Source: Candidatus Latescibacterota bacterium (lineage in GTDB: Bacteria; Latescibacterota; UBA2968; GCA-2709665). From it: a stretch of DNA of 64,000 bases. Shown here in pieces: positions 1 to 64,000 of the stretch. Below the pieces are notes generated by a model. The model was not told the DNA's origin, made no database searches, and was given only the letters and a program-made list of their open reading frames with translations. The translations under genes were made by a program, and so were the position numbers. Numbering within the stretch: position 1 is the stretch's first letter; each line of letters begins with the position of its first letter. Location: contig OZ242180.1 of NCBI GenBank assembly GCA_965205485.1, positions 409,292 to 473,291 of the forward strand. Direction: 5' to 3'.

Positions 1-1004
1 ACACGGGCCTGACCGGCCTTGGAAGCGTCGCGACCAGCCAGGCGCTGGTCGATGCCGCCCTGGACCTTCTGAAACCCCATTTCATCGGAGAGTCGGCCAT
101 CGAACCGGAGCGCGTTTCCGAAAAGCTCCATCAGTCGACCTTCTGGCAGGGCAGGGGCGGATCGGTCACGCATGCGATTTCCGGCATCGACATCGCGCTG
201 TGGGACCTCCTGGGCAAGGCAAGCGGACAACCCGTGGGGCGCCTCCTGGGCGGATACTACAGGCAGAAGATCAAGCCCTATGGCTCTCTCCTGTTCGAGG
301 CGGACCTCGCTGCATTCAAGCAGACGCTCGAGTCTGCTGTTTCACGAGGATTTCGCGCGCTTAAGCTCGGGTGGGGACCCTTCGGCCGCGTGGACAAGCA
401 TGCCGACGAGCGGCTCGTCAAACTCGCTCGTGATACCGTGGGACCGGACGTCGAACTGATGGTCGATGCCGGCGGGAGCGATCAGTTCTGGCCTCACGGG
501 TACAAGTGGGCGCTCGAAACCGCGCGGATGCTGGCTGACTACGACGTGGTCTGGTTCGAGGAGGCCCTGCCCCCCGACGATCTGGAAGGATTCATCGCCC
601 TCCGCCAAAACGCCCCGGTCCCCATCGCCGGAGGTGAAGTCCTGACCAGGCGGCAGAGCTTCATTTCCTGGATAGCGCGCGGCGCCTTCGATATCGTTCA
701 GCCGGACGCCACCAAAGTCGGCGGCCTTTCGGAGACCCGCCGCATCCTCTGGCACGCCTGCAATCACAACGTGCTGCTGGTCACCCACGGATGGAACACC
801 GCCGTTGGCCTGGCTGCCGACCTCCATCTTGCCGCCGCCCATCCCACGGCCCGCTGGGTGGAATACATCACCCCGTCGCCCTACATAGAAGACATCCTCA
901 CCGAACCTTTCCAGCTCGACGATGCCGGCCTGCTTTCCATACCCACCACTCCGGGACTGGGGATCGAGTTGGACCGGGAAAGGGTGAGACGTTATTCCGG
1001 GTAG
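1..1004 (+). CDS. Enolase-superfamily enzyme (mandelate racemase/muconate lactonizing enzyme family, sugar-acid dehydratase-like). 5'-partial; the ORF is open from the window edge.
   Basis: Frame 3 translates continuously from base 3 (TGLTGLGSVATSQALVDAALDLLKPHFIGESAIEPERVSEKLHQSTFWQGRGG...) into the listed 234..1004 ORF. The C-terminal TIM-barrel region shows typical metal-ligand spacing (KLGWGP...MVDAGG...WFEEALPPDD...IAGGE) for MR/MLE enzymes. Confidence 0.7.
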   Translation, partial: TGLTGLGSVATSQALVDAALDLLKPHFIGESAIEPERVSEKLHQSTFWQGRGGSVTHAISGIDIALWDLLGKASGQPVGRLLGGYYRQKIKPYGSLLFEADLAAFKQTLESAVSRGFRALKLGWGPFGRVDKHADERLVKLARDTVGPDVELMVDAGGSDQFWPHGYKWALETARMLADYDVVWFEEALPPDDLEGFIALRQNAPVPIAGGEVLTRRQSFISWIARGAFDIVQPDATKVGGLSETRRILWHACNHNVLLVTHGWNTAVGLAADLHLAAAHPTARWVEYITPSPYIEDILTEPFQLDDAGLLSIPTTPGLGIELDRERVRRYSG

Positions 1005-1014
1005 GAGTCAGAAA

Positions 1015-2016
1015 ATGAAAATTGGTGCTATGGGCGTCCACTACGGACACATCGGCAGCATGTTCCGGTCCGCCGTCAATGCCCCCAACGCGGAACTGGT
1101 CGGCATCGTGGAACCCGACGACGCCCTTTACGAACAGTACACGCGCGACGTCGACGTCCCCCGCTATCCCACGCTGACGGACATGCTGGACGCGACCAGG
1201 GCCGACGTGGTGATGGAAGGCGTGGGCCACCACGAGAAGGTGGAGATGATCGAGACCTGCGCCGCGGCGGGCGCCCATGTGTTCCTGGACAAACCGCTTT
1301 GCCGGTCACTGGACGACTGGAATCGCATCCATACCGCTGTCCGGGAGCACAATATCCGCCTGACCATGTTCTACACCTCACGCAGTTATCCGCCCTTCAT
1401 CGCACTGAGGGAAGCCATTCTGGCAGGAGAACTCGGCGAGATCGTCAGCCTCATCTCCACCCATCCCCACAAACTCGGCCCCTGGGCACCTGACTGGTAT
1501 TTCGATCCGCAGATCTATACGGGCACCTTCAGCGACGTCGCGTGCCACGGCGTGGACCAGGTCCGCTGGCTCACGGGCGCCGAATGCGTGGGCGTGCATG
1601 CGCTCGGCACGTGCAAGAGGCATACGCACGGCCCGCAAAAGCTTGAGATGGACCACATTCAGGCATCGTTTCAATTGAGTACCGGAGCCTGCGCGCTGCT
1701 CACCGCGGACTGGCTGACTCCCGAAGACTCTCCGTCATTCGGCGACACGCGCTTCATCATCATGGGTACGAAGGGATCGGCCCACCTCCGGGCGTATGCG
1801 TCAGACAGCCTCCTCATCGTTGCCGACGGCAAGGGCGCGTACGAGCCCGAATTCCCACCTGAGCGCAACAGCAGCTTTGTGGAAACGATGGTCAACGCGT
1901 TCTCCGGCGGCGAGGAGAACTTCATCTCCACCTCCGACGTGCTGGCCGTTGCCAGAGCATGCATCATGGCGGAAGAATCCGCGCGCCGGGGCGGCGAGTT
2001 TCTGAGTATCGAGTAA
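1015..2016 (+). CDS. Gfo/Idh/MocA-family NAD(P)-dependent oxidoreductase
   Basis: N-terminal Rossmann segment MKIGAMGVHYGHIG, EKVEM...AAGAHVFLDKP, and a C-terminal alpha/beta domain. 333 aa. Sits 10 nt after the upstream gene, so operonic. Confidence 0.65.
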   Translation: MKIGAMGVHYGHIGSMFRSAVNAPNAELVGIVEPDDALYEQYTRDVDVPRYPTLTDMLDATRADVVMEGVGHHEKVEMIETCAAAGAHVFLDKPLCRSLDDWNRIHTAVREHNIRLTMFYTSRSYPPFIALREAILAGELGEIVSLISTHPHKLGPWAPDWYFDPQIYTGTFSDVACHGVDQVRWLTGAECVGVHALGTCKRHTHGPQKLEMDHIQASFQLSTGACALLTADWLTPEDSPSFGDTRFIIMGTKGSAHLRAYASDSLLIVADGKGAYEPEFPPERNSSFVETMVNAFSGGEENFISTSDVLAVARACIMAEESARRGGEFLSIE

Positions 2017-2040
2017 ACCTGCCACAACAGGAGAACTCAA

Positions 2041-3390
2041 ATGGGCGCTTTACAGGCAGGCGCCGCCACGGCCAACATCACGCCCTGGCTGGGCGTGACC
2101 ATTCCCGGAGGGCATCGGCCGGGATACGCGGAAGACGTCCACGACGAACTCCTGGCCAAGGCCCTCGTCCTGGACAACGGCCATACCCGCGTCGCCTTCA
2201 TCACCTGCGATCTCATCGCCATGCCGCGGAATATCGCGGACCGCGCGAGGCAGCGCGTGGCGCAGCGGTGCGGCATCCCGATCGAAAACACGATGATCAA
2301 TGCGACCCACACACACAGTGGGGGCGGCATCGCCGACTTGCTGGGTACGGACGGCGATTCTGACTATATCGAATGGCTCCACCTCAAGATCGCGGACGCG
2401 GCAGAACTCGCGTGCCGTCGCATGTACCCCGCCCGAATCGGCTTCGCAAGCGTGGAGGAAGACCGCATCGCATTCAATCGCCGCTGGCGGATGAAGGACG
2501 GGACCGTGCGGATGAACCCGGGGGTGGCCGACCCGAACCTGATCGAACCCTCGGGCCCCACTGACCCGGAACTCGCAATGTTCTACGTGGAGGACCTGAA
2601 CGGCAATCCGCTGTCGGCCGTTGCCAGTTACTCCCTGCACTACATCGGCGCCGGAGGTGGCATCTCGGCGGATTACTTCGGGCACTTCTTCAGGCTGATG
2701 CGCCGTTATCTGGGCGGCGAATGCGTCCCCCTGCTGTGGAACGCCGCGTCCGGCCAGATCAACAATATCGACTTCAGCGGGCGCCGAAGGTGGAAGGACC
2801 GGGGCCACGCACACGCGAAGAAAATGGCCAACGTCCTGGCCGGTCACATGCTCACCGAAATCCAGCTGATGGATATGCAGGATAGTCTGGATCTCGCGGC
2901 CGCTACCGGTTCGTTCCATTTCTCGCCCAGAACGATCACGCCCGAAGACCTGGAAATGGCCGAAAGGATCCTTGCCTCGCCTGGCGAAATGCCGGAATAC
3001 GACGAAGGCCCCTTCAGCTGGGTTGTGGGCCAACCCATCCCGCGGTCCATCGTGGATATATACGCCATGGAATGCCAACGCCTGGCGAAGCTCCCGTCCA
3101 GAATGAGCGCCCAGGTGCAGGCATTCAGACTCGACGACGCCGCCATCGTTGCGCTTCCGGGCGAGGTTTTCGTTGAATCGGGCCTGGGTATCAAGTCGCG
3201 GACGTCCGCCAGTCCTGTCTTTATCACCAGCCTTGCCAACGGCTACATCGGCTATATCTGTACCGACAGAGCCCTTACCGAGGAGGGCGGATACGAAACC
3301 TGGGCGGCCAACTCCTCTCTGGGCGGCGTGGGCACGGCCCCGGCCATGGAGACCCTCGCAGACGACCTGCTGGCGCAACTGTTCGGATAA
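2041..3390 (+). CDS. Neutral/alkaline ceramidase-like hydrolase (N-terminal catalytic domain family). No signal peptide, so predicted cytoplasmic.
   Basis: Motifs ITPWLGV...GYAEDVHDELLAKALVL...NATHTHSGGG...FNRRWRMKDGTVRMNPG are reminiscent of the neutral ceramidase zinc-binding HTHSGP region. A clear paralog lies at 55989..57263. Confidence 0.55.
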   Translation: MGALQAGAATANITPWLGVTIPGGHRPGYAEDVHDELLAKALVLDNGHTRVAFITCDLIAMPRNIADRARQRVAQRCGIPIENTMINATHTHSGGGIADLLGTDGDSDYIEWLHLKIADAAELACRRMYPARIGFASVEEDRIAFNRRWRMKDGTVRMNPGVADPNLIEPSGPTDPELAMFYVEDLNGNPLSAVASYSLHYIGAGGGISADYFGHFFRLMRRYLGGECVPLLWNAASGQINNIDFSGRRRWKDRGHAHAKKMANVLAGHMLTEIQLMDMQDSLDLAAATGSFHFSPRTITPEDLEMAERILASPGEMPEYDEGPFSWVVGQPIPRSIVDIYAMECQRLAKLPSRMSAQVQAFRLDDAAIVALPGEVFVESGLGIKSRTSASPVFITSLANGYIGYICTDRALTEEGGYETWAANSSLGGVGTAPAMETLADDLLAQLFG

Positions 3391-3502
3391 AAAAGCCGCC
3401 GCGTCGAGGTGTCAGCGAAGAGGTGGGCTCAGCGTTTTGACAATGGCTATCGCAATACATGTCACTCTGAGCGAGATCGAAAATTCCTTATCAAAACGTG
3501 GT

Positions 3503-3525
3503 CATTGAGCTTGTCGAAATGCCCG
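3503..3525. repeat. 23-bp repeat CATTGAGCTTGTCGAAATGCCCG (copy 1 of 2; the other is at 7395..7417)
   Basis: Exact 23/23 match between the two loci, both intergenic. Confidence 0.8.
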
Positions 3526-3579
3526 TATTGCGGCGTCCCCTGGACATCTCTCGCGAGCATCGGGGTCCAACCGAAGACC

Positions 3580-3612
3580 GGGCAGACAGGAATGTCCGCC
3601 CCACCTTCACAC
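3580..3612. repeat. 32-bp imperfect-hairpin repeat GGGCAGACAGGAATGTCCGCCCCACCTTCACAC (copy 1 of 3)
   Basis: Near-identical copies at 22511..22542 (reverse orientation) and 28514..28548. Arms GTGGGCAGAC / GTCCGCCCCAC can pair. Confidence 0.8.
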
Positions 3613-3616
3613 ACTA

Positions 3617-3656
3617 AAACCCCGTCGCATTCTCTGCCTGCGACGGGGTTTTTTCG
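3617..3656. terminator. Bidirectional rho-independent terminator
   Basis: AAAACCCCGTCGCA-ttctctgcc-TGCGACGGGGTTTTTT: a 10-bp GC-rich stem flanked by an A-run and a T-run. Lies between convergent genes ending at 3390 (+) and 3720 (-). Confidence 0.65.
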
Positions 3657-3719
3657 AAGGTTATTGACGGGTACGATTTCCGGCGAACCTGTTCTTATGA
3701 GCGCGGTCGAGGCGTCCCC

Positions 3720-4829
3720 TTATTCAATCACCTCCCGCATCGCTGTCACCGCATCCAGACGTTCCTGCACCGGATCGAACCCCACGCCGGGCGTTTCGTC
3801 CAGTACGACATTGCAGCTTTCGTCCTGTTCGACCCATCGATCCGTAATGTCCTCAGCGTAGAATTTGGAAGAGGGAAACACGTCCGCCGGATAGGTGAAT
3901 CCCGGCAGCGTTCCCAGCGCAGCGCAGATACCCGCACCCACCCCGCTTTCCAGCATCCCGCCAACCCACGCCGGCATCCCAGCGTCTCGCGCCATATTGT
4001 GAATCCGCACCGCGTTGTACAACCCGCCAACGCGTCCCGGCTTTACGTTGATCACGCGGCAGGCGTCGATTTTCAGCGCCAGCTCGAAGTCGCGGGGGCG
4101 CGTGACCGATTCATCCAGACACACCGGCGTCTCGATCCGACGCTGCAACTCGGCGTGGTCGATGAGATCCGTATGGTCCAGGGGCTGTTCGATCATCGCC
4201 AGGTTGAACCGGTCGAAAGCCGCCAGCGTATCAAAATCCGCCTCCAGGTCGTATCCGGAGTTGCAGTCCACGTGAATCACGGGACCGGGAAAGGCCGACC
4301 TCACGGCTTCCAGCATCTCAATATCCCATCCGTGCTTCACCTTCAGCTTGATCCGCGGAAAGCCCGCGTCCACGGCGCCCTGGATCAGCGCGAGAAGCTC
4401 GTCTATCGTATCCTGGACCCCGAAATCGGCTCCGCACCGCACCACCGGCTCATCCGCCCCCAGCGCGCGCCACAGCGGGACGCCTTTCAACTTGCTGTCG
4501 AGCGCCCACCAGGCCGTTTCCACCGCGGCTTTGGAGAACGGATTCCCCTTGAAGATCGACAGCCGATTCAGTACCTCTTCGGCGGAATCCAGAGTATGGC
4601 CCACGATCCGCGGCAGAAAGAACTCCCGGGCCGTCACATATAAGGACCGCGCGGATTCGGGCGAATAGGTGGGGGCGTAGAACGGCGCCGCCTCGCCCCA
4701 GGCCTCTGCCCCGTCGCCGCACAGTCTGACCATCACGGAATGTATCGACGCGTCCTCGCCGTATGCGGTCCGCCACGGCGATATCAGCGGCAGTTCGACG
4801 TATCTGATCTCGGCAGAATCGATCTTCAC
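3720..4829 (-). CDS. Enolase-superfamily enzyme (o-succinylbenzoate synthase / N-acylamino-acid racemase / dipeptide-epimerase-like)
   Basis: 369 aa. The N-terminal capping domain (MKIDSAEIRYVELPLISPWRTAYGE) and KxK...D...E...D barrel motifs (RIKLKVKHGWD, IEQPL, VCLDES, NVKPGRVGG) are typical of the MLE subgroup. Confidence 0.7.
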   Translation of the reverse strand: MKIDSAEIRYVELPLISPWRTAYGEDASIHSVMVRLCGDGAEAWGEAAPFYAPTYSPESARSLYVTAREFFLPRIVGHTLDSAEEVLNRLSIFKGNPFSKAAVETAWWALDSKLKGVPLWRALGADEPVVRCGADFGVQDTIDELLALIQGAVDAGFPRIKLKVKHGWDIEMLEAVRSAFPGPVIHVDCNSGYDLEADFDTLAAFDRFNLAMIEQPLDHTDLIDHAELQRRIETPVCLDESVTRPRDFELALKIDACRVINVKPGRVGGLYNAVRIHNMARDAGMPAWVGGMLESGVGAGICAALGTLPGFTYPADVFPSSKFYAEDITDRWVEQDESCNVVLDETPGVGFDPVQERLDAVTAMREVIE

Positions 4830-4966
4830 GGAGCGAACCTTTCCAAATGCCGGGTTTCATTGGCTGATGACATTCGTATTCGAGCGCGCAGGTTGCCCGA
4901 GGTTCTGGTTTTGGGTATATTGGGCGACAGTCGAATGTTGCAAAGTCTCAAGGTTGTGAACAAATC

Positions 4967-5275
4967 GTGGAGACCCCGATGGACGATACGAACATGGACG
5001 TAAGAGAAGCCGCACAAGTGGCGAAAGAATATCTGATAGACCTCTTCGACGGCGAGGGGATCACCAACGTCGGTCTCGAGGAAGTAGAGTTTGACGAGAA
5101 TTCCTTTGATTGGAGAATAACCGTCGGCTTTTCACGACCGTGGGACCAAAAGAATCCTCTAACCGCAGCGCTCGGTGAAGGACGCCCGGCGCGGTCCTAT
5201 AAAGTCCTTCGAATCAACGACGAGGACGGCCGTGTCATATCGGTGAAGGAACGCGTCTTTGCGGCTTCGGAATAA
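4967..5275 (+). CDS. Hypothetical small protein; candidate antitoxin partner of the downstream PIN-like gene
   Basis: 102-aa ORF in a locally lower-GC islet. Its stop overlaps the start region of the next ORF. No recognizable motif. Confidence 0.4.
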   Translation: METPMDDTNMDVREAAQVAKEYLIDLFDGEGITNVGLEEVEFDENSFDWRITVGFSRPWDQKNPLTAALGEGRPARSYKVLRINDEDGRVISVKERVFAASE

Positions 5276-5279
5276 GCCG

Positions 5280-5741
5280 ATGCCACGTACCGGGTTATTC
5301 ATTGACGCGAATCTTCTTGTTCTGTTCGTCGTGGGTAGTGTCGACCATGAACTGATCCGCAAGCACCGTCGCCTTCGAGGATTCACCGCGGAAGATTACG
5401 AACGTTTGGTTAACATCATAGACCAGGTGGCGAGGGTATATGTAACGCCGAATACACTCACCGAGACATCCAATCTGCTCGCCCAACATGGAGAACCGGA
5501 GCGATCCCGCTTCTTCGACCGGCTCCGATTCGTCATAGACGAAAGCGAAGAAATCGTCGTTGCAAGCACCACCGCCGCGCACCGCACTGAGTTCAGACGA
5601 CTTGGCCTCACGGACGCCACATTGCTGGAAGTCGTTAGCGGGGAAACGCCGCTACTTACCGTCGATCTGGACCTTTATCTCGCCGCCATCGAAAAAGATC
5701 CGTCGTCCGCCTTTAACTTCACACATCTTCAGGATCTCTAA
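5280..5741 (+). CDS. PIN-domain-like protein (putative toxin of a type II TA-like pair)
   Basis: N-terminal GLFIDANLLV (acidic residue in a hydrophobic strand), later ...LTDATLLE... and ...TVDLDLY... give the D/E/D/D spacing typical of PIN nucleases. ~153 aa. Confidence 0.45.
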   Translation: MPRTGLFIDANLLVLFVVGSVDHELIRKHRRLRGFTAEDYERLVNIIDQVARVYVTPNTLTETSNLLAQHGEPERSRFFDRLRFVIDESEEIVVASTTAAHRTEFRRLGLTDATLLEVVSGETPLLTVDLDLYLAAIEKDPSSAFNFTHLQDL

Positions 5742-5817
5742 GACCAGATCGGCGGTGCGTTTCCTGCGGTCTTGCCCAGCATAACTCCAGCCAACGCCAG
5801 CTAACCCGTCCCCTCTC

Positions 5818-7029
5818 TCACAGCCAGTGCGCGAAGGGCCACAGGGTTGCCGAACGGGTGAAGCGCGCGTCCAGCAGCTTTTCGGGCGCTTCAACGGGGT
5901 CGTGGCCGTAACGGCGCACGAACTCCGCCTCGATTTTTCTCTCGAGTTCGGTGGGTTCACCCAGGGGCAGGTCGACCCAGGTACTTCCCCTACGCGCGCT
6001 TTCCCGCACGGCAAGGCAGATTTCCCAGTCTTTCAGTGCGTTCTCGTGCCCGTACTGCGGCCGGCCGCCATTGGTAATCGCATTGTGAAAGCTGACGAGA
6101 ATGCTCGCCTTGGCGACGTCGTCAGCCGAGCCGATTCGCCACTTTCTGTAAGGATTCTCCCATGAGACCGGCGGATCCGCTTCCACGTGCGCGACATCCA
6201 GAACGTCGCATCCGTCGACTTCCACGTAGCGCTCCCGCAGAGCGTACGCCTGCGAAGATTTCTCGCCGTACAACACGAGTTGACTCTGGTCCAGGTATCC
6301 ACGGGTCCCTTCCACGTGCCAGCCGGTGGGGAAACCCTGTGCCGGGGAAGGGAAGGCGCGCGGCGGCTTTTCGAAGAGGCAGGCGATACCGCCTTCGAAC
6401 TCGACCACCGCGTGGTCCCACATCACCGTGGTCTCCGCCTCCCCGCCGTAGGCCTCGTACGGCAGCGCCGGCGCCTCTCCACAATAGCCCAACACCCGCT
6501 TCGCCTCTCTGTCTAACAACGTACGGACGCCGTTGAACCCGTGATATTGACCGGTCAGGTACCACAAGCGCGAATGCGTCAACTCACCCAGCAGGCCGGC
6601 CTCGATGATTTTTCTCTTCAATCGCTCCCGCGGCCACAGCCACACCTGCTCCGCCACCTCCCAAAGCACGCCGTGTTCTTCGCACGTCCGCGCAACCGCC
6701 CTCGCGTAGCGCCGTGTGAGCCCCACGGGAATCTCGGTGATGACATGAGCGCCGTGCCGCGCGGCCGTCGCCGCGATCACGCCGTGGGAGTCCTTGGGTG
6801 TCATGCTCAGCACCACTTCTGGTGTGGCCGAAGCGAAGAGAGATCTGATGTCCTGAAAACATGCTGTAGAAGCGCCCGCTGAAGCTTCGGCCAGCGCGCG
6901 TTCGTCCCGGTCGCAGATCGCGACCAGTTCATAGTGATCCGTCAACCGGGTGATTGTACTGAGGTACTGACGCGCCCGGGAGCCCGGATCCGCGCCCACA
7001 CCGATCACCGCAATCCTGAGCTTTTGCAT
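5818..7029 (-). CDS. Gfo/Idh/MocA-family oxidoreductase
   Basis: MQKLRIAVIGVGADPGS...VVLSMTPKDSHG...EIPVG: Rossmann plus C-terminal domain. 403 aa. Confidence 0.65.
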   Translation of the reverse strand: MQKLRIAVIGVGADPGSRARQYLSTITRLTDHYELVAICDRDERALAEASAGASTACFQDIRSLFASATPEVVLSMTPKDSHGVIAATAARHGAHVITEIPVGLTRRYARAVARTCEEHGVLWEVAEQVWLWPRERLKRKIIEAGLLGELTHSRLWYLTGQYHGFNGVRTLLDREAKRVLGYCGEAPALPYEAYGGEAETTVMWDHAVVEFEGGIACLFEKPPRAFPSPAQGFPTGWHVEGTRGYLDQSQLVLYGEKSSQAYALRERYVEVDGCDVLDVAHVEADPPVSWENPYRKWRIGSADDVAKASILVSFHNAITNGGRPQYGHENALKDWEICLAVRESARRGSTWVDLPLGEPTELERKIEAEFVRRYGHDPVEAPEKLLDARFTRSATLWPFAHWL

Positions 7030-7229
7030 GAGTGCCGTTTCCTTTCAAAGGCCGTTGCCGGCATCCTTCAATATACCGACCGGTTTCACGGGGTGTCAAC
7101 CCCTTTGCGCCTGAAAGCCGGTCCCTCGTCATGGGCCTCAATCCTCTCCGTTCCCGGTCCGATCTTCCGGCTCATCGTCGAATTGCTGTCTTCCCGGACG
7201 TCGGGACAGTGGCATTTTCCCATCCGCGG

Positions 7230-7258
7230 TTGACTTCAATCCCCTAACAGAGTATATT
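7230..7258 (+). promoter_or_regulatory. Sigma70-like promoter upstream of lepA (TTGACT - 17 nt - TATATT)
   Basis: TTGACTtcaatcccctaacagagTATATT with an exact 17-nt spacer. About 280 nt upstream of the lepA ATG. Confidence 0.45.
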
Positions 7259-7394
7259 CTAACCTTCTATGAGAGGTGTGTAGACGGTTGAATTTTTTGA
7301 AGTTGTAAATATTGTCCTGACACAGAAATATACCGCCCACTTCCGCCGTTTCGTCCCGCCTCGCTACATTGGGCAGACCTCGCAGAAACGCGTT

Positions 7395-7417
7395 CATTGA
7401 GCTTGTCGAAATGCCCG
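7395..7417. repeat. 23-bp repeat CATTGAGCTTGTCGAAATGCCCG (copy 2), inside the lepA leader
   Basis: Identical to 3503..3525. GAGCTTGTCGAA here can pair with TTCGACAAGCTC at 7463..7474, giving a 12-bp inverted repeat around a 50-nt loop. Confidence 0.8.
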
Positions 7418-7540
7418 CGTTTCGTAACCTGTGAGGCCCTCTTCAACACCCTTCGCCGACCCTTCGACAAGCTCAGGGAGCGGCTCAGGTCGCAGTCGCC
7501 GGCTCCAGGGATGGGACGTCAGTTACAGCGTTTCCCGTGT

Positions 7541-9340
7541 ATGAATACCCGGAATATCAGAAACTTCTGCATCATCGCCCATATAGACCACGGCAAATCC
7601 ACCCTGGCGGACCGCCTCCTGGAAACGACCTCGACCCTCTCTCAAAACGAGATGGTGGACCAGGTCCTGGACGATATGGATCTGGAAAGGGAACGCGGCA
7701 TCACCATCAAGTCGCATGCCGTCCGGATGGAGCACGTGCGTCCCGACGGTCGGCGATACATCCTCAACCTCATCGACACGCCTGGGCACGTCGACTTTTC
7801 ATACGAGGTTTCCCGGAGCCTGGCCGCGTGTGAAGGCGCTCTCCTCCTGGTAGACGCAGCGCAGGGCGTGGAGGCGCAGACGATCAGCAACGTGCTGCTC
7901 GCGCTGGAACAGGACCTTGAGATCATCCCGGTTATCAACAAGATCGATCTGCCCAACGTGGACGTGGACAGGGTGGTCCTGCAGATTCACGACCTCCTGG
8001 GCGTCGAAGAGTCCGAAATCCACAAGATAAGCGCCAAAGAGGGCGCGGGCGTGGCGGGTGTGCTGCAGGCGATCATCGAACGGATTCCACCGCCGGAGGG
8101 CGACCCCGGTGCGGCGCTCCAGGCCCTGATTTTCGACTCGATATTCGACCGGTACCGCGGGGCGGTCGCTTCGGTCCGCGTTTTCCAGGGCAGCCTGCAG
8201 ACCGGCATGCCCATCCGGTTCTTCTCCACGGGGCGTCAATTCGAGGCCGAGGAAATCGGCGTGCTGCGACTCAAGCGCGTCAAGACGGGCACGCTGCAGG
8301 CCGGGGAAGTCGGTTATCTCATCGCCGGCGTGAAGGACCTGGAAGAGCTCCATATGGGTGACACCGTTACCGGGTGCGACCGGCCGGCCGGCGAACCGTT
8401 GCCCGGGTACAAGGAAGTGAAGCCGATGGTCTTTTCCGGCGTCTATCCGGTCGACGCGGAAGACTACACCGACCTTCGAACGGCCCTGGAGAAGCTGCGC
8501 CTGAACGACGCGTCGCTCCGTTTCGAGCCGGAAACATCCACGGCCCTGGGATTCGGCTTCCGCTGCGGCTTCCTGGGCCTGCTTCACATGGAGATCGTGC
8601 AGGAGCGCCTCGCCCGTGAATTTGACATGGACATTATCACCACGGTTCCCAACGTAGAGTATGAAATCCTGCTCACCAACGGGGACGTCGAAGTCGTGCA
8701 CAATCCCGCCGAGATGCCCCCGGCCGTACAGATCGAAGAAATCGCGGAACCGGTGCTCAATGCGCAAATTCTGGTTCCGGCGGAATATATCGGCGCGGCC
8801 ATGCAGGTTGCCCAGGACCGCCGGGGAATCTATATTACCACCGAGTTCGTGGATCCCGCGCGCGCCCTGCTGCGGTACGAACTCCCCCTTTCCGAAATCG
8901 TATTGGACTTTTACGACCGCCTGAAATCCGTCAGCAGGGGATATGCCTCGTTCGACTACGAATACAGGGAACACCGGGCCGCCGACCTGGTCAAACTCGA
9001 CCTGCTCATCAATGAAGACCCGGTCGACGCGCTGTCCGCTGTCGTCCATCGCGACAAAGCCTACGAATGGGGACGGGCGATCTGTTCCAAGCTCAAGGAA
9101 CTCATTCCGCGACAGATGTTCGAGGTTGTCATCCAGGCCGCCATCGGCAGGAAAATCATCTCCAGAACGTCCGTACGTCCCTTCCGCAAGAACGTCACCG
9201 CGAAATGTTACGGTGGTGATGTGACCAGAAAGCGGAAGCTTCTGGAAAGACAGAGGGAAGGGAAACGGAGGATGAAACAGGTGGGGAACATCGAGATTCC
9301 ACAGGAGGCGTTCCTCGCCGTCCTGCGTATGGAAATGTAG
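7541..9340 (+). CDS. lepA: Elongation factor 4 (LepA), translational GTPase
   Basis: [22 protein letters not shown] (G1), DTPGHVDF (G3), NKID (G4), and the LepA-specific C-terminal domain. Start placed at the ATG at 7541, ahead of the conserved N-terminus. Confidence 0.95.
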
Positions 9341-9377
9341 AGGATACCCGCGGCCCACGAGCCGCTATACCAGACAG

Positions 9378-10139
9378 ATGGCAAAATCCGCACGTCGTAC
9401 GAGGGCCGGTAAGAAGGCCCCTCCCCGGAAGGCACGGAAGGGACGCACCCGCAGAGGAAAAAAGTCAGTGGCCAGAGAATACCTCGAAGCCATACTGGTC
9501 GCCGTCGCCCTGGCGCTGTTTCTGCGGACCTTCGTCGTTCAGGCCTTCAGCATTCCCACGGGCTCCATGGAGAACACGCTGCTCATAGGCGACTTTCTGC
9601 TGGCAAACAAGATCGTCTACGGCGCCAGGATTCCCTTTACCAACGCGCGACTCCCCGGTTTCAGGGATCCCGAACCCGGTGATATCGTCATTTTCGAGTA
9701 TCCGAAGAATCCGGAAAGGGACTTTATCAAGCGTGTGGTGGCAGGGCCCGGACAGGAGGTTGAAATCCGCGACAAGATCCTCTACGTCGATGGAAAGCGC
9801 ACCGTGGATCCGCCGCTCTCCAAATACACGGACCCGGTCATCCTGCCCGCTTCGTCTCTCGGGGGGATCCGCGACAACATGCGCCTGTCGAGAGTTCCCG
9901 ATGGCCACTATTTCGTTATGGGAGACAACCGCGACAACAGTGAGGACAGCCGCTACTGGAGCTTTTTGGACAAAAGGCGTATCCGGGCGCAGGCGAATAT
10001 CATCTACTGGTCGTGGGCGCCGGACCCCGGGGCGCCGTCGTTCGAAAACATCCTCTCGATTCCCAAGATTGCCGTCTATAACCTGATTCATGGATTCGGG
10101 CGCGCAAGGTGGAGCCGTATCGGACGGATCGTGAAATGA
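9378..10139 (+). CDS. lepB: Signal peptidase I
   Basis: N-terminal TM helix, catalytic-Ser box IPTGSMENTL, KRVVAGPGQEV, and the GDNRDNSEDSRYW box. The classical lepA-lepB adjacency. Confidence 0.9.
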   Translation: MAKSARRTRAGKKAPPRKARKGRTRRGKKSVAREYLEAILVAVALALFLRTFVVQAFSIPTGSMENTLLIGDFLLANKIVYGARIPFTNARLPGFRDPEPGDIVIFEYPKNPERDFIKRVVAGPGQEVEIRDKILYVDGKRTVDPPLSKYTDPVILPASSLGGIRDNMRLSRVPDGHYFVMGDNRDNSEDSRYWSFLDKRRIRAQANIIYWSWAPDPGAPSFENILSIPKIAVYNLIHGFGRARWSRIGRIVK

Positions 10140-10172
10140 TGACATTTTGAATCCAGTACTACCTGTTCCCTC

Positions 10173-11348
10173 ATGCCCAGCCTCTACGTCCACATCCCGT
10201 TCTGCAAATCCAGGTGTCCCTATTGCGACTTCGCATTCGACGTGGGCAAGACGCACATGGCGGACCGATACACGGCGGCAGTCATCCGTGAGTTCCGGAC
10301 CCGGCTGCCGGAGATGGGCGACCGCACAGAGTTCGACACGGTCTATTTCGGCGGCGGTACGCCATCGGAGGTTCCGCCGGAGTCGCTGCGTCGAATTCTT
10401 GACGCCGCTCGATCGATGTCACGAATCACGCCCGATGCGGAGATTTCCGCCGAAGCCAATCCCGAGGACCGTTCGCGGTTTGCGGAGATGGCTGCTATGG
10501 GCATCAACCGTCTCAGCCTGGGCGTACAGGCCCTGGACAGCGCTACGCTCCGGGCCCTCGGAAGGCGTCACACGCCCGACGATGCCGGGGACGCCGTGGA
10601 CGCCGCGCGCCGGGCCGGCTTCTGCAATCTCAATATCGACCTGATGTTTTCCGCGCCCCGGCAGACGGCATCCGTGTGGAGGGAAACCCTGGACCGGGCT
10701 ATAGACCTTTTTCCCGATCACGTCTCCGTTTACGGGCTGACTGTCGAGCCGGGCACCGCATTCGGCCGCAGATTGAAGGGAGGCCGCCTTCCGCTGCCCC
10801 CCGAAGACACCCAGGCGGAAATGTACGAGGTCGCGCAGGAAAAGCTGAGCGAGGCCGGATTCGTCCAGTACGAAGTCTCGAACTTCGCGCAACCCGGCTT
10901 TGCTTGCCGCCACAATATCGCTTGCTGGGAGAGGCGCGCCTACCTTGGCGTCGGGCTTTCCGCCCATTCCTTCTTCAACAACCGCCGGACCTGGAACATC
11001 CGCCCGCTCATGGCGTATATAGATAATGTGGAATCCTCCGGTGTCGCCATTGACGGGGAAGAGGTGATCTCCTCACGTGAGAGGCGCCTGGAACAGGTGA
11101 TGCTCGGTCTCCGCCGCGCCGACGGCATTCCGGAAGGGCTGTTGGGGGCGGGCCGCAAATCGACCTCTTTCATTCCCGATCACCTACTTGAACGTGGTGA
11201 CGGGCGTGTCCGGCTCACCCGCCGCGGACTCCTGCTGGCGGATCTGATCTGTGCGGAACTGGTAAGAAGCTGTTTTAAAATTACCGGTGAGTTCCCGAGC
11301 GCGAGCGAAAAAGTGGCGGTCAAGGCGGGGAGACCCACCCGTATCTGA
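10173..11348 (+). CDS. hemW: Radical SAM heme chaperone HemW (HemN-like oxygen-independent coproporphyrinogen oxidase family)
   Basis: YVHIPFCKSRCPYCDF (CxxxCxxC cluster motif), GGGTPS, and a HemN C-terminal domain. The last ~27 codons are encoded by a MITE (see 11265..11427). Confidence 0.85.
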   Translation: MPSLYVHIPFCKSRCPYCDFAFDVGKTHMADRYTAAVIREFRTRLPEMGDRTEFDTVYFGGGTPSEVPPESLRRILDAARSMSRITPDAEISAEANPEDRSRFAEMAAMGINRLSLGVQALDSATLRALGRRHTPDDAGDAVDAARRAGFCNLNIDLMFSAPRQTASVWRETLDRAIDLFPDHVSVYGLTVEPGTAFGRRLKGGRLPLPPEDTQAEMYEVAQEKLSEAGFVQYEVSNFAQPGFACRHNIACWERRAYLGVGLSAHSFFNNRRTWNIRPLMAYIDNVESSGVAIDGEEVISSRERRLEQVMLGLRRADGIPEGLLGAGRKSTSFIPDHLLERGDGRVRLTRRGLLLADLICAELVRSCFKITGEFPSASEKVAVKAGRPTRI

Positions 11349-11427
11349 AGACACCGGTGGGTCTTACCAACGCCGACCGGCGCTTTTGCAGCCGCGCGAA
11401 GACCGCTGGGAATTTTAAGACAGCTTC
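11265..11427. mobile_element. MITE-like element, family 1 (TIR AGAAGCTGTYTTAAAATTMCC), copy 1, 163 bp
   Basis: The ends GAAGCTGTTTTAAAATTACC ... GGGAATTTTAAGACAGCTTC are inverted repeats, and both termini (~60 bp and ~50 bp) match the copy at 49909..50120. Contains an internal hairpin AGACCCACC...GGTGGGTCT. The hemW ORF runs into it. Confidence 0.75.
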
Positions 11428-11439
11428 TATGGAGACGGA

Positions 11440-12342
11440 ATGGAAATCCGCCTGAGAGCGCCCGGCTCCACCTCCAACCTGGGTCCCGGATTCGACGCGC
11501 TCGGCCTTGCCCTGACCCTCTACAACCGGGTTGTCATTCGAACCCGGTCCGATGACCGTCGCAGGAGGATGTTCATTACCGGAAAGGGCGCCGGGAAACT
11601 TCCGCTGGACGGATCCAACCTTTTCTTCCGGTCGGCGGACGCGGCCGCTCAACGTGCCGGCCGGTCGCTGCCCGGGCTGGAAGTGGAGATGCACAACGGC
11701 ATCCCGCTCTCCCGCGGCCTGGGAAGCAGTTCCACCGCTATCGTAACCGGCGTGTATGCGGCCAACCTGCTCATGGACGAACCCTTTTCCGGTCCCGCCC
11801 TTCTCAATCTCGCTACGGAACTGGAAGGCCATCCCGATAACGTCGCGCCATGCCTCCTGGGAGGCCTCGTCATCTGCTCCTGCGAAAACGGTCTCGTCGA
11901 GACGATCCGGGCCCTGCCGCCTCGGGAACTTCGTGCCGTGGTCGCGGTCCCCCGCTTTGAACTCCAGACGGAAGCCGCGCGAGCAGCCCTTCCGGAACAC
12001 GTGCCGCACAGGGACGCGGTGTTCAACGTGGGCCGCGCGTGCCTGGTGACGGCGGCGCTGATGAGCGGTGAACTGTGCACATTGAAATCCGCGATGCGCG
12101 ACCGCCTCCATCAGCCGTACCGTGCATCGCTCGTGCCCGGAATCGAAGACGTACTCGAAGCCGCGGAAAAAGCGGGAGCCATGGGCGCTTGCCTCAGCGG
12201 CGCCGGACCGACGTTGCTGGCCTTCGCGACCGATGACGCCACGAATATAGCGGGCGCCATGAAGAACGCGTGGGCGCGTCGGAACATGCACGTCGACACT
12301 GCCGTCCTGCGTGTCGATCATGACGGGGTAACCACGGAATGA
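11440..12342 (+). CDS. thrB: Homoserine kinase
   Basis: GHMP-kinase N-terminus APGSTSNLGPGFDALGLAL and the GHMP motif PLSRGLGSSS. 300 aa. Confidence 0.85.
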   Translation: MEIRLRAPGSTSNLGPGFDALGLALTLYNRVVIRTRSDDRRRRMFITGKGAGKLPLDGSNLFFRSADAAAQRAGRSLPGLEVEMHNGIPLSRGLGSSSTAIVTGVYAANLLMDEPFSGPALLNLATELEGHPDNVAPCLLGGLVICSCENGLVETIRALPPRELRAVVAVPRFELQTEAARAALPEHVPHRDAVFNVGRACLVTAALMSGELCTLKSAMRDRLHQPYRASLVPGIEDVLEAAEKAGAMGACLSGAGPTLLAFATDDATNIAGAMKNAWARRNMHVDTAVLRVDHDGVTTE

Positions 12343-14018
12343 CCGGGTTTTTCTCCTACGGTAAGCCGACTCTTGTCCTGCGTCTGATTGCAATCCTGCT
12401 TTCCTTCGGTCTCGTCTCTGAACCCGTCATGCTGTTCGCGCAATCGGGACCCGGGCGGGAACTGGGCCGGAGGAGGTCCGATCGCAAACCCATCGGCGCA
12501 ACGCTGCAGCCGGACGAAATGCAGGGCCTGGACGTGAAGTGGATCGGTAAAATCGCTTACGACGCCATTATCCGCTCCGAACGCTACATTGTCGGTCCAG
12601 GCGATACCTTCAGCATACACATCGAAGCCGGCGAGGAACCGGTGACGCACCCCGTTCTTGTCAATGCGGAAGGCAAACTGGTCATTCCGTACGTCGGCGC
12701 AATCCAGTTGGCGGGGCTCAACCTTGGAGAAAGCCGGAAGAAGATCCAGGAAGCGGTCAGCGAAAGCCTGAACCGGCTCGATATCCAGATCTCGCTCACC
12801 CGGCTGCGCAGTTTTCCGGTCAACGTTGTAGGACAGGTGACCCATCCCGGTACATACATGGTAGAGGGGACCGAACAGGTTTCCGAACTGATCAGCCAGG
12901 CGGGCGGGCTGCTGAAGCCACCGGACGGCAGAGCTTCGCACCGGAATATTCAGATTCAGCGACTTTCCGAAACCGGCAGGCCGATGGAAACGGAACGCAA
13001 CGCGGACCTCGCCCTGTGGCGGCTTTCGGGCGATATCGCCCACAACCCCTTCCTGCTGGATGGCGACCAGATCTTCGTGCCGGCGCTCACGGACTCAGTG
13101 CGTATCTCAGGCGCGGTCTTTAAACCCGGGAGCTACGAATTCGTCTCCGGCGATCGTGTTTCCAACCTGATTGCTCTGGCCGGTGGATTGCACGGAGATG
13201 CCGCTACCGCCAGCGCCGGCCTGCTCCGTTCTCTTTTCGCCGAAGGAAGCGAAGAACGGCACGCGATCCGGATTTCGCAGGCGCTGGCCGGCGACCCGGA
13301 TGCGGACCTGCCGCTTCGCGCGGGAGACAAACTCCACGTGGCCGTGAAGGAACGGCGGGTCAACCTGGAGGGCGAAGTGTACTTTCCCGGAACCTATTTC
13401 ATCGGTGCGGGGATGACGCTGAAAGATCTGATCGGGAAGGCAGGCGGATTCACGTCCAGAGCCTCACTCGCCCAGTCCATCGTAGTCCGCCGCGTGGAGT
13501 TTCCGAAAGGGGTGGCCGGTCCCAGACAGCTGCAGAGCGTTGGTCCCATCAGCCTGACCGACGCCCAGCGGACCTATATGGCCATGCAGAAACAGCAGAT
13601 GTCGGGGCGCCTGCCGGTCGATTTCGTCGCTCTTTTCGAGAAAAAGGACGATTCGCAGAACATCCTGCTCAGAGACGGGGATATCGTCAGGATACCCAGG
13701 CTCGTACCCTCGGTTGCGGTCAACGGATACGTCATCACGCCCGGCGCGATTCCCTACGAGCCGGATCTGGGCGTTCAGGACTACATCAGCAGGGCGGGCG
13801 GGCTTAACGAACAGGCAGAAAGAGGCGAGATATACGTGATACAGGGCAGCACCGGCAACTGGACAAAGGCCTCCAGGGTTCAGCAGGTCAATCCCGGGGA
13901 CACGATTTTTGTCATGGGCAAGAAACCCGTACACGGCTGGCGGCTCTTCCGCGAGACGCTGGTCGTGCTCTCGCAGGTGGCCGCCCTGGTCATTGCGGTA
14001 CGGAGCATCAGTCGTTAA
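12339..14018 (+). CDS. Polysaccharide export protein (Wza/OPX-like; Poly_export plus SLBB domains) with signal peptide
   Basis: Start overlaps the thrB stop (ATGA). N-terminal hydrophobic signal. VGPGDTFSIHI is a Poly_export-like motif, followed by repeated SLBB-like units (GEV.FPG.Y). Confidence 0.7.
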   Translation: MTGFFSYGKPTLVLRLIAILLSFGLVSEPVMLFAQSGPGRELGRRRSDRKPIGATLQPDEMQGLDVKWIGKIAYDAIIRSERYIVGPGDTFSIHIEAGEEPVTHPVLVNAEGKLVIPYVGAIQLAGLNLGESRKKIQEAVSESLNRLDIQISLTRLRSFPVNVVGQVTHPGTYMVEGTEQVSELISQAGGLLKPPDGRASHRNIQIQRLSETGRPMETERNADLALWRLSGDIAHNPFLLDGDQIFVPALTDSVRISGAVFKPGSYEFVSGDRVSNLIALAGGLHGDAATASAGLLRSLFAEGSEERHAIRISQALAGDPDADLPLRAGDKLHVAVKERRVNLEGEVYFPGTYFIGAGMTLKDLIGKAGGFTSRASLAQSIVVRRVEFPKGVAGPRQLQSVGPISLTDAQRTYMAMQKQQMSGRLPVDFVALFEKKDDSQNILLRDGDIVRIPRLVPSVAVNGYVITPGAIPYEPDLGVQDYISRAGGLNEQAERGEIYVIQGSTGNWTKASRVQQVNPGDTIFVMGKKPVHGWRLFRETLVVLSQVAALVIAVRSISR

Positions 14019-15217
14019 TGGAACCCGAAAAGAACTTTCTCGACCATCTGGCCGTCCTTGTGCGCTGGCGGCGAATGATACTTGTCACCTGTATCACCGT
14101 ATCCGTCGTGACGGCGGGCGTCAGTCTGATCATCACCCCGGTCTACCGAGCAAACGCCGTCCTGTTTCCGCCCAGCGAGAGCCAGGGAACGCTGGGCATC
14201 TCCGCCATTCTCGAAAAACTGCCGGTGGGAATGCTGGGCATGGGGGAAAGCGTCGTTTCGGCTACGGAATTCGTGCCGATCCTGAAAAGCCAGCGCGTGG
14301 CCGAAGCCATCATCCGCCGATTCAATCTTCAGAAAACGTACGACGCCGAAACCCGGGAGGAACTCCTGCAGATGGTCGACGACCGGCTGGAAGTGGAACT
14401 CTCCCGCGAACAGTTCCTGACCGTATCCTACGAAGCGGAGTCACCGGAAACGGCCGCCGAGATTACCAATGCCTTCGTCGAAGAGCTCGATCTTGCGTTG
14501 AAGCACCGGCGCGAGCAACAGGCGCGCGACCTCCGCAGCTACCTGGAGAAACGCCTGGCGCAGGCCGAACGCAGCATGATCGAAGCCGAAGTGGCGTATA
14601 ACGCGTTCCAGAAGGAACATTCGGCCATCGACATAGAGAGCCAGACCAAGGCGCAGATAGACGCTTACTCCTCCCTCATCACTTCAACGCTGGGCGAGAT
14701 GTTCATCCGCCGCGAAATCGCCGCCCTTCAGATGAACCCCGACAACAGCAGGGTCCGGCAGCTCGAGATCGAGATCGAGGGTGCGAGAGAGGCCCTGGAC
14801 GGCATCCTCGCGGGGTCGGACACCGACAGCGTAGGGAGCACGGTTCGCGATATGCCCGGCATCATGCTACCGATGGACCGGATCCCGGACCTGGGACTGC
14901 AGGCCATGCGACTGATGCGCGAGATGGAAATCCGAAACCTGATCTATCAGTTCGTACTTCAGGAATACGAAAAAAGCAGTTTTGAAGAGAAAAAGGAAAC
15001 GTCCCTGGTCGTGGTTCTGGACCCGGCCGTGCCGCCCGACTTTCGGAGCCGCCCGCGGCGCGCGCTGATGGTTGGCACCGCCGCCGGTCTGAGCCTGCTC
15101 CTGAGCATCCTGGTCGCATTCGTGATGGAGGCCCTGCGAAGTCCCGCTCCGGAAAACCGCAACCGGCTGGAGGCGATCCGCCAGGAACTCAGGCCCCCGA
15201 AAACCCGGCAAGAGTAA
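14018..15217 (+). CDS. Polysaccharide co-polymerase / chain-length determinant (Wzz/GumC-like)
   Basis: Coupled start (TAATG). Two TM helices, one N-terminal and one C-terminal, flanking a long coiled-coil periplasmic region: PCP topology. Confidence 0.6.
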   Translation: MEPEKNFLDHLAVLVRWRRMILVTCITVSVVTAGVSLIITPVYRANAVLFPPSESQGTLGISAILEKLPVGMLGMGESVVSATEFVPILKSQRVAEAIIRRFNLQKTYDAETREELLQMVDDRLEVELSREQFLTVSYEAESPETAAEITNAFVEELDLALKHRREQQARDLRSYLEKRLAQAERSMIEAEVAYNAFQKEHSAIDIESQTKAQIDAYSSLITSTLGEMFIRREIAALQMNPDNSRVRQLEIEIEGAREALDGILAGSDTDSVGSTVRDMPGIMLPMDRIPDLGLQAMRLMREMEIRNLIYQFVLQEYEKSSFEEKKETSLVVVLDPAVPPDFRSRPRRALMVGTAAGLSLLLSILVAFVMEALRSPAPENRNRLEAIRQELRPPKTRQE

Positions 15218-15259
15218 ATCCCATCACAAGTTGCCGGTATTCCCCACAAAACTTCTGCC

Positions 15260-16261
15260 ATGTCCCATCGCATACTCACCACCGTCGTTGGAAGCTATCC
15301 CGTGCCGGACTGGCTTCAATTCTCTCCCTCCCGACAGACGTTGATCGATGCCATTCGTGTCGTGTTGAAAACCCAGGAAGACGCGGGAATAGACGTCGTC
15401 GCGGACGGAGAACTCTACCGGTTCGACGTCAATCATCCTGAAACCAACGGCATGATCGACTATTTCGCTCGAAGACTGGGCGGTATCGCAACCCGGTTCG
15501 GACGTGAGGACCTGGATGCGTTTCGCTCGGATGCCGGCCTTTCCTATCGTGCGGACCCCGCGGGCATAATCGAGCGCGAACTCGACGAAGGCACGCTCAA
15601 TCTGCCAGAGGACTGCCGCATGGTCCGGCCTCTGACGCGGTCCAGGTTGAAATTCACCCTCACCGGACCGCACATGTTCAGCAAGGTCCTTATGGATCGC
15701 CACTACGGAGACCCGGCGGCCGCGGCCCTGGCGCTTGGCGAACTCCTCGCCAGACAGGTTGCCGATATCGACGCGGACGTGATCCAGATCGACGAAGCCA
15801 ATATCCCCGGACACCCTGAAGAAGCCGACTGGGCTGCCCGCGCGATAAACACCGTACTGGACGCGGTTCAGGGAGAGAAAGCGGTGCACGTCTGCTTCGG
15901 GAATTACGGCGGCCAGACCGTTCAACGAGGCGCGTGGCAGGACCTGGTCCCGTATCTCGCCGCGTTGAGGGCGGACCATCTCGTCCTTGAATTCAAACGC
16001 TGGGGAATCAAACACGCGGCATGCCTGAAGGACGTTCCCGAGTCCGTTCGGATCGGGATCGGTGTGATCGACATCAAGACCAACGCGGTGGAGACCCCTG
16101 ACGAAATCGCATCCGACATCGAAGCCGCGGCGGGCCTCCTCGGGCCGGATCGAATCGCCTGCGTCCATCCCGATTGCGGCTTCTGGATGCTCCAGCGCAG
16201 CGTTGCCGACCGGAAGATCGAAGCCCTCGTAAGGGGGCGGGACCTCTTCGAAGGGCGTTGA
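15260..16261 (+). CDS. Core methionine synthase (cobalamin-independent MetE C-terminal catalytic domain only; UroD/MetE-like TIM barrel)
   Basis: 333 aa, lacking the N-terminal MetE barrel. Zn-ligand-like positions (VHVCFGNY...; CVHPDCGF) sit in the MetE C-terminal-domain arrangement. Confidence 0.7.
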   Translation: MSHRILTTVVGSYPVPDWLQFSPSRQTLIDAIRVVLKTQEDAGIDVVADGELYRFDVNHPETNGMIDYFARRLGGIATRFGREDLDAFRSDAGLSYRADPAGIIERELDEGTLNLPEDCRMVRPLTRSRLKFTLTGPHMFSKVLMDRHYGDPAAAALALGELLARQVADIDADVIQIDEANIPGHPEEADWAARAINTVLDAVQGEKAVHVCFGNYGGQTVQRGAWQDLVPYLAALRADHLVLEFKRWGIKHAACLKDVPESVRIGIGVIDIKTNAVETPDEIASDIEAAAGLLGPDRIACVHPDCGFWMLQRSVADRKIEALVRGRDLFEGR

Positions 16262-16311
16262 ACCCGGCGGCCTTTTTGCTGAACCAATTCACTGTCGCCC
16301 GAATCCAGTCT

Positions 16312-19300
16312 ATGCGTTCAATTCGAAAAAACCACAGTATACTGTTCATCCTTGGCGTTCTGCTCGCGCTGGCCGACGCGTCATTTGCCCAGAATCGCGG
16401 TTCGCTGATTACGATTGCAGGCGGCGGCGACCGGGAAGGCGAGAATATCCCCGCGACCGACCTTGCCCTGAGCGTCCCCCTCGGCGCCGCTACCAGCGCC
16501 GACGGCCACGTCTATATCGCCGATACCGGCACGCACCGCATCCGCAGGGTGGATGCGGTCACCGGGCAGGTCACGACCATAGCCGGAACCGGAGAGGCCG
16601 GATTCGCGGGCGACGGAGGACCCGCCGCCGAAGCGCAACTGGACAGACCCCAGGGCATCGCGGTCGATGAGGCCGGCAACGTATATATCGGCGATACGGG
16701 CAACCGGCGCGTCCGGCGCATCGACGCCGCAACGGGGATCATCACCACCGTCGCGGGAAGCGGCGAGTTCGGTTTCGACGGCGACGGAGGTCCGGCTGTC
16801 TCCGCCGTACTCGGCGAAATCGTCGCTCTGACTATAGGCCCTCGCGGCGGACTCTATATCGCTGACGGGCTGGACGGACAGGCGCGGGGCAACAACCGGG
16901 TGCGGAGGATCGACCTCGATACCGGCGTGATCACCACCCTTGCAGGCGACGGCGATTTCTCATTCGGCGGCGACGACGGCCCGGCGGTTGAAGCCGGACT
17001 GACGGTAGAAGACGTCGCAGTCGACGCGTCGGGAAATATCTTCATCGCGGACTTCAACAATTATCGCATCAGGCGTATAGACGGTGAGACAGGCATAATC
17101 AGCACTGTGGCAGGCCGCGGTCCCGTATTCGGAGGCGGCGGCGCATTCTCAGGCGACGGCGGACCGGCCACCGAGGCACGGCTCGATCTGCCCGGCGGCG
17201 TGGCCGTCGGCGTGGACGGAACCCTCTATATATCGGATACCGGCAACAACCGCGTCCGCGCCGTGGATTCCGGTACCGGGAATATCTACACCCTGGCGGG
17301 CACAGGCAATTTCGGATCCGCCGGTGACGGCGGGCCGGCGCCGCTCGCCGAACTCCGAGAGCCCTCTCGCGTGGTCCTGGACCCTGACGACAACCTGATC
17401 GTCGTGGATACCGGCAACAGCCGCATCCGAAAACTTCTCGACCCTGCTTTCCAGTCGCCCGTTCTCAGTCTGACCGCCGCCCGTGTCGACTTCGGAGCGG
17501 TCGTTGTGGAAGACCAGACGACGCGCACGTTTGCGATCGGAAACGTGGGGAGGCGCACCCTCACGCTGTCCAGCGCTTCGACCGACCGGCGGGAGTTCGT
17601 CCTTCTGAACGCATTCCCGGTCGAAATCGATCCGTCCGGGGAGACTGAAATTCAGATTCGGTTCAGCCCCCTGGACGAAGGTGTCGTGCAGGGAACGCTC
17701 ACCATCAATACCGACGATCCATGGCGTCCCGAAGTCACCGTCCCTCTCTCGGGAACGGGCGCGGCGCCGGACATCGGAGTTTTCCCCGAAAGCATCGAAT
17801 TCGATCGTACGTACGTGGGCCGTGAGCAGTCAATCGTCCTGCGGGTCGCAAACCTCGGCGCAGGCGTACTGACGGTCTTCCGCGCCGAACTGACAGACCC
17901 GGTACAATTCTCCGTCAGCCTGGACGATACCCTGCGCATCCCGTCGAGCCTTAGACAGAGCCTGGACGTCGTGTTCCGACCTGTCAACACAGGCACGCAG
18001 CGAGCGGAACTCACGCTGTACAGCAACGATCCCAACGACCCGGAGCTGGTCATACCCCTCCGCGGCTTCGGAAGGGAATCCCGGCCGGGCGGTTTCCTCG
18101 ACGCGGCGGCAGGCCTGAGGATGGCCGATAGCGGCGCCGGCTTCGGCGCCGCCTGGGCGGATTACGACGGGGACGGAGACCCCGACCTGTACGTGGTGCG
18201 CAGCCTGCAGTCCAACCTGCTCTACCGGAACGACGGGGACGGCTTTACGGAGGTGGGCTCCGTGGTTGGCGTGGCGGACGACGGCGACGGCAGCGCGGCC
18301 GCCTGGGCGGACATCGACGGAGACGGCGATCTGGACCTGTACGTCACGAACTTCGGACAGCCCAACCGGCTCTACCGCAACGATGGCAACCGATTCTCCG
18401 AAATCGCCGCGCAGGCCGGCGTGGACGACGGAGGAGACGGGTACGGCGCCGCCTGGGCGGACGTGGAGGGAGACGGCGACCCCGACCTGTACGTGGCCAA
18501 CTTCGGCGATAACCGGTTCTACCGGAATGAACGCGGCCGCTTTGTCGAAGCCGCCGCGGATGCCGGTCTGGACGACGACAACAGCAGCCTGCAGCCGGCG
18601 TGGGCGGACTACGACGGGGACGGCGACCCGGATCTCTTTCTTGCGAACAGCGGGCCGAATCGACTCTTCAGAAACGACGGCGGCAGCTTTGCGGACGCTT
18701 CGTCGGACGCGGGCCTGGAGGAACTCGGACTGGGCGGAGCGAGCTTCGGAGCGGCCTGGGGCGATTTCGATAACGACAGGGACCTGGATCTGTACGTGAC
18801 CTATTTCGGCGAAGGCAACCGCCTTTATGTCAACATCAACGGCCGGTTCGAGGAGTCCAGCAGCAGATTCGACGTGGCGGGACCGGACACCGTGGACAGC
18901 AGGGGCGCGGTCTGGGGTGATTTCGACAGTGACGGCGATCTGGACCTCTTCGTCTCCAATGCCGGAGTGAAGAACAATCTCTACCGAAACGAAGGCGGTA
19001 CCTTCACCGACATGGCTGACTCCTTCCGCGTGGCGGGCGGCGCCAACAGCCGCGGCGTGGCCCTGGCGGACTTCAACGGCGACGGCGGGCTGGACATCTT
19101 CGTGGTCGTTCAGGACGACGCCGACCATCTGTACCAGAACCGGGAATTCAATGGAAACTGGCTGGCCATTCGTCCGCGCGCCACAAGGAGCAGTCCGGAT
19201 GCCATCGGCACGCGATTTGAAATCGCATTCGACGGCACGGCCGCGACCCGGGAGATCACGGGCGGCGCGTCCTATCTTTCCCAGGACGCCCTGACCGCGG

Positions 19301-21030
19301 TCTTCGGCCTGGGAGACGCCAGCCAGGTCGATACCCTGACCGTTCGATGGCCGTCGGGCATCGCGCAGCGCCTCAGGAACATCGCCGTAAACACCGTCCT
19401 TGAAGTCACAGAAACGGCCCCGGCCCCGCCCGTACGCGTCGCGCTGGATGCCGCTGTGCCCGTTCTGGCGGCCAACGGCGAGGCGCGGACCCGAATCCGC
19501 GCCCGCGTCCTGGACGCCAGGGACGAAGTCGCGCTCATCGGCAACCGCCGCCTGATCTTCAGCGTCTCATCCGGCGACGGCGCGTTCGTGGGGAGCGATA
19601 CGGCGGCGGTGCGGGACGGGCTGGCATCCATCCTCTTTCAGGCCGGTATTACACCTGGCGACGTATCGGCAACCGCGCGGTTCCAGGGCCTTCCCCCCGC
19701 GCAGGTTACGATCCGCCTGCTGCCGCCCATCGGGCCGGACCACACGTCCATGCTCACGCTCGCCGGAATCGGCGGGAGTCAGAGCAGCTTCGGGGGTGAC
19801 GGCGGCAACGCCGACCAGGCTTTCCTGAACACCCCGAGGGGCGTCGCGGTCGCGGCAGACGGCGTCCTCTACATCGCCGACTCGGGCAACAATCGTGTGC
19901 GACGGGTCAACGCGGATGGCTCGATCAACACGATCGCCGGAGATGGAATCGGAATCTCCATCGGAACGGGGGGGCCGGCGACAGAAGCCAGTCTCGGCGA
20001 TCCCCGGGGCCTCGCGCTCACTCCGGAAGGCGATCTGATCGTTGGCGAAGTGAGCGGTCATATCGTGCGCCGGATCGACCTTTCGAGCGAGAACATCCTC
20101 GCCTTCGCAGGCAGGGACATCCCCGGTTACGGCGGCGACGGACGCGCGGCGGCGGATGCGAATCTGTCGGGCCCCGTGGGGGTTGCGGCGGACGCTCTGG
20201 GAAACATCTGGATTGCGGAACGCTTCAACCACAGGGTCCGCAAGGTGGACGCCAGCGGCATCATCTCCACTGCTGCCGGCAGCTTCCAGGAGGGTCACGC
20301 AGGGGACGGAGAACCCGCGACGATGGCTGCGCTGAACGGACCTGAAGGTGTTGCCGTAGATAGTCGCGGCCGCCTGTACATCGCCGATACGGGAAACCAT
20401 CGCATCCGCATGGTGGATACCGAGGGCATCATCTCCACGGTGGCCGGCACCGGAGACGCCGGCTTTTCCGGCGACGGCGGACCCGGCAAAACGGCCCTGC
20501 TGAACGGCCCTGTCGATGTGGCGGTGGACGACAACGGATACGTTTATATCGCGGACACCGGCAACCATCGGATACGGGTCCTGGACTTGAACCTTGGCAT
20601 CATACAGACCGTTGCCGGGACGGGATTTCCGGGATTCAACCAGGCCGAAGGCGCCGGTACCGAGACGACGCTGAATTCGCCGTCGGGCCTCGCCACCGAT
20701 CCCGAGGGCAGGGTCTACGTTGCCGATACGAACAACAACAGCATCCTTCAACTCACCGTAGACTTCCCCCCGGAATACCACCGCGAGGCCCCGCCCGTCC
20801 CGCCTCCGCCGCCACCTCCGCCTCCCGTGGATGGTCGGGCCGATTTCAATGGCGACGGCGCGGTTGACTTTGCTGACTTCATCCTCTTCGCGCGGGCATA
20901 CGGTTCCAGCGATATGCGTTATGACCTCGACGGCGACGGAACGGTCGGGTTCGGAGATTTTATCGCCTTCACCAACGCCTTCGAACAGACCCCGCCTACA
21001 GTGCGATTCCGGCCGGGAAGCCGTTTCTGA
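16312..21030 (+). CDS. Giant secreted multidomain protein: 6x NHL propeller, 2x choice-of-anchor-D-like Ig domains, FG-GAP/VCBS propeller plus UnbV/ASPIC C-terminal domain (CRTAC1-like), Big-like Ig domain, second 6x NHL propeller, poly-Pro linker, C-terminal dockerin-like module
   Basis: Signal peptide MRSIRKNHSILFILGVLLALADASFAQ. Repeated YIADTGNHRIRRVD-type NHL blades. Seven repeats of AAWADYDGDGDPDLYV(T/A)NFG..NRLYRN. A C-terminal DFNGDGAVDFADFILFARAYG...DLDGDGTVGFGDFIAFTNAF pair of Ca-binding dockerin-type repeats. Confidence 0.85.
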   Translation: MRSIRKNHSILFILGVLLALADASFAQNRGSLITIAGGGDREGENIPATDLALSVPLGAATSADGHVYIADTGTHRIRRVDAVTGQVTTIAGTGEAGFAGDGGPAAEAQLDRPQGIAVDEAGNVYIGDTGNRRVRRIDAATGIITTVAGSGEFGFDGDGGPAVSAVLGEIVALTIGPRGGLYIADGLDGQARGNNRVRRIDLDTGVITTLAGDGDFSFGGDDGPAVEAGLTVEDVAVDASGNIFIADFNNYRIRRIDGETGIISTVAGRGPVFGGGGAFSGDGGPATEARLDLPGGVAVGVDGTLYISDTGNNRVRAVDSGTGNIYTLAGTGNFGSAGDGGPAPLAELREPSRVVLDPDDNLIVVDTGNSRIRKLLDPAFQSPVLSLTAARVDFGAVVVEDQTTRTFAIGNVGRRTLTLSSASTDRREFVLLNAFPVEIDPSGETEIQIRFSPLDEGVVQGTLTINTDDPWRPEVTVPLSGTGAAPDIGVFPESIEFDRTYVGREQSIVLRVANLGAGVLTVFRAELTDPVQFSVSLDDTLRIPSSLRQSLDVVFRPVNTGTQRAELTLYSNDPNDPELVIPLRGFGRESRPGGFLDAAAGLRMADSGAGFGAAWADYDGDGDPDLYVVRSLQSNLLYRNDGDGFTEVGSVVGVADDGDGSAAAWADIDGDGDLDLYVTNFGQPNRLYRNDGNRFSEIAAQAGVDDGGDGYGAAWADVEGDGDPDLYVANFGDNRFYRNERGRFVEAAADAGLDDDNSSLQPAWADYDGDGDPDLFLANSGPNRLFRNDGGSFADASSDAGLEELGLGGASFGAAWGDFDNDRDLDLYVTYFGEGNRLYVNINGRFEESSSRFDVAGPDTVDSRGAVWGDFDSDGDLDLFVSNAGVKNNLYRNEGGTFTDMADSFRVAGGANSRGVALADFNGDGGLDIFVVVQDDADHLYQNREFNGNWLAIRPRATRSSPDAIGTRFEIAFDGTAATREITGGASYLSQDALTAVFGLGDASQVDTLTVRWPSGIAQRLRNIAVNTVLEVTETAPAPPVRVALDAAVPVLAANGEARTRIRARVLDARDEVALIGNRRLIFSVSSGDGAFVGSDTAAVRDGLASILFQAGITPGDVSATARFQGLPPAQVTIRLLPPIGPDHTSMLTLAGIGGSQSSFGGDGGNADQAFLNTPRGVAVAADGVLYIADSGNNRVRRVNADGSINTIAGDGIGISIGTGGPATEASLGDPRGLALTPEGDLIVGEVSGHIVRRIDLSSENILAFAGRDIPGYGGDGRAAADANLSGPVGVAADALGNIWIAERFNHRVRKVDASGIISTAAGSFQEGHAGDGEPATMAALNGPEGVAVDSRGRLYIADTGNHRIRMVDTEGIISTVAGTGDAGFSGDGGPGKTALLNGPVDVAVDDNGYVYIADTGNHRIRVLDLNLGIIQTVAGTGFPGFNQAEGAGTETTLNSPSGLATDPEGRVYVADTNNNSILQLTVDFPPEYHREAPPVPPPPPPPPPVDGRADFNGDGAVDFADFILFARAYGSSDMRYDLDGDGTVGFGDFIAFTNAFEQTPPTVRFRPGSRF
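18100..18700. repeat. Intragenic near-identical tandem repeats (~147 bp units encoding FG-GAP/VCBS blades)
   Basis: DNA segments GCCTGGGCGGA(T/C)TACGACGG(G/A)GACGG(A/C)GA(C/T)CCCGA(C/T)CTGTACGTG recur at ~18153, 18300, 18447 and 18595. Confidence 0.7.
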
Positions 21031-21032
21031 CG

Positions 21033-21668
21033 ATGCAACGGGCGCTCATCCTGCCGGCCGACGATCCGGGAATCGTCCGGACTGCCGATTGTATCCGTTC
21101 CGGTGGCGTGGTTGTCTATCCTACCGAAACCGTGTACGGCCTGGGCGCCGATCCGTTCAATCCCGTCGCTTTCGAACGCATCTTCAGCCTCAAGGGCCGG
21201 GAATCGGAAAAGGGCCTGATCCTGCTCATCCGCGGCAGTCAGGACCTGGACGCGCTCGTCGCGGACATTCCACGGGCTGCTGAATTCCTGATGGACGCAT
21301 TCTGGCCCGGTCCGCTCACCCTCGTGTTTCCCGCATCGCCCAGCCTGCCGGATCACCTGCTCGGGTTCACGTCCACAATTGCCCTCCGCGTGTCCGATGC
21401 GCACGTCGCCAGCTCATTACTGCAGCATGCCGGCGGCCCAATAACCAGCACCAGCGCCAACCATTCGGGTCTTTCCCCCGCCCGAAGCGCGCAAGAAGCC
21501 GCCAACGCCCTTGGCGGCGACGTCGATCTGATCCTGGACGGCGGTTCGGCGCCCGATTCTCGTCCCTCCACCCTCGTCGACGTCTCCCTGCCGCATCCAC
21601 GAATCCTCCGACCCGGCCGCATCGCGGAATCGAAAATCAACCGGGTACTGACTCTGGAATCAGATTGA
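21033..21668 (+). CDS. tsaC: L-threonylcarbamoyladenylate synthase (YrdC/TsaC type)
   Basis: YPTETVYGLGADPFN, ...KGRESEKGLILLI, ...GPITSTSANHSG: the YrdC fold signature. 211 aa. Starts 3 nt after the giant-gene stop. Confidence 0.8.
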   Translation: MQRALILPADDPGIVRTADCIRSGGVVVYPTETVYGLGADPFNPVAFERIFSLKGRESEKGLILLIRGSQDLDALVADIPRAAEFLMDAFWPGPLTLVFPASPSLPDHLLGFTSTIALRVSDAHVASSLLQHAGGPITSTSANHSGLSPARSAQEAANALGGDVDLILDGGSAPDSRPSTLVDVSLPHPRILRPGRIAESKINRVLTLESD

Positions 21669-21878
21669 CGCAGGCAAGTTGTGAGCGTATTCTTTGATCG
21701 CGGCATGAAAGGAAGAATATCACTGCTGTCCAAGATAGTTTGAAAAAGACGATCTTGGATACGTAAGTACCTGGTTTTCTTGAAAGTCGTTTCGAAGTAC
21801 CAATGCAGGTCCCCGTCTTTTGGCCACGGCTGTCCAGGACAGAAACCGATTTGTGACCGGTGCGGTTGGCGTTCCCGG

Positions 21879-22024
21879 GAGCGAGGGCATCCTGCCCTCG
21901 ACATCGGATAACTCGTCGCACACGGTGTCTTCCGTGAACCGGTGTCGGATTGAATGGACCCGTCAGTCTCTCGACGCGAATGGGGGTCGGTGACGCGAAG
22001 TTCGAGGGCAGGATGCCCTCGCTC
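21879..22024. repeat. Inverted-repeat element: two 23-bp arms (GAGCGAGGGCATCCTGCCCTCGA / TCGAGGGCAGGATGCCCTCGCTC) around a 100-bp spacer, flanked by 21-bp direct repeats at 21742..21763 and 22058..22079
   Basis: The arms are exact reverse complements of each other, and each is internally palindromic. Flanking GAAAAAGACGATCTTGGATACG / GGAAAAGACGATTTTGGACAGG match at 19/22 positions. Confidence 0.7.
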
Positions 22025-22087
22025 CGGTTGCAGGTGGTTCATGTCGTGACAGTGGTTGGAAAAGACGATTTTGGACAGGTGCGGAAG

Positions 22088-22291
22088 AATATGAAACTGA
22101 ACGTCGACAAGGAAGCCGACGCCCTTTATCTGCGTCTCGACGATTCTCAAATAGTCGAATCCGAGGAGGTTTCCCCGGGAGTTGTACTCGACTACAACGC
22201 ATCGAATGAAGTCGTGGGCGTGGAGCTGCTCCATCTATCAAAGCGCTCATCCAAGCTGAATCTTTCCGCATTGCAGTTCGAGACGGTCTGA
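22088..22291 (+). CDS. DUF2283-family small protein
   Basis: MKLNVDKEADALYLRLDDSQIVESEEVSPGVVLDYNASNEVVGVELLHLSKR matches the characteristic DUF2283 profile (Y.D.e.DalYi.l......s.e..pgvilDyd..G.lvGIEIL.as.r). Lies in a lower-GC islet. Confidence 0.6.
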   Translation, partial: NMKLNVDKEADALYLRLDDSQIVESEEVSPGVVLDYNASNEVVGVELLHLSKRSSKLNLSALQFETV

Positions 22292-22510
22292 TCGCGTCAG
22301 CGTGTCGGAGCAATTGCCCAGGCGATTCCCACGCCCGCAAATCGGTCGAGTGATATCACGCTTCCAGCCCGTCGGCAAATCCCTGACAGTTTCCCTGCCT
22401 CAATCCTGCCTCCCTGACGCACCATTGCCGGTCTGGTCGTGTCACGGGGACCCCGGCATCCCGTCCTGATACAGGCGTCCCGATCTATTCCTGACGTAGA
22501 GGAAGCCGGT

Positions 22511-22542
22511 TTGAGGGTGGGGCGGACATTCCTGTCTGCCCA
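22511..22542. repeat. 32-bp hairpin repeat (copy 2 of 3, reverse orientation), ~140 nt upstream of the 22682 CDS
   Basis: TGAGGGTGGGGCGGACATTCCTGTCTGCCCAC is the reverse complement of the 3580 and 28514 copies. Confidence 0.8.
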
Positions 22543-22681
22543 CATTGATGCCGTCGCTGTCTCGGCTTGCACGTGGCGAAACCTGGGAGACGGCACGTCG
22601 GCTGGCTTTCCGTTGGGCTCAGATTGACTGGTCGGCCGACCAACGCAAGCCGAATGGCAACTTTCTTCCGAAGGACTTACG

Positions 22682-24430
22682 ATGCGATTCTCACCGCGAA
22701 AAATGGTGCAGCGCCCCCTGCGTGAGAGCACGGGCAACAGGGCCCTGCTGGTACTGGTGGACAGCAGGGGCAGCTATACGGACACGAGCATCGTGGATCA
22801 AACCGTACTCGTCGCGTTGCAGCATTTCGGATTTCCATTCAGGATCCACGATCTTGCCGCGGGGCCCTTGACTGCCGACCTGCTTGACGGTTGCGCGGCG
22901 GTCGTTATCGCACAGTCGCGCCTGGGAAATACCCTTTCGTTCGAGGAAACCGAACTGCTGGCCTCGGGCGTGGAGGAAGCCGGGATGGGCCTGGTCAATT
23001 TCGACGGTGAGCTGCGGCTGTACAAACCGCCGCTGCTTCGGCTGTTGGGTCTGGAGGTCGACCGGATTCCCATGGCATCGGACCTGCTGCGCATTGGGGG
23101 CGACGACCACTTCATCAACTGGACGCAGCAGGCGGGCAGAATGGTCCGGCTGAAGCGACCGGTGACCGTTGCGCAGATCAAGCGCATGGGTCGGCACGTC
23201 GTGGAACTGGCGCAGGCCGCGATGGGCAAGGAACAGCTCATCTTCTCACGCCACAACGTCCCGGGCACGGCCTACGAGCCGGACCAGTATCCTGTCGTCC
23301 TCGCCGGGGTCTGCGGCATCGGCCGGGCGGTGCAGTTCGCCTGTTCGCCCCGGATCTGGCACCAGGAGTTTCTGGGCCACGCGATGGGGCTGGACGCCTT
23401 CTTCTGGCGCGCCATCGTCTGGGCCGCGCGCAAGCCGTTCATCGCGCAGATGATGCCGCCCTATGTGACCATCCGTGTGGACGACGGCAGGGGACGCCAT
23501 GATTTCCGCTATACGGAGGTGATGAACCGGCACGGTTACCGCCCGATGATCTCCTGCTTCCTGGACCTCGTACCCGGCGAAGTCGTACCGTTCATGCGCG
23601 AGCGTTACAAGGCGAGACAGGTGGACTGGGACGCGCATGCATTCGACTATTACAAGCTGATTCCATTCGAATTCGGCATCGGGGAGTACAGCGAGGCGGA
23701 GTTGAAGGAAATCTTCGAACGGGTGGACCGATGGTACGACGAACGGGGCATGAAGCCGCCGCGCCGGGCCGCGTTTCACTGGGGCGAGGTGGGCGTGCGC
23801 GTTCTGCCCTATCTGAAGGCCCGGGGGCGGACGTTTGTCTATTCGACCTACCACCTGGGACAGGTGAAGTGGGAGCGGCTGTTCCCCAACTGGTGGCCGT
23901 ACGGTCTCAACAGCCTGTTCTACGACTATATCCCCGAGGACCCGGAGATGTACAACATCGGCGCCATGCTCCCCCGCCACCTCGTGGAGCCCGACGTACT
24001 GACGGGCTGTACGACCTGGGCCGGGGACAATCCGACCAACGATATGGATAAGGCCGCGGATCGGGCGGCCGGCTCGGTCCGCCTGGCGCTGGACAGCGGG
24101 TTCTTCTCGGAGATCACGACGCACGAGCAGAAGTTCGGCGTGCTGTCGCTGGAAGAGATCGACCGATGGCTGTCGCTGGTGGCGCAGCGGACGGAGCGAT
24201 TCGATATCCGGGGCGTGAGCCACGACGAAGCCGCGGAGTATACCCGCTCCCGTGACGAGTCGTGGATCGGATCCGCGTCCACGCCCGACGGCAAGTCAGC
24301 GTACCTCGCCCTGGATGGCAAGGCGAGCGTCGACCAGAAACTGGCCGTTTTCGAAAACGACGGAGACGGCGTGGTCCAGAGGTGGGAGTTGGTCGCCGGG
24401 TTTGAGGGGGAGGTCCGGGTCGATCTGTGA
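22682..24430 (+). CDS. Hypothetical 582-aa protein, possibly a two-domain hydrolase/deacetylase-like enzyme. No signal peptide seen.
   Basis: Long ORF with an alternating hydrophobic-core pattern. No motif I can assign confidently. Confidence 0.55.
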   Translation: MRFSPRKMVQRPLRESTGNRALLVLVDSRGSYTDTSIVDQTVLVALQHFGFPFRIHDLAAGPLTADLLDGCAAVVIAQSRLGNTLSFEETELLASGVEEAGMGLVNFDGELRLYKPPLLRLLGLEVDRIPMASDLLRIGGDDHFINWTQQAGRMVRLKRPVTVAQIKRMGRHVVELAQAAMGKEQLIFSRHNVPGTAYEPDQYPVVLAGVCGIGRAVQFACSPRIWHQEFLGHAMGLDAFFWRAIVWAARKPFIAQMMPPYVTIRVDDGRGRHDFRYTEVMNRHGYRPMISCFLDLVPGEVVPFMRERYKARQVDWDAHAFDYYKLIPFEFGIGEYSEAELKEIFERVDRWYDERGMKPPRRAAFHWGEVGVRVLPYLKARGRTFVYSTYHLGQVKWERLFPNWWPYGLNSLFYDYIPEDPEMYNIGAMLPRHLVEPDVLTGCTTWAGDNPTNDMDKAADRAAGSVRLALDSGFFSEITTHEQKFGVLSLEEIDRWLSLVAQRTERFDIRGVSHDEAAEYTRSRDESWIGSASTPDGKSAYLALDGKASVDQKLAVFENDGDGVVQRWELVAGFEGEVRVDL

Positions 24431-24514
24431 CCGTCAGGGCCGGAGTCCGGTCTTCCGGATCGAGGACGGCCTGCTGAGGAGGAACGGCAACGCAGGATCG
24501 CGAATGCGCCGGAG

Positions 24515-27500
24515 TTATTCCGAATTGCCTGTGATCAGGATACGAATGACGATGTTTGCACGGCCCCCCTTCCCGTCGCCGGACCGCACGATCACGGTAT
24601 ATCCGCGTTTCCTGTTGAAGTCATACGTGCCCTTCGTCAACAACTGCCCGGAGCCGGGGTCAATTTCGAAGTACTCCGCATCGGTGCCCCACAGGCTGTA
24701 CGTGAGCACGTCACCGTCCGTATCGCTCGCAGTGATCGGATCCCCGATCGGTTCTCCCGGTGGCGTGCCGCCGGCCACGGCAAGCGTTGCGGGCTGCACG
24801 GGCGCAAACGCGGGCATGCGGTTCACGCGTTCTCCGAAGCGCCGGGCGAATGCGACGAAATCGCCAAACGTGATCCGGCCGTCACTGTCCAGGTCAAACC
24901 TGGCATCATGCCCCTCATCGCCCTCTGCGGATCCAAACGCGCCGGAGAACAGCACAAAGTCGGCGAAGTCCACCACCCCGCTCCCGTCGAAATCAGGCGA
25001 TAGCGGCGCGGGAGCATGAAGCAATACGCTCACCGTTCGCGTCATCGCCTCCGGATGCTCCCCGCGCACCAGGTCCGCTCCCGCCAACCGGACCTCCGTC
25101 TCCCTAAACCCCTCCGTCGTCCTGAAGCGCACTGTTCCCACCTGCCCGCTGTCGACCGCGGCCCCGCCGCTCAGCGACGAAACGCCGATCTGCACGAACG
25201 TCGAGTCCTTCGCCACCAGCGCCGTCACGCCCGGCAACGCATCGCCCGCGTCGAAGCCCTCATACACAACCTGCGTCGTGTCATAGCCCACCCGGAAATC
25301 CACACCGCGCGTTCCCCGGATATCCGCGCCGAATATCTGTATGGAGACGACTCGACCTGATTCGACGCGCATCGTCCGGAGGTCCTGGTCTTTCTCCGAC
25401 GCATCCAGGTCCAGCGAGAGGGAGAACAGGTCATACAGGACCAGGACCTCCGTCCGTACCAGCCCCAGGGTCAACCAGTCGCCGTCACCCGATGCGCTGT
25501 TCGACCGCACCTGCACCTCGTATTCCGTGTCGGGGTCCAGACCCTCGATGATCGCGCTCGTGTCCGTCACGTCCTGGGGCCCGTCCTTCCATACGCCTTC
25601 GCTGCCTTCACGATACCGCACGTCGTAGCCCGTAACGGGTTCCCCATCATCATTGGTCGGCGCCGCCCAGCCGATGGTCACGCTGCCCGGCGACGTCTGT
25701 GTCACCGCGGGTTCCACCGGCGGTGGCGGCGGCGCGAGCGTACTCACCGGCTTCAGGGACGTCCACGCGCTGTGCTCCGAGTTGCCGCTGGACCGCACCT
25801 GCACCTCGTATTCCGTGTCCGCGTCCAGACCCTCTATGGTCGTGCTGGTTCCCCTCACGTCCTGGGGGCCGTCCTGCCATTCCCCCTCGCTGACTTTACG
25901 GTACCGCACGTCGTAGTTCCTGATCAGAGGACCGTCGCCGGTCGGCGCCTTCCATTGTAACGCCACGCTCGTTGTCGACACTCCAGTCGCCGTCGGCGAC
26001 ACCGGAGGCAGGGGCGGTGTTGGCGGCGGTGGCGGGGTCGGAGGAGGTGGTGGGGGAGGAGGAGGTGGTGGTGGAGGTGGCGGAGGAGGTGGTGGGGGAG
26101 GTGGCGGCGGCAGTTGCTCGTTAGCGTCCTCGCCGAAGACCCAGGGACGGGCCTGCTTGATCGCCAGGATATTCTCACTGGTGATCTTGAACTCGATCTC
26201 CATCGCGAAGGGCTCGCCGGATGCGGGGTTGTACAACCCCTCGAAGTGGTCGTGGATCACGTAGAGGTGATCGCGCAGCTGACGCATCTGGTCTCGGCTC
26301 ATCAACAGTTCCCCGCGCTCTACCAGGTTCGAGAGTGCTCGGATGATGAGTCCATCTCCCGGCAGGAGGACGATCTCCTCGGGTACGGAGTGCGCCTCGG
26401 GATTGGTGACCAGGTCCTCGCCGAGTTGCGAGTTGACGTAGTGTCGGCCCACAATGGAAGTGACGGGGTCGAAGCTGACCGCCACCCCGTTTACCCGCTC
26501 ATCGGAGAAGTTGGGATGGACCAACACGCCCATCGCGGCCGCGAGGTGGTCGACGCGGTGAAACTCCCGCTCCGAAAACGCCCGGAAGGTCCAAAGGCCG
26601 GCGAGCACCTGCTTGAACGACTTGTCAATCCCGTCCTCCGTGGTCTCCTCCGGGTGCTGCGTCTTGGAGTCGTACAGCCCGGCGCCGTTGAACCCGGGAA
26701 GGTCCTCGTTGTTGGTGCTCGACCGGTACCGCAGCGACGTCTCCGCAGGGAAGGTTGCGTGCATGGCGGTGAGGGCGTCGACCATCCACTGGGGCGTCTC
26801 GGCGTCCTTGATGGCATCACGCAGGTCGTCGAGCATCTCGTCCTGGATATCCAGATCGGTCCGGAACTTCGGGTGGGCCAGAATCGCCTCGACGGCCTCG
26901 ACGAGCATCGTGTCGGCCGCCAGTGTGAGTTTCTCGTCAGCGGGCGCGCTCCCCATGCCAAAAACGGTCTCCTCTCCCAACGTTTGTTTCATGAACTCGT
27001 CATAGAAGTAGAAGGGTATGGCGAAGCCGTCGCGTACGGTGCCCTCCGGGAATCCGAGCGTCCGCAGGACCGCCAGATTGGCCGCCTTGACGCCGAAGGC
27101 CTTCCAGTCGTCGAAGCCGATCTGGTCGAGGGGCGTGATCTCCGTAATCGAGAGATCGCGCTGCGGCGTCTGGGTCTCGGCCGGGCGGGACGACTCGTAA
27201 TGGGCCTCGACTTCCTGAAGGGTTGCCGCCCGCAGCTCCCATTGGCGCTCCGTCACTTCGTACCTGACGTAGCTCCCCTCGAGGGAAATGACGTCGGCGT
27301 GGTCGAGGGCGTCCTTCACGTAGGCGTTGGGTATGCCGTCCTGCACCGCGCGCAGGTTTACGTGCGAGAGCGGCGTCTGGGGCGCGGCGGTAAGGATGCC
27401 GGCCACGCGGGGCAGCTCGTTGGGCAGCGTCTCGGAGACGATGATCTCGCGAGGATGGGGGCGTTCGTCCGCCTCCAGGATCCTCAGCCGCCCGTAACCC

Positions 27501-28447
27501 GTTCCGGTGTTGAGCGCCAGGAACTCCACGTCGCCGAAGAGTTCGGAATCGTACACCAGGGGGATCCGGGATGCCCGAAGCTGGGACAACCGATCCTGGA
27601 CAAGCGGAAGCAGAATGCTGTCGACGTGCAGGGTGAGGTTGTTATCAATCACGCCCATGCTGGCAGCGAGCACAGTGTGCAACTTCTCTGCCTGAGGGAC
27701 CGACTCTGCAGCCAGCCGCGGAAAGTATTCGTAGTAGAAGCCCCCGACAGCGCGGCCTTGCACCGTGAATCCCGGATCGTAGGTGATGGTGCCGGTAATC
27801 GCTCCTTCTCGCTGCAGGCCCACCGCATCAAAAAAGTACCGGTGGCTCTGGTACCGCTTCGTGTTCATGAAGTAAACCGCCGGATGCGCGGTATCCAGGT
27901 TCACCAGAACGAACTTCAGTACGGTTCCCCCGTAGAGCCCGGTTCCGAGTGCCTGAAACGCCGCGAGGTCGGGGACGGCCACAGCGCCATCGTTCGGATC
28001 CGAAATCGTGGCAGGGTTGACGGGGTTCATGCTCCCCAGGTTGTCGAGTTCGGTGACGTCGTCGATGCAGTCGCCGTCGACGTCGGCCGGGTCGGCGATC
28101 TGGTACTTCTCCACCCGGTAGCGCTCCGCGGACAAGGCCGCGAGGTTTTCCGACAGCGTGGTCGTGCCCGCCTCCCCCCGGGTCACCGCCACCGGAACCT
28201 GCAGCTCCGTGCCGTCCACGTCGAATGTCACGTAGAGTACGAAGTAGTCGTCGGTCGTAGACGTGACCACGATGGGAACCGCCGTCACTGTGATCTCCGC
28301 CGGCGTCGGGTCATAGCCGCCGCCTTCACACGGCTCCTGCAGTGTTCGAAACGAAGGGAAGAAGCTTCGCCCTTCAACGGCGACAGTGAACAGAGTTAAG
28401 GACAGCACCAAAACAGGAGGAATGGTCCGTACGCTTGTCAATGGCAT
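24515..28447 (-). CDS. Giant secreted multidomain protein: N-terminal region, PPDK_N/PEP-utilizer-like ATP-grasp domain, 25-residue poly-Pro linker, 2x fibronectin type III, cohesin-like domain, dockerin-like module, cadherin-like domain
   Basis: Start taken at MPLTSVRTIPPVLVLSLTLFTVAVEG (signal peptide); the longer ORF-track start runs into the 32-bp repeat. AFGVKAANLAVLRTLGFPEGTVRDGFAIPFYFYDEF and SLRYRSSTNNEDLPGFNGAGLYDS resemble the PPDK_N nucleotide-binding motifs. WKAPTGDGP...YDVRYR...EYEVQVRS x2 are FN3 domains. DFDGSGVVDFADFVLFSGAFG...DLDSDGRITFGDFVAFARRFG is a dockerin pair. The C-terminal DTDGDVLTYSL...FEID is cadherin-like. Confidence 0.85.
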   Translation of the reverse strand: MPLTSVRTIPPVLVLSLTLFTVAVEGRSFFPSFRTLQEPCEGGGYDPTPAEITVTAVPIVVTSTTDDYFVLYVTFDVDGTELQVPVAVTRGEAGTTTLSENLAALSAERYRVEKYQIADPADVDGDCIDDVTELDNLGSMNPVNPATISDPNDGAVAVPDLAAFQALGTGLYGGTVLKFVLVNLDTAHPAVYFMNTKRYQSHRYFFDAVGLQREGAITGTITYDPGFTVQGRAVGGFYYEYFPRLAAESVPQAEKLHTVLAASMGVIDNNLTLHVDSILLPLVQDRLSQLRASRIPLVYDSELFGDVEFLALNTGTGYGRLRILEADERPHPREIIVSETLPNELPRVAGILTAAPQTPLSHVNLRAVQDGIPNAYVKDALDHADVISLEGSYVRYEVTERQWELRAATLQEVEAHYESSRPAETQTPQRDLSITEITPLDQIGFDDWKAFGVKAANLAVLRTLGFPEGTVRDGFAIPFYFYDEFMKQTLGEETVFGMGSAPADEKLTLAADTMLVEAVEAILAHPKFRTDLDIQDEMLDDLRDAIKDAETPQWMVDALTAMHATFPAETSLRYRSSTNNEDLPGFNGAGLYDSKTQHPEETTEDGIDKSFKQVLAGLWTFRAFSEREFHRVDHLAAAMGVLVHPNFSDERVNGVAVSFDPVTSIVGRHYVNSQLGEDLVTNPEAHSVPEEIVLLPGDGLIIRALSNLVERGELLMSRDQMRQLRDHLYVIHDHFEGLYNPASGEPFAMEIEFKITSENILAIKQARPWVFGEDANEQLPPPPPPPPPPPPPPPPPPPPPPPPTPPPPPTPPLPPVSPTATGVSTTSVALQWKAPTGDGPLIRNYDVRYRKVSEGEWQDGPQDVRGTSTTIEGLDADTEYEVQVRSSGNSEHSAWTSLKPVSTLAPPPPPVEPAVTQTSPGSVTIGWAAPTNDDGEPVTGYDVRYREGSEGVWKDGPQDVTDTSAIIEGLDPDTEYEVQVRSNSASGDGDWLTLGLVRTEVLVLYDLFSLSLDLDASEKDQDLRTMRVESGRVVSIQIFGADIRGTRGVDFRVGYDTTQVVYEGFDAGDALPGVTALVAKDSTFVQIGVSSLSGGAAVDSGQVGTVRFRTTEGFRETEVRLAGADLVRGEHPEAMTRTVSVLLHAPAPLSPDFDGSGVVDFADFVLFSGAFGSAEGDEGHDARFDLDSDGRITFGDFVAFARRFGERVNRMPAFAPVQPATLAVAGGTPPGEPIGDPITASDTDGDVLTYSLWGTDAEYFEIDPGSGQLLTKGTYDFNRKRGYTVIVRSGDGKGGRANIVIRILITGNSE
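25320..25920. repeat. Tandem duplicated ~300-bp FN3-encoding modules inside the giant gene
   Basis: Two segments share long identical DNA stretches (CTGCACCTCGTATTCCGTGTC...GTCCAGACCCTC...CACGTCCTGGGG), mirrored by the paired ORF-track shadows at 25341..25628 and 25653..25916. Confidence 0.7.
25990..26110. repeat. GGN-rich microsatellite-like tract encoding a 25-residue polyproline linker (minus strand)
   Basis: GGTGG/GGAGG triplet run of ~110 bp. Confidence 0.8.
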
Positions 28448-28513
28448 GTCATTTACGTGAGATGCGACTTCAGGGAGGTTATGGATTGAACGTGACAGAC
28501 AGGTCTTGCGCAC

Positions 28514-28548
28514 GTGGGCAGACAGGAATGTCCGCCCCACCTTCACAC
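28514..28548. repeat. 32-bp hairpin repeat (copy 3 of 3), in the 5' leader ~70 nt upstream of the giant gene start on the minus strand
   Basis: GTGGGCAGACAGGAATGTCCGCCCCACCTTCACAC is identical to the 3580 copy. Confidence 0.8.
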
Positions 28549-29015
28549 CGGTCCTTCGCGGTAAGGGCGCCGTCGCTGTCCAGATCGTCGCATATTATAT
28601 ATTATTATTGTGATAATATACTAAATTATGATGACTATATAGTGAATAATGCGCTTTATTATCGTGACGTTATCGTGATTTTTCGCTGAAACAACACGGC
28701 TTCCCGGCGATGCCGGTCGGTAGACCTGCAGCAGAGGGTTGCCGTCGGTCGCTGACCGGATCGCCACGTGGTAGAATCAGGTGTACAGTGGGAGGGTATG
28801 GCGTCCGGGGAGAGTCGTGAAGCGACATTCGGGTTGCTGAACCTGACCGTCGAGTGCGAGAAAACGTGGGCGTCCGTGGGTGGGCGCTGCGTGGAATTGA
28901 TAGCAGATAGGTATTGTCGCCGGATGTGCTCCGTTTCAGCCCGGTGGGATCGCAGAGTCGTACAGAAGAAAGGCCCTGCTGACATATTCTCAGCAGAGCC
29001 CGTGGGAAGAAGCCA

Positions 29016-29178
29016 GTGTTCTGTCCCGGAAATAAGTTGCCAAAATTCGACCGCCGAGTCGCCCGGCTCGCAAGGCGACCGAGCGCAGGCGACCTGCGTA
29101 TGGTCGGCGAGCGAGGTGAACGTAGCGAGACGGGATGAATCGCCGGTCGAATGGTGAGGAATTTTTGGGACAGGACAC
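29016..29178. mobile_element. MITE-like element, family 2 (TIR GTGTTCTGTCCCGGAAATA), copy 1, ~163 bp
   Basis: GTGTTCTGTCCCGGAAATAAGTTGCCAAAATTCGACCGCCGAGTCGCCCGGCTCGCAAGGCG...GGGATGAATCGCCGG...TTTTTGGGACAGGACAC. The termini are inverted repeats. Homologous copies lie at 52822..52983 (reverse) and 61703..61863. Confidence 0.75.
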
Positions 29179-29271
29179 TATGTCCGAAAGCAGGGTCACG
29201 GTGTTACGGCACACCCCGTTTCGCACCAGTACCTTCTGTGTCTCGTGTGCTTTTTGCGGCCGATTTAACGG

Positions 29272-31491
29272 CTATCTTTCTTCGAATTGAGGTTGATTCC
29301 TGTCTCGTGACTCCTCACCCGCGCCGGCCCGGATGCGTTGGGGCAGCGAGGTGTACCGGTCGGCAACGCGGTTGTTCTTGATGGCGATGGCCATGGCTTT
29401 GCGCGTGCCGACGATGACGACGAGGTTCTTCGCCCTGGTGACTGCGGTATAGAGCAGGTTTCTCTGCAGCATCATGTAGTGCTGGGTGGTCAGGGGCAGC
29501 ACCACAACCGGATACTCCGATCCCTGGCTCTTGTGGACGCTCGTGGCATAGGCCAGCACGATCTCGTCCAGCTCCGTGAAGTCGTAACCGACGGTGCGCT
29601 CGGGATACCTCACCGCGAGCGCGTGGTTCGTCATATCGATCGCCGCCACCCGCCCGATATCCCCGTTGAACACGTCCTTGTCGTAGTTGTTGCGCACCTG
29701 CATCACCTTGTCTCCCACCCGGAAGCGAACGCCCCCGCGAAGGAGTTCCTGCCCGCCCGGATTGAGCCGCTCCTGCAGCACCTCATTCAGATTGATCGCG
29801 CCCGTCTCGCCCCGGTACATGGGCGCCAGGACCTGGATATCGTCAATCGCGTCAACCCCGTATGCGCGGGGCAGCCTGTTCCGGCAGAGACCGCAGACCG
29901 TGTCCACCACCTCCTCCGGGTCGTCCACCTCCGAAAAGAAGAAATCCGATTTCCTGCTGTTGTCCACCTCCGGAATTTCACCGGCCAGGATGCTGTGCGC
30001 GTTCGTCACGATCCGGCTCTCCCGCGCCTGCCGGAAGATTTCGTTGAGCGCCACCGTTTCGGCCCTTCCGGATCCGATGATATCTTTCAGGATGTTGCCG
30101 GGCCCCACCGAAGGCAACTGGTCCACGTCGCCGACAAGAACAACGGAAGCATTCAGCGGCACCGCCTGCAGCAGGCTGTTCATCAGGCCCACGTCCATCA
30201 TCGAGACCTCGTCAACGATGACCGCGCCCGCGGAAAGCTGATTCTCGAAGTTCTTCTCGAATCGATTCTCTCCGGGACTGAACTTCAGCAGCCTGTGGAT
30301 GGTACTGGCTTCCCGCCCCGTGGCCTCGGCCATGCGTTTCGCCGCCCTTCCCGTTGGCGCCGCCAGCGCAACCTCCTTGCCCCGCGCCTCGAAGAGGGCG
30401 ATCAATCCCCTGATGGTCGTCGTCTTGCCCGTGCCCGGTCCACCCGTAAGCACCAGCAGGCTGTTGGCGAGGGCCTTCTCAAGGGCGACCTTCTGCCGCG
30501 CGGCAAAACGGACGCCGTTCCTTTTCTCGATGGCCGCTATCTCCCGGCCGATATCGCCGGTTTCGATCCGCTCGATGCTGGAAAACTGATGCACCCGCGT
30601 CGCAACGCCCTTTTCGGCAAAGTAGAGCGGCGGAACGTAGATGCGGTCCTCCTCCACGACGACTTCCTCGGCTACCTGTAACCCGTCGATGCACGGGGCG
30701 ATCAGATCCGGCGATACGTCCAGCGTCTCGGCGCAGACCGTCGACAGTTCCTCCCTTGGCAGGTACACGTGCCCTTCTTTTTCCGCGGCCGTATCCAGCA
30801 CGTATCTGATTCCTGCCATGATCCGTTGATCGGAGTGGGTCTCAACGCCCATTTTCTGCGCGATCCGGTCGGCGCTCGTGAACCCGATTCCCCACACGTC
30901 GGCCGACAACCGGTACGGATTCTCCTGGATCAGCCGGATTGCGTCCTGGCCGTATCGTTTCCAGATCTTTACGGCATGCCCCGTGCCCACGTCGTGCGAC
31001 TGCAGGAACACCATCACATTGTGAATTTCGCGCTGTTCCTTCCAGGCATCCTCGATCATCCCCGCGCGCTTCCTGCCCAGCCCTTCCACCTCGATCAGCC
31101 GCTTCGATGCCTTCTCGATCACCTCCAGGGTCTTCGCGCCGAAATGGTCCACGATCCGTCCGGCCATGACCGGTCCGATCCCCTTGATCAGGCCGGAGCC
31201 CAGGTACTTCCTCATCCCCTCGACCGTCGACGGATGTACCTTTTCGTAGGAATCGATCTTGAACTGACGGCCGAACTTCGCGTGGGTCGTCCATTCGCCT
31301 TTCACGGCCACACACTCGCCCGCTGTCAGCGAGAGCGTATTGCCAACCACGGTCACCGGCTCCCCCCGGCCTTCGGGCTGGAATCGGGCAACCGTGTATC
31401 CGCTCTCCTCATTCTGAAACGTGATCCGCTCCACGACACCGTGGATCCGTTCCATGGTTTGAACCCCCGAATCCTCAATAGGAGATTTCAC
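29272..31491 (-). CDS. recD2: ATP-dependent RecD-like DNA helicase (RecD2 / SF1B family)
   Basis: N-terminal HhH/OB region, Walker A LTGGPGTGKTT, DEVSMMD (motif II), and C-terminal SH3/helicase motifs (ATSVHKSQGSEYP; TAVTRAK). 739 aa. Confidence 0.9.
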   Translation of the reverse strand: MKSPIEDSGVQTMERIHGVVERITFQNEESGYTVARFQPEGRGEPVTVVGNTLSLTAGECVAVKGEWTTHAKFGRQFKIDSYEKVHPSTVEGMRKYLGSGLIKGIGPVMAGRIVDHFGAKTLEVIEKASKRLIEVEGLGRKRAGMIEDAWKEQREIHNVMVFLQSHDVGTGHAVKIWKRYGQDAIRLIQENPYRLSADVWGIGFTSADRIAQKMGVETHSDQRIMAGIRYVLDTAAEKEGHVYLPREELSTVCAETLDVSPDLIAPCIDGLQVAEEVVVEEDRIYVPPLYFAEKGVATRVHQFSSIERIETGDIGREIAAIEKRNGVRFAARQKVALEKALANSLLVLTGGPGTGKTTTIRGLIALFEARGKEVALAAPTGRAAKRMAEATGREASTIHRLLKFSPGENRFEKNFENQLSAGAVIVDEVSMMDVGLMNSLLQAVPLNASVVLVGDVDQLPSVGPGNILKDIIGSGRAETVALNEIFRQARESRIVTNAHSILAGEIPEVDNSRKSDFFFSEVDDPEEVVDTVCGLCRNRLPRAYGVDAIDDIQVLAPMYRGETGAINLNEVLQERLNPGGQELLRGGVRFRVGDKVMQVRNNYDKDVFNGDIGRVAAIDMTNHALAVRYPERTVGYDFTELDEIVLAYATSVHKSQGSEYPVVVLPLTTQHYMMLQRNLLYTAVTRAKNLVVIVGTRKAMAIAIKNNRVADRYTSLPQRIRAGAGEESRDRNQPQFEER

Positions 31492-32651
31492 GCCCTGTAG
31501 ACGACCTCACCCCGGACAATCGTCGCCTCGACGGACAGGGCGCGCTGCCCCTCCGTCCAACGGAACAACGTGAGGCTGGCCTCCATCCCGGTCGACACGC
31601 TTCCCAGCCGGTCATCCACGCCCAGCAACCGCGCCGGGTTGGCGGATGCCATCTCCACCGCGTCTGCCAGCGCGGCGTCCGTGTACGCCACCGTATTGGG
31701 AATCCCGTAATCCAGAAACAGCGACGCCCCGGCCAGATACGGCGTGCCCGCCAGGGAAATCTTCCCGTTCTCGTGAATCTCCACCTCGTCGGTCCCGTAG
31801 CTCCGGCCGTAAATGCCCGGCGGGAGCCCGGCGATGGACGACACGTCGCTAACCAGGCAGATGCGCTCTTTCTGCTTGGCTCTGCAAAAACTCTTCACTA
31901 CCGGCGGCGGCAGATGGTGCCCGTCAGGAATGATCCCCGCCCAGAGTTCGTCCGCGGCTAGCTGCTCCCAGATATAGTTGTCGTGGCGGGGAATCTCGGC
32001 GTGGGCACCGTTGCCCAGGTGCGTGGACATCCGCGCTCCGGCCGCCACCGCCTCCCGGATCCTGGCCCGGCTGGCGCCCGTATGCCCCAGGGCCACGATG
32101 ACACCGGCCTCCGCGGCCTTCTCGATAAAGGCCAGCGAACCCTCCCGTTCGGGCGCGAGGGTCAGAATCCTGATCCGGCCCTCCGCCGCATCCTGGTAGC
32201 GGCAGAACTCGTCCCAGTCCGGGTCCCGCGTATGCTCCAGGGGATGCGCCCCCCTCGGACCGTCTTCGGAGGCGATGTACGGCCCCTCCACGTGGAAACC
32301 CACAAACGATGCATTCGCTGCAGCCGACTGTTCGCACGCCCGGGCCAGCGTCCGCAGTCCCGCAATCGCCTGCTCCGCCGGGGAGGTTGTGACCGTGGGA
32401 CAGAACATCGCCGTTCCGGCCCGGTACGGCCACTCGCTGGCCTGAAGCACGCGCTCCACCGTCAGGTCTCCGGAGCTGTAGTTGATCCCGCCCGCTCCAT
32501 TGACCTGAACGTCGAATATCCCGGGCGAAATCCACACCTCGTCGCCTCCGACCGCCGCGGGTGCCCCTTCTTCGATGCCAGCGATCCGGCCGTCTTCAAT
32601 CGATACCGACACGGGGATTTCCGTGCCCACAATCGTTCCGCGAAGAACCAT
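31488..32651 (-). CDS. nagA: N-acetylglucosamine-6-phosphate deacetylase
   Basis: Amidohydrolase metal ligands in NagA arrangement (GIFDVQVNGAGG...; FHVEGPY; ALGHTGAS; STHLGNG; ...DGHH). 387 aa. Overlaps the recD2 start by 4 nt. Confidence 0.8.
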   Translation of the reverse strand: MVLRGTIVGTEIPVSVSIEDGRIAGIEEGAPAAVGGDEVWISPGIFDVQVNGAGGINYSSGDLTVERVLQASEWPYRAGTAMFCPTVTTSPAEQAIAGLRTLARACEQSAAANASFVGFHVEGPYIASEDGPRGAHPLEHTRDPDWDEFCRYQDAAEGRIRILTLAPEREGSLAFIEKAAEAGVIVALGHTGASRARIREAVAAGARMSTHLGNGAHAEIPRHDNYIWEQLAADELWAGIIPDGHHLPPPVVKSFCRAKQKERICLVSDVSSIAGLPPGIYGRSYGTDEVEIHENGKISLAGTPYLAGASLFLDYGIPNTVAYTDAALADAVEMASANPARLLGVDDRLGSVSTGMEASLTLFRWTEGQRALSVEATIVRGEVVYRA

Positions 32652-33248
32652 TGTTTCTCCTTTTATTTACTGTGCAATAAAGCGGTGAAATACTCTCACT
32701 TCTACTGTCCCACCTCTTCCGGCTCTTTGAAATTGCGTTCCGGGCCGACACATGCTCCTGCTTTTCCTTCCGCCCTTATTCTTCTTTGACCTTCATCCTA
32801 TTCGCTTATACGGACCGATCAGATTGGCAACACATGCTCGGGCATCCGGAGGTCTTTTCTTTCTTTCTTATTGATTTTTATTATTTTATGCCCTTTTTCT
32901 TTTTCGCCAAAGAAAAAGGGCCAAAAAGAACGGCGCCGCTCGGCGCGGGGCCGGTTTTTCCGTGAATCCCCTCAGAGGCGCAAATGGGCATTTGATGGCC
33001 TTAGGGCGCCTCGGGCGTGCCCATACATCGGCGATGGACGGATCAACACGGAAAAACCCCCAACTCCACCTCCGGACGGTCATGCGTTTTCCTGGCAAGG
33101 ATCCCCGTTTGGATTCGCATATGAACCGCTCTCGGACGACTGATTTTCTTCGCGCCTTCGTGTCTCCGTGTGAGCCCGGTTTTCTTGCATTTCCCCCGTT
33201 CCTTTAGGAGAGGTTGCCGGGGAGAGAAGTCCCGCGCTGTGTTGCCTC

Positions 33249-33278
33249 TGTAGGGGCGACCGGCCGGTCGCCCCTACA
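33249..33278. promoter_or_regulatory. 30-bp perfect palindrome TGTAGGGGCGACCGG|CCGGTCGCCCCTACA, a candidate operator or hairpin in a 1.18-kb divergent intergenic region
   Basis: The 15-bp half-sites are exact reverse complements. Confidence 0.5.
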
Positions 33279-33548
33279 AACACATACCAATCGCTGCTTG
33301 CACTCAGAATCGCCCGACGGCTGTCTATCCCGGCACCCGACAAAAGCGCTACCAAAGCAGAGCGCGCGGTTCCGTTCAGCGCTGGAGACTGGACGACCTC
33401 CGTAGTCAGCAGGACAGAGGATCGGGTGCATCCCGTGAGGGTATTCGCGCTATGCATTTGGCAGGCCCCGCGCCCAGCGGCGACTTTTGGTTCCTTTTGG
33501 TCGTTTCAAAAGGAACACGCCGTAGGCAGGGAATTTGGGGAAAGGGGT

Positions 33549-33645
33549 TTTGATCTGGGTTTTCGACTTTTGCTTTCGTTTTTGATCTGGGGTTTAAGCT
33601 GATGGCTGATAGCTGCTTTTTCTGACGGCTGATAGCTGATAGCTC
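33549..33645. repeat. Cluster of short direct repeats (TTTGATCTGGGKTTT x2; GCTGATAGCT x3-4), 70-170 bp upstream of the promoter at 33718
   Basis: TTTGATCTGGGTTTT at ~33549 and TTTGATCTGGGGTTT at ~33581, then GCTGATGGCTGATAGCTGCTTTTTCTGACGGCTGATAGCTGATAGCT. Confidence 0.6.
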
Positions 33646-33717
33646 TGTGTGAGGTGTGCGGGGGGTGACGCCGCCTAACGATAACACCCGCGCAACCGTT
33701 CCGCAATATGTTTTGTC

Positions 33718-33746
33718 TTGACATCCCCTGGGGAATTTGGTATACT
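33718..33746 (+). promoter_or_regulatory. Strong sigma70-like promoter (TTGACA - 17 nt - TATACT) for the IMPase-like / LbH / GHMP-kinase operon
   Basis: TTGACAtcccctggggaatttggTATACT: consensus -35, a 17-nt spacer and a 5/6 -10. About 88 nt upstream of the ATG at 33834. Confidence 0.6.
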
Positions 33747-33833
33747 CATTGACTGTTCGATCCAGGCTTGAGAACAGTCGCATTAGTCCCGTAAAAACAT
33801 AAATTTAAACACTTTACGTCGAAGGGTTCATGA

Positions 33834-34781
33834 ATGGGTGACGATCAGGTTTTCGAAAATAGAATCAACAACTTCAGTAGAACCGATAATGTAGACGAAC
33901 ACACGTCGCTCGCCCTGGCCATCGTGGCCGAGACCCTGGATATTCTGCACGATTTACAGGGCGATGCAAGCGGATCCATGGTCATCCGCACCCGCGAGGG
34001 CGACTACAAGGATTGGGACGCGGAGATTTTCGGAGTGGACGAAGCCGCGGAAGGCGCATATATCGGCAGGCTTAACGAGAGCACGCATCCGGTCGTGCTG
34101 CTTTCCGAGGAAGCCGGGATGGTGGACCTCACCGGCGGCAAGGAAGGCGAAAAGATCTATGGCGTTTCAGATCCGTTCGACGGGAGCTGGCTGTACAAGA
34201 GAGGGCTGCCGTTCATGCAATACAGTTCCCTGGCGCTTTTCGACGCCAGCTTCAATCACCTGACGTCCGTAACCGGCGACGTCTTCAACAGAGACCTTGC
34301 CTTCGCCAACGGAAACGGCGCCTTCATGGCCAGGCTGGACGGAAACGCGTTGACCGGCGTTGAGCGGCTCGACGAAAGCTATCGCAGGGAACGGCACGGA
34401 GAGCCCGCATCCGGCCTGGATGACGCCTGTGTCGAATCGTACCTTCTGAAGCCGGCCAAATTCCTCATGCCGCTCATCGACGAATACAGGCCGGTCATCG
34501 ATGCCTTCAAAATGCTCCATCCCAACGGCGGCCCGTATGCTTTTGCAGAGGCGGCTGCCGGGCAGATCGACGTCTATTTTGCCAGGCAGCAACCCTACGT
34601 CGACGTCTTCTCCGGGATCGCCATCGCTGAACAGGCCGGTCTGATCGTCTCCGATTTCGACGGAAACGAAGTCGAGACGCCCACGGAAGACTACGAGACC
34701 GTTTTCGACGTCCTGGTGAGCCGGACGCAGGCCCTGCACGATCAAACCCTCGAGAAAATCGCGGAATGCAGAAAGGAATGA
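33834..34781 (+). CDS. Inositol-monophosphatase/FBPase-family (IMPase-like) phosphatase
   Basis: VLLSEEAG...VSDPFDGSWLY (the DPxDGS metal-binding motif) and a C-terminal WDxAAG-like region (FAEAAAGQIDVYF). 315 aa. Confidence 0.65.
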   Translation: MGDDQVFENRINNFSRTDNVDEHTSLALAIVAETLDILHDLQGDASGSMVIRTREGDYKDWDAEIFGVDEAAEGAYIGRLNESTHPVVLLSEEAGMVDLTGGKEGEKIYGVSDPFDGSWLYKRGLPFMQYSSLALFDASFNHLTSVTGDVFNRDLAFANGNGAFMARLDGNALTGVERLDESYRRERHGEPASGLDDACVESYLLKPAKFLMPLIDEYRPVIDAFKMLHPNGGPYAFAEAAAGQIDVYFARQQPYVDVFSGIAIAEQAGLIVSDFDGNEVETPTEDYETVFDVLVSRTQALHDQTLEKIAECRKE

Positions 34782-34784
34782 GCA

Positions 34785-35756
34785 ATGGCCATTAACGGAA
34801 CCGGCACGAAGGACAATCCGGTCATCGTTACCGAACTGGCGGCTGACGAGGTCCCGGCTGAATTGAGACCGTCCAACTTTTTCGACCTGGACAAGTACCC
34901 GTTCGAGCACCGCTCGCTGGTCGACGGCGCCCGGTCGGTTGTGGACCTCATCGGCAAGGACGGCATCGAAAAATACGCCAGGGAGTGGCTGGCCGAAAAA
35001 ATCGGTTCGGCCGAGGGCGCGGAAGAACGCACCGGTCTGACGGGCGTCGGGAACTACACGGTGCTGGTCGAGCCCGGGGGCGTCTGCGAACCGCTCTTCG
35101 TACACGGTTCCCTTAATGGCGCAGGTCATACGCTCTACGTCGCGAAAGACGCAAAGGTGGTCGGGGCCGTGATCTACCTGGACGGCGGGGACATCTACGT
35201 CGGCTCCGGCGCCGTAATCGAGCCGACGGCCGGCGTCAAAGGCCCTACGATTATCGGCCCGAATAACGATATCCGGCAAGGCGCCTATCTTCGGGGCAAC
35301 ATCGTTCTGGGCGGCCACAGGAAACACGGTGACAACGCCATCCGCGGCGAACTCAAGAACGTCCTCATGCTGGACGAGGCCAATTTCCCCCATCCCTCGT
35401 ATCTCGGCGACAGCCTCTGCGGGTACGCCACCCACTTCGGCAACCAGGCCACGGCCGCGAACCTGGGCATTATCCAGGGCGTTCGGGAACGCGACAAGCG
35501 CGTCAATCTGAAGGTCGAAATCAACGACAAGTGGTACGACCTGGGCGGATCCAAAATGGGCGTCGTTCTCGGCGACAGGACGCAACTGGCCTGCGAGTCC
35601 CTCACGGACCCCGGAACACTGCTGGGGCCGATGTGCATCTCCTACGGCCTCGCTTACGTCAAGGCCGGCTATTATCCGGCAGGCACGATGTTCAAGACCC
35701 GGTCCGAGCGGGTCGTGGATACGCAGAAAGGCATCTTCGATCCGGACAAGTTGTAA
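34785..35756 (+). CDS. Left-handed beta-helix (hexapeptide-repeat) protein, acyl/nucleotidyl-transferase-like
   Basis: Repeated [LIV]-G-x-x-x-x hexapeptides (VGSGAVIEPTAGVKGPTIIGPNNDIRQGAYLRGNIVLGG...). Starts 4 nt after the upstream stop. Confidence 0.55.
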   Translation: MAINGTGTKDNPVIVTELAADEVPAELRPSNFFDLDKYPFEHRSLVDGARSVVDLIGKDGIEKYAREWLAEKIGSAEGAEERTGLTGVGNYTVLVEPGGVCEPLFVHGSLNGAGHTLYVAKDAKVVGAVIYLDGGDIYVGSGAVIEPTAGVKGPTIIGPNNDIRQGAYLRGNIVLGGHRKHGDNAIRGELKNVLMLDEANFPHPSYLGDSLCGYATHFGNQATAANLGIIQGVRERDKRVNLKVEINDKWYDLGGSKMGVVLGDRTQLACESLTDPGTLLGPMCISYGLAYVKAGYYPAGTMFKTRSERVVDTQKGIFDPDKL

Positions 35757-35775
35757 CTCGCCTTCCCGCTACGAA

Positions 35776-35826
35776 AAAGAACGACAACGCTTCTCGAATC
35801 CATTGGAGGCGTTGTCTTTTTCTTTT
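35776..35826 (+). terminator. Rho-independent terminator after the LbH gene
   Basis: GACAACGC-ttctcgaatccattggag-GCGTTGTC followed by TTTTTCTTTT. Confidence 0.55.
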
Positions 35827-35951
35827 AGAGTTCCCCTTGCGTCGTTTCGATATGTTCAGCTGCAGCCCGACGGGCGGAAGTGAACGCCAGTACACACTTG
35901 ATGAGCCGAATGAGGCCGCGTCCCGACGTGCAATTGCGGAAGGATAACAGG

Positions 35952-37535
35952 ATGATTGGCCAGCAGAGTACAAATGGTTGGGACAGGGCGATTCGGAGTC
36001 GCAAGAGCGATCTGATCTCACGGTTGGAGTCCATCTACGGCAACAATGAAGACCTGATTGAAGAACGCCTCGGCGCCCTCCTGGAGACCGTGACTCAATT
36101 CGGAGAGACCTTCGGCGAGAGGGACGTCAGCTTTGTCAGGGCGCCGGGCAGGCTCAACACGGTGGGTATGCACGCCGACCACCGGGGCGCCTTCATCAAC
36201 CCGATTTCCCTCGACAAAGAGATACTCATCTGTTTCTCCCGAAGAGAAGATGACCGCGTGGAAGTCCGCAATCTGGACCCGGCCTATGGAGACCGTCGAT
36301 TCCGGTTGTCAGACATTTATCCGGAAGCGCCAATCCGTTCGGACGCCGAGTGGCTGGACTGGACGCAGGAGAAAACCGACGAACGCAAGGCCGCGGGTGT
36401 GAACGAAGACTGGATCACCAAGCTTCAGGCGCCGCCGGCCTACCTCTACACCCGATACCCCGCGAAGCGACTCCGCGGGTTCGACGGTGTCATGGGAAGC
36501 AGCCTGCCCGACATGGGTGGGCTGAGCTCTTCGTCCGCGGTCATTGTCGCGACCACCGAAATCATGACACAGATCAACGATATCGACCTGGACGACGGGC
36601 AGTTCGTGAGGTACGCGGGCACCGCGGAGTGGTACGTGGGCACCCGCGGGGGTTTCGGCGACCACGCAGCGATAAAATGCGGGCAACTTGGCAAAATCAC
36701 CCACATGAAGACCCTGCCGGAATTGATGATCGACGCCTATCTTCCGTTCCCGGACGGTTATCAAATCATCATCTTCGACTCGGGCATACAGGCGAACAAG
36801 ACCGGCGGCGCGGGGCAAAAATTCAACGAGAAGACGGCGACGTATGAAATTGGAGAGGTCTATCTCCGAAGCTATCTCGAAACGCACCACTCCGATGCGA
36901 TCCGGGGGGTAGTGGCGGCCAGGAAGGATCTGGATATCGAGAAAAAGTTCCACCTCGGCGACGTTATCGAATGTCTCGACCAACCCGAGATCTACGCGCT
37001 GATACAATCCTTGCCGGAACGGATCGACCAGCGTGAGCTCCTGCGCCAGCTACCGGACCAGGAAGCATTTCTCAAACAGCATTTCGCCACCCACGATGAA
37101 CCGGCCGGCGGCTACGAGATTCGCATGGTCATCGCGTACGGCATCGCCGAATCCGCGCGAAGCAGGAATCTCAAGGACGTCCTGAACAGGAACCGCGTGG
37201 ATCTGTACGGGCAACTGATGAACGTCTCCCATGACGGCGACCGCATCCACCTGGACGCGCCCCGATTCGACCCGGAGAAAGACCTGCACCTCCAACCGGG
37301 CGACTACAACTGCAGCATCCCCGAAATCGACGAGATGGTCGACCTTGCAATTGATGCGGGAGCGGTCGGTGCGCAGATTTCCGGCGCCGGTCTTGGAGGC
37401 AGCATGATGGTCCTCGTCGAATCAGGAGGCGTCGAAGGTATCGTCGAGGCCATGCGGGCGCGGTATTATCAACCCCGCGGGATCCTGGAAAGACTGACGG
37501 TCGCGTCTCCGGTTCAGGGGGCAGGGGTGTTGTAG
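35952..37535 (+). CDS. GHMP-family sugar kinase (galactokinase / N-acetylhexosamine- or heptose-kinase-like)
   Basis: APGRLNTVGMHADHRGAF (the galactokinase-type PGRVNLIGEHxDY motif), GHMP motif SSLPDMGGLSSSSA, and a C-terminal GAGLGGSMMVLV. Start at the ATG at 35952, preceded by an AGGA RBS. 527 aa. Confidence 0.75.
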   Translation: MIGQQSTNGWDRAIRSRKSDLISRLESIYGNNEDLIEERLGALLETVTQFGETFGERDVSFVRAPGRLNTVGMHADHRGAFINPISLDKEILICFSRREDDRVEVRNLDPAYGDRRFRLSDIYPEAPIRSDAEWLDWTQEKTDERKAAGVNEDWITKLQAPPAYLYTRYPAKRLRGFDGVMGSSLPDMGGLSSSSAVIVATTEIMTQINDIDLDDGQFVRYAGTAEWYVGTRGGFGDHAAIKCGQLGKITHMKTLPELMIDAYLPFPDGYQIIIFDSGIQANKTGGAGQKFNEKTATYEIGEVYLRSYLETHHSDAIRGVVAARKDLDIEKKFHLGDVIECLDQPEIYALIQSLPERIDQRELLRQLPDQEAFLKQHFATHDEPAGGYEIRMVIAYGIAESARSRNLKDVLNRNRVDLYGQLMNVSHDGDRIHLDAPRFDPEKDLHLQPGDYNCSIPEIDEMVDLAIDAGAVGAQISGAGLGGSMMVLVESGGVEGIVEAMRARYYQPRGILERLTVASPVQGAGVL

Positions 37536-37560
37536 AGTGTTGTCGCGCACGGTCGAAAAC

Positions 37561-37593
37561 AAAAAAGGAGCCGGAAATTCCGGCTCCTTTTTT
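37561..37593. terminator. Bidirectional rho-independent terminator AAAAAAGGAGCCGG-aaatt-CCGGCTCCTTTTTT
   Basis: Perfect 10-bp stem with A- and T-runs, between convergent genes ending at 37535 (+) and 37615 (-). The same hairpin core recurs at 43003..43037. Confidence 0.7.
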
Positions 37594-37614
37594 GTTTTGC
37601 CAACCCGGCTGCGA

Positions 37615-40600
37615 TTACTTGAGCAACATCAACCGCCTGGTGCCCTGAAACTTACCCGCAACCGAGATCCGATAGAAGTAAATTCCACTCGAAACCGATA
37701 CGCCGCGGTCGTCCATACCGCTCCACTGCACCGTATACCGTCCGGGCGCCTGGCGCTCGCGCACCAGCGTTCGAATTTCCTGACCCAGCAGGTTGTAGAT
37801 CCTGAGTAACACGTCGCCGCCTTCAGCCAGGTCGTACGGAATGTTGGTCTGCGGGTTGAACGGATTCGGATAGTTCTGGTGCAGCGCGAACTCCGTGGGT
37901 GTGCTCTGCACGTCCAGCGCGCCAAGCGTCACCACCGGGTTCTGCAGCTGATTCCCGTCGAACACCACGCCCTGTGCGATCTCGAAGCGGGCGACCTCCT
38001 CGAACTCTCTCAGAACCTGGAACGTGAAGGTCACCAGGGCGCCTTCGCCGCTCACCGTTCCCGACTCGGTAATGAGGTTCACCACCGAGACCCGACCCTC
38101 TTCAGGCCAGTTCCTGAACAGCGGCGTCTCACCCCCCTCGGACTTCAGCAGATCGTTGTCGGCGGGTACGGCGCTGACGAACTCAAACTTGTCAGCGTCA
38201 TACATCAGCTCCAGACCGTAGCCGTTTAGCGATTTGGCGTTGGCCATGGACACCGTCAACGAAATCGTCTCGCCAACCAGCACCTTGTCGCCGGCCAACT
38301 CGAGCGTCATCTCCGTATCGGCGTTCGCACCCGGACGCCGCGGAACCACCGCCAGCTTGCTGCCGGCAGGCAACACCGCCGTGCGACCGAATGTCGCTGC
38401 CGCCGCTACGAAGTCCGCGAAGTTGATCACGCCGTCGTCGTTCACGTCGGCCTGCGGGTTGTAGTTTTTATCGCCCTTCCGGCTGCCGAAGGCCGCACCG
38501 AAGGTGACGAAGTCCTCAAAGTCGACCTCGATGCTGCCGCCTTGCGCAGGCAGCGCCATCAGGTAGACGGGATCCCCGTTGGCGTCCACGAAGGACACAC
38601 GGACGGAGATGCCTGTAACCGTGATCAGATCGCTCATCGCGACGTTGTTATCGTCGAATGCGTCGATGCGATAAACCAGCGAGCTTACGCCGTCCGGCAG
38701 GTGGTCGTCGGTGAACCGGTTGGATCCCGGAGCCAGCGTGGCGATCTGCTTGAGGCCGTCGGCAGAAGCGCCTCGCATCACCGTGTAGCCCTTCACACCC
38801 AGGATCGGGACGTTGTAGCCGTTATACGGAATGGAGCCAACAACATGATCGCTGGCCGAGGCCGTCCACCGCAGCACCACACCGCCTGCGCCTTCACCGG
38901 AAGCGTCGGTAACCGCGGCGGGAGCGATGTCGTCAATGGCTGCCACCGGCTCCTCCGTGGCCGTGCGGGCGGACGACAGAAAACTGCCCGCGGACGCATG
39001 GCCGGCGGTCCGGATGTTGGCCGGAATATTGGCGCTGCCGATCAGCCCGCTCACGTCGGGATTCGCCGGCGCGAAGATGACATTCTTCCGATCGCCAATG
39101 AGCGCCTTGACGTAGTCTTCAGGCGCGTTGAACCGATCGTTCAGCTCTTCGTCCGTCAGAAGCTCCGCCTCGGGCATACCCAGCAACTGCACCGTCTGCC
39201 GGATGCTCTCCTTCGTGAACACGCGCTTGCCGGCCGTGGTCACCTCGGATTCTCCCGTACCGGTCACCGCCGTGACGCCCCAGTTGGTGGCCACGTTGTC
39301 AATTGCGGGAACGATCACGGTCTGCATGTCGCCGCCCGCGTCGCCCATTTCGTCACCGGCGTCAGCCGAGAAGCTGACCCTCGTCCACTCCATCCACTCC
39401 ATCCTGGGCGCTTCCAGATCCACAAGATTGCCATCTTCATCCGTGGTCTGCGTGACCTCAACTTCACGCTCGATCCGGTAGTGAGTCACCGCATCGTGCT
39501 GCGCGGAGTTCGGGAAGCTGACCACGACAATGCCGCCCTGGTCGCCCTGCCCGTCCGCGCCCCTGTAGTCCTGCACCACGATATTGGCCGGCGCTGCAGG
39601 CGCGCCCGGATCCGGGCCGTCTCCGTCGCCGGATACGATGCTGACCGTTACGCTGCCCGCGAGGGCGCCGGTTGTCGCGTCGTCGCCCGTTCCGGTTTCA
39701 TAATCCTCTGCAACGGTCCTGACGCTGATCGTCGCGCTGCCGCCCGCGTCGGAGGCCACCGCCCCGTACGTGGCCCCTTCGATGCCGGTCACCATCTGCT
39801 GGCCGGAAGGCACGGTCACCGCGGCATTGCTGGACGCGAAGGTGAAGGCAATCGATTCATAATCCTTCGAGTCCGTATTGTTGTCAATCCTCAAACTGGG
39901 GTTGGCGAACGAGTCGGTCGGTACCACGTGGACCGAAAACGCACCGGCCACGTTCTCAGTCGAGATCTCATCCTCGATGGCCGTGAGGGTGAACTTCGAA
40001 AACTCCGCGACCTCGATGTTGATCGGCTTGGCCGCCTGGCCGCTGATACGCAGCGTGTAGGCACCGGTGGCGGGATCGTAGTCGCCCTCGGCCGCGTACA
40101 GGATCACGCCGGTGAGCGGCTTCTCGGACTTGAACTTGACGGTCCGCGAACCCGCGTGCCAGCCGTCGCCGTTCAGGATGGCGGCCTTCGCCACCATCCC
40201 CAGGGCGGCCAACTCGGCGGGTAGCGCGAACCCGGGCGCCGGAGACACGCCGGCGCCGCTGAAGCTCGCGGCTTCAAGCGCTTCGGCCTGGTCGCCGGAA
40301 ACGATCGCGGCCAGCGCTGACGGCGTGTGATACGTCACCGCCCGAACGTCGGCGGCGTCACTATTCTGTTCCTTTTCGATACGTGTCAGCGTCGTGTCGA
40401 GCACGGACAGCGATATGGCGACGTCCACGCCGGCGACTTGCTTCTCTTCCAGATCAGGATCCGGCACAACCTTGAACATATCGGCGTCCGGATTCCCGAA
40501 ACGCTCGGTGAACGTGAGCGTACCGCCGTCCGCCATTCTGACGTTACCCGCCAGGTCGAACGCCAGAATTTGCAGATGATACCGCTGGCTCTCGACGAAG

Positions 40601-42465
40601 CTGGTATCGTCTACCGGCCAGGTGACCAGTTCGTCCACCGTTTCCAGCCGGACGTGTCCGGGTCCCCAGGCCTGCACGATGGCCGGCCCGCCGCCCTCCT
40701 CGTGATAACGTATGGACAGCGAATCCAGCTCTTCATTGATCTGGAAGACCGGATTCTTGGTGGTCAGGTTGATTGTGGGCGCGTCCTCGTTGTCCGCGTC
40801 CCCGGGCGCGGTCGGGGCTATTTCTTCGCCGTCAGCGCCCGCCAGGCCGGATCCCGTGGGGAACAGATTGCTGATCGTCGGAGCCTTCCAGTCGTACCGA
40901 ATGCCCGATAGGCTCATCTCGGACGCGTTGCCGAGGCTGTCCCAGACCTCGATCTTCAGGTCGTTTTGTACACCGCCAGGTTCGTCGTATCGCCAGAAAA
41001 TCCGCGGCTCGTATGCGGTAGTTGTTGCGCGATCGTAGTCTTTCTGGGTAGGTGGCAGACCCTCGTCAGTAGAGGTGGCCGGATCATCGGTACTACCTTG
41101 ACTGTACGTGCTGTCTCCATGGGTAATTATGACCGAATCGGGCACTTCACTCAAATCAATCCTTAGATTTTTTCCTGTATAAAACACCCTTCTTGCCTGC
41201 TCACCCGGCAATGGAATGTAGTTGCCGATGGTCCTCCCGAGAATCGCGATCAGAGGATCGTGCGATCCGGCCGCGATACTATCGGGATTGGGATAACTGA
41301 CCGTTATCGTCGGCGCGGTCGCGTCTCCGATAATCGGGACGTTTGTCGCGGTTGTCGCATCGGCTGCGACTGTCGGGAATGCCGTATCGGCTGCGAGAAC
41401 GCCATCGGTCCCGTGGAGGACTTTCCAATCGGCAGCGGCGGGCGCCGTAGCCGTACCGCCCACGTTACCGGCTTCGTCCACGAGATAAGCGAAGAGTTCG
41501 AGCCGCTGATTGTCCGCAAACTGCCCCGCTTCAATTTTCGTCTCAGCGCTCGGATTCGGGCTGTACAGCCTGTCCCCGCGCAGCGTGACCTTCAACCGCG
41601 CATCGTCCCTGAAAGCGGCGGCTCTCGCCCCTTCCTCATTACCGACAAAGGGGCGATCCGATTCCTGCAGGGCCAGGATCGAGTCTGTGGGCACAAGGCC
41701 TACCTCGATCCTGTCCGCCCTCGCGCCCAGAATCGAGGCGGTATTCAGTTTCAGCACCGCTTTGAATACCTTGTCTGTGATGATCTGGATCTCTCGGACG
41801 AGTTCCGGGTTGCCGCCCGTCGTATCGGTCAGTACGGTGTTTAACCCGGCCAGGTCCAGATCGATACTCGTAAATACGCCTGCATGAATCGGGCGAGCGC
41901 CGTCGACGCCGAAGAGTACCCCGTCACCCACGCGTGTGGCGCCGAAACCGGCGGTTGCGGGCGTGATCTTCCGGTTCCTCATCAGGTTGTTCAAGGGTTC
42001 TTCGTTGTCCGGATCCACCACAACCTTCAAGGCGTGGTTGGTGGCGCTCTCCAGACCGGCGTTGGCGACAACACCAATCTTGACCTTGAAAGTATCGACG
42101 CCTGACGTCGCACCGTCGCCCTTTACGATCTGATCCGTGTCGGTTGTTCCATTATAATTGTAACTGTAATACACCTTGGTCGCAAAATCGCTGGCGACAG
42201 TGGTGATATCAACGCCTGTGGCGGTCTCACTGACGCTGGAGTCGATCACCGCCAGTTGGAAACCCTGATCGAGCCGGCCGTCGTAGCACAGGACCCGAAC
42301 TCTGATCGTATCACCGATCGCGGCCCATTCATTGGCCTTCGGCGTGTCGACGCGAATCAGGATACCCGGCGTGGCGGCCACCTCAACCTGCGCCGGGGCT
42401 GCACCAACCATTCCGAAAACCAGCAGAAGCGCTATACTTAGACCTGAAACTGTCCTTAACAGCAT
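37615..42465 (-). CDS. Giant secreted T9SS cargo protein (1616 aa): many Ig/Big-like beta-sandwich repeats, dockerin-like module, cohesin-like domain, C-terminal T9SS (Por secretion) sorting domain
   Basis: Signal peptide MLLRTVSGLSIALLLVFGMVGAAPAQ. C-terminal NYPNPFNPQTNIPYDL...VLLRIYNLLGQEIRTLV...GIYFYRISVAGKFQGTRRLMLLK is the canonical T9SS type-A CTD. DVNDDGVINFADFVAAAATFG is dockerin-type. TEMTLELAGDKVLVGETISLTVSMANAKSLNGYGLELMYDADKFEFVS...GEGALVTFTFQVL has a cohesin-like pattern. Confidence 0.85.
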   Translation of the reverse strand: MLLRTVSGLSIALLLVFGMVGAAPAQVEVAATPGILIRVDTPKANEWAAIGDTIRVRVLCYDGRLDQGFQLAVIDSSVSETATGVDITTVASDFATKVYYSYNYNGTTDTDQIVKGDGATSGVDTFKVKIGVVANAGLESATNHALKVVVDPDNEEPLNNLMRNRKITPATAGFGATRVGDGVLFGVDGARPIHAGVFTSIDLDLAGLNTVLTDTTGGNPELVREIQIITDKVFKAVLKLNTASILGARADRIEVGLVPTDSILALQESDRPFVGNEEGARAAAFRDDARLKVTLRGDRLYSPNPSAETKIEAGQFADNQRLELFAYLVDEAGNVGGTATAPAAADWKVLHGTDGVLAADTAFPTVAADATTATNVPIIGDATAPTITVSYPNPDSIAAGSHDPLIAILGRTIGNYIPLPGEQARRVFYTGKNLRIDLSEVPDSVIITHGDSTYSQGSTDDPATSTDEGLPPTQKDYDRATTTAYEPRIFWRYDEPGGVQNDLKIEVWDSLGNASEMSLSGIRYDWKAPTISNLFPTGSGLAGADGEEIAPTAPGDADNEDAPTINLTTKNPVFQINEELDSLSIRYHEEGGGPAIVQAWGPGHVRLETVDELVTWPVDDTSFVESQRYHLQILAFDLAGNVRMADGGTLTFTERFGNPDADMFKVVPDPDLEEKQVAGVDVAISLSVLDTTLTRIEKEQNSDAADVRAVTYHTPSALAAIVSGDQAEALEAASFSGAGVSPAPGFALPAELAALGMVAKAAILNGDGWHAGSRTVKFKSEKPLTGVILYAAEGDYDPATGAYTLRISGQAAKPINIEVAEFSKFTLTAIEDEISTENVAGAFSVHVVPTDSFANPSLRIDNNTDSKDYESIAFTFASSNAAVTVPSGQQMVTGIEGATYGAVASDAGGSATISVRTVAEDYETGTGDDATTGALAGSVTVSIVSGDGDGPDPGAPAAPANIVVQDYRGADGQGDQGGIVVVSFPNSAQHDAVTHYRIEREVEVTQTTDEDGNLVDLEAPRMEWMEWTRVSFSADAGDEMGDAGGDMQTVIVPAIDNVATNWGVTAVTGTGESEVTTAGKRVFTKESIRQTVQLLGMPEAELLTDEELNDRFNAPEDYVKALIGDRKNVIFAPANPDVSGLIGSANIPANIRTAGHASAGSFLSSARTATEEPVAAIDDIAPAAVTDASGEGAGGVVLRWTASASDHVVGSIPYNGYNVPILGVKGYTVMRGASADGLKQIATLAPGSNRFTDDHLPDGVSSLVYRIDAFDDNNVAMSDLITVTGISVRVSFVDANGDPVYLMALPAQGGSIEVDFEDFVTFGAAFGSRKGDKNYNPQADVNDDGVINFADFVAAAATFGRTAVLPAGSKLAVVPRRPGANADTEMTLELAGDKVLVGETISLTVSMANAKSLNGYGLELMYDADKFEFVSAVPADNDLLKSEGGETPLFRNWPEEGRVSVVNLITESGTVSGEGALVTFTFQVLREFEEVARFEIAQGVVFDGNQLQNPVVTLGALDVQSTPTEFALHQNYPNPFNPQTNIPYDLAEGGDVLLRIYNLLGQEIRTLVRERQAPGRYTVQWSGMDDRGVSVSSGIYFYRISVAGKFQGTRRLMLLK

Positions 42466-42779
42466 TGCTCACCTCCATGTGAAACAGGACGTTTGGATTT
42501 ACACTCTTTGAACCTCTCTTACCAGGCTGAATCAAGACCTCTGCATCTGCGAGGCAGCCTCGGGAAAGCGACGGCGACTCTCCGGGAGCGGCCGCAGAAT
42601 CCCTTCTACACCCGCTCTGCCGGTTCCCGCGTCTACCTGCGTCAAGGAGGCCCATACCGGATATAGTGGGAGCGGCAGGGCAACGTCGGCCTCGGTTGCC
42701 ACCTGCGCCGGCGGCCGCCCTCGCGGGGGAGGTTGGTCACCTGCGGCAAAGCCCGCTTGACCGCTCCCACGACACAATG

Positions 42780-42900
42780 TTCACAAATAGCGAGTTTCAA
42801 TCGTTGTATATATGTGATATAGAAACATATGAGTTCTCATATTATACATATTCTCATGTAAATATCATAACTTAAATCTGAGTCGCCACTTCGGACGTGT
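42780..42900. promoter_or_regulatory. AT-rich island (promoter region) ~330-430 nt upstream of the giant T9SS gene, implying a long 5' leader
   Basis: Local GC drops sharply (ATATATGTGATATAGAAACATATGAGTTCTCATATTATACATATTCTCATGTAAATATCATAAC), with multiple -10-like hexamers on the minus strand. An analogous island sits at 28570..28690 upstream of the other minus-strand giant gene. Confidence 0.4.
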
Positions 42901-43002
42901 CAAGCAGGAAGGTTTGTTCAGAAGTCCAAAAATTGTCTTGGGATACTTTTTCTTGTGTATGGAGGTGCGGACGGGAGTGTTTCGGGAGCGTCACATTTTG
43001 AC

Positions 43003-43037
43003 AAAAAAAAAGAGCCGGAAATTCCGGCTCCTTTTTG
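43003..43037 (-). terminator. Rho-independent terminator closing the minus-strand methyltransferase operon
   Basis: AAAAAAAAAGAGCCGG-aaatt-CCGGCTCCTTTTT, downstream of the CDS ending at 43065 on the minus strand. Confidence 0.6.
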
Positions 43038-43064
43038 TTCGGTCCAACCCGAGTTGGCTCTCTA

Positions 43065-43334
43065 TTATTTACCGCCCTGATCGTCGTAAGTCCGTTCAAG
43101 CTCCTCTGCAACGGACAGCAGGACCGTCTGCGGGTCCCCCGGACGTTCCCGCCGCTCACTCCACTGCCAGTGGGCCAGGTATGCGTCTGTTCCGGTCAGT
43201 CCCTCCACCATCGCTCGGCGGTCGATCGCCTCCTGAAATTCCGGAGGCATCTGCCGCGCAACCCGACGCTTGCCGTCGAAGACCCGCACCTGCGCGGGGA
43301 TGTCCTTCCAGTACAACACCTGGTATTCGGCCAC
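43065..43334 (-). CDS. Small conserved protein (89 aa), last gene of the methyltransferase operon. Possibly the Pfam 'virulence factor' family that often accompanies corrinoid-MT/MTHFR genes; this family assignment is from memory and not verified.
   Basis: MAEYQVLYWKDIPAQVRVFDG...AYLAHWQW. Positioned 3 nt downstream of the Hcy-MT gene. Confidence 0.45.
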   Translation of the reverse strand: MAEYQVLYWKDIPAQVRVFDGKRRVARQMPPEFQEAIDRRAMVEGLTGTDAYLAHWQWSERRERPGDPQTVLLSVAEELERTYDDQGGK

Positions 43335-43337
43335 CGG

Positions 43338-44348
43338 TCATCCTTTCCGTTGTCTCCCGTTCATCATCCCGTGGAAGGCCCGGATATGCGACGGCCCGGT
43401 CCCGCAACAGCCTCCGATGATGGCGGCGCCGGCGACGATCAACTCGGGGACGGCCCGTGCCATGTCCTCGGCGGTCTGGGAATAAGTCGTCCGTCCTGTC
43501 TCTCGCTCCAGTTTCGGGAGCCCCGCGTTGGGATAGGCCATCAGCCTGATCCCCTGGACTCCCCGCGACACCATTGCGTCTCTGAACTGCCGGATTCCGT
43601 TGATCGCGTAAGCCATCCCCGTATGTTCCACCCGCCGGGTCTCCGCTCCGCAATTCATCCCGACGATCCCTACGTGCTCCAGCAGATTGTCACCGTCCGA
43701 AAACTCGCCGGAACCCAGGAAATCCAGGAGATCGCCCGGCGAATGCCCCCAGTCCGTCCGGTAGATCACCTCGCCTGTTTTCCGGTCCTTCGTGTACTTG
43801 CACGTGAGATTGATCGCGACGGGCAATCCGGTCTTCCGGGCCACGTCAGCCGCAATGGCGGCCTCTTTTGCGGAAAACATGGTCTCGATGCAGATCAGAT
43901 CCACCCCGGCCTGCGCGAGCGCATGGATGACCTGCTCGTGCGCATCCCTTACCTTCACGTCCGCGATGCCGAAGTCGATATCCCCCGCGTCCGACTCGAT
44001 AGCCCCGGGAGACGGTCCGACGGATCCCGCGATATAGACTGCCCTGTCGCTTTTTTCGACCGCCGTTTTCGCGTGTTCCACGGCCAGCCTGGCAATCTTT
44101 CCGGCATCGTTCGCGGCTTTCCCGGCCATTTCCAGGTGAAGCGGCGAAGCGACGAAGGTGTTGGTGCCGATGACGTCGGTTCCCGCTTCAATATAGGCGG
44201 CATGAATATCGACCACCGCAGCCGGGTGCAATTCATTCGCGAGCGCACTGTTCGTCAGTTCGATGCGCCCCTTGAACAACTCCGAACCGAATCCCCCGTC
44301 GTAAACCATAGGCCGGGCGTCTTCCATCCGATCGAGAAATTCCTTCAT
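43338..44348 (-). CDS. Homocysteine S-methyltransferase-domain protein (stand-alone MetH-type Hcy-binding domain)
   Basis: MVYDGGFGSEL..., ...IGTNTF..., C-terminal ...AAIIGGCCGTGPSHIRAF (the MetH GGCCGTTPEHI Zn/Hcy motif). Start at the internal ATG with a GGGGAGAAG RBS. 336 aa. Confidence 0.75.
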   Translation of the reverse strand: MKEFLDRMEDARPMVYDGGFGSELFKGRIELTNSALANELHPAAVVDIHAAYIEAGTDVIGTNTFVASPLHLEMAGKAANDAGKIARLAVEHAKTAVEKSDRAVYIAGSVGPSPGAIESDAGDIDFGIADVKVRDAHEQVIHALAQAGVDLICIETMFSAKEAAIAADVARKTGLPVAINLTCKYTKDRKTGEVIYRTDWGHSPGDLLDFLGSGEFSDGDNLLEHVGIVGMNCGAETRRVEHTGMAYAINGIRQFRDAMVSRGVQGIRLMAYPNAGLPKLERETGRTTYSQTAEDMARAVPELIVAGAAIIGGCCGTGPSHIRAFHGMMNGRQRKG

Positions 44349-44374
44349 CTTCTCCCCTGTTCCCCCCTTGAGCG

Positions 44375-45421
44375 TTAACGGTAAGCGTCCAGCGCACCCT
44401 TCCGATACGCACGCAAAAATGCCTTGCACATGCGGTCCCTGCCCAGAAGCATGTCTTCCGCTATCCGGTACGGTTCCGTGTCCCGGTCCATGGTGAAAAC
44501 GCGCTGCGGGCTGCTGGTTACCGGGTCGACAAGCCCGCTGTCCGCCCCGGCCTCGACGGCCAGAATGGTGAACACGTCGTTGATCAGGCGCCGGCACGGC
44601 AGCCCGAATGAAACGTTGCTGAACCCGCCGGTGACGTGAATCCCGGGGCCGAATCTCGCGCGAAGCCTGCGAATCGCCTCGAAGCAGTGGTTGCCGAAAC
44701 CGCCGTCCACCGATATCGGAAAGACCAGGGCATCCACGAAAACATCCTCGATCCCGATCCCCCTCGACAACGCCGCGTCCACCATCCGGGACGCGTTTTC
44801 GACCCGCTCCTCCGCGTCCTGGGGCATACCGCTCTCGCCGGCGGCCGTCACGACAACCCTGGCGTTGAACCTCAAGGCCAGGTCCAGCGCCTCCAGGCGC
44901 TCCAGCGATGCCGAGTTCAGCAGCGGCCGTCCAGCCCCGCCGTTGCAGGCCCCGAGTCCTTCTTCAATGGTCTCCACATTGGAGGAGTCAACGGATATCG
45001 GAACGGGGCTTACCTCCTGAACGGCGCCCACCAGCCATCGCATGGCCTTCTTCTGTTCGTCCAGTCGCAGTGAGACCTCGTCTACGTTCAGGTCCAGGTA
45101 GTCCGCCCCCGCTTCCACCTGGCGCTGAATCATCCGGTGCAGGTACGCCAGCCCGTCGTCCGCCTGTGGCGCAAGGCCGGACATCGCCGCCTGCACCGCG
45201 ATCTTGACGTACTTGACGCGCCCTTCTTCGTAGTCCTGCGTCCGCTTGAAATCGTCGGGAATGGTCAGGAAGCGCCGCCTCTTGCGGGTGTCGTAATAGC
45301 GGACCGCTTCCACCCCATCGGGGTTCTTCACGACGAGTCGTCCCTTTCTCAGGACAATCCGTGTCGTGTGGATGTTCTCACCGATGACGATGAACTCGCC
45401 GTCCCGACCCTCCAGTTTCAT
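44375..45421 (-). CDS. Pterin-binding (DHPS-like) methyltransferase: methyl-H4folate:corrinoid methyltransferase (MetH pterin domain / AcsE / MtrH-like)
   Basis: VIGENIH, VPISVDSSN, NGGAGRPLLNSASL, VVTAAGE, GGFSNVSFGLP all align with conserved blocks of the MetH pterin-binding domain. 348 aa. Confidence 0.75.
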   Translation of the reverse strand: MKLEGRDGEFIVIGENIHTTRIVLRKGRLVVKNPDGVEAVRYYDTRKRRRFLTIPDDFKRTQDYEEGRVKYVKIAVQAAMSGLAPQADDGLAYLHRMIQRQVEAGADYLDLNVDEVSLRLDEQKKAMRWLVGAVQEVSPVPISVDSSNVETIEEGLGACNGGAGRPLLNSASLERLEALDLALRFNARVVVTAAGESGMPQDAEERVENASRMVDAALSRGIGIEDVFVDALVFPISVDGGFGNHCFEAIRRLRARFGPGIHVTGGFSNVSFGLPCRRLINDVFTILAVEAGADSGLVDPVTSSPQRVFTMDRDTEPYRIAEDMLLGRDRMCKAFLRAYRKGALDAYR

Positions 45422-45431
45422 CGTATACCCC

Positions 45432-47033
45432 TCATTCTCTGCGTGCGTGGTGGTCCCGCTCCAGAAACGCGTTCGCCCAGGCGCTCGTGCCTTTGAGAGC
45501 GCCGTCCCTGAAGACCGCCGGCCCGTCCAGCATCGTCTCCTCCTCGCCGTACGCCTTGAGCCGCTCGTAGGCCAGCGACCAGATGCATTTTTTCTCCCCC
45601 ACTTCGCACCGGCCCCCTCGGGTTCCGCCGCAGGGACCGTTTCGCTGATTCTTGACGCACTGAGACTCGGGACACAGGAACGCGATATCCGGCAGCGAAC
45701 AATCGCCGCAGTCCCGGCAATCGAAGCACGGAATCTTCACCGCCTGCTCGGCGCCGTGCAAAACCCTGCGCACCCTGCTTCCGGCGCGGTCGACGGCCTC
45801 GAAGAACCTTCTGCCGATGCGAAAGGCCGGACGATCCTTCTCGAAAACCTGTTCGTGCACGAAGCGGTTTATCTTGTAGGCCGTGGATACGCGGCTTCTG
45901 GCGGCCCTCAACAACTCGGGTTGTTTCGAATGACGATACGCGCGGTTGACCTCGTCCGAACTCAGCCCCGTTTCCCTGTCTGGTTCGAAGAAGAAGAACT
46001 CTTCCGGCTGCTGGAAGCAAATCCCTGAAACGAAGTCTTTCCAGTCCGCGTCTCCGTAACCCCCGCAGATGTCCAGAATCCGCGCATAGTCCTCGAACTT
46101 CAGGTGCCCGCCAAGGTACACCCCGCGGTACCCCAACCCCCGGGCGATTGCGCACTGCTTCGCGGCGAACTCCAGAAAGAAAGCCTTGCCCTTGTCGCGG
46201 GAACGGGAATGCTTCCGCGTGAGTTCAAGCAACTCGTCGGTTACGATCACGCCGGGGATATTTCCTCCATGGAAGAACCTGGCCGAGGCGGGGCTCAGCA
46301 CGTACACGTTTGCAATCGCCGGCGTGCGAAGGCCGCAACGAGCCATGTACTTCAGCAGTTCGTCCTGCTTGCGCGAGTCGTACCCGATCTGGTTGATGAT
46401 GAACCCCGCGCCGTTCCGGATCTTTTTTTTAAGCTTGAAGTACTGCGGCATCACCTCGCGTTCGTACCGCTTGTGGTTGTTTGCCACCGCACCCAGGAAG
46501 AAACGTGTGGGCTTCAGGACCTGATCGCCTCTGACGCCTTCGAGCCGCATGCCTGAATTCATCTCCGAGAGCATCTTCAGGAGGCCGACCGAATCCGTAT
46601 CGAACACGGCGCCCGCCTGCCCGTGATATCCGGTTGCGGGGTAGTCGCCTGAGAGCGCGAGTACGTTTTCGAATCCTTCGCTTGCCAGCTCCCAGCCCCG
46701 GCTGAGCAGCGCATTCCGGTTCCAGTCCTTGCACGACAGGTGAATGATGACTTCCTTGCCCCGGCCCAGCAGGTCCATCCCCATCGCGTCCGGGCTGTTT
46801 GTGGCGTTCCCGCCGGGATTGTCCGTGATGCTCAGGGCGTGTACGCCGGGGTGGTCGGCCAGCGCCCGCGCGAGATTCAGAACCTGGCGTCCGCGACGCT
46901 CGGTGATCACCCCCCGGGAATTGACCAGTTCCACGCAGACGACGAACTCGTCCGTTTCCTCGAGCAGATGGCGCAGGGAGCGTTTCTTCCCGTCGTCGGG
47001 GGCTGGATCTGATTTTCCTAAAGTTGCCGCCAT
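45432..47033 (-). CDS. Methylenetetrahydrofolate reductase fused to a MetV-type Cys-rich C-terminal domain
   Basis: MetF barrel motifs (VVCVELVNSRG...; ALSITDNPGG; IIHLSCKDWNRN; LALSGD) and a C-terminal CFDCRDCGDCSL...CPESQC...GPCGG...C zinc-ribbon (MTHFR_C-like). 533 aa. Confidence 0.75.
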   Translation of the reverse strand: MAATLGKSDPAPDDGKKRSLRHLLEETDEFVVCVELVNSRGVITERRGRQVLNLARALADHPGVHALSITDNPGGNATNSPDAMGMDLLGRGKEVIIHLSCKDWNRNALLSRGWELASEGFENVLALSGDYPATGYHGQAGAVFDTDSVGLLKMLSEMNSGMRLEGVRGDQVLKPTRFFLGAVANNHKRYEREVMPQYFKLKKKIRNGAGFIINQIGYDSRKQDELLKYMARCGLRTPAIANVYVLSPASARFFHGGNIPGVIVTDELLELTRKHSRSRDKGKAFFLEFAAKQCAIARGLGYRGVYLGGHLKFEDYARILDICGGYGDADWKDFVSGICFQQPEEFFFFEPDRETGLSSDEVNRAYRHSKQPELLRAARSRVSTAYKINRFVHEQVFEKDRPAFRIGRRFFEAVDRAGSRVRRVLHGAEQAVKIPCFDCRDCGDCSLPDIAFLCPESQCVKNQRNGPCGGTRGGRCEVGEKKCIWSLAYERLKAYGEEETMLDGPAVFRDGALKGTSAWANAFLERDHHARRE

Positions 47034-47207
47034 GCGAATTTACTCGTGTTTTTGCGGGGGACCTTGGCGCACGGTCCCTCAAAGGCGGGAAGAAGTGAGC
47101 CGGAAGAAGGTAGAGATAACCTGCCTTGAAAGGCTTCTTCTCATGCCGGAGTCAAGAAGGTATAACATACCCGGCGAAGATTTCTTCTCCCGTCTTGCGT
47201 CTTGCGT

Positions 47208-48830
47208 CTACCCGGCTTTTAGAGAAGGCATCGGCTTGAACTGGCAGCCTTCCACGAACACCTCGAAGAAGTCCGGCGTCGTTTCGAGTTCGACATGCTC
47301 GATTTCCTTCACGAGCGCCTCGACGGTCGCCCTTTTCTCACGCGAAAGCAGGACCTCACGGGCGCCCTGGACAGCCGCATTTCCCGTCTTCACCACGCGT
47401 TCCTCGTCGACCGGCGCCAGGAATCCGATCTCGATCGCGTTCCGCACGTCCACGTAATTCGCGAATCCCCCGGCCAGGTATAGTGTGTCGATATCTTCCG
47501 GCCCAACCCCGAGGTGTCGCATCAGGATGAACTGTCCACAGAAATTCGCGGCCTTGGCCTGGGCCAGGTTGCTGGCGTCTTCGCGGGACAGCGTGATCCC
47601 GTAATCCGGGACAACCGGGATCTCGAAGGACCGGTCGGCAAACATCCCTTTGGGCGCCATGAGTTCGTGCCGCCGTAACTCCGCCAGCAGATCGATCAAC
47701 CCGGACCCGCACATTCCCTCCGGCTCGACGTTTCCAATGGTCCTGTACTGGAACCCGCCGTCTTGCAGACGGATCGACTCGATGGCGCCCTCGTGGCCGG
47801 GCATCCCGTACCGGACCAGCCCGCCCTCGAACGCGGGCCCGGCCGGACACGAGGCAGTGAGCAGTCCGTTGGCGCCTCGCACCACCACCTCGGTATTGGT
47901 CCCCACGTCCACCAGCATCACGACGCCATCCTGAGACATCAGGTCCGTCGCCAGGAGGTCTGCCGCCGTATCCGCCCCCACGTGGCTGGCGATCAGGGGC
48001 ATCCCGTAGACCTTTGCCCGCGGATTGGCGCGCAGCCCCAGTCGCCTGGAACCCTCCAGCAGGGAAGTCGTCTCCCGCACGCCCTTGAGAAATGCGTGCT
48101 CCACGCGGGACTTGTACGGTCTCTGGCCGATGCTCTGCACGTCCAGCTTGAAGAAGATGTCCCGCATCGTGGCGTTTCCCGCCACGACGATCTCGTAGAT
48201 TTCCTGCCGGACAAACCCGAATCTTCTTCCCAGATCGAGGATTTCGTGGTTGATCGCGTTGACGACCGCTTTCTGCAGTTCACCCTGAAACTCCCCGTCG
48301 TAGGAGATGCGATTCATCACGTCGCTGCCGCCGAAACGCTGCGGGTTCTCGAACGAACTCACGTGGACACTCTTGCCCGTGGCCAGATCCACCAGGTCCA
48401 TGACCACCGTTGTCGTGCCCAGATCGATCGCGATTCCGTAAAGGTGGCCGCGATACCTGTCGACGGCGACGCCGTCATAATAAACAACGTCCCCCAGGCG
48501 CGTGACCAGGGGGTCCGGATCCAGCGATTTTTCCAGGGAATGTGAAAGAATCCTGGGTTTGCGCCTCAACGGCGAGAACTCGATATCGGCTTCGTCGTTT
48601 TCAACCACCGCCTGACAGGCGAGGCGGTAATTCTCCCGCAGGAACGACTCCACGTCGTTCCGCGGCCGCAATGCGTCCATCCCGCACCCGATTTCAACCA
48701 CGCACTCGTGACAGTGTCCGGTGCGTCCGCAGGAAGTGGGCACCTGGACCGCCAGTTCGTCCGCATAGTCGAATATCGTCTTCCCGGCTGCCAGCGCCCG
48801 CCTCTTCCCGTCGTGAGATATGGTACCCAT
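47208..48830 (-). CDS. RACo-like reductive activator of corrinoid proteins ([2Fe-2S] ferredoxin N-domain plus ASKHA ATPase, DUF4445-like)
   Basis: N-terminal MGTISHDGKRRALAAGKTIFDYA...SCGRTGHCHEC (plant-type 2Fe-2S C-x4-C-x2-C), followed by ASKHA-type phosphate-binding loops (IAIDLGTTT; VDVGTNTE). Start at an internal Met; ~541 aa. Confidence 0.7.
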   Translation of the reverse strand: MGTISHDGKRRALAAGKTIFDYADELAVQVPTSCGRTGHCHECVVEIGCGMDALRPRNDVESFLRENYRLACQAVVENDEADIEFSPLRRKPRILSHSLEKSLDPDPLVTRLGDVVYYDGVAVDRYRGHLYGIAIDLGTTTVVMDLVDLATGKSVHVSSFENPQRFGGSDVMNRISYDGEFQGELQKAVVNAINHEILDLGRRFGFVRQEIYEIVVAGNATMRDIFFKLDVQSIGQRPYKSRVEHAFLKGVRETTSLLEGSRRLGLRANPRAKVYGMPLIASHVGADTAADLLATDLMSQDGVVMLVDVGTNTEVVVRGANGLLTASCPAGPAFEGGLVRYGMPGHEGAIESIRLQDGGFQYRTIGNVEPEGMCGSGLIDLLAELRRHELMAPKGMFADRSFEIPVVPDYGITLSREDASNLAQAKAANFCGQFILMRHLGVGPEDIDTLYLAGGFANYVDVRNAIEIGFLAPVDEERVVKTGNAAVQGAREVLLSREKRATVEALVKEIEHVELETTPDFFEVFVEGCQFKPMPSLKAG

Positions 48831-48835
48831 GCGTA

Positions 48836-49111
48836 CTATTCGTCGCCCCCGACGAATGCGCCCAGTTTCTCCTCCGTTTCCCAGGCGCCGCGGTAGTCCA
48901 GCTTGTCGTCTCCACCGCACATCAGCAGCGTTCCGCCCGGACGCGGCCTCCGCTGATTTCTGCAGCCGAACCTGGCGGTACACTCGTCGAAACGGTTCTT
49001 GTACGGGCACCGTACGGTTGAGAGTTCATCGGCATGGGCGATCATGCCGGCAAACAGTTCCGTGATCCTGTCCAGCCGCTTCTGATATTCCTCTTTTTCG
49101 ATCTTATGCAC
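48836..49111 (-). CDS. Small Cys-containing hypothetical protein (~70-92 aa) between the corrinoid protein and RACo
   Basis: ORF tightly packed between stops and starts (stop 6 nt before the RACo start). CPYKNRFDEC...C...C spacing suggests a small metal-binding module. Start ambiguous: GTG at 49111 or ATG at 49045. Confidence 0.35.
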   Translation of the reverse strand: MHKIEKEEYQKRLDRITELFAGMIAHADELSTVRCPYKNRFDECTARFGCRNQRRPRPGGTLLMCGGDDKLDYRGAWETEEKLGAFVGGDE

Positions 49112-49119
49112 GGTCGGGC

Positions 49120-49890
49120 TCAGGGGTTCAGGTTGGTCTCTACCTTCATCTCTTCGAGCAGGTCTTTGGCCAGGGCCACGCACGCCATCGCGTCTTTTCC
49201 GTACCCGTCCGCGCCCATATCGTCGGCGAATTCCTGCGTGACGGGCGCGCCACCCACCATGATCTTGACGTCTTCACGCAAATCCGCATCGATGAACGCC
49301 TCGATCGTCTTGCCCATATTCGGCATGGTTGTCGTCAGCAGCGCCGACATCCCAAGCAGCGGAGCACCGTGTTCCTCCACGGCATCCATGAATTCGTCCT
49401 CCGACGTGTCCACCCCCAGATCGTGAACGACAAACCCCGCGCCACGAAGCATCATGATGCACAGGTTCTTTCCAATGTCGTGCAGGTCGCCCTTTACAGT
49501 TCCCATGATGACCGTTCCGATCGGCTCGATGCCCGACGCGGAGAGAATGGGTTCGATATAGGCCATGCCGGCCTTCATCGCCCGGGCGCAGGCCAGCACT
49601 TCCGGAACGAAGATGAAGTTCTCCCGGAACTTGATCCCGACAATGCCCATTCCCGCGATCAACCCGTCGTCCATCACCTCCAGCGCCCCGGTTCCTGCAT
49701 CCAGTGCGGCTTTGGTCAACGCGTCCACTTCGTGATGGTCGCCGTCGATCAGGGCCGCGGCAATGGCCTGCATATCGGGAGTGACTCCGGCAAACGTGGC
49801 GATCGCCCGCTCCCGTTCTTCTTCCCGCTCGAGGAACTCCTCGATTTCGTCGCGGATGAATTCGTTTCCAATATCGGTAATTTCCGCCAT
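49120..49890 (-). CDS. Cobalamin-binding corrinoid protein (MtaC/MtbC/MetH-B12-domain-like)
   Basis: B12-binding helical cap then a Rossmann-like domain with the DxHxxG motif (KGDLHDIGKN) and ...MSALLTTTM.... 256 aa. Confidence 0.8.
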   Translation of the reverse strand: MAEITDIGNEFIRDEIEEFLEREEERERAIATFAGVTPDMQAIAAALIDGDHHEVDALTKAALDAGTGALEVMDDGLIAGMGIVGIKFRENFIFVPEVLACARAMKAGMAYIEPILSASGIEPIGTVIMGTVKGDLHDIGKNLCIMMLRGAGFVVHDLGVDTSEDEFMDAVEEHGAPLLGMSALLTTTMPNMGKTIEAFIDADLREDVKIMVGGAPVTQEFADDMGADGYGKDAMACVALAKDLLEEMKVETNLNP

Positions 49891-49908
49891 TATTCACCTG
49901 CCCCCTTA

Positions 49909-50120
49909 GAAGCTGTCTTAAAATTCCCAGCAGTCTTCGCACGGCTGCAAAAGCGCCGGTCGGCGTTGGTCAAACCCGCCCAAGAGTGGCGAGGGGCGCG
50001 CAGCCACGATACATTGGATATGGGCGAGTTTTCCCGTCGGCGCTGCACGCCCTTCGCGCCTCATAACCGCCGCTTTTTCGCTCGCGCTCGGGAACTCACC
50101 GGTAATTTTAAGACAGCTTC
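49909..50120. mobile_element. MITE-like element, family 1, copy 2, 212 bp, flanked by a TTA/TTA 3-bp duplication
   Basis: GAAGCTGTCTTAAAATTCCC...GGTAATTTTAAGACAGCTTC. Both ends are homologous to 11265..11427 but the internal segment differs. Its terminal TIR provides the last three codons and stop (K-L-S-TAA) of the UroD-family MT gene. Confidence 0.75.
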
Positions 50121-51166
50121 TTATCCGCCGGCGTCTCCCGGTGCCAGTCCCGGACCGCACCTGGAATCTCCTTCAGGTTTTCGATTGACGTCTGCAGCGG
50201 GATGGCGCACTCCGGACCCACGAGATGCACGCCTGCGTCCAGGTTCCTGAAAACCTCCTGCCTCACGGCTTCAGGCCCTTTTGAAAACAGCGTTTCCGGA
50301 TTGTTGATGTTGCCCACCAGCGAGATCCGCTCCTTAACCGCCGCCATGGACTCTCCCGGTTCGTTCTTCGAGTCGTAATGGAACGCGGACATCCCGGTCT
50401 GCGCGATGTACTCCATACGATCGACGGTCCGCCCGCAGATGTGCAGAATCAGCGGAATGGGGATCCTCTCCACGAACTCGATATGCAGGTCACGCAGATA
50501 CCGCTTGTAGTATTCCCCGCTCACGAGGTCGCCCGTCGCGTGATCGGGCAGCGTGAGCGCATCAGCGCCCGCCTCGATCTGCGCCACCCCGAAGTCCACC
50601 GTCACTTCCTTCATCCTGTCCAGACATGCCTTTGTCTTGTCCGGGTCGTCCAGCGACATGAGCAGAAAGGGCTCCACGCCGAAGCAGTGGTATCCCAGCG
50701 ACCATGGGCCCATTGTCTTGCCGATGACGGCCACGGCGTCTCCGTATTCCTTTTTCAGAATCCGGATCGCGTCCAGTACGCACTTCGTATCCTGGTGCGT
50801 GAGCAGGTCCGGCGGAATCTGAATGTCGTCCACGTCTTCCCAGATGGGCTCGCGCATCCTCACGGTGGGCCAGTTGTCTTTCTGCTCCCACTGGATCTTG
50901 CAGCCCATTGCGGACGACTCCTGGATAATTGTGAACACCGGCATGATCGAATCGAACCCCAACTCCGTATGCCCGGTGGCGGCAAGACGGGCCATCAGTT
51001 CCGGATCGCGGTTCGCATCCGGAAATGGCGCGTCCACGAGATCCATCAACTCCACGGTCGCCACCGACGTTGGATTGCACACGGGCGTCCGGTCCACCGG
51101 CTCCCGGTTCAGCGCCGCCAGAACACGCTCGCGGCCGGTCATTGGACCCACTGTGCGAGTCGCCAT
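50108..51166 (-). CDS. Uroporphyrinogen-decarboxylase-family methyltransferase (MtaA/MtbA/CmuA-N-like; methyl donor unknown)
   Basis: MTGRERVLAALNREPVDRTPV... is the classic MtaA/UroD N-terminus, with a TIM barrel and a Zn-ligand region (H...C...C). Start at an ATG with a CAGGAGAC RBS. 352 aa. Confidence 0.75.
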   Translation of the reverse strand: MATRTVGPMTGRERVLAALNREPVDRTPVCNPTSVATVELMDLVDAPFPDANRDPELMARLAATGHTELGFDSIMPVFTIIQESSAMGCKIQWEQKDNWPTVRMREPIWEDVDDIQIPPDLLTHQDTKCVLDAIRILKKEYGDAVAVIGKTMGPWSLGYHCFGVEPFLLMSLDDPDKTKACLDRMKEVTVDFGVAQIEAGADALTLPDHATGDLVSGEYYKRYLRDLHIEFVERIPIPLILHICGRTVDRMEYIAQTGMSAFHYDSKNEPGESMAAVKERISLVGNINNPETLFSKGPEAVRQEVFRNLDAGVHLVGPECAIPLQTSIENLKEIPGAVRDWHRETPADKKLS

Positions 51167-51212
51167 GTTCCAAGTCTCCTGTCTGTAACCTCGTTTACGC
51201 GGCCCGCCGGCG

Positions 51213-51842
51213 CTACCGCTGCTGGCTGGGCGCAGCCAGGACGCCGCGGGCGCCCGACGTCTCCTGTTCGCGAACCGCCGCCCGGACGTTTGGGGCCCGG
51301 ACCAGAAGCAGTCCCACAACAGCGTCGTGGTCGTATCCGCACGAAAACAAGACCGTATCCGGGCTTAGGGACTGCATTTCACCGAGCTTGGCCAGCCCGC
51401 CCGCGATTGCCGAAATTCTCCGCGCGGCGTCCCTTCCCTCCCCCTCAGCCTCGACGCGGTACTCGCCGCTGCCCGCACGGGACACCCTGATGTTCAATCC
51501 GGACTTCCTGTCGACGATCGTCAGCGGACGGGCTTTCAGTTCGCCGCCGGAAGCCAGCTTGCACGCTTCGAGAAAGACCCGCCGGCAGGCCAGTTCGTGC
51601 GCTTCTCCGCACGGAAACCGCAGCAGCCCGTCGGGTGTCTGCACCATTCCGCCCAGCACCGCCATCCCATTGGTGACGAATGCGATCCGCTGGTCGGCCC
51701 CTGCTCTTCCGCTGTACGTATGTACGCGATACACGGGAGCCCCATCGTGATCCTGGCTGTAGAGGCCAATCGTGATATCACGAAAATGCGGATCCATGGG
51801 CACCAGTTCGATGCGCGTTCCGATATCGATGGTTTGGCCCAT
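51213..51842 (-). CDS. Hypothetical protein (~210 aa), first gene of the corrinoid-MT operon
   Basis: Start at the second ATG, 8 nt after a GGAGG. No motif assigned. Confidence 0.5.
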   Translation of the reverse strand: MGQTIDIGTRIELVPMDPHFRDITIGLYSQDHDGAPVYRVHTYSGRAGADQRIAFVTNGMAVLGGMVQTPDGLLRFPCGEAHELACRRVFLEACKLASGGELKARPLTIVDRKSGLNIRVSRAGSGEYRVEAEGEGRDAARRISAIAGGLAKLGEMQSLSPDTVLFSCGYDHDAVVGLLLVRAPNVRAAVREQETSGARGVLAAPSQQR

Positions 51843-52027
51843 TGTGCCATCCTCCGGCAAGTTTTCCCTTGACAGCAGGGAACCCCGTCTGTTCTTTTAC
51901 TGTTATGATGATGGTCAGACCAATTCTGGATTTAAGGGTAACCTAAATAGAAGCCATTGTAAAGCGAAATCTTTCTGGCGCGACGAACTGGCGGCTTCGC
52001 GCATCAAGAAGAAAGGTTTAAGATATC

Positions 52028-52795
52028 GTGACTCGAAAACCGAAGGCCCCGGCACTCGAGCAGATGACGCCCGTCAGACGCACGTCGCTGAGCGACGAAA
52101 TCGTCGGCCAGATCATCGACCTGATCTCTCGGGACGTGCTGAAACCGGGCGATCAGCTGCCGCCGGAACGAAGCCTGTGCAAACAGTTCGGGGTCGGCCG
52201 GACCTCCCTCAGGGAAGCCCTCCGTACACTCTCCGTGATGGGCATCCTGGAACCCCGGGTGGGTGAGGGTACGTTCGTCAGCGACAATACTGGCCGATAC
52301 CTGGAGAAATCCCTGAGCTGGGGCCTGCTGCTGGATCCGAAGGAAGTCACGGACCTCGTGGAAACGCGGCTAATGCTGGAATCCCGTAATGCATTCCTTG
52401 CCGCCGGGCGCGCCACGGAAGCCGACCTCCTTGAATTCGAGCGGACGACCCGTGGAATCGAGGCATCTCTGAACCGGCCCGGCGAATTCCTGGAATTCGA
52501 CGTACAGTTCCATCTGGCCATTGCCCGGGCAACCCAGAATTCTATCCTCTGCAACCTCCTCGTGATGATTCGCAACTACCTTCAGGAATGGATCCGGGCC
52601 AGCCTGGAGGAACCCGCGACCCATACGGTGGAGGTGCGGGCCCGGATGTCGGTGGAAGAACACGTAAAAATCGTGCGGGCCATCCGGAAACGCGACGCCG
52701 AAGCCGCACAGCGGGCCATGGAGGAGCACATTCTGTCCAGCAGCGTGGACCTGCGGGCGCGTATCGACGGTGATTCCGAAAACCGATCGGGGTGA
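52028..52795 (+). CDS. GntR-family (FadR/FCD subfamily) transcriptional regulator, divergent from the corrinoid-MT operon
   Basis: N-terminal wHTH (PGDQLPPERSLCKQFGVGRTSLREALRTLSVMGILEPRVGEGTFV) plus an all-helical C-terminal effector domain (FCD-like). Confidence 0.75.
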   Translation: MTRKPKAPALEQMTPVRRTSLSDEIVGQIIDLISRDVLKPGDQLPPERSLCKQFGVGRTSLREALRTLSVMGILEPRVGEGTFVSDNTGRYLEKSLSWGLLLDPKEVTDLVETRLMLESRNAFLAAGRATEADLLEFERTTRGIEASLNRPGEFLEFDVQFHLAIARATQNSILCNLLVMIRNYLQEWIRASLEEPATHTVEVRARMSVEEHVKIVRAIRKRDAEAAQRAMEEHILSSSVDLRARIDGDSENRSG

Positions 52796-52821
52796 GACGC
52801 TAACCGTCCGGCAGGTATACG

Positions 52822-52983
52822 GTGTCCCGTCCTGGAAATATGTCACCATTCTTCGGCCGATTCATCCCGTCTTGCTTCGTTGCCTTCGCTCGCTGACCTT
52901 GCCCAGGTCACCTCGCTCAGGCGCCTTGCCAGCCGGGCGACTCGGCCACCGAATTTCGGCAACCTATTTCCAGGACAGAACAC
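52822..52983. mobile_element. MITE-like element, family 2, copy 2 (reverse orientation), 162 bp
   Basis: The reverse complement reads GTGTTCTGTCCTGGAAATAGGTTGCCGAAATTCGGTGGCCGAGTCGCCCGGCTGGCAAGGCG...GGGATGAATCGGCCG...TATTTCCAGGACGGGACAC. The terminal TIR supplies the last codons and stop (…SWK-TAG) of the HAD hydrolase gene. Confidence 0.75.
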
Positions 52984-53821
52984 TCGCCACGGTCTTCGAG
53001 AACCCTTCATGCTCCAGCGGTTCGCACGTCCGCACGCCCGCCTCGGCGGCTGAATCCCTGGTCAGACGGTCCGCGTTTCCCATCAGCACGCCGATGCCCG
53101 CCGCCTTCAGCATCGGCAGGTCGTTATCCCCGTCTCCAATCGCAAGCGACTGGGCAAGGGCGACGCCGCACGCATCGCAGATCTCCCGCAATGCCACCGC
53201 CTTGTTCACGTCCGGATGCATGATCTCGATCCGGTCGTCGCCCGTGCGGGCGAGATAGAACCGCCGCCCGAACGCCGCACGCATCCTCTCGAACAAGTCT
53301 TCCCGTCGACCGGGACCGGGCAGCAAGATCATCTTCGGCGGGGGAACCAGATCCCGCGCCATGGACAACAGGTCCGGCTCCAGCACGATATTCACGCCCG
53401 TCATCCGCACAAGATTTCGGATCCACGCGGTCTCTTCGTCCGTAATATAGGCCTCGCTGAGGCCGGTCTGATCGGTCTCGCACCGGCAATAGATGAAGTT
53501 CACACCACTATTGCCGACAAAATCAACAAGATCGGGAAAGCCATCCGCCGGCAATCGCTGTTCGTGCAGCAACGACCGCTCGTTATCCGCGCCGGTTCCC
53601 AGCACCATCGCGCCGTTGTAGCTTCCGACACTCAAAACCGGCCGGACATCCGGGGGAAACGGCGCCAGGCTCTTCCCCACGTTTCGACCGCTGATCGACG
53701 CCATCGCGATTCCGGCTCGCGCCAGCCGTCGAAGCGCCTCGACAGTCGTGCTTGACATCCGGCCCCTGTCGTCGAGCAGCGTACCATCCAGATCGAACGC
53801 CACGAGCCGCACGTCACCCAT
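52964..53821 (-). CDS. HAD-IIB (Cof-type) phosphatase
   Basis: VAFDLDGTLL (motif I), ...ASISGR (II), ...AIGDGDNDLPM (IV). 285 aa from the internal Met. Confidence 0.75.
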   Translation of the reverse strand: MGDVRLVAFDLDGTLLDDRGRMSSTTVEALRRLARAGIAMASISGRNVGKSLAPFPPDVRPVLSVGSYNGAMVLGTGADNERSLLHEQRLPADGFPDLVDFVGNSGVNFIYCRCETDQTGLSEAYITDEETAWIRNLVRMTGVNIVLEPDLLSMARDLVPPPKMILLPGPGRREDLFERMRAAFGRRFYLARTGDDRIEIMHPDVNKAVALREICDACGVALAQSLAIGDGDNDLPMLKAAGIGVLMGNADRLTRDSAAEAGVRTCEPLEHEGFSKTVASVLSWK

Positions 53822-53855
53822 TCTGCCGACCTCCCGACGACATACCGATATCCCT

Positions 53856-54872
53856 TCAGAAATCCGTGACGACCCTGGCGGGCCTGCCGGTCTTAATCGA
53901 TTCCACAACCGCGAAACACGCCGCCATCGTCCGGGCGCCTTCCTTTACGTCGATCATCGGCGTTTCGCCCGTATCCAGGCAGTGCAGGAAATGCGACAAT
54001 TCCTCCGCGCAGGCGTGTACCTCTCCCAGCACAGGAAACGGGATCTCCGCGAATTCCTCGATGTCACCGAACTCTTTGAGATAGAGCCGGTTTTCCTCTA
54101 CCGTGCCCTCGGTGCCATAGAGATTGAACGTCATGGAATAGGGCCGCGGCGCACCCACGGACACCAGGCACTTTCCCACCGCGCCGTTCCTGAATTTCAG
54201 CGAAGCGATCACCGTATCGTGCCAGTCGACGTCGTGAAGGACCTTCGTAACACCATAGGCCGACACTTCCTCCATTTCCCCCACGATCCAGCGCATCAGG
54301 TCCAGCGGGTGGCACGCCCCGCCGATCACCGCGAATTGACCCTCGTCAGGGTGCCGCCACCACTGGTGACCAGGACCGGTGAGAAACGGCTCCAGCGAAT
54401 GGACGTAGTCCGACTCACAGAAACAGGCTTCGCCAAGCTTGCCCGAGTCGAACAGGTCCTTCACGGCCCGGTGCAATTGCCTGAAACGCGCGCCGTGGCC
54501 CACCATCAGCTGCCGGCCCGAACCTTCGACCGCGGCAACCATGCGGCGGCAGTCCTGCAACGTGGTCGCCATCGGCTTTTCACAGAACACATGCTTACCG
54601 GCCTCCAGCGCGGAAACGGCCTCGTCGGCGTGCAGCCGGTTGGGCGTGCAGAGGTACACCACGTCAACCGCCTCGTCCGCGACAATCTCTCCGAAGTCCG
54701 TGGTCACCTGCTCGGCCCCGTATTCGGCCTTCATCTCCTCCAATCGACCCGCGCCGCGCGACGATCCGCAGATCGAACGCAGTTTCGCCCGCGGATCGGA
54801 CGCAATCGCCTTGATGTGCTCCAGGCCGATATACCCCGTACCCACTACCGCGATTCGATATTCAGCTGCCAC
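53856..54872 (-). CDS. Gfo/Idh/MocA-family oxidoreductase
   Basis: YRIAVVGTGYIGLEH..., VYLCTPNRLH, EKPMA. Confidence 0.75.
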   Translation of the reverse strand: MAAEYRIAVVGTGYIGLEHIKAIASDPRAKLRSICGSSRGAGRLEEMKAEYGAEQVTTDFGEIVADEAVDVVYLCTPNRLHADEAVSALEAGKHVFCEKPMATTLQDCRRMVAAVEGSGRQLMVGHGARFRQLHRAVKDLFDSGKLGEACFCESDYVHSLEPFLTGPGHQWWRHPDEGQFAVIGGACHPLDLMRWIVGEMEEVSAYGVTKVLHDVDWHDTVIASLKFRNGAVGKCLVSVGAPRPYSMTFNLYGTEGTVEENRLYLKEFGDIEEFAEIPFPVLGEVHACAEELSHFLHCLDTGETPMIDVKEGARTMAACFAVVESIKTGRPARVVTDF

Positions 54873-54898
54873 GACAACGGTCCTTTCGGATCATGCGA

Positions 54899-55942
54899 TC
54901 AGTCCACCAGGGGCAGATGCACCACGCCGCCCCGTTCCACGGATCGGAAAACCGCCTCGGTAAACGCCATGTACTTCAGGCCGGCTTCGAAGGTCGTATC
55001 ACCTGGAGGTCCGCCCTGGATCGCGCTCACGAAATCCTGCTCCACGGTCCACTCGCGCGCTTCGTCATCGGGAATTGGCATCACCGACAGCTCACTGTCT
55101 CCGGACCGCCCGCCCAGAATGGTGTCGCTCTCCAGCTTGTAGATCAGTGTCCCCTCGCTGCCGTAGAGCTCCACCTGCGGGTCTGTGCCAAAGCGCGCCA
55201 CGGAGGAGAACAGAAACGCGGCCTGCGCGCCGTTCTCCATCTGTCCCAAGATATGCACCGAATCGGGGCGTTCCACCGGTCCCGTTCCCTGGCCGTCGGC
55301 CAGCGGCCGCGTCCTGGTGAACGTCTCCGCGTGCGCCGATATCGTCTTCATCTGGCCGGCCCAACGTTGCACGATCTCCACCAGGATGCCCATGTTCAGC
55401 GCGTTCAGACCGGAAAACCGGTCGATCTGCCGCCAGTGCAGCGGCTGTTCCGGATCGCAGTTGTCGCCGCTGAACGACCGGGTATAGACATGGTAGATAT
55501 CTCCCAGGTATCCCTCCCGGATCAGCCGTTGGATGAACCAGTCGCCCTTCATCGCCATCGGCGACGGGCAGATCTGCGTGACGAGGCCCGTCTCCCGCGC
55601 CCTGGCGTACATGGCCTTTGCCTCGCCAAGGTTCATGGCCATCCTCGCCTGCACGAAGACGTGCTTTCCCGCGTCAAGGGACGCCAGCACGTATTCGCAG
55701 TGGCGGTACGGCCACGTACCGATCATCACCGCGTCCACGTCCTCGCTCCCGATCAACGCGTACGGATCCGACATCAGTCTCGGCGACAAGCCGAATTCGC
55801 GCGCGATCGCGCCCGCGCTTGCCTCGCTCCGGTTGCAGATGGCAACCACCTCCGCGTCCCCGATCTTCGCCAACCCGGGGAAATGACGGCTCCGGAAAAT
55901 GCCGCCGGCGCCGATAATTCCAATTCGAATCTTGTCCGACAT
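54899..55942 (-). CDS. Gfo/Idh/MocA-family oxidoreductase
   Basis: IRIGIIGAGGIFRSRH..., AVMIGTWPYRH.... Confidence 0.75.
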   Translation of the reverse strand: MSDKIRIGIIGAGGIFRSRHFPGLAKIGDAEVVAICNRSEASAGAIAREFGLSPRLMSDPYALIGSEDVDAVMIGTWPYRHCEYVLASLDAGKHVFVQARMAMNLGEAKAMYARARETGLVTQICPSPMAMKGDWFIQRLIREGYLGDIYHVYTRSFSGDNCDPEQPLHWRQIDRFSGLNALNMGILVEIVQRWAGQMKTISAHAETFTRTRPLADGQGTGPVERPDSVHILGQMENGAQAAFLFSSVARFGTDPQVELYGSEGTLIYKLESDTILGGRSGDSELSVMPIPDDEAREWTVEQDFVSAIQGGPPGDTTFEAGLKYMAFTEAVFRSVERGGVVHLPLVD

Positions 55943-55988
55943 TTTTCCTCCTTGGAAGCTGTTTCAAAACCCCCATCGTATCACGGGT

Positions 55989-57263
55989 CTACGCCCGGTA
56001 CAACCTGTCCAGCAACTCAACGGCCGCTTCCACGATCTTCTCGCCGGATCCCGGCGTGAAGAGGGCCGCTTCGGGTTCGTAACCGCCTTCTCTATAGGCC
56101 TGTTCGTCCGGCAGATATCCCACACTGTCGTTGGCCAGTTCCAGGACCATCGTCTGACCGAAAGGAGACCGACGCTTGATTTCCAGGCCGAGTCTTACCA
56201 ACAGTTCTCCCGGTACACCCACGAGGGCCAGGTTTCCGATTCGAAGCGCCTGCACCCATGTTCGCGACGAGTCCGGCACTTCCGCCATCCGACGCAGAAT
56301 CCGCCGGGCGAACGCCCGCTCCGCCATGGTCCCTCGACCCTCTTGGTCGATTTCCCTGGCCCGGGTGATATCGGCCGGCGAAGGGCCGGCCTTGCGCTGA
56401 AGCGCCACTTCCACCATTTCAGCGCCGAGAGGCAGGTCGCGGGCGAAATCCATCCCGTTCCATGCCCAGAAGGCCTGGGCAGCCACCAACGCGGCGACCC
56501 GTTCCGAATGCTGGTGCCGGTCGTTCGCGCTTCGGCTGCCTCCAATCACGTCGTGGTTGTTGATGTCGCCCGAAGCGCCGTTCGAAAGTGCCGCCGTAAA
56601 CCGTTGGCCTCGCATGCGCTGAATGAGACTCGAAAAATATCCGAAATAGTCTGCCGAGATCTCCCGCTCGTGGTCGCCGCCGCCCACGTAGTGCAACGCG
56701 TAGTTGCACAACAGTCCCACGGGTGCGCCATCCGTTTTCTGAATACAGAGCACACCCACGTCCGGGTCAACCGGGCCCGCGGCCCTCACCACGTCGGGAT
56801 TGCCGGTACCGGGGTTGGTCCGCACCGTGCCGTCTGCCATATGAAACCGCCGGTTGAACACCGGCCGGCCCTCTTCCGCGCGCCCCCAGCCTGCGCCCAC
56901 CGCATCGCGTCCGTCCCAGGCGATGCGCACGGAATCGGCAATCCGTTCCACCAAGAATGCCGTATATGCGTCATCTCCCGTCTGGGCGCCGGAGTGGGTG
57001 TGGGTACAGCAGATCATCACCCGTTCGGGAGCCAGACCGGTGGTCCCGGCAATTCGCGCCCTTGCCGCGTCCAGGTATGTCCGCGACACACCGACGAGAT
57101 CGCAGACGGCGATCGCGATGCCCGCACCGTCACGCTCCAGAACGAAACTGCGGACGTTCAGCGGATCGTGGATCCCCTCCGCCCTGCGTTCGTGAAACAG
57201 GCCCGGAATCAGCGTTCCCAGCGGCGGTGTGATATCCAGTGTGATCGCGCCCCCGTTCAGCAT
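55989..57263 (-). CDS. Neutral/alkaline ceramidase-like hydrolase, paralog of the 2041..3390 gene; cytoplasmic
   Basis: Shared blocks with the first copy: ITPPLG, CCTHTHSG, FNRRFHMADGTVRTNPG, NYALHYVGGG...ADYFGYF. Confidence 0.55.
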   Translation of the reverse strand: MLNGGAITLDITPPLGTLIPGLFHERRAEGIHDPLNVRSFVLERDGAGIAIAVCDLVGVSRTYLDAARARIAGTTGLAPERVMICCTHTHSGAQTGDDAYTAFLVERIADSVRIAWDGRDAVGAGWGRAEEGRPVFNRRFHMADGTVRTNPGTGNPDVVRAAGPVDPDVGVLCIQKTDGAPVGLLCNYALHYVGGGDHEREISADYFGYFSSLIQRMRGQRFTAALSNGASGDINNHDVIGGSRSANDRHQHSERVAALVAAQAFWAWNGMDFARDLPLGAEMVEVALQRKAGPSPADITRAREIDQEGRGTMAERAFARRILRRMAEVPDSSRTWVQALRIGNLALVGVPGELLVRLGLEIKRRSPFGQTMVLELANDSVGYLPDEQAYREGGYEPEAALFTPGSGEKIVEAAVELLDRLYRA

Positions 57264-57306
57264 GTCATCTCCTCAGGATCATGTACGACAATATCGGTAC
57301 GCCGGC

Positions 57307-59637
57307 TCAGCTCATCAGCCGCCGCAGCCAGGCTTTGCCGCGGCCTTCTCGCTGTTTGACAAGCATCACCGACGTCTTGGCGAAGCGTCCCACCCGGTCC
57401 GGCACCTCGCCGAACAGAAGTTGCTGGAACAGGCCGGTATTGGCCGCGCCCATCACGATCAGATCGAAATCCGCGCCTGCCCTGGCAATGCCCGCCGGAA
57501 CGGACCGGGAACGGATCGCACGGCTTTCCACGTCGCCCAGATTAGCGTTCGTCAGGGTCTGATCGATCCACCCCATGGCCTCCCTCTCCCGCTCGGCGGC
57601 CGCATCTTCGGGTATCACGGAGCAGGCTGTCACGCGGGAGCCGTAGGCCGCCACGATCGGCTCGAGCAACTCGACGGCGAACCGCGTATGGGGCCCGCCG
57701 GCCGTTGGCAGCAGAATGCGATCGAACCTGGCCTGGTCCTGCAACTTGACAACCACCACGTCCGCGGTTGCCCGGTTCACCACCCTGTCCAGCACTTCGC
57801 CGAAAATCCGCTCACGCGTGGTGGTAAATCCCTTCCATCCGATAACCAGCAGGTCCGCGTGCTCGTCCGACACCGCCGACAGAATGCCTTCGTCCACGCG
57901 ATGCGCCACGCGAATGTCCGAAACCATGCGGAGGCTCTGCTTCTGCGCGTAGGCCTGCGCTGTTCTCAGCAGCGGCATCCGGTGGTTGATGTACTTCATC
58001 CCTTCCTGGATCGGCAGCTGAATCGGGACCTCCACGGTGGTATTGACGATCAGGTCGCCGTTCCTCGCTTTCACGATGGGTATGGAGATATCCAGCAGCG
58101 ATTCGATCGTACCCGGATTGGCCACGGGTACCAGGACCCTGTAGGGCGCGCGGGCGGTCTCGAGGGGCAGCGCGTCCAGCACGTGGGGCTCGGCCTCGCC
58201 CGATTCCTTCCGGAAATGGATGGTGTACGCGAAAAACCCCGCCACGATCCATACCAGCGCGACGTACCACGCCATTGGATCAAAACGAAACTGGTAGACA
58301 GCCAGCAGCATATTCGACGCCGCGCCAAGCAGCGGCAGCCAGGGGAATAGCGGCACTTTGTACCTGCGCTCGATTTCCGGCATCCGGCGCCGCAGGACGA
58401 GCAGCGACAGGTTCACGAGCGTAAACGTAAGCAGGAACATCAGGCTGGCCGCCGACCCGACCACGTGGATGGGCAAGAGCAGCGCGATGCCCGTCAGAAT
58501 CGCGCCGGTGACCAGAATCGCGACGTGCGGGGTCCGCCTGTCGGAATGAATCGCGGCCATACCCACCGGCAGCCACCGGTCCCTGCCCATGGAGAAGGCC
58601 ACGCGGCTGGAGGCCAGCACGGTCGCGTTCAGCGCGGACATGGTGGAGAGCAACCCGCCGAAAACGATGGTTGCCACGCCGAACGCCGGCATGAAGCTGT
58701 CTGCTGCCTTCACAATCGCCGTTTCCTGGTACCGGCCCAGAAATTCCCACGACGTGGTGCCTTCCGGTTGGACCGCGGCCAACGACACAAAGACGATCAG
58801 CAGATAAACGACCACGGTTACGCCAAGGGAAATGAACGTGGCCTTGGGAATATTGATCTCGGGCTGTTTGATTTCTTCCGCGACCGTCGCGATAAGATCG
58901 TACCCTTCAAAAGCGATAAACGTCAGTCCCATGGCCACCAGCACGCCCCCCAGTCCCTTCGGGAAGAACGGAGAGAAGCTCTTCGCCGCCTGTACGGGCG
59001 TCGCGAAGATATGCGCCAGCCCGAACCAGACGAAAACCAGCAGCACGAGAATCTTGGACATGGTGATCACGTTCTCCGCCTTGCCCGTGACCTCCGTGCC
59101 GCGCACGTTCAGCCAGACAAAGACGCAGCTTACGATCACCGTTACGAACGCAACAGACGGCTGAACCCCCGTCGTCGCCTGGATCGTATAGCTGACGTCC
59201 GGCAGGTACTTGTGGAAAAACTCCCAGAAGTAGCCTGCAAAGCCCAGCGCATAAAGGCTGCACGCCACCGTGTAGGCGAACCAGAGCATCCATCCGGACA
59301 GAAACCCCACCGGACCGGGAAACGCCTTCTTGACGAACGAATATCCACCGCCGGCCTCGGGAATCGCAGAGGCGAGCTCGGCGTAGCAGAACGCCGTCAT
59401 CAGCGTCACGAGGCCGTTCAGCGCAAATGCCAGAATTGACGCCGGCCCCGCCTCACCGGCGGCAATCCCGGTCAGAACGAAGATCCCCGCGCCGATCATC
59501 GCGCCGATGCCGATCATCGATGCGTCGAAGCAACCCAGACTCCTGGCAAAGGTGACCCTGTTGGATTCCGGCGGAAGGGAGGATACTGCCACTGAGACCT
59601 CGGTCTGAAAAGCAAAAAGGCCAGGGACGCGAGACAC
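57307..59637 (-). CDS. APC-superfamily amino-acid/polyamine permease fused to two C-terminal universal stress protein (UspA) domains
   Basis: ~12 TM helices (MIGIGAMIGAGIFVLTG, GGYSF...), then two Usp-like alpha/beta units (RVLVPVANP...; RILLPTAGGPH...VVMGA). Confidence 0.75.
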   Translation of the reverse strand: MSRVPGLFAFQTEVSVAVSSLPPESNRVTFARSLGCFDASMIGIGAMIGAGIFVLTGIAAGEAGPASILAFALNGLVTLMTAFCYAELASAIPEAGGGYSFVKKAFPGPVGFLSGWMLWFAYTVACSLYALGFAGYFWEFFHKYLPDVSYTIQATTGVQPSVAFVTVIVSCVFVWLNVRGTEVTGKAENVITMSKILVLLVFVWFGLAHIFATPVQAAKSFSPFFPKGLGGVLVAMGLTFIAFEGYDLIATVAEEIKQPEINIPKATFISLGVTVVVYLLIVFVSLAAVQPEGTTSWEFLGRYQETAIVKAADSFMPAFGVATIVFGGLLSTMSALNATVLASSRVAFSMGRDRWLPVGMAAIHSDRRTPHVAILVTGAILTGIALLLPIHVVGSAASLMFLLTFTLVNLSLLVLRRRMPEIERRYKVPLFPWLPLLGAASNMLLAVYQFRFDPMAWYVALVWIVAGFFAYTIHFRKESGEAEPHVLDALPLETARAPYRVLVPVANPGTIESLLDISIPIVKARNGDLIVNTTVEVPIQLPIQEGMKYINHRMPLLRTAQAYAQKQSLRMVSDIRVAHRVDEGILSAVSDEHADLLVIGWKGFTTTRERIFGEVLDRVVNRATADVVVVKLQDQARFDRILLPTAGGPHTRFAVELLEPIVAAYGSRVTACSVIPEDAAAEREREAMGWIDQTLTNANLGDVESRAIRSRSVPAGIARAGADFDLIVMGAANTGLFQQLLFGEVPDRVGRFAKTSVMLVKQREGRGKAWLRRLMS

Positions 59638-59667
59638 GCACCCCTGGCGTTGTCGGCCCGCGACGAC

Positions 59668-60675
59668 TTAAGACGCGGGATTGGAGATATCTTCGTAGCC
59701 CGTCAGACGATAGTCGAACTCCAGGTAATCCAGAAGGCGGCAGAGACTTCGAAATGCCACGCCGAACCCGTCCACGCCGCTGACGCCGCCGAACTGGCCG
59801 CCGCCCTTCACGTGCGGCTCCAGGTCCACGAATACGCCCGGCACACCCAGCGGAGACAGGCGCTCGTGAATCTCAGGCACCAGCGTCCGGAAATCCCGCA
59901 GCACCTGCTCGTGGCCCGAATCGCCCCGGTCCACCGGGATGAACCGGGTCAATCCCCGCTCCCCGGCCGCATCCAGCATACCCTGGTTCGACGGATTGTT
60001 GAAACCCTTGATGTGTATCCACCCCACGCCGGGCTTCATTTTGACGTAGTGCTCGTATGCGCTGTCCGGACTGTGACCGCTGGATTCCATGTTTCCCACG
60101 TCCGGAATGATGCAGACATAGGGACTGTTGACTTTTTCATACAATGCGATCAACGTGTCCCCGTCTCCGCCAATCAGGTCGGCCTCCACCTCCATACCGT
60201 AAACCACGCCTGCAGAAGCGCATTTCTCGACAATCTGTCCGAGTTGATCCGCGGCCTGGTCCAGGTACGGCCATGGATCCTGCCCGTGTGGATGGTAATA
60301 GCTGAACCCCCGCAGCAGTTTGGTATCGAAGGCGTGGGCCAGGTCGATAGCCCGCTGAACGTCGTTTTTCAGATAGGATTCAAACGGGACGTACCGGTTC
60401 TGTGTGCCGTCGTCCTCGTCGACGAGCTTGACCTTACCGAGTGGAGATCCCACGCTCGACACGCCGACCTGAAACGCGCCGTGCAGGTCCTGAAGCCGTT
60501 GTACTTCTTCGTCTGAAAGCTCCATGACGTTCTTCACGCCGTTGCCGAGATCGATGAACCGGATCGTGTAATAGGATAGGCCGAGCGCGGACATCATTGT
60601 CAGTTGCTCTTCGGCCCGTTTGCTCACCGGACCCTCATCCGCAAATCCGGAAAGAATCACTTCGGATGTTGCCAT
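59668..60675 (-). CDS. Sugar-phosphate isomerase/epimerase (xylose-isomerase-like TIM barrel)
   Basis: Metal-binding E/D/H/E positions in a TIM-barrel pattern (...GMEVE..., ...IPDVGN..., ...IHIKG...). 335 aa. Confidence 0.6.
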   Translation of the reverse strand: MATSEVILSGFADEGPVSKRAEEQLTMMSALGLSYYTIRFIDLGNGVKNVMELSDEEVQRLQDLHGAFQVGVSSVGSPLGKVKLVDEDDGTQNRYVPFESYLKNDVQRAIDLAHAFDTKLLRGFSYYHPHGQDPWPYLDQAADQLGQIVEKCASAGVVYGMEVEADLIGGDGDTLIALYEKVNSPYVCIIPDVGNMESSGHSPDSAYEHYVKMKPGVGWIHIKGFNNPSNQGMLDAAGERGLTRFIPVDRGDSGHEQVLRDFRTLVPEIHERLSPLGVPGVFVDLEPHVKGGGQFGGVSGVDGFGVAFRSLCRLLDYLEFDYRLTGYEDISNPAS

Positions 60676-60740
60676 ATTCAGACACCTCGACGTTAGTGAA
60701 TAATGGATGATTTACGTTCTGCGTTTCGTGACCCGATCTC

Positions 60741-61457
60741 TCACGTAGTCAGTTCCGGCGTAAGATGAGCCACGCGAGCCAGATATCGCATCTGCACCCG
60801 GCCCTCACCATCGAAATCCAGGCGGCTGACGGCCGTGTTGGGGCTTTGGAAATAGACTCCGTCCGGCATACCCGCAAACACGGCGTGGAGCAGGTCGTTG
60901 GCGAATCCGCCGTGGCAAACCAGCGCTATCCGTTCCTCGGTACCGGCAAATTGATTGTGGATTACGGATGCCACCGTCCGCGCCCGCGCCCGCCACTCCT
61001 CCTTTATCTCGGGCGGCCGGTTCCACCAGCCCTCGTCCGTGACCGCTTCGGGTACCGTGAATTCCGGGAACCGCCCCTCAATCTCGCTGCGCGTGAGACC
61101 GGGATACCCCACCTCTCCCCTGCCGTCCCCCTCATCCAGCCAGATTCCGCCCTCTTCGTGAATATCGATCCAGATTTCGGGCCGGACCCCCAGCGCCTTT
61201 CCTACCGGCGCCGTCGTCTGAATTGCGCGCAGCATCGGGCTCGAAAATATCCGGTCGAAGACAAAACCGCCGCAATTCTGCTGCATCCCGGCGGCGTGGA
61301 TTTCCTCAACCCCTTCTCCGGCCGAGGCCAGGTAGTGGGCCAGCCGTTCGGCCTGAGCTTCGCCGATTTCCGTGAGCGGCGGGTCGCAGACACGCTGACC
61401 GACGTCCGCCGTCGCGTTATTCGCAGACTGCCCGTGCCGGATAATATAGAGCTCCAT
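60741..61457 (-). CDS. Histidine-phosphatase (phosphoglycerate-mutase-like) family protein
   Basis: YIIRHGQS (catalytic RHG) and a later ...CHGG... Start taken at the Met preceding RHG. Confidence 0.7.
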   Translation of the reverse strand: MELYIIRHGQSANNATADVGQRVCDPPLTEIGEAQAERLAHYLASAGEGVEEIHAAGMQQNCGGFVFDRIFSSPMLRAIQTTAPVGKALGVRPEIWIDIHEEGGIWLDEGDGRGEVGYPGLTRSEIEGRFPEFTVPEAVTDEGWWNRPPEIKEEWRARARTVASVIHNQFAGTEERIALVCHGGFANDLLHAVFAGMPDGVYFQSPNTAVSRLDFDGEGRVQMRYLARVAHLTPELTT

Positions 61458-61702
61458 CCATTCCTCTCCGGGCGAAAAAAAGCCCGGCAACGTTGCCGGA
61501 GTGTAAGTTCCTGTCACCGGGAAGGGGTCGGAACATACCACATTCATGGAGGGCGATCAAGGCATTTCTGGCCTAACAGCCCGTTGAAAAAGTCCATCCG
61601 GGCTGCGGCCGGCCTTTGCGGTCGAAATACTGCGTTGCGCTCCCTCACCGAATCGACGGATGGGACTCGGTCGCGCGCCTTGTCTTCAACCACAATGGCA
61701 AG

Positions 61703-61863
61703 TGTTCTGTCCCGGAAATAGATTGCCGAAATTCGACCGCCGAGTCGGCCGGCTGGCAAGGCGCCTGAGCAAGGAGACCTGTCCGTGGTCGCCGAGCGAA
61801 GGCAACGCCGCCAGACGGGATGAATCGGCGGATGAATGGTGACATTTTTCCGGGACGGGACAC
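61703..61863. mobile_element. MITE-like element, family 2, copy 3, 161 bp
   Basis: GTGTTCTGTCCCGGAAATAGATTGCCGAAATTCGACCGCCGAGTCGGCCGGCTGGCAAGGCG...GGGATGAATCGGCGG...TTTTTCCGGGACGGGACAC. Confidence 0.75.
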
Positions 61864-61900
61864 CATGCCTCGCCTGCAGAGCGACTTTCTCAACGGACTG

Positions 61901-62296
61901 CTAACCGGATACGGGATCGAACGTCGCCACGTTCCTGAGTCCTGCGACACTCTCCCGGGCCTCGAATTCCACGGTCAACGTCACGCGCCTGACGTCGCCC
62001 GGCTCCATATTTCCCTCCAGCCGTCTCGACGTCTGCCCCACGGTATCGTTCTGATCGTCCACCAGCCGCCACGTCAGCACAAACGGCTCTTCGATCGGCA
62101 CGTCCCCAACGTGCACCACGTCCGCGTCGATCCGCACCGCGACGATCTGGGGCGGATCGCCCTGATTGAGCACCGGGTGCGCGGACAGGTTCGTTATCGA
62201 CAGCATATTCGACAGTTCTTCCGCCTGCAGACCTTTCGGATTCCTCCCGCACCCCGCCACTACGACCAGGACAACAAGGCATATCGCCATTCGCAT
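61901..62296 (-). CDS. Putative lipoprotein (~131 aa)
   Basis: MRMAICLVVLVVVAGCGRN is a lipobox (VVAGC). Follows uppP with a 9-nt gap. Confidence 0.45.
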   Translation of the reverse strand: MRMAICLVVLVVVAGCGRNPKGLQAEELSNMLSITNLSAHPVLNQGDPPQIVAVRIDADVVHVGDVPIEEPFVLTWRLVDDQNDTVGQTSRRLEGNMEPGDVRRVTLTVEFEARESVAGLRNVATFDPVSG

Positions 62297-62307
62297 ACAG
62301 AGCCCCT

Positions 62308-63093
62308 TCACGAATCCAGCCAGAAGATCGTCAACGCCGTGAATCCGATCGCCCAGCAATAGTACGAGAACCGGTCCAACCGGCCGCCCTGCAACAGGGC
62401 GAACAGCCACCGGATTGCCACCACGCCGGAGAGGAATGCGACACCAAGACCGATCAAGAGTGGACCTGCGACGTTCCAGTCAGGCGGATCGGCGATGAGG
62501 CTTCCCGCCTTCACTACGGTCGCACCGAGGATCACGGGAATCGACAACAAAAAAGAAAAAGACGCCGCTTCCCGGCCGTCGATACCTCGCCATAACCCTG
62601 CCGAGATTGTCAGGCCGGAGCGCGAAATCCCGGGCAGTATTGCAAACGCCTGTGCGAACCCGATAAGCAGCGCATCGCCAACCCCGATCTCTTCCCGGCT
62701 GCGCGTAACGTAACGGGTGCTCCAGAGTACGGCTCCCGTTGCCACCAGGCATCCGGCCGCCGCCGCGGGATTTTGGAACGCAAACGTCAGATAGTCCTCT
62801 AAAAAAAACCCGACGGCGCCGGCCGGTATGGTGCCGACAGACAGCAGCAGCACCATGCGCCAGGACGCAGGGTCCCGCCGGACGCAGCCGGCTGCCAGTG
62901 CCCTTATCCGGTCCCCAAGTACCGTGAGCACTGCGAGCAACGTGCCGAAGTGGACGATCACCTCGAAAACCAGGTCTCCGGGCTGCATCCCCAGCAGCGC
63001 CTGTCCCAGCACGAGATGCCCGGAACTGCTCACCGGCAGGAATTCGGACAGTCCCTGCACAATTCCCAGAAGTAACGCTTCGTGGAACGTCAC
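62308..63093 (-). CDS. uppP: Undecaprenyl-diphosphatase (BacA/UppP)
   Basis: Signature ...GLSEFLPVSSSGHL... and ...PGISRSG.TI..., with eight TM segments. Confidence 0.9.
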   Translation of the reverse strand: MTFHEALLLGIVQGLSEFLPVSSSGHLVLGQALLGMQPGDLVFEVIVHFGTLLAVLTVLGDRIRALAAGCVRRDPASWRMVLLLSVGTIPAGAVGFFLEDYLTFAFQNPAAAAGCLVATGAVLWSTRYVTRSREEIGVGDALLIGFAQAFAILPGISRSGLTISAGLWRGIDGREAASFSFLLSIPVILGATVVKAGSLIADPPDWNVAGPLLIGLGVAFLSGVVAIRWLFALLQGGRLDRFSYYCWAIGFTALTIFWLDS

Positions 63094-63271
63094 CTCAGAC
63101 GCTCCCCCATCGCGACTATGGACGACGTTGCGGCGAATAAGTCGTTATAAAAATAACCCTTAACGGTCCTCCCGGCAAACAGAAACCTCCACGGTAGGGG
63201 ATGTTTGGGATCTCGAGGGAGCATTGAGTAACACATAGCCGGTTGGATGTCCTGCGAGATTTGAAAACCGA

Positions 63272-63300
63272 TTGACAGGATCAGCGAACTTTCATTTAAT
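63272..63300 (+). promoter_or_regulatory. Possible sigma70-like promoter (TTGACA - 17 nt - TTTAAT) with a ~280-nt leader before the 63583 CDS
   Basis: TTGACAggatcagcgaactttcaTTTAAT. Confidence 0.35.
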
Positions 63301-63582
63301 GTCCATACGTTTAATGTATCCCGAAAACGCACATCCTGGATTCCCGGCGCGCACTGTCGCGCCAGTGATCTGCGAGATAAGATTTGGAAATGCAGCAAAC
63401 TGTCCGTGCCGCCGTATAGTCGAACAAACACCTTGCAATCAGCGGGGTAGTCTACGTCTGGGAGACTTGCCTGTGTGGCCCGATACGCATATCGAACACT
63501 CCGTAAGCGCGAGGTAGCGCCGAAATCAACGATATTGCGGGGTTGGTCTGTCTCTTTCAATCCATTTCGAGTGAATCTCTCA

Positions 63583-64000
63583 ATGCTTCGAATCGTCATA
63601 TCCTCCGCTCTCGTTCTCGCGCTGATGTGGCCGCCGTGTCCGGCCCGGGCTCAGATCGACAAACGCGACATTCATATAGGCCTGCTGCTGGATTTCGCGG
63701 CTCCCGCAATCGATACCGGAAACAGACTCGTTGCCTTGAAGGAGGAAATACACAAGGTACTTGGAACCGAAAAGTCAGTCCACCTCCTCACCGAGCACAT
63801 CCACTTTTCCGCTGCGCTCGCAGACTATCTTTCGTTGACCAACGACCCCGCGGTCGATCTGATCATCGCCGTCGGGCCCGCCAGCGCCGGGATTCTGATC
63901 GCCCATGGAGACTTTCCGAAACCGACGATCGCCGTTGGAATACTGGACGCCGAACTACAACAGATTTCCCTCGCCGAAACCGGCGCTTCCGGCGTCGCCA
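63583..64000 (+). CDS. Secreted protein, 3'-partial (runs off the window). Possibly an ABC-transporter substrate-binding-like protein.
   Basis: ATG at 63583, then MLRIVISSALVLALMWPPCPARAQ signal peptide. Open to the window end. Not in the supplied ORF track because there is no stop inside the window. Confidence 0.45.
   Translation, partial: MLRIVISSALVLALMWPPCPARAQIDKRDIHIGLLLDFAAPAIDTGNRLVALKEEIHKVLGTEKSVHLLTEHIHFSAALADYLSLTNDPAVDLIIAVGPASAGILIAHGDFPKPTIAVGILDAELQQISLAETGASGVA

Follow-up and report, generated by a model that had tools for sequence, protein, structure and literature searches.

MITEs are known from several bacteria, as Correia/NEMIS elements in Neisseria, ERIC/IRU elements in enterobacteria, and RUP in pneumococcus: they are short, non-coding and present in many copies, have terminal inverted repeats (TIRs) and a short target duplication, form long hairpins, and lie at gene junctions, where they are co-transcribed with their neighbors as stable hairpins and sometimes alter the ends of genes. 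In eukaryotes, the abundant Tourist-like MITEs derive from PIF/Harbinger elements and have only the termini in common with the autonomous element; this is larger, encodes an IS5-related DDE transposase that makes a 3-bp TWA/TNA duplication, and needs a second, Myb-like protein. Bacterial insertion sequences of the IS1031 group, as classified in ISfinder, span about 850-950 bp. The group belongs to the IS5 family and is characterized by a single ORF and a three-nucleotide target (PMC2516522).

The repeats described here, from a Latescibacterota genome of ~61% GC, combine features of all three. With the IS5 family and its IS1031-like group (with IS427 and ISL2 as neighbors) they have in common the ~18-bp TIRs and the 3-bp TNA duplication of a single-ORF partner IS of this kind, but the window copies carry no transposase, and at each end only ~19 bp are shared with that IS. 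From Correia/NEMIS, ERIC/IRU, and RUP they differ in being an unrelated sequence family, found in the phylum Latescibacterota and known from sequence alone, in having the TNA target of an IS5-type enzyme, and in their modular interior, with a 24-nt module and three loop forms; from PIF/Harbinger systems they differ in their partner, which is bacterial and is a compact IS with a single ORF. The kind of element is well understood, and a specialist would expect no surprise; the host phylum is little studied, and our literature search returned no paper that combines Latescibacteria with MITEs or contains the TIR sequence, nor any account of such mobile elements in Latescibacterota.

Within the window, the whole stretch of 64,000 nucleotides that was analyzed, the 18-nt TIR AGAAGCTGTYTTAAAATT has exactly four exact occurrences, against 0.01 expected from shuffles: at 11265-11282 (+), 11411-11428 (-), 49908-49925 (+), and 50104-50121 (-). 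They form two inward-facing pairs (11265/11428 and 49908/50121), in agreement with a preliminary description of the window, which had reported two related repeats with inverted-repeat ends at the 3' ends of two genes and whose coordinates for both are correct to within 1 nt. Counted with the flanking A/T, copy 1 measures 164 bp and copy 2 214 bp; as this outermost A/T is part of the target duplication, the TIR-to-TIR bounds are 11266..11427 for copy 1 (+ strand) and 49909..50120 for copy 2 (- strand). The copies have opposite orientations in the window, the L end (…AAAATTACCGGTGAG) standing first on the + strand in copy 1 and first on the - strand in copy 2. Their ends agree at 97% over 58 nt and at 92% over 77 nt. 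The interiors differ, as first described, but not by private decay: both have near-identical copies elsewhere and thus represent two established subfamilies. Copy 1, with exact TIRs, belongs to the 164-bp class; it is without the M1 module and has a short central loop, and at least eight other MAGs contain 164-bp copies to which it is 90-93% identical. Copy 2, also with exact TIRs, belongs to the 214-bp class; it has central loop A together with M1, a module of 24 nt, and is 94.9% identical to a 215-bp copy (L061:856-1070). Both repeats are copies of a multi-copy MITE family. The MITE has no coding capacity, the only ORFs that enter the window elements being those of neighboring genes reading through in frame, and tblastn of the window found no transposase in its 64 kb. 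The reading that we prefer, and consider very probably correct, is that these are non-autonomous MITEs which carry the TIRs of a ~930-bp IS5-family IS and are moved in trans by its DDE transposase.

Copy 1 lies between the genes for the radical-SAM heme chaperone HemW (10173..11348, +; TIGR00539 HemW, 287 bits) and homoserine kinase, ThrB (11440..12342, +; an ORF whose orthologous gene shows GHMP_kinases domains); the GGAG ribosome-binding site of thrB comes directly after the element. The hemW frame continues for 27 codons into the element (RSCFKITGEFPSASEKVAVKAGRPTRI) and stops at a TGA at 11346-11348, so that codons 365-391 and the stop (11265..11348) are element-encoded. Immediately downstream of the element, at 11429..11455 (+), stands the stranded ancestral 3' end of hemW (ATGGAGACGGAATGGAAATCCGCCTGA, METEWKSA-stop), which, by comparison with the relatives L117 and L122, formerly overlapped the start of thrB by 16 nt. 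The junction is empty in L117, L122, and L123; the first two read CTGGTCGGAGAGATGGAATGGAAATCCGCCTGA and CTGG TCA GGGAGATGG..., with hemW overlapping thrB by 16 nt. HemW orthologs at 77-90% identity are 372 aa long and have the C-terminus ...AELV(R/G)EMEWKSA, and the two other members of the 90% cluster of the window's HemW, its closest relatives, likewise end in GEMEWKSA. The empty sites of the relatives, together with the remnant after copy 1, indicate that the insertion removed eight native codons and substituted 27 from the element; the earlier proposal that the last ~27 residues of this HemW are element-encoded is thus borne out by the ORF and by the empty sites, and the comparison with repeat-free orthologs that had been recommended finds the tail not conserved, these proteins ending in ...LV(R/G)EMEWKSA at 372 aa.

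The target duplication of copy 1 reads TAA on the left (11263..11265), as assigned from the sequence and the family-wide TNA rule, and has decayed to TA(T) on the right (11428..11430), as reconstructed from the sequence and the orthologs. The right side is one base short of the expected TAA+GA…, a base that has been lost since the insertion. This imperfection (TAA against TAT, with one base missing) is to be counted against the preferred reading.

At least four lineages have the hemW site filled, and the module sets of their elements differ. Besides the window, these are L118/L119, with an element of 215 bp, L120, with one of 188 bp, and L121, where the contig stops inside the element. In a tree of HemW, the filled lineages fall into at least two clades among empty ones. 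The duplications at the site are TAA/TA(T) in the window and TCA/TCT in L118 and L120; their middle base, A/A in the former and C/C in the latter, argues for at least two independent insertions. A shared central-loop variant suggests related source copies. The occupancy may stem from recurrent hits or from a single ancient insertion. Elements of this family appear to break short-read assemblies: the contig of L121 breaks off within a MITE copy, that of L036 within a copy of the IS.

Copy 2 separates two genes of one operon on the minus strand: upstream, the gene for an MtaA/CmuA-type methyltransferase of the URO-D family (50108..51166; PF01208, 230 bits), and immediately downstream, the gene for a corrinoid (B12-binding) protein (49120..49890; PF02310 and PF02607). 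Its target duplications at 49906..49908 and 50121..50123 are identical, TTA on the + strand and TAA on the - strand. In the relative L127, whose mtaA is 97% identical, the corrinoid gene adjoins the methyltransferase gene without an element, and the empty junction reads GGA TAA GGGGGCAGGTGA (elsewhere given as GGA TAA GGGGGCAGGTGAGAAATGGCG); the window flanks of copy 2 joined by one TAA reproduce this junction exactly, and that TAA is the mtaA stop codon. In the window, a 1-nt deletion just upstream lets the frame continue through AAG AAG CTG TCT TAA, so that the gene ends ...GAT AAG AAG CTG TCT TAA. The sequence and the L127 site thus confirm that, as had been noticed, the TIR supplies K-L-S-stop to the UroD-family methyltransferase. 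The C-termini of the methyltransferase orthologs vary, as …DWHRE(R)(0-6 aa).

As the window contains two copies only, they might be the outcome of local duplication or recombination within this genome, or even of an assembly artifact, instead of transposition. We regard this as next to impossible, because many MAGs, assembled independently of one another, contain copies by the dozen at loci that are unrelated, the boundaries of the copies are precise and accompanied by duplications, and for each of the two window loci an empty site is known from relatives. An exact-match scan with the TIR over one genome per species (596 Gb) matched more than 116 stretches, mostly in Latescibacterota MAGs. The matches concentrate in MAGs of Candidatus Latescibacterota and in MAGs labeled Gemmatimonadota with RHO isolate names; the scattered single matches in AT-rich genomes are at about the level that chance would give with an 18-mer in a sequence set of this size. 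In each of three assemblies, OZ242358, OX638329, and the JAPPJY contigs, the matches fall in at least 11-13 blocks of eight kb. The isolate names of these MAGs (RHO, Plut) suggest that the samples were associated with sponges or corals. The search for further copies of the TIR, which the preliminary description had called for, thus yields many in related genomes, next to the two in the 64-kb window.

The blocks from related genomes contain 61 TIR pairs at a spacing of 60-300 bp, whose lengths have their mode at 164 bp (18 copies) and form further classes near 187 and 214 bp. Their alignment reveals a modular build on a common backbone: the 24-nt module M1 is optional in the left arm, the central loop occurs in three alternatives (short, A, or B), and a 27-nt insert is seen in L118 alone. 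For the core of loop B, the best alignment is with loop A in reverse complement. L061 and L076 have a site in common that is occupied by different element variants. A scan of metagenomes with an internal 19-mer matched 53 stretches, five of them true copies and all of these on LXNJ01 contigs; none of the five is accompanied by the parent IS.

Identical 3-bp TNA sequences flank 41 of the 61 copies on both sides (TAA in 21, TTA in 11, TGA in seven, TCA in two), whereas the next 3 bp outward, taken as a control, match in only two of 61. The preliminary description had given the duplication as ~3 bp of TTA/TAA; the length holds, and the general form is TNA, not these two triplets alone. A 2-bp TA duplication of the IS630/mariner type was also considered and is ruled out, as the middle base varies among A, T, G, and C and yet is the same left and right of the element in 49 of 61 copies. 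An orientation could be assigned to 38 copies; in these, both positions following TNA are G in 21-22 and the position preceding it is C in 17, so that the target consensus is the weakly palindromic cc-TNA-GG.

Predicted genes are not interrupted by any of these 38 copies. Five of them have a duplicated TNA that serves as the stop codon of the upstream gene, in four a TAG is created across the junction, and in others, both window copies included, the ORF runs into the element. These outcomes mirror the three frames through T-N-A-GAAGCTGTYTTAAAATT: one ends with TNA itself if N is A or G; the second ends at TAG, or else at the TAA contained in TTTTAAAA; the third is open (R-S-C-F/L-K-I...). Relative to transcription the window copies have the same orientation, but an orientation bias is rejected for the family: the 23 copies flanked by co-directional genes divide into 12 sense and 11 antisense, and the like orientation of the two in the window is thus a coincidence.

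An autonomous IS5-like partner, which had been proposed as something to look for, is present in related MAGs, though not in the 64-kb window. These IS elements of 930-958 bp have the same termini as the MITEs, a TNA duplication, and one IS5-family transposase ORF of 266-275 aa. One of them, L050:6045-6975 (OZ241986, Latescibacterota), is 931 bp long and is flanked by TCA on both sides; its only ORF, delimited at 267 aa, matches PF13340 (DUF4096, 95 bits), PF01609 (DDE_Tnp_1, 106 bits), and, with 240 bits where the cut-off is 110, the NCBIfam model NF033580 for the IS5 family. L125 has a 930-bp copy of the IS and L036 one IS end, and in L124 a 958-bp IS abuts another MITE that carries the same TIR. 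Contigs of ~930-1100 bp commonly encode homologous transposases; among the homologs listed, no cluster lies on the contig that carries the window's HemW, which is a weak negative. By size (931 and 930 bp), single ORF, and target (TCA/TCA), the partner may be assigned to the IS5 family with IS1031-like features, and the matching termini, the duplication, and the score against the family model bear out the IS5-type transposition that had been surmised from the flanks. That the MITE is a simple deletion derivative of the IS is ruled out, as only ~19 bp per terminus align. Mobilization of the MITE in trans by the partner's transposase is suggested by the identity of TIR and target duplication.

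The repeats are intergenic and strongly palindromic, their hairpin is strand-asymmetric, and other small GC-rich hairpin repeats occur in the window (D11, I6, I8), all of which would also suit REP/BIME-like palindromes, for whose spread a RAYT (HUH/Y1) transposase or recombination would be responsible instead of a DDE enzyme. Defined TIRs with a short duplication are, however, hallmarks of DDE cut-and-paste transposition and are not expected for the single-strand transposition of HUH enzymes. REP/BIME repeats would be without TIR and target duplication and would be linked to a RAYT gene; here, the copies have TIRs of 18 bp, 41 of the 61 have the TNA duplication of 3 bp, the empty sites show exactly one TNA, and the enzyme found with identical termini and duplication is a DDE transposase of the IS5 family. 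A REP/BIME-like nature of the repeats is therefore very improbable.

For MITEs mobilized by this IS5-family partner, the course of events may be pictured as follows. The DDE transposase would recognize the ~18-bp termini (GAAGCTGTYTTAAAATT) and insert the element at TNA, with a preference for cc-TNA-GG, duplicating 3 bp. In a GC-rich genome, TAA or TGA followed by GG has the look of a gene end with the next ribosome-binding site, and insertions within genes are presumably purged by selection; the target preference and purifying selection together would cause the surviving copies to gather at junctions of stop codon and ribosome-binding site, selection being the probable cause of their absence from genes. 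Depending on the frame, one of three outcomes ensues: the duplicated TNA itself stays the stop codon; or a stop in the TIR ends the frame within one to five codons ((K)-K-L-S/F-stop), as it does in copy 2; or AGA AGC TGT YTT AAA ATT remains open and yields an element-encoded tail, as in copy 1, where 27 residues have taken the place of a native REMEWKSA-like end. Copy 1 has at the same time broken the 16-nt overlap of hemW and thrB and separated their cistrons by a hairpin of great stability, and insertions of this kind may affect the expression of the neighboring genes.

This hairpin deserves attention in its own right. Taken as RNA, copy 1 is predicted to fold into a rod of -94.5 kcal/mol (z = -10) and copy 2 into one of -111.1 kcal/mol (z = -6.9). 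The strand starting with AGAAGCTGTTTTAAAATTACCGGT is predicted to be the more stable one, by ~19 kcal/mol, in all but one of 38 copies; it has the polarity of the transposase gene in the IS, and an AT-rich subfamily has the same folding polarity. Changes specific to single copies in the arms create G·U pairs in 17 cases and A·C in five (p ~0.02, in a sample that is biased in being selected for intact TIRs). The orthologous elements of L118 and L120 are 93% identical, while the coding DNA that flanks them is at 81-86%, and in the same TIR-selected sample the 164-bp copies are 93.0% identical between genomes and 94.7% within them.

Conservation, likeness between genomes, and strand asymmetry of the hairpin count against a purely selfish, neutrally decaying element, and the recurrent filling of the hemW site also fits poorly with strict neutrality.

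These properties allow for the view that the element is, or has become, a functional module of structured RNA or single-stranded DNA that is kept by selection, its transposon origin being secondary; it could act as an inter-cistronic mRNA stabilizer, as a processing site, or as a small RNA. The extreme stability of the hairpin in both copies, the superiority of one strand and its recurrence in the AT-rich subfamily, the excess of G·U-creating over A·C-creating changes in the arms, the conservation of orthologous copies beyond that of adjacent coding DNA, and a consensus that is the same across genomes are all in its favor. The random orientation relative to flanking transcription (12:11) is, however, hard to square with a strand-specific role in operons; most of the strand asymmetry is inherited from one consensus and so counts as a single event; the 17:5 ratio comes with its p of ~0.02 and with a copy set chosen for intact TIRs; and high similarity is also obtained by recent activity or by gene conversion among copies. 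No consensus match to a promoter-like or terminator-like signal is found in or around copy 1, and Rfam gives no match at gathering thresholds in the window and none at E ≤ 1 for the two elements. On balance, we consider selection for such a function an unlikely primary explanation.

Promoter or terminator function of copy 1 is rejected for lack of a consensus match, and membership in a known RNA family for lack of an Rfam match.

In its strongest form, the same view would hold that the 164-nt hairpin is under strand-specific structural selection and has been fixed repeatedly at the same junctions, having been recruited as a modular inter-cistronic RNA or single-stranded DNA element; this, too, we find unlikely. 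In its favor are the excess of G·U-creating changes, the common consensus across species, the conservation of orthologous copies beyond that of neighboring genes, and the filling of the hemW 3' end in four or more lineages. Were it true, Latescibacterota would have recruited a MITE, for example for transcript processing, transcript stability, or the uncoupling of translation, and strand asymmetry and conservation yield a concrete and testable hypothesis.

The elements have consequences for annotation, here in an uncultured phylum. In this genome, the 27-residue tail of HemW and the C-terminus of MtaA are transposon-derived and not native, and chimeric proteins of this type are already called by automated pipelines (P0001, P0008, P0018). 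The family also provides a well-documented example of a TNA-targeting IS5-type transposase and a MITE that exploit the pattern of stop codon and ribosome-binding site, a pattern which permits a harmless landing between the genes of an operon.

A possible trace of a third element lies further downstream in the window. The preliminary description had placed a degenerate half-TIR at 55947, on a ribosome-binding site; the sequence in question, GGAAGCTGTTTCAAAACC, is found 7 nt away, at 55954-55971 (+), and the match is weak, with 14 of 18 TIR positions identical and a family-profile score (nhmmer, over 55954-55998) of E = 0.11. It occupies a 46-nt gap between two minus-strand genes and, as had been observed, directly abuts the ribosome-binding site, a GGAGG upstream of the gene at 55942 to 54899 (54899..55942). 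It also stands in the CAA-GG context typical of the MITE family; GGAAGCTGTTTCAAAACC is a plausible candidate for the remnant of a solo TIR.

Where copies of the main MITE family occupy orthologous sites in related loci, they can differ by entire modules, with copy lengths of 215 vs 188 bp, as seen in the pairs L012/L083, L061/L076, and L118/L120; furthermore, the core of loop B, one of the three alternative central loops, gives its best alignment with loop A in reverse-complement orientation. Together, these two observations suggest that loop inversion and module exchange may have happened in place. In another related locus, L124, an AT-rich MITE of 154 bp with the same TIR as the main family (341-494) abuts a full-length copy of the IS5-family element that shares these termini (496-1453), the two being separated solely by a shared TAA; the pair looks like a tandem or nested insertion at a duplicated target. 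The repeats also appear to break assemblies, since short-read contigs end within MITE or IS (L121, a whole contig of 1213 bp, and L036, at 1-178).

The window carries further dispersed repeats. Family 2, of about 170 nt, is present in three copies (29012-29182, 52821-52989, which is inverted, and 61696-61867) and has its own terminal inverted repeats, starting GTGTYCYGTCCYGGAAATA; sequences in three other Latescibacterota loci (L004, L025, and L043) are 72-89% identical to it, and it is probably a further MITE family. Adjoining its last copy, at 61557-61699, is a third repeat, roughly 130 nt long, which is 84-95% identical to sequences in seven other loci (L002, L010, L025, L037, L040, L100, and L102).

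On a smaller scale, a GC-rich hairpin repeat of 33-38 nt, GGGCAGACAGGAATGTCCGCCCCACCTTCACAC, occurs three times and in both orientations (3580-3612, 22506-22543, and 28514-28551), with 94-100% identity between copies, and looks REP-like. A perfect palindrome set between A and T runs (AAAAAAGGAGCCGGAAATTCCGGCTCCTTTTTT) is found twice (37561-37607 and 43005-43051), and these copies look like bidirectional intrinsic terminators. The tandem array of seven units of about 150 nt at 18122-19105, which lies within a coding region and is WADYDGDGDPDLYV-like, is a repeat-domain protein and no mobile element.

The second window copy of the main family (49909-50120) lies in an apparent methyltransferase operon on the minus strand (47208-51166), which holds the genes for an MtaA/CmuA-type methyltransferase and a corrinoid protein, together with a large ORF (47208-49010) that we take to be a putative RamA-like corrinoid activator. 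Among the closest homologues of the methyltransferase are proteins of MAGs that carry the labels Poribacteria and Latescibacteria, a hint of a host-associated lifestyle.

Follow-up and report, generated by a model that had tools for sequence, protein, structure and literature searches.

Three large proteins with dockerin and cohesin modules in Candidatus Latescibacterota: candidate members of a non-cellulolytic surface-display system

Results

Cohesin and dockerin modules in the window

Three large proteins encoded in the window, meaning here the whole 64,000-nucleotide stretch of Candidatus Latescibacterota DNA that was analysed, carry dockerin modules, and two of them carry a cohesin as well. 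At a rough probability of 0.55 these proteins, P1, P2 and P3, belong to a cohesin-dockerin system for surface display that is non-cellulolytic, present throughout the lineage and encoded by dispersed genes. Reading P3 as anchor, P2 as adaptor and P1 as cargo is reasonable, because the module calls survived the tests described below and because a generic Ig/FN3 fold in place of the cohesin topology, set beforehand as the refuting outcome, was looked for and not found. The three open reading frames of the first-pass annotation are present with the modules ascribed to them, and its calls of dockerin pairs, two cohesins and a type IX secretion system (T9SS) C-terminal domain (CTD) were upheld by HMM searches, profile comparison and structure prediction. 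By eye, a Sec-type signal peptide was read at the N-terminus of each of the three sequences.

A dockerin was taken to be a duplicated F-hand of about 22 residues, consisting of a 12-residue Ca2+ loop (D/N at positions 1, 3 and 5, D/E at position 12) and a helix. Two canonical loops were found in P1 and in P2 and one canonical and one degenerate loop in P3, and the three dockerins align loop for loop with reference dockerins. Six-frame translation of the window gave 5 occurrences of the strict F-hand pattern D.[DNS].[DNSG]G.[VIL].[FILVMY].[DE][FLIVY], whereas shuffled residues gave 0.01 on average and never more than 1. All 5 matches lie inside P1 (2), P2 (2) and P3 (1), with none elsewhere in the window. 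The Pfam gathering cut-offs were 22.9 bits for Dockerin_1 (PF00404) and 24.1 bits for Cohesin (PF00963).

P1 (1572 aa; 16312..21030, forward strand) was divided by Pfam and NCBIfam domain searches into a signal peptide, an NHL propeller, two choice-of-anchor-D/ASH Ig domains, an FG-GAP_3 propeller with UnbV_ASPIC, a Big_1-like Ig domain, a second NHL propeller, a poly-Pro linker (~20791-20832, forward strand) and a C-terminal dockerin (aa 1509-1560; 20836..20991, forward strand). The scores were 243 bits for NHL, 194 for FG-GAP_3, 64.8 for UnbV_ASPIC and 91 for choice_anch_D. That P1 ends in a tandem Ca-binding dockerin pair, as had been claimed, is borne out by two canonical Ca loops, DFNGDGAVDFAD and DLDGDGTVGFGD, and by 23.6 bits with Dockerin_1 for the isolated module, above the cut-off. 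Strict F-hand motif matches were located at 20842-20880 and 20923-20961; NCBIfam dockerin_GC gave 25.5 bits, under its cut-off of 29, and a dockerin HMM of the lineage gave 55 bits.

Domain searches and AF2 modelling of P2 (1310 aa; 24515..28447, reverse strand) showed a signal peptide, a conserved module of about 740 aa with a PPDK_N-type ATP-grasp at its end, a poly-Pro linker of about 40 residues, two FN3 domains, a cohesin, a dockerin and a cadherin. The domains listed in the first-pass annotation stood, but the PPDK_N/PEP-synthase-like ATP-grasp of P2 (aa 451-770; 26138..27097, reverse strand; PF01326, 58.2 bits) had been overlooked. It matches PEP synthase of the PDB at 1.8e-4 as a single sequence and at 5.6e-9 as a profile, and its putative ATP-binding residues lie in the motif RSSTNNEDLP...GAGLYDS. 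A search with the conserved module in which it lies (aa ~38-773) gave 3384 representative homologues, of which 1115 had E<=1e-30. Homologues of this module in other organisms have FN3, cadherin and Big_2 as fusion partners; one is fused to SLH, and another is joined directly to a T9SS-type CTD. The cohesin-dockerin cassette of P2 thus holds the position of an anchor.

The P2 cohesin (aa ~1003-1145; 25013..25441), dockerin (aa ~1149-1208; 24824..25003) and C-terminal cadherin (aa ~1215-1306; 24530..24805) follow each other on the reverse strand, with about 6 linker residues between the first two. The cohesin scored 16.1 bits with PF00963, under the cut-off, a family that was matched by 16 of its 67 homologues (best E 4e-9), and Foldseek recognised a cohesin fold in the confident AF2 model. 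Together with the two Ca loops of the dockerin, DFDGSGVVDFAD and DLDSDGRITFGD, this fold agrees with the cohesin-like beta-sandwich and dockerin pair proposed from the sequence. The isolated dockerin reached 21.1 bits with Dockerin_1 (cut-off 22.9) and 31.8 bits with EF-hand_1, PF00404 was matched by 33 of the 67 family members, and the family profile matched the solved dockerin 2y3n_B at 5e-10. Helices were predicted by AF2 at 186-195 and 219-227 of the modelled segment.

P3 (1616 aa; 37615..42465, reverse strand) is composed, according to domain searches, of a signal peptide, an unmatched region of about 1290 aa, a half-degenerate dockerin, a cohesin and a T9SS type A CTD. For the first 1289 aa neither a Pfam family nor a significant sequence match in the PDB was found (one at chance level, E 0.48), and an exact-sequence look-up of P3 gave no match. 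The dockerin-like module (aa ~1300-1365; 38371..38568, reverse strand) has a degenerate loop 1, which is common to the whole P3 dockerin family, and a canonical loop 2, DVNDDGVINFAD. In isolation it scored 15.3 bits with Dockerin_1 (cut-off 22.9); hhalign related it to the P2 dockerin family with a probability of 99.1, its family profile matched 2y3n_B at 1.6e-7, and P3-type dockerins form a subclass of their own. The cohesin (aa ~1384-1525; 37891..38316, reverse strand) was well above the PF00963 cut-off of 24.1 with 34-36.9 bits. Its AF2 model (pLDDT 87.8) had almost only cohesins among the top Foldseek matches in the PDB, the best TM scores being 0.84 for 2vo8, 0.79 for 6kgc and 0.77 for 2xdh. 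The T9SS type A CTD (aa 1532-1616; 37618..37872, reverse strand) scored 31.2 bits with TIGR04183 (cut-off 23), 32.2 with FlgD_ig (cut-off 27) and 22.1 with Por_Secre_tail (cut-off 27), contains the motifs NYPNPFNP and SGIYFYRI and a terminal K, and was modelled by AF2 as a beta-sandwich with a pLDDT of about 90. The succession of dockerin-like repeat, cohesin-like domain and T9SS signal claimed for P3 is thus confirmed, the latter two by scores above the cut-offs.

The loss of one Ca site in the P3 dockerin counts against the surface-display reading. So does the result that domain HMM searches found no T9SS CTD in P1 or P2, which leaves these proteins of a diderm cell with no evident way across the outer membrane.

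Possible packing of adjacent modules

The nine-stranded jelly-roll topology of cohesins was found with AF2 and Foldseek. The P2 and P3 cohesin families are weakly alike (hhalign probability 9.8), so the two types need not take the same dockerins, and their apparent relationship rests on predicted structure. Adjacent cohesin and dockerin were modelled by AF2 as compact units in P2 and P3 (pTM 0.79 and 0.78), the 6-residue linker of P2 also having a high pLDDT, and packing in cis rather than docking in trans is therefore possible. The modules of P2 and P3 would then pack within the chain as a rigid, Ca2+-stabilised stalk or hinge with no assembly between proteins, and the P1 dockerin would be a Ca2+-dependent stabiliser or bind a ligand other than a cohesin. 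Such cis-acting units are considered unlikely. They agree with the Coh-Doc order and short PSP linker kept in the P2 family, with the Doc-Coh order that is invariant throughout the P3 family and with pTM values of 0.78-0.79 for three-domain segments, which exceed the expectation for freely jointed domains. With a linker of 6 residues, however, the dockerin may be unable to extend as far as the canonical face of the cohesin, and an extreme C-terminal dockerin with no cohesin in cis is present in P1 and also in related loci L001 (22180-25008 and 25187-26560) and L003 (13679-16480). A lone terminal dockerin of this kind needs a partner in trans, if it is functional.

Genomic context and absence of carbohydrate-active domains

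P1 is encoded on the forward strand and P2 and P3 on the reverse strand, and Pfam scans identified Sua5, RecD2, amidohydrolase, galactokinase and other genes between them. Among the approximately 40 window ORFs scanned, the other large ones around and between P1-P3 are housekeeping or metabolic, and no T9SS machinery (SprA, PorU/V, GldKLMN) was encountered. When six loci with P3 orthologues were searched by tblastn with 19 window proteins, the only matches were P3 and isolated dockerins, and the neighbours of the P3 orthologues in the six relatives had nothing in common with the window. An operon or dedicated locus for P1-P3 was rejected in view of the intervening housekeeping genes, the use of both strands and the lack of conserved synteny. 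Three such genes within 26 kb had been regarded as striking, but their proximity does not point to a dedicated locus. Genes with a dockerin tail are common throughout the lineage, and P1-P3 are dispersed.

No glycoside-hydrolase (GH) catalytic domain and no PL, CE or CBM was found by Pfam in P1, P2 or P3, in line with the earlier statement that GH modules are absent. The sole GH-named match was Glyco_hydro2_C5 (19.7 bits, cut-off 32), an Ig-like accessory domain, over the Big_1-like domain of P1. A classical cellulosome was rejected on the basis of the missing GH and CBM domains and the missing multi-cohesin scaffoldin: P2 and P3 have one cohesin each, and not the multiple tandem cohesins and CBM of a scaffoldin, and the dockerins of P1, P2 and P3 are not borne by carbohydrate-active enzymes. 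In architecture only, P3 (cohesin, then CTD) corresponds to an anchoring and P2 (cohesin, then dockerin) to an adaptor scaffoldin.

Conservation in relatives and metagenomes

Full-length orthologues of P3 were present in six MAGs with 53-69% identity, the architecture of P2 is preserved in a related locus, L008, and both C-terminal cassettes occur widely in metagenomes. The Doc-Coh-CTD cassette had 1920 matches, nearly all annotated Cohesin and Por_Secre_tail, and the Coh-Doc cassette had 213 matches with FN3, cadherin, LRR, propeller and CARDB as partners, in homologue sets that seem confined to proteins no longer than roughly double the query, giant orthologues being absent. Among 67 homologues the cassette partners were mostly FN3, cadherin, LRR and propeller domains, with Alginate_lyase2 in 5. 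In the cassette homologues and related loci the CTD was seen only together with a cohesin, and other dockerin-tailed proteins of the related loci have a signal peptide, stop exactly at the dockerin and have no CTD. Again it is at or near the C-terminus, behind Pro-rich linkers, that the dockerins of P1 and P2 are placed, in keeping with the arrangement of known cohesin-dockerin systems.

P1-P3 might also be adhesins that act separately and are close by chance, their modules being remnants of evolution or unspecific spacers of the Ca2+-binding and beta-sandwich kind. The absence of operon and synteny fits this, as do the sub-cut-off scores of the P2 cohesin (16.1 bits), P2 dockerin (21.1 bits) and P3 dockerin (15.3 bits), and non-cellulosomal dockerin-like modules are reportedly often without any known function. 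The strong conservation of both cassettes, with Ca-loop and core residues invariant across hundreds to thousands of sequences, and the co-occurrence of cohesins and dockerins in the same genomes in a strict positional grammar speak against separate adhesins, which are judged highly improbable.

In four related loci (L003-L006) two full-length P3-type paralogues with 40-48% identity lie within 5-8 kb, each with Doc-Coh-CTD, and in L001 and L002 an upstream paralogue has the P3-type dockerin and neither cohesin nor CTD. The P3 family could be the main surface-layer protein or giant adhesin, like the T9SS-secreted surface-layer pair TfsA/TfsB of Tannerella, its half-dockerin and cohesin cross-linking P3-type paralogues of the two kinds into a lattice and not recruiting unrelated cargo. 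Such a lattice would account for the paired paralogues and the separate dockerin subclass, and the cohesin-less, CTD-less paralogue of L001 and L002 fits a protein held by the cohesin of its partner. That paralogue may, on the other hand, be a mere truncation by an inserted repeat element, the window has one P3-type gene only, and P3 is without similarity to known S-layer proteins in Pfam and in the PDB sequence search. A surface-layer lattice would be compatible with docking of cargo too, and is regarded as quite unlikely.

Discussion

The analysis establishes what the modules are and how they fold, that their families are conserved and that P1-P3 form no operon. For the cohesin-dockerin surface-display system we infer that cohesins and dockerins bind each other, which of them pair, that the proteins are located at the surface and that the T9SS processes P3. 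P3 would be the anchor, exported by Sec and then by the T9SS, after which the type A sorting domain would be cleaved off and P3 fixed to the outer-membrane surface. With its single cohesin directly ahead of the anchor, P3 would keep this cohesin close to the cell surface. P1 would be dockerin-only cargo, bringing two NHL propellers, an FG-GAP/ASPIC propeller and Ig domains on a proline-rich linker, and docking of P1 to a cohesin would depend on Ca2+. P2, with one cohesin and one dockerin, would be cargo and adaptor at once, and the assembly could be lengthened or branched through it. The domains displayed would thereby be adhesion-type and eukaryote-like, not carbohydrate-active.

By analogy, P3 would play in a diderm the part of the anchoring scaffoldins ScaE and SdbA/OlpB. 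ScaE of R. flavefaciens has one cohesin and an LPXTG sortase signal, and P3 likewise has its single cohesin directly ahead of a C-terminal anchor signal; SdbA/OlpB/Orf2p of C. thermocellum, with cohesin(s) and SLH, share with P3 the combination of cohesin and surface anchor. Unlike ScaE and SdbA/OlpB, the anchor in P3 is the T9SS type A CTD of a diderm and not SLH or sortase, an unmatched N-terminal region of about 1290 aa and a half-degenerate dockerin are added before the cohesin, and no CAZyme partners were seen. P2 resembles in architecture the adaptor ScaC of Ruminococcus flavefaciens, with one cohesin and one dockerin, but differs in being cargo also (ATP-grasp module, FN3, cadherin) and in its linker of about 6 residues. 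The best structural matches of both cohesins (2vo8, 2w1n, 2jh2) are modules of the Clostridium perfringens 'toxin complex' (NagH/NagJ GH84, NanJ GH33), which are non-cellulosomal and, as here, have cohesins beside FN3 in large secreted multidomain proteins. Those are glycoside hydrolases of a Gram-positive pathogen, whereas P1-P3 have no GH and belong to a diderm that presumably bears a T9SS. Compared with other non-cellulosomal modules (Peer et al. 2009; the Archaeoglobus fulgidus cohesin 2xdh), the T9SS CTD and the eukaryote-like repeat and adhesion domains are specific to P1-P3.

A predicted cellulosome-like system with a CTD-anchored scaffoldin was described for the Cloacimonadota 'Ca. Stygibacter' by Williams et al. 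2021 (PMC8542988), with one scaffoldin of 3755 aa containing tandem cohesins and CBMs, and with dockerin-tailed GH18, GH57 and peptidases. It resembles the present system in belonging to the FCB superphylum, in placing a cohesin protein with a T9SS CTD on the cell's own surface and in having signal-peptide proteins with C-terminal dockerins. It differs from the single cohesins, Coh-Doc cassette and adhesion-type or eukaryote-like cargo found here, and both systems are in-silico predictions. Dockerin or cellulosome-affiliated proteins of Latescibacteria are reported from Farag 2017, as cited in other work, and Youssef 2015 makes no mention of dockerins or cohesins. With these in-silico precedents in Latescibacteria (Farag 2017, as cited elsewhere) and Cloacimonadota (Williams 2021), the idea is less new than was implied at first. 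Nothing linking cohesin or dockerin to sponge symbionts was found in a literature search.

Docking on a T9SS-anchored cohesin may, in a bolder and very unlikely extension of the proposal, be the missing display route for CTD-less eukaryote-like and adhesion proteins (NHL, LRR, FN3, cadherin, WD40) of Latescibacterota, Gemmatimonadota and Poribacteria. Such proteins would either be captured after secretion or bind a CTD-bearing partner beforehand, in the periplasm, and pass the T9SS together with it. The names of the relatives suggest that they are sponge symbionts.

It is chiefly for holding Gram-positive cellulosomes together, and for their use in synthetic biology, that cohesin-dockerin pairs are known. 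If the present reading is true, the cohesin-dockerin system would be extended to a new envelope type, the diderm with a T9SS anchor, and to a new purpose, the surface display of adhesion-type or eukaryote-like domains, instead of enzymes, for attachment or host interaction. Being small, the modules lend themselves to recombinant expression, which makes the key claim testable without culturing the organism. The reading would also provide a testable mechanism by which uncultured, probably sponge-associated bacteria expose eukaryote-like proteins. Sponge symbionts encode many eukaryote-like proteins and few classical secretion systems (Robbins et al. 2021), and a cohesin docking route, if true, would answer this puzzle.

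Module identity and fold

Three genes of the window encode giant predicted secreted proteins with high third-position GC (0.76-0.79) and, judged by eye, a plausible Sec signal peptide: P1 (16312-21030, plus strand, 1572 aa), P2 (24515-28447, minus, 1310 aa) and P3 (37615-42465, minus, 1616 aa). In Pfam and NCBIfam searches P1 consists of an NHL propeller, two choice-of-anchor-D/ASH Ig domains, an FG-GAP_3 propeller with UnbV_ASPIC, a Big_1-like Ig domain, a second NHL propeller, a poly-Pro linker and a C-terminal dockerin. P2 has an N-terminal module of ~740 aa ending in a PPDK_N/PEP-synthase-type ATP-grasp, followed by a ~40-residue poly-Pro linker, two FN3 domains and a cohesin-dockerin-cadherin unit. 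In P3, ~1290 aa without a match in Pfam or PDB searches precede a dockerin-like module, a cohesin and a T9SS C-terminal sorting domain (CTD). Between P1 and P2 lies a 582-aa ORF (22682-24430, plus) that matched nothing in Pfam and whose third-position GC (0.82) is the highest of the window.

Translation of the 64-kb window in all six frames gave five matches to a strict F-hand loop-plus-helix pattern, always in P1, P2 or P3 at the expected sites, against a mean of 0.01 in residue shuffles. As isolated modules the dockerins scored 23.6 (P1), 21.1 (P2) and 15.3 bits (P3) on Pfam Dockerin_1 (cut-off 22.9). Homologue-built profiles matched 2y3n_B, the solved Cel48 dockerin of Pseudobacteroides cellulosolvens, at 5e-10 for the P2 family and 1.6e-7 for the P3 family, and the two families matched each other with an hhalign probability of 99.1. 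Loops and helices aligned with those of 2y3n_B and the 1ohz dockerin. The F-hand pattern, the Dockerin_1 score of P1 and the P2-family match bear out the dockerin pairs that the first-pass annotation placed at the P1 C-terminus and in P2. Its dockerin-like repeat of P3 stands as a module by profile and alignment, but the first Ca loop is lost family-wide, leaving a half-dockerin.

The P3 cohesin scored 34-36.9 bits on PF00963 (cut-off 24.1), and an AF2 model of residues 1281-1616 (63 homologues) reached pLDDT 87.8 and pTM 0.78. Its best PDB matches were almost all cohesins, including 2vo8 (TM 0.84), 6kgc (0.79) and the non-cellulosomal A. fulgidus cohesin 2xdh (0.77). The candidate cohesin of P2 reached 16.1 bits on Pfam and matched the P3 cohesin family weakly; homologues of this region (n=67) carried Pfam Cohesin in 16, Dockerin_1 in 33 and Cadherin in 40 cases. 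The dockerin and cohesin tests together thus speak against generic Ig/FN3 folds or absent Ca loops, and the cohesin-like domains hold. So does the T9SS sorting signal of P3, with 31.2 bits on TIGR04183 (cut-off 23) and the usual motifs visible; no T9SS CTD was found in P1 or P2 with Pfam or NCBIfam. The modules of the three proteins belong to the dockerin, cohesin and T9SS-CTD families.

The ATP-grasp module of P2

The N-terminal module of P2 (26108-28447, minus, aa ~38-773) is highly conserved and retains the nucleotide-binding-like motif 'RYRSSTNNEDLPGFNGAGLYDS'. A homologue search gave 3384 representatives, of which 1115 reached E<=1e-30; the module has no Pfam or NCBIfam family of its own, and a swivel-His domain is absent. 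The homologues are proteins of 800-3800 aa rich in FN3, cadherin and Big_2, in which the position of the module varies; one homologue pairs it with SLH, and in homologue P0484 it immediately precedes a T9SS-type CTD. Because these homologues carry SLH, CTD or adhesion domains, the cohesin-dockerin cassette of P2 appears to fill the slot of anchoring modules elsewhere, and this company lends indirect support to a surface location of P2. Lying in a signal-peptide protein, this widespread, apparently extracytoplasmic ATP-grasp module may be the more novel item of the window.

Distribution and genomic context

Full-length P3 orthologues (53-69% identity) were found in six MAGs, four labelled Candidatus Latescibacterota and two Gemmatimonadota (isolates RHO1_bin_28 and RHO3_bin_7). 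The C-terminal cassette of P3 gave 1920 database matches, nearly all annotated Cohesin + Por_Secre_tail + FlgD_ig, and that of P2 gave 213, with the cohesin-dockerin(-cadherin) unit C-terminal to FN3, cadherin, LRR, beta-propeller, CARDB or ASH domains; since the homologue searches retrieved no protein longer than roughly twice the query length (maximum 582 aa with a query of 337 aa, 132 aa with one of 64 aa), the giant orthologues are missing from the homologue lists and fragments are over-represented in the domain censuses. In several long-read ENA assemblies (loci L007, L008) the giant genes are broken up into many small gene calls. Further matches to the lineage dockerin profile were short ORFs in MAGs that bear the labels Gemmatimonadota and Candidatus Poribacteria. 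Latescibacterota, Gemmatimonadota and Poribacteria are typical sponge-microbiome phyla, and the names alone would suggest a sponge origin of the window. Working on the sponge Rhopaloeides odorabile, Robbins et al. 2021 found an enrichment of cadherin, FN3 and eukaryote-like repeats in Latescibacterota and Gemmatimonadota MAGs.

Three such genes within 26 kb had been considered striking. The genes between and around them are unrelated (LepA, Wza/Wzz, MetE-like, Sua5, RecD2, amidohydrolase, inositol-phosphatase-like, hexapeptide transferase, galactokinase, a corrinoid methyl-transfer cluster and others), all are spread over both strands, and of 19 window proteins sought near the P3 orthologues of six relatives only P3 was found, which rules out a dedicated locus. 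As related loci often hold additional dockerin-tailed genes, and four of them a second P3-type paralogue, the proximity reflects modules common in the lineage.

The methyl-transfer run (43338-51364, minus) comprises a homocysteine S-methyltransferase-like gene, MTHFR with DUF5981, a RACo corrinoid activase with a 2Fe-2S domain and a URO-D-family (MtaA/MtbA-like) methyltransferase, and looks like a corrinoid-dependent demethylation module. Both window ends (3-7044, 52964-57263) resemble each other in gene content, with MR_MLE enolase-superfamily genes, several GFO/IDH/MocA oxidoreductases and one weak neutral-ceramidase-like ORF each (2017-3390, plus; 55989-57263, minus); they are probably duplicates of a catabolic cluster of sugar-acid or inositol type. 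A GntR/FCD regulator lies at 52028-52795.

Positional grammar and possible assembly

Complete dockerins were found at or near the C-terminus of proteins with a signal peptide and no CTD: P1, P2, the genes at 22180-25008 and 25187-26560 of locus L001 and 13679-16480 of L003, and two genes in L008. In the window and related loci the CTD occurred only directly C-terminal to a P3-type cohesin, and the P3-type half-dockerin always before that cohesin. Cellulosomes follow the same positional logic, in which the dockerin ends the cargo and the cohesin adjoins the wall-attachment signal of the anchor. P3 would accordingly be a T9SS-exported anchoring protein attached to the outer membrane with one cohesin near it, like the anchoring scaffoldins ScaE and SdbA; P1 would be dockerin-only cargo, and P2 both cargo and a one-cohesin adaptor resembling the adaptor scaffoldin ScaC. 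For P1-P3 we infer cohesin-dockerin binding and its specificity, T9SS processing and surface location. The lack of a CTD in P1 and P2 is a weak point of this reading, as both would have to cross the outer membrane. Of the surface assembly first proposed from sequence, the observation is confirmed and the interpretation partly supported; module identity, fold, conservation and positional grammar are what the analysis shows.

A cis role is possible, the cohesin and dockerin of P2 and of P3 acting on each other within their own chains, where they are adjacent and AF2 predicted compact units (pTM 0.78-0.79). Both cassettes are strongly conserved, which speaks against vestigial modules in adhesins that act independently. 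The P3 family could instead cross-link itself into a surface layer, a reading suggested by pairs of paralogues. Four loci (L003-L006) hold two full-length P3-type paralogues of ~40-48% identity a few kb apart, for example at 5736-10631 and 14423-19471 of L004 and 2277-6980 and 11573-16411 of L006, each with half-dockerin, cohesin and T9SS CTD at its C-terminus. The arrangement resembles tfsA/tfsB of Tannerella, a pair of S-layer genes whose products are secreted by the T9SS; the window has a single P3-type copy. An upstream paralogue in L001 (2223-6197) and L002 (2436-6341), 48% identical across aa 1-1368, has the P3-type dockerin as its last module and lacks both cohesin and CTD. Either it is naturally a dockerin-only partner, which would fit such a layer, or a repeat element has simply inserted and truncated it; 3' of the L001 copy a stretch reading as four ~80-aa tandem repeats (6374-7372) is followed by a DUF559-like ORF.

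The anchor, cargo and adaptor arrangement is not a cellulosome, because neither a multi-cohesin scaffoldin nor CAZyme cargo is present, in agreement with the non-cellulosomal context noted at first. Peer et al. 2009 reportedly described non-cellulosomal modules widely, and the non-cellulosomal cohesin-dockerin proteins of C. perfringens, which the system would resemble in its working, offer the closest structures. For Cloacimonadota, Williams et al. 2021 (PMC8542988) inferred a scaffoldin with multiple cohesins that is anchored by a CTD, along with hydrolases tailed by dockerins, and citing papers credit Farag et al. 2017 with dockerin and cellulosome-affiliated proteins in Latescibacteria. 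The distinguishing features here are an anchor that joins one cohesin to a T9SS CTD, a compact cohesin-dockerin cassette, and adhesion-type or eukaryote-like cargo replacing enzymes. The system would gain interest if it turned out to be the means by which symbionts display eukaryote-like proteins.

Follow-up and report, generated by a model that had tools for sequence, protein, structure and literature searches.

Gene Locus and Coding Frame

The gene described here occupies positions 24515..28447 of the reverse strand of the analyzed window, a 64,000-nucleotide stretch of a Candidatus Latescibacterota contig, and encodes a protein of 1310 amino acids followed by a stop codon; all features of the gene given below lie on the same strand. 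The true coding frame is the reverse-strand ORF 24515-28546 (GC3 of 0.79), which has no stop codon upstream as far as a GTG at 28546, and the ATG at 28447, yielding the 1310-aa protein, is the most likely start codon. A forward-strand ORF at 26114-28399 was discarded as an antisense shadow. Inspection of the sequence revealed no evident Shine-Dalgarno sequence 5' of the ATG at 28447, and a scan for the sigma-70 consensus upstream of the gene gave no match. An AT-rich stretch at 28590..28690, read from the sequence within a window of ~62% GC, may correspond to the promoter region. An exact-sequence look-up returned no identical database record for the protein, and its nearest relatives are 79-85% identical to it across the first 800 residues.

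The conserved part of the protein is a module of ~735 residues comprising four domains, namely a beta-sandwich, an alpha/beta domain, a swivel phospho-histidine domain and an ATP-grasp. The present analysis established the fold, the domain order, the conservation of catalytic residues and the export signals of this module.

ATP-Grasp Domain

Residues ~445-771 (26135..27115) form a dikinase-type ATP-grasp domain (PPDK_N), which was recognized by Pfam, by profile search and by Foldseek. For the Pfam family PF01326, the match reaches 58.2 bits (cut-off 27; E=1.1e-15) and covers profile positions 4-310 (307/328), and a search of the PDB with the family profile matched the ATP-grasp of PEP synthase (E=2e-10). 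The AlphaFold2 model has a pLDDT of 89.8 and a pTM of 0.83; it was built from an alignment of the two clades of the family and replaced an earlier, poor run on 61 close homologues (pLDDT 65.7). The best structural match of its ATP-grasp is rifampin phosphotransferase (RPH; PDB 5hv1, 5fbs), with E=7.5e-14 for 5hv1 and a TM of 0.71 to the isolated ATP-binding domain 5hv6, followed by PEP synthase (PEPS) 2ols (E=1.6e-13) and HpeI 9goj (E=3e-12); with pyruvate phosphate dikinase (PPDK) 1kbl included, the Foldseek matches range from E=7.5e-14 to 3e-8. Chance falls far short of explaining this agreement.

The preliminary description, made from the sequence, had claimed a PPDK_N domain at 26150-27140, and this claim is confirmed by the significant PF01326 match and by the predicted dikinase-type ATP-grasp fold. 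Both of the motifs that it named, GVKAANLAVLRTLGFPEGTVRDGFAIPFYFYDEF at 26993-27094 and SLRYRSSTNNEDLPGFNGAGLYDS at 26666-26737, are located within that span and within the Pfam domain. The ATP-grasp phosphotransferase-like module that it described is thus a real domain but not an isolated one, being part of the four-domain module.

The key residues of the ATP-grasp are Lys454 (FGVKAAN), Arg573/Arg575 (RYRSS), Glu750/Glu752 (MEIEFK) and Gln765/Arg767 (KQARP). The D/E-x-E and Q-x-R motifs are nucleotide- and Mg-binding residues of PPDK. Lys454, Arg575, Glu750/Glu752 and Gln765/Arg767 align with the nucleotide-/Mg-binding motifs of PEPS and RPH and are retained in 97-99% of members; among 301 members of the family, the lysine is found in 294, the arginine loop in 292 and the EIE motif in 298. 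Lys22, Arg117 and His825 are essential in RPH (PMC4844700), and their equivalents are invariant or nearly so in the family.

Swivel Phospho-Histidine Domain

A swivel-type phospho-histidine domain, the presence of which the preliminary description had proposed to check, was found N-terminal to the ATP-grasp at residues ~309-410 (27218..27523), separated from it by a linker (residues ~411-444; 27116..27217) delimited by the secondary structure of the model. Its predicted phospho-carrier is His362 (codon 27362-27364) in the motif QTPLSHVNLRAVQDGIPNAY (QTPLSHVNLRA), the equivalent of which is retained in 290 of the 301 family members. Alignment by hhalign of the family profile with an alignment of alpha-glucan water dikinase (GWD), a starch-phosphorylating enzyme of plants, gave a probability of 95.8% (E=6.7e-9) over 391 co-linear columns that span the His domain and the ATP-grasp; the match begins at the His domain and pairs LSHVNLRA with LSHVSVRA of GWD, the catalytic histidines being aligned. 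GWD1_pHisD (PF22973) is the only Pfam family that matches this domain, with hits in seven of 14 members (best E=6e-4) and a sub-threshold score of 17.5 bits against a cut-off of 27. Since the Pfam matches are sub-threshold, the assignment relies mainly on the profile-profile result. No match was obtained to the PEP-utilizers mobile domain (PF00391), and the PDB profile search with the His domain found nothing.

N-Terminal Domains of the Module

The ~270 residues N-terminal to the His domain are conserved as strongly as the catalytic domains; they have no sequence match in the PDB, and no Pfam family matches residues 1-340. The first of the two domains in this region, at residues ~45-150 (27998..28315), is an all-beta sandwich in the AlphaFold2 model, likewise with no Pfam match. 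It carries a calcium-binding-like loop of the form DxDxDGDxxDDxxE (DPADVDGDCIDDVTELDNLG, residues 119-138), the Asp/Glu cluster of which is invariant in both clades; Cys127 is located inside the sandwich and Cys40 just upstream of it. A gammaproteobacterial relative has a different N-terminal region in place of the beta-sandwich.

The second, alpha/beta domain (residues ~151-308; 27524..27997) is modeled with a pLDDT of ~80-95 and contains the invariant residues His202 and Ser293-Arg294. It has no credible match in Pfam or among the PDB profiles, a multicystatin-repeat match (8.5 bits per repeat) having been rejected as spurious. We consider it a candidate acceptor-binding domain.

Export Signals and C-Terminal Tail

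Signal peptides were called from hydrophobicity and motifs. In the window protein, residues 1-27 (MPLTSVRTIPPVLVLSLTLFTVAVEG; 28367..28447) were assigned as a signal peptide from their hydrophobicity, with a value of 2.52 for the best 12-residue Kyte-Doolittle window, and from the equivalent segment in homologues. Of 57 close homologues whose module is N-terminal, 56 possess a hydrophobic segment directly preceding the module, usually with an AxA-type site, and in many of them it ends in ...TVEGQ or ...ALAQG. In the second clade, an N-terminal hydrophobic signal-like segment was found in 102 out of 113 members, 12 of which also have a lipobox-like motif, and many members of the Bacteroidota type carry a C-terminal T9SS sorting domain (Por_Secre_tail) according to precomputed annotation. 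In giant relatives of 3227 and 3446 aa, the module is flanked by FN3, cadherin-like and Calx-beta domains. The signal peptide claimed in the preliminary description is supported, and a start codon downstream of it is not, given these recurring signals in both clades and the setting of the module in the giant relatives. Judging from the Sec, lipoprotein and T9SS signals, the family appears to place an ATP-dependent phosphorylating enzyme systematically outside the cell.

The module is followed by a poly-proline linker evident from the translation (residues ~779-822; 25982..26113), and a Pro-rich linker follows the module in many homologues as well. Two fibronectin type III domains come next (25463..25981; PF00041, E=1.2e-25 over two stretches). 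Further downstream there are a weak cohesin-like beta-sandwich (25103..25360; PF00963, 12.5 bits against a cut-off of 24.1), a dockerin-like or EF-hand calcium-binding pair (24833..24994; Dockerin_1, 18.3 bits against 22.9; EF-hand_1, E=2e-4) and a weak cadherin-like C-terminal domain (24518..24805; PF00028, 15.1 bits against 28.8). From the originally proposed tail, the poly-proline and the FN3 domains are hence solid, whereas the cohesin, dockerin and cadherin parts are sub-threshold resemblances. Segments sharing 50-55% identity with the dockerin-like one recur in two further giant ORFs of the window, and one of these ORFs has a significant cohesin (E=4e-8).

Comparison with Known Dikinases

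The module does not belong to the GWD, PEPS/PPDK or RPH families. GWD1 (EC 2.7.9.4) and phosphoglucan, water dikinase share an order of a substrate-binding N-terminus, a phospho-His domain and a C-terminal PPDK_N ATP-grasp, and the window protein likewise has its His domain immediately before the ATP-grasp. A near-identical loop, RS..N.EDL.G..GAGLYDS, is also common to GWD and the module. However, the window protein lacks the CBM45 or CBM20 starch-binding region and the helical region of GWD, its N-terminal domains are unrelated to those of GWD, the hhalign match ending at the His domain, and it is predicted to be exported, whereas GWD is plastidial. The position of the loop differs too: RSDSNGEDLEGYAGAGLYDS stands before the W..RA and MAVLVQ motifs in the window protein and after them in GWD, and in the BLASTP alignment the two copies are consequently paired out of sequence (query 263-293 with GWD 580-610, E=1e-6). 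This Arg/Gly loop occupies the PEPS-type position in the chain rather than the GWD position. With a GWD-like domain order and loop sequence and a PEPS-type loop position, the family links the PEPS-type and GWD-type dikinases in evolution.

PEPS and PPDK have a homologous ATP-grasp with matching conserved Lys, Arg, Glu, Gln and Arg residues, but their His domain follows the ATP-grasp, and their PEP/pyruvate-binding TIM barrel is absent from the window protein (no PEP-utilizers_C in the Pfam scan). The NCBIfam models of the PEPS/PPDK type reach 38-39 bits against cut-offs of 598-740 (PEP_synth, 38 against 740). RPH follows the same three-part logic as the module, with an ATP-grasp, a swivel His domain and a separate acceptor domain (PMC4844700). 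Its order is nevertheless ATP-grasp, RIF-binding domain and His domain, no RIF-binding domain was detected in the window protein, and RPH is cytoplasmic as opposed to the predicted export of the window protein; the NCBIfam model RIF_Ptrans_rph (NF041857) covers only the ATP-grasp and, at 35.9 bits, stays far below its cut-off of 999. Two-component dikinases of the phenol type (HpeHI, phenylphosphate synthase) phosphorylate a hydroxyl via phospho-His (PMC12167813), and the ATP-grasp of HpeI is among the top structural matches; in HpeHI and phenylphosphate synthase, the domains are distributed over separate cytoplasmic subunits, in contrast to the single, presumably exported chain in the window.

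Distribution and Genomic Context of the Family

The module family comprises thousands of bacterial proteins from at least ten phyla, and 1116 clusters at 50% identity were obtained at E<=1e-30. Identity across phyla is ~60% over the ~735 residues, which, together with the number of clusters, points to strong purifying selection. Carriers include Poriferisodalis, Aldehydirespirator, many Dehalococcoidia, Acidobacteriota and Latescibacterota MAGs, and many members apparently come from MAGs of sponge symbionts. In lineages that include sponge symbionts, the module is multi-copy, with several paralogues per genome. Many members occur, as simple lipoproteins or as T9SS cargo, in marine Bacteroidota, Planctomycetota and Verrucomicrobiota not known to live in symbiosis. 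The modules fused to it across the family, FN3, cadherin, BACON and LTD, are of matrix- or glycan-binding types.

Neighborhood clustering of 79 loci identified no conserved partner gene and indicated no pathway; a hybrid histidine kinase/response regulator recurs near the gene in only ten of these loci, and contexts with sulfatases and glycoside hydrolases in the second clade are not consistent. Neighboring genes encode eukaryote-like repeat proteins (NHL, FG-GAP, SRCR and ankyrin). Searches of the literature turned up neither an account of any exported family of PPDK_N proteins or dikinases nor a paper on the module, and the initial assessment of it as unusual and with no obvious function stands.

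Possible Function of the Exported Module

On balance, the sequence evidence favors the gene product being an exported, surface-tethered, histidine-dependent dikinase. The dikinase chemistry would follow by homology with GWD, RPH and PEPS/PPDK: Mg-ATP would be bound by the ATP-grasp, His362 would attack the beta-phosphate with release of AMP, and the gamma-phosphate would leave as Pi. The His domain would then swing to the N-terminal domains and hand the phosphate to a hydroxyl of the bound acceptor, while the poly-proline, FN3 and dockerin-like tail would tether the enzyme to the cell surface or matrix. Our leading, weakly held guess for the acceptor is an extracellular glycan or a host matrix polymer.

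By analogy, it may tentatively be proposed that these proteins are true ecto-dikinases, a large undescribed class of surface enzymes that phosphorylate an external polymer (host extracellular matrix, algal or host glycan) with extracellular ATP; horizontal transfer would have carried this class through sponge symbionts and the polymer degraders of marine habitats. Their action on the polymer would be analogous to that of GWD, which phosphorylates the surface of starch granules to loosen them. Against an exported dikinase in general, no source of ATP is known beyond the bacterial membrane, and bacteria are generally held not to run ATP-dependent chemistry there. ATP concentrations in seawater are generally reported to be very low, whereas the Km of RPH for ATP is ~8 uM (PMC4844700). 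The absence of recognizable relatives of the candidate acceptor domain, the absence of a conserved neighbor gene indicating a pathway and the sub-threshold Pfam scores of the phospho-His domain also weigh against it.

The problem of ATP supply would disappear if the protein were an exported effector or toxin, active only after arrival in a compartment rich in ATP (for instance, the cytosol or the phagosome of a sponge host cell, or a competing cell), where it would phosphorylate a host molecule. This scenario, which we regard as unlikely, agrees with the paralogue expansion in lineages including sponge symbionts and with the eukaryote-like repeat proteins encoded nearby. However, the gene is linked to neither a translocation domain nor a dedicated injection system, the modules of the tails are of the adhesin or anchor kind and not of the delivery kind, and the many lipoprotein and T9SS members from marine bacteria not known as symbionts do not fit.

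Phosphorylation of an acceptor might also not occur at all, the module being limited to nucleotide binding or sensing, or to a half-reaction with water that converts ATP to AMP and two Pi. Such a half-reaction can stand alone, since RPH mutants keep ATP pyrophosphatase activity without acceptor phosphorylation (PMC4844700), and no acceptor-binding domain is recognizable by sequence. The equal conservation of the N-terminal ~270 residues, with invariant His202 and Ser293-Arg294 as expected of a second active site, and the presence of a swivel domain, needless for plain hydrolysis or binding, nonetheless make this improbable. A half-reaction of this kind would amount to an ecto-ATP pyrophosphatase clearing extracellular ATP, which in animals acts as a danger signal.

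The closest solved ATP-grasp structures, those of RPH and HpeI, belong to enzymes that phosphorylate small hydroxylated molecules (PMC4844700, PMC12167813), and an exported dikinase for small molecules, akin to RPH, phenylphosphate synthase or HpeHI, might be envisaged, which would activate or inactivate an antibiotic or a phenolic (e.g., sponge or algal phenolics) and not act on a polymer. We give little credence to this possibility, as the co-linear homology and the domain order are GWD-like and not RPH-like, the RIF_Ptrans_rph score is far below its cut-off, and the fused modules are of matrix- or glycan-binding types. Finally, an ordinary cytoplasmic PEP-synthase-like enzyme with a signal peptide arising as an artefact of start-codon choice, for which the lack of an evident Shine-Dalgarno sequence speaks, is very improbable and largely refuted by the missing TIM barrel, by three kinds of export signal that recur in >150 homologues and by the occurrence of the module internally among extracellular domain types, with FN3 domains following it in the window gene.

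Should the exported module be active extracellularly, it would modify polymers of the host or the environment in a way not seen before outside cells, and ATP would have to be available for use in the extracellular space of sponge tissue or on marine particles. Should it be inactive there, the family would be a large set of effectors for delivery or of scavengers of nucleotides. Either outcome would account for a big block of proteins now annotated as "hypothetical" or "PEP/pyruvate-binding domain".

ATP-grasp domain

The region flagged as an ATP-grasp fold (26150–27140) falls within a single long minus-strand ORF (24515–28546), whose third-position GC of 0.79 is typical for the coding ORFs of the window; the most likely translation start is the ATG at 28447, which gives a 1310-aa product. 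An overlapping plus-strand ORF was rejected as an antisense shadow with a low-complexity, Arg/Gly-rich translation. Both peptides quoted in the preliminary description are present on the minus strand (26993–27094 and 26666–26737), and its PPDK_N assignment was borne out by a Pfam match over nearly the full profile (score 58.2 bits, cut-off 27; E=1.1e-15). The NCBIfam models for PEP synthase and rifampin phosphotransferase (RPH) match the ATP-grasp part only, far under their equivalog cut-offs, and in the PDB a family profile found the ATP-grasp of PEP synthase (E=2e-10). An initial AlphaFold2 model built on 61 close homologues was of poor quality (pLDDT 65.7); a second, for which 76 sequences were drawn from two clades, had pLDDT 89.8 and pTM 0.83. 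Searched against the PDB with Foldseek, the latter matched RPH (5hv1, E=7.5e-14), PEP synthase (2ols, E=1.6e-13), the phenol-type dikinase subunit HpeI (9goj, E=3e-12) and pyruvate phosphate dikinase, PPDK (1kbl, E=3e-8); TM against the isolated RPH ATP-binding domain was 0.71. The ATP-grasp domain of this protein is real.

Phosphohistidine domain and catalytic residues

Upstream of the ATP-grasp, the motif PRVAGILTAAPQTPLSHVNLRAVQDGIPNAY resembles the phosphohistidine loop of swivel domains. The only recurrent Pfam family in this region is GWD1_pHisD, found below cut-off in seven of 14 diverse members (best E=6e-4). A fragment of alpha-glucan water dikinase (GWD), used as query, retrieved genuine plant and bacterial GWD sequences that are 76–83% identical to it and bear this name in their source, and 20 of these were aligned for profile comparison. 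The family profile matched the GWD alignment with 95.8% probability (E=6.7e-9). The match is co-linear through 391 columns, which begin with the first His-domain strand and take in the whole ATP-grasp, and it places LSHVNLRA on the GWD LSHVSVRA. The swivel domain that the preliminary description had left to be looked for is thus present, N-terminal to the ATP-grasp. The module order is therefore N-terminal region, His domain and ATP-grasp, which is that of GWD and not of PEP synthase/PPDK or RPH.

The approximately 270 residues preceding the His domain form a beta-sandwich, which bears a calcium-binding-like loop (DxDxDGDxxDDxxE), followed by an alpha/beta domain. This part lies outside the GWD alignment and found no credible match in Pfam or PDB-profile searches; it equals the catalytic part in conservation, and its His202 and Ser293-Arg294 are invariant. 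In a more distant, Bacteroidota-type second clade, the alpha/beta domain carries a Gly/Arg-rich low-complexity insertion (GGFGGRGGRGRG...) of about 10 to more than 80 residues (e.g., at L065 7866–10136 and in P0272, P0312, P0360 and P0376), which is absent from the clade of the window protein.

Essential residues of RPH are Lys22 and Arg117, which position ATP, and His825, which carries the phosphate (PMC4844700). Their aligned counterparts are Lys454 (FGVKAAN), Arg575 (RYRSS) and His362, and the aligned catalytic set also includes the E-I-E and K-Q-A-R-P motifs. Residues are counted from the ATG at 28447; numbers in most of the searches are lower by 1, and those in the structural model by 36. 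Among 301 family members spanning the core, the Lys is retained in 294, the His in 290, the Arg loop in 292 and the EIE motif in 298, which is not what a pseudoenzyme shows.

Export signals and possible anchoring

The proposed signal peptide of the window protein is a hydrophobic segment (Kyte-Doolittle 2.52), preceded by one Arg and closing with ...TVAVEG. Of 57 close homologues whose module is N-terminal, 56 have an equivalent segment, often ending in ALAQG, AFAQG or TVEGQ, immediately ahead of the conserved Cys-x-G-G-G-Y module start. Within the second clade, a signal-like hydrophobic segment opens 102 of 113 full-length members, 12 of which have a lipobox-like motif (e.g., LSISLAC in a Prolixibacteraceae protein), and many members carry a C-terminal T9SS sorting domain of the Por_Secre_tail type. 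These three independent kinds of export signal, together with the extracellular types of the flanking domains, make a cytoplasmic location very unlikely on sequence grounds.

Of the tail domains initially described, two FN3 domains are well supported (E=1.2e-25), while cohesin, dockerin/EF-hand and cadherin stayed below threshold. Nevertheless, a dockerin-like, EF-hand calcium-binding segment of about 55 aa is common to three giant ORFs of the window at 50–55% identity: the dikinase protein (24833–24994, minus strand), a 1618-aa NHL/FG-GAP/ASPIC protein (16174–21030; segment at 20842–20982, plus strand) and a 1617-aa protein (37618–42468; segment at 38365–38538, minus strand). In the minus-strand 1617-aa ORF, a cohesin match is significant (E=4e-8), a FlgD_ig domain is present and the C-terminus weakly resembles Por_Secre_tail (22 bits, cut-off 27); most of the ORF has no Pfam match. 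The recurrence of the segment, in one case beside a significant cohesin, makes a shared anchoring system plausible. Upstream of the NHL/FG-GAP protein gene lie polysaccharide export genes (12324–15217, plus strand) for Poly_export/SLBB (Wza-like) and Wzz/GNVR chain-length determinant proteins.

Distribution and genomic context

With the first 800 residues as a query, more than 2600 proteins were matched, the best 120 showing 58–85% identity over about 92% of the query; their tails vary, with FN3, cadherin and cadherin-like domains among them. In an exhaustive search of 50%-identity cluster representatives, 3377 matched at E<=1e-3, of which 1116 reached E<=1e-30. The module of about 735 aa is N-terminal or deep within proteins of up to 3769 aa; of two giants examined, P0121 (3227 aa) has two module copies plus FN3 and Calx-beta, and the other joins the module to FN3 and to eight cadherin-like domains. 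Two homologues, P0009 and P0020, carry long His/Arg repeats (HRHHHHRHHH...) at the C-terminus, past a poly-Pro linker. Such a tail may bind metal, or it may be an artefact of frame or assembly where Pro-rich (CCN) repeats occur.

The nearest species-representative match (85%) is a Dehalococcoidia/Tepidiformaceae MAG; the closest relatives of the source genome are also Dehalococcoidia. The module further occurs in MAGs of Acidobacteriota, Latescibacterota, Acidimicrobiia, Binatia and Thermodesulfobacteriota and, at 40–44% identity, in Bacteroidota, Gammaproteobacteria and Verrucomicrobiota. The second clade (44–50% identity, members typically 740–860 aa, best annotated as 'PEP/pyruvate-binding domain-containing protein') was found in Bacteroidota, Planctomycetota, Verrucomicrobiota, Anaerolineae and Spirochaetales. 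Poriferisodalaceae and Aldehydirespiratoraceae have been described as families with sponge symbionts (PMC11706023), and many other carrier MAGs look sponge-derived, judging by their names. No paper describing this exported module family was found in the searchable literature.

Several species-representative genomes have more than one module copy, and paralogues are found in tandem or near each other within one locus (L001 7914–10364 and 15272–18214; also L080), with SRCR, FN3 and cadherin proteins among their neighbours. Clustering of the flanking ORFs of 79 related loci recovered recurrent further family copies and no other conserved partner gene. In ten of the 79 loci the module has a hybrid histidine kinase/response regulator gene of GAF-PAS-HisKA-HATPase-REC-Trans_reg_C architecture as a neighbour, no more than a few kb away (e.g., L003 5408–7519, L014 291–2651 and L005 12928–15144); this could reflect chance or a regulator. 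Some second-clade neighbourhoods include sulfatases or glycoside hydrolases, inconsistently between loci. In the window, the gene appears to be monocistronic, with a RecD2 helicase gene upstream and a convergent plus-strand 582-aa ORF (22682–24430) of coding-like composition (GC3 0.82) that has no Pfam match. An AT-rich stretch of about 100 bp (...ataataaagcgcattattcactatatagtcatcataatttagtatattatcacaataataatatataat...) precedes the gene start at 28590–28690, in a window of 62% GC; a sigma-70 consensus scan called no promoter there.

Relation to known dikinases

The loop SLRYRSSTNNEDLPGFNGAGLYDS (26666–26737, minus strand) is 55% identical (E=1e-6) to IFRSDSNGEDLEGYAGAGLYDS at residues 580–610 of the plant GWD P0385. 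The two Arg/Gly loops sit at different places in the chain: ours precedes the W..RA and MGVLVH motifs, whereas the GWD loop follows them, a non-colinear arrangement as if permuted. Judged by such sequence features, the module family may be intermediate between PEP synthase-type and GWD-type ATP-grasps. GWD also differs in location and has starch-binding modules, which the window protein lacks. PEP synthase and PPDK have a TIM barrel, absent here, and the reversed domain order, whereas RPH has another domain order and a RIF-binding domain that is missing here, the RPH model scoring 35.9 against a cut-off of 999. Lacking defining features of each, the protein is outside all three families and is therefore classed as a distinct variant among dikinases.

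The main problem with an exported dikinase is where it would find ATP outside the cell, and this keeps three alternatives alive: the exported protein may be delivered to a host compartment rich in ATP, it may run a half-reaction that scavenges ATP, or its acceptor may be a small molecule. The reading with most support is a His-dependent dikinase that is exported and tethered to the cell surface, in which the ATP-grasp and swivel domains would operate as in GWD and RPH and the N-terminal domains would bind an acceptor.
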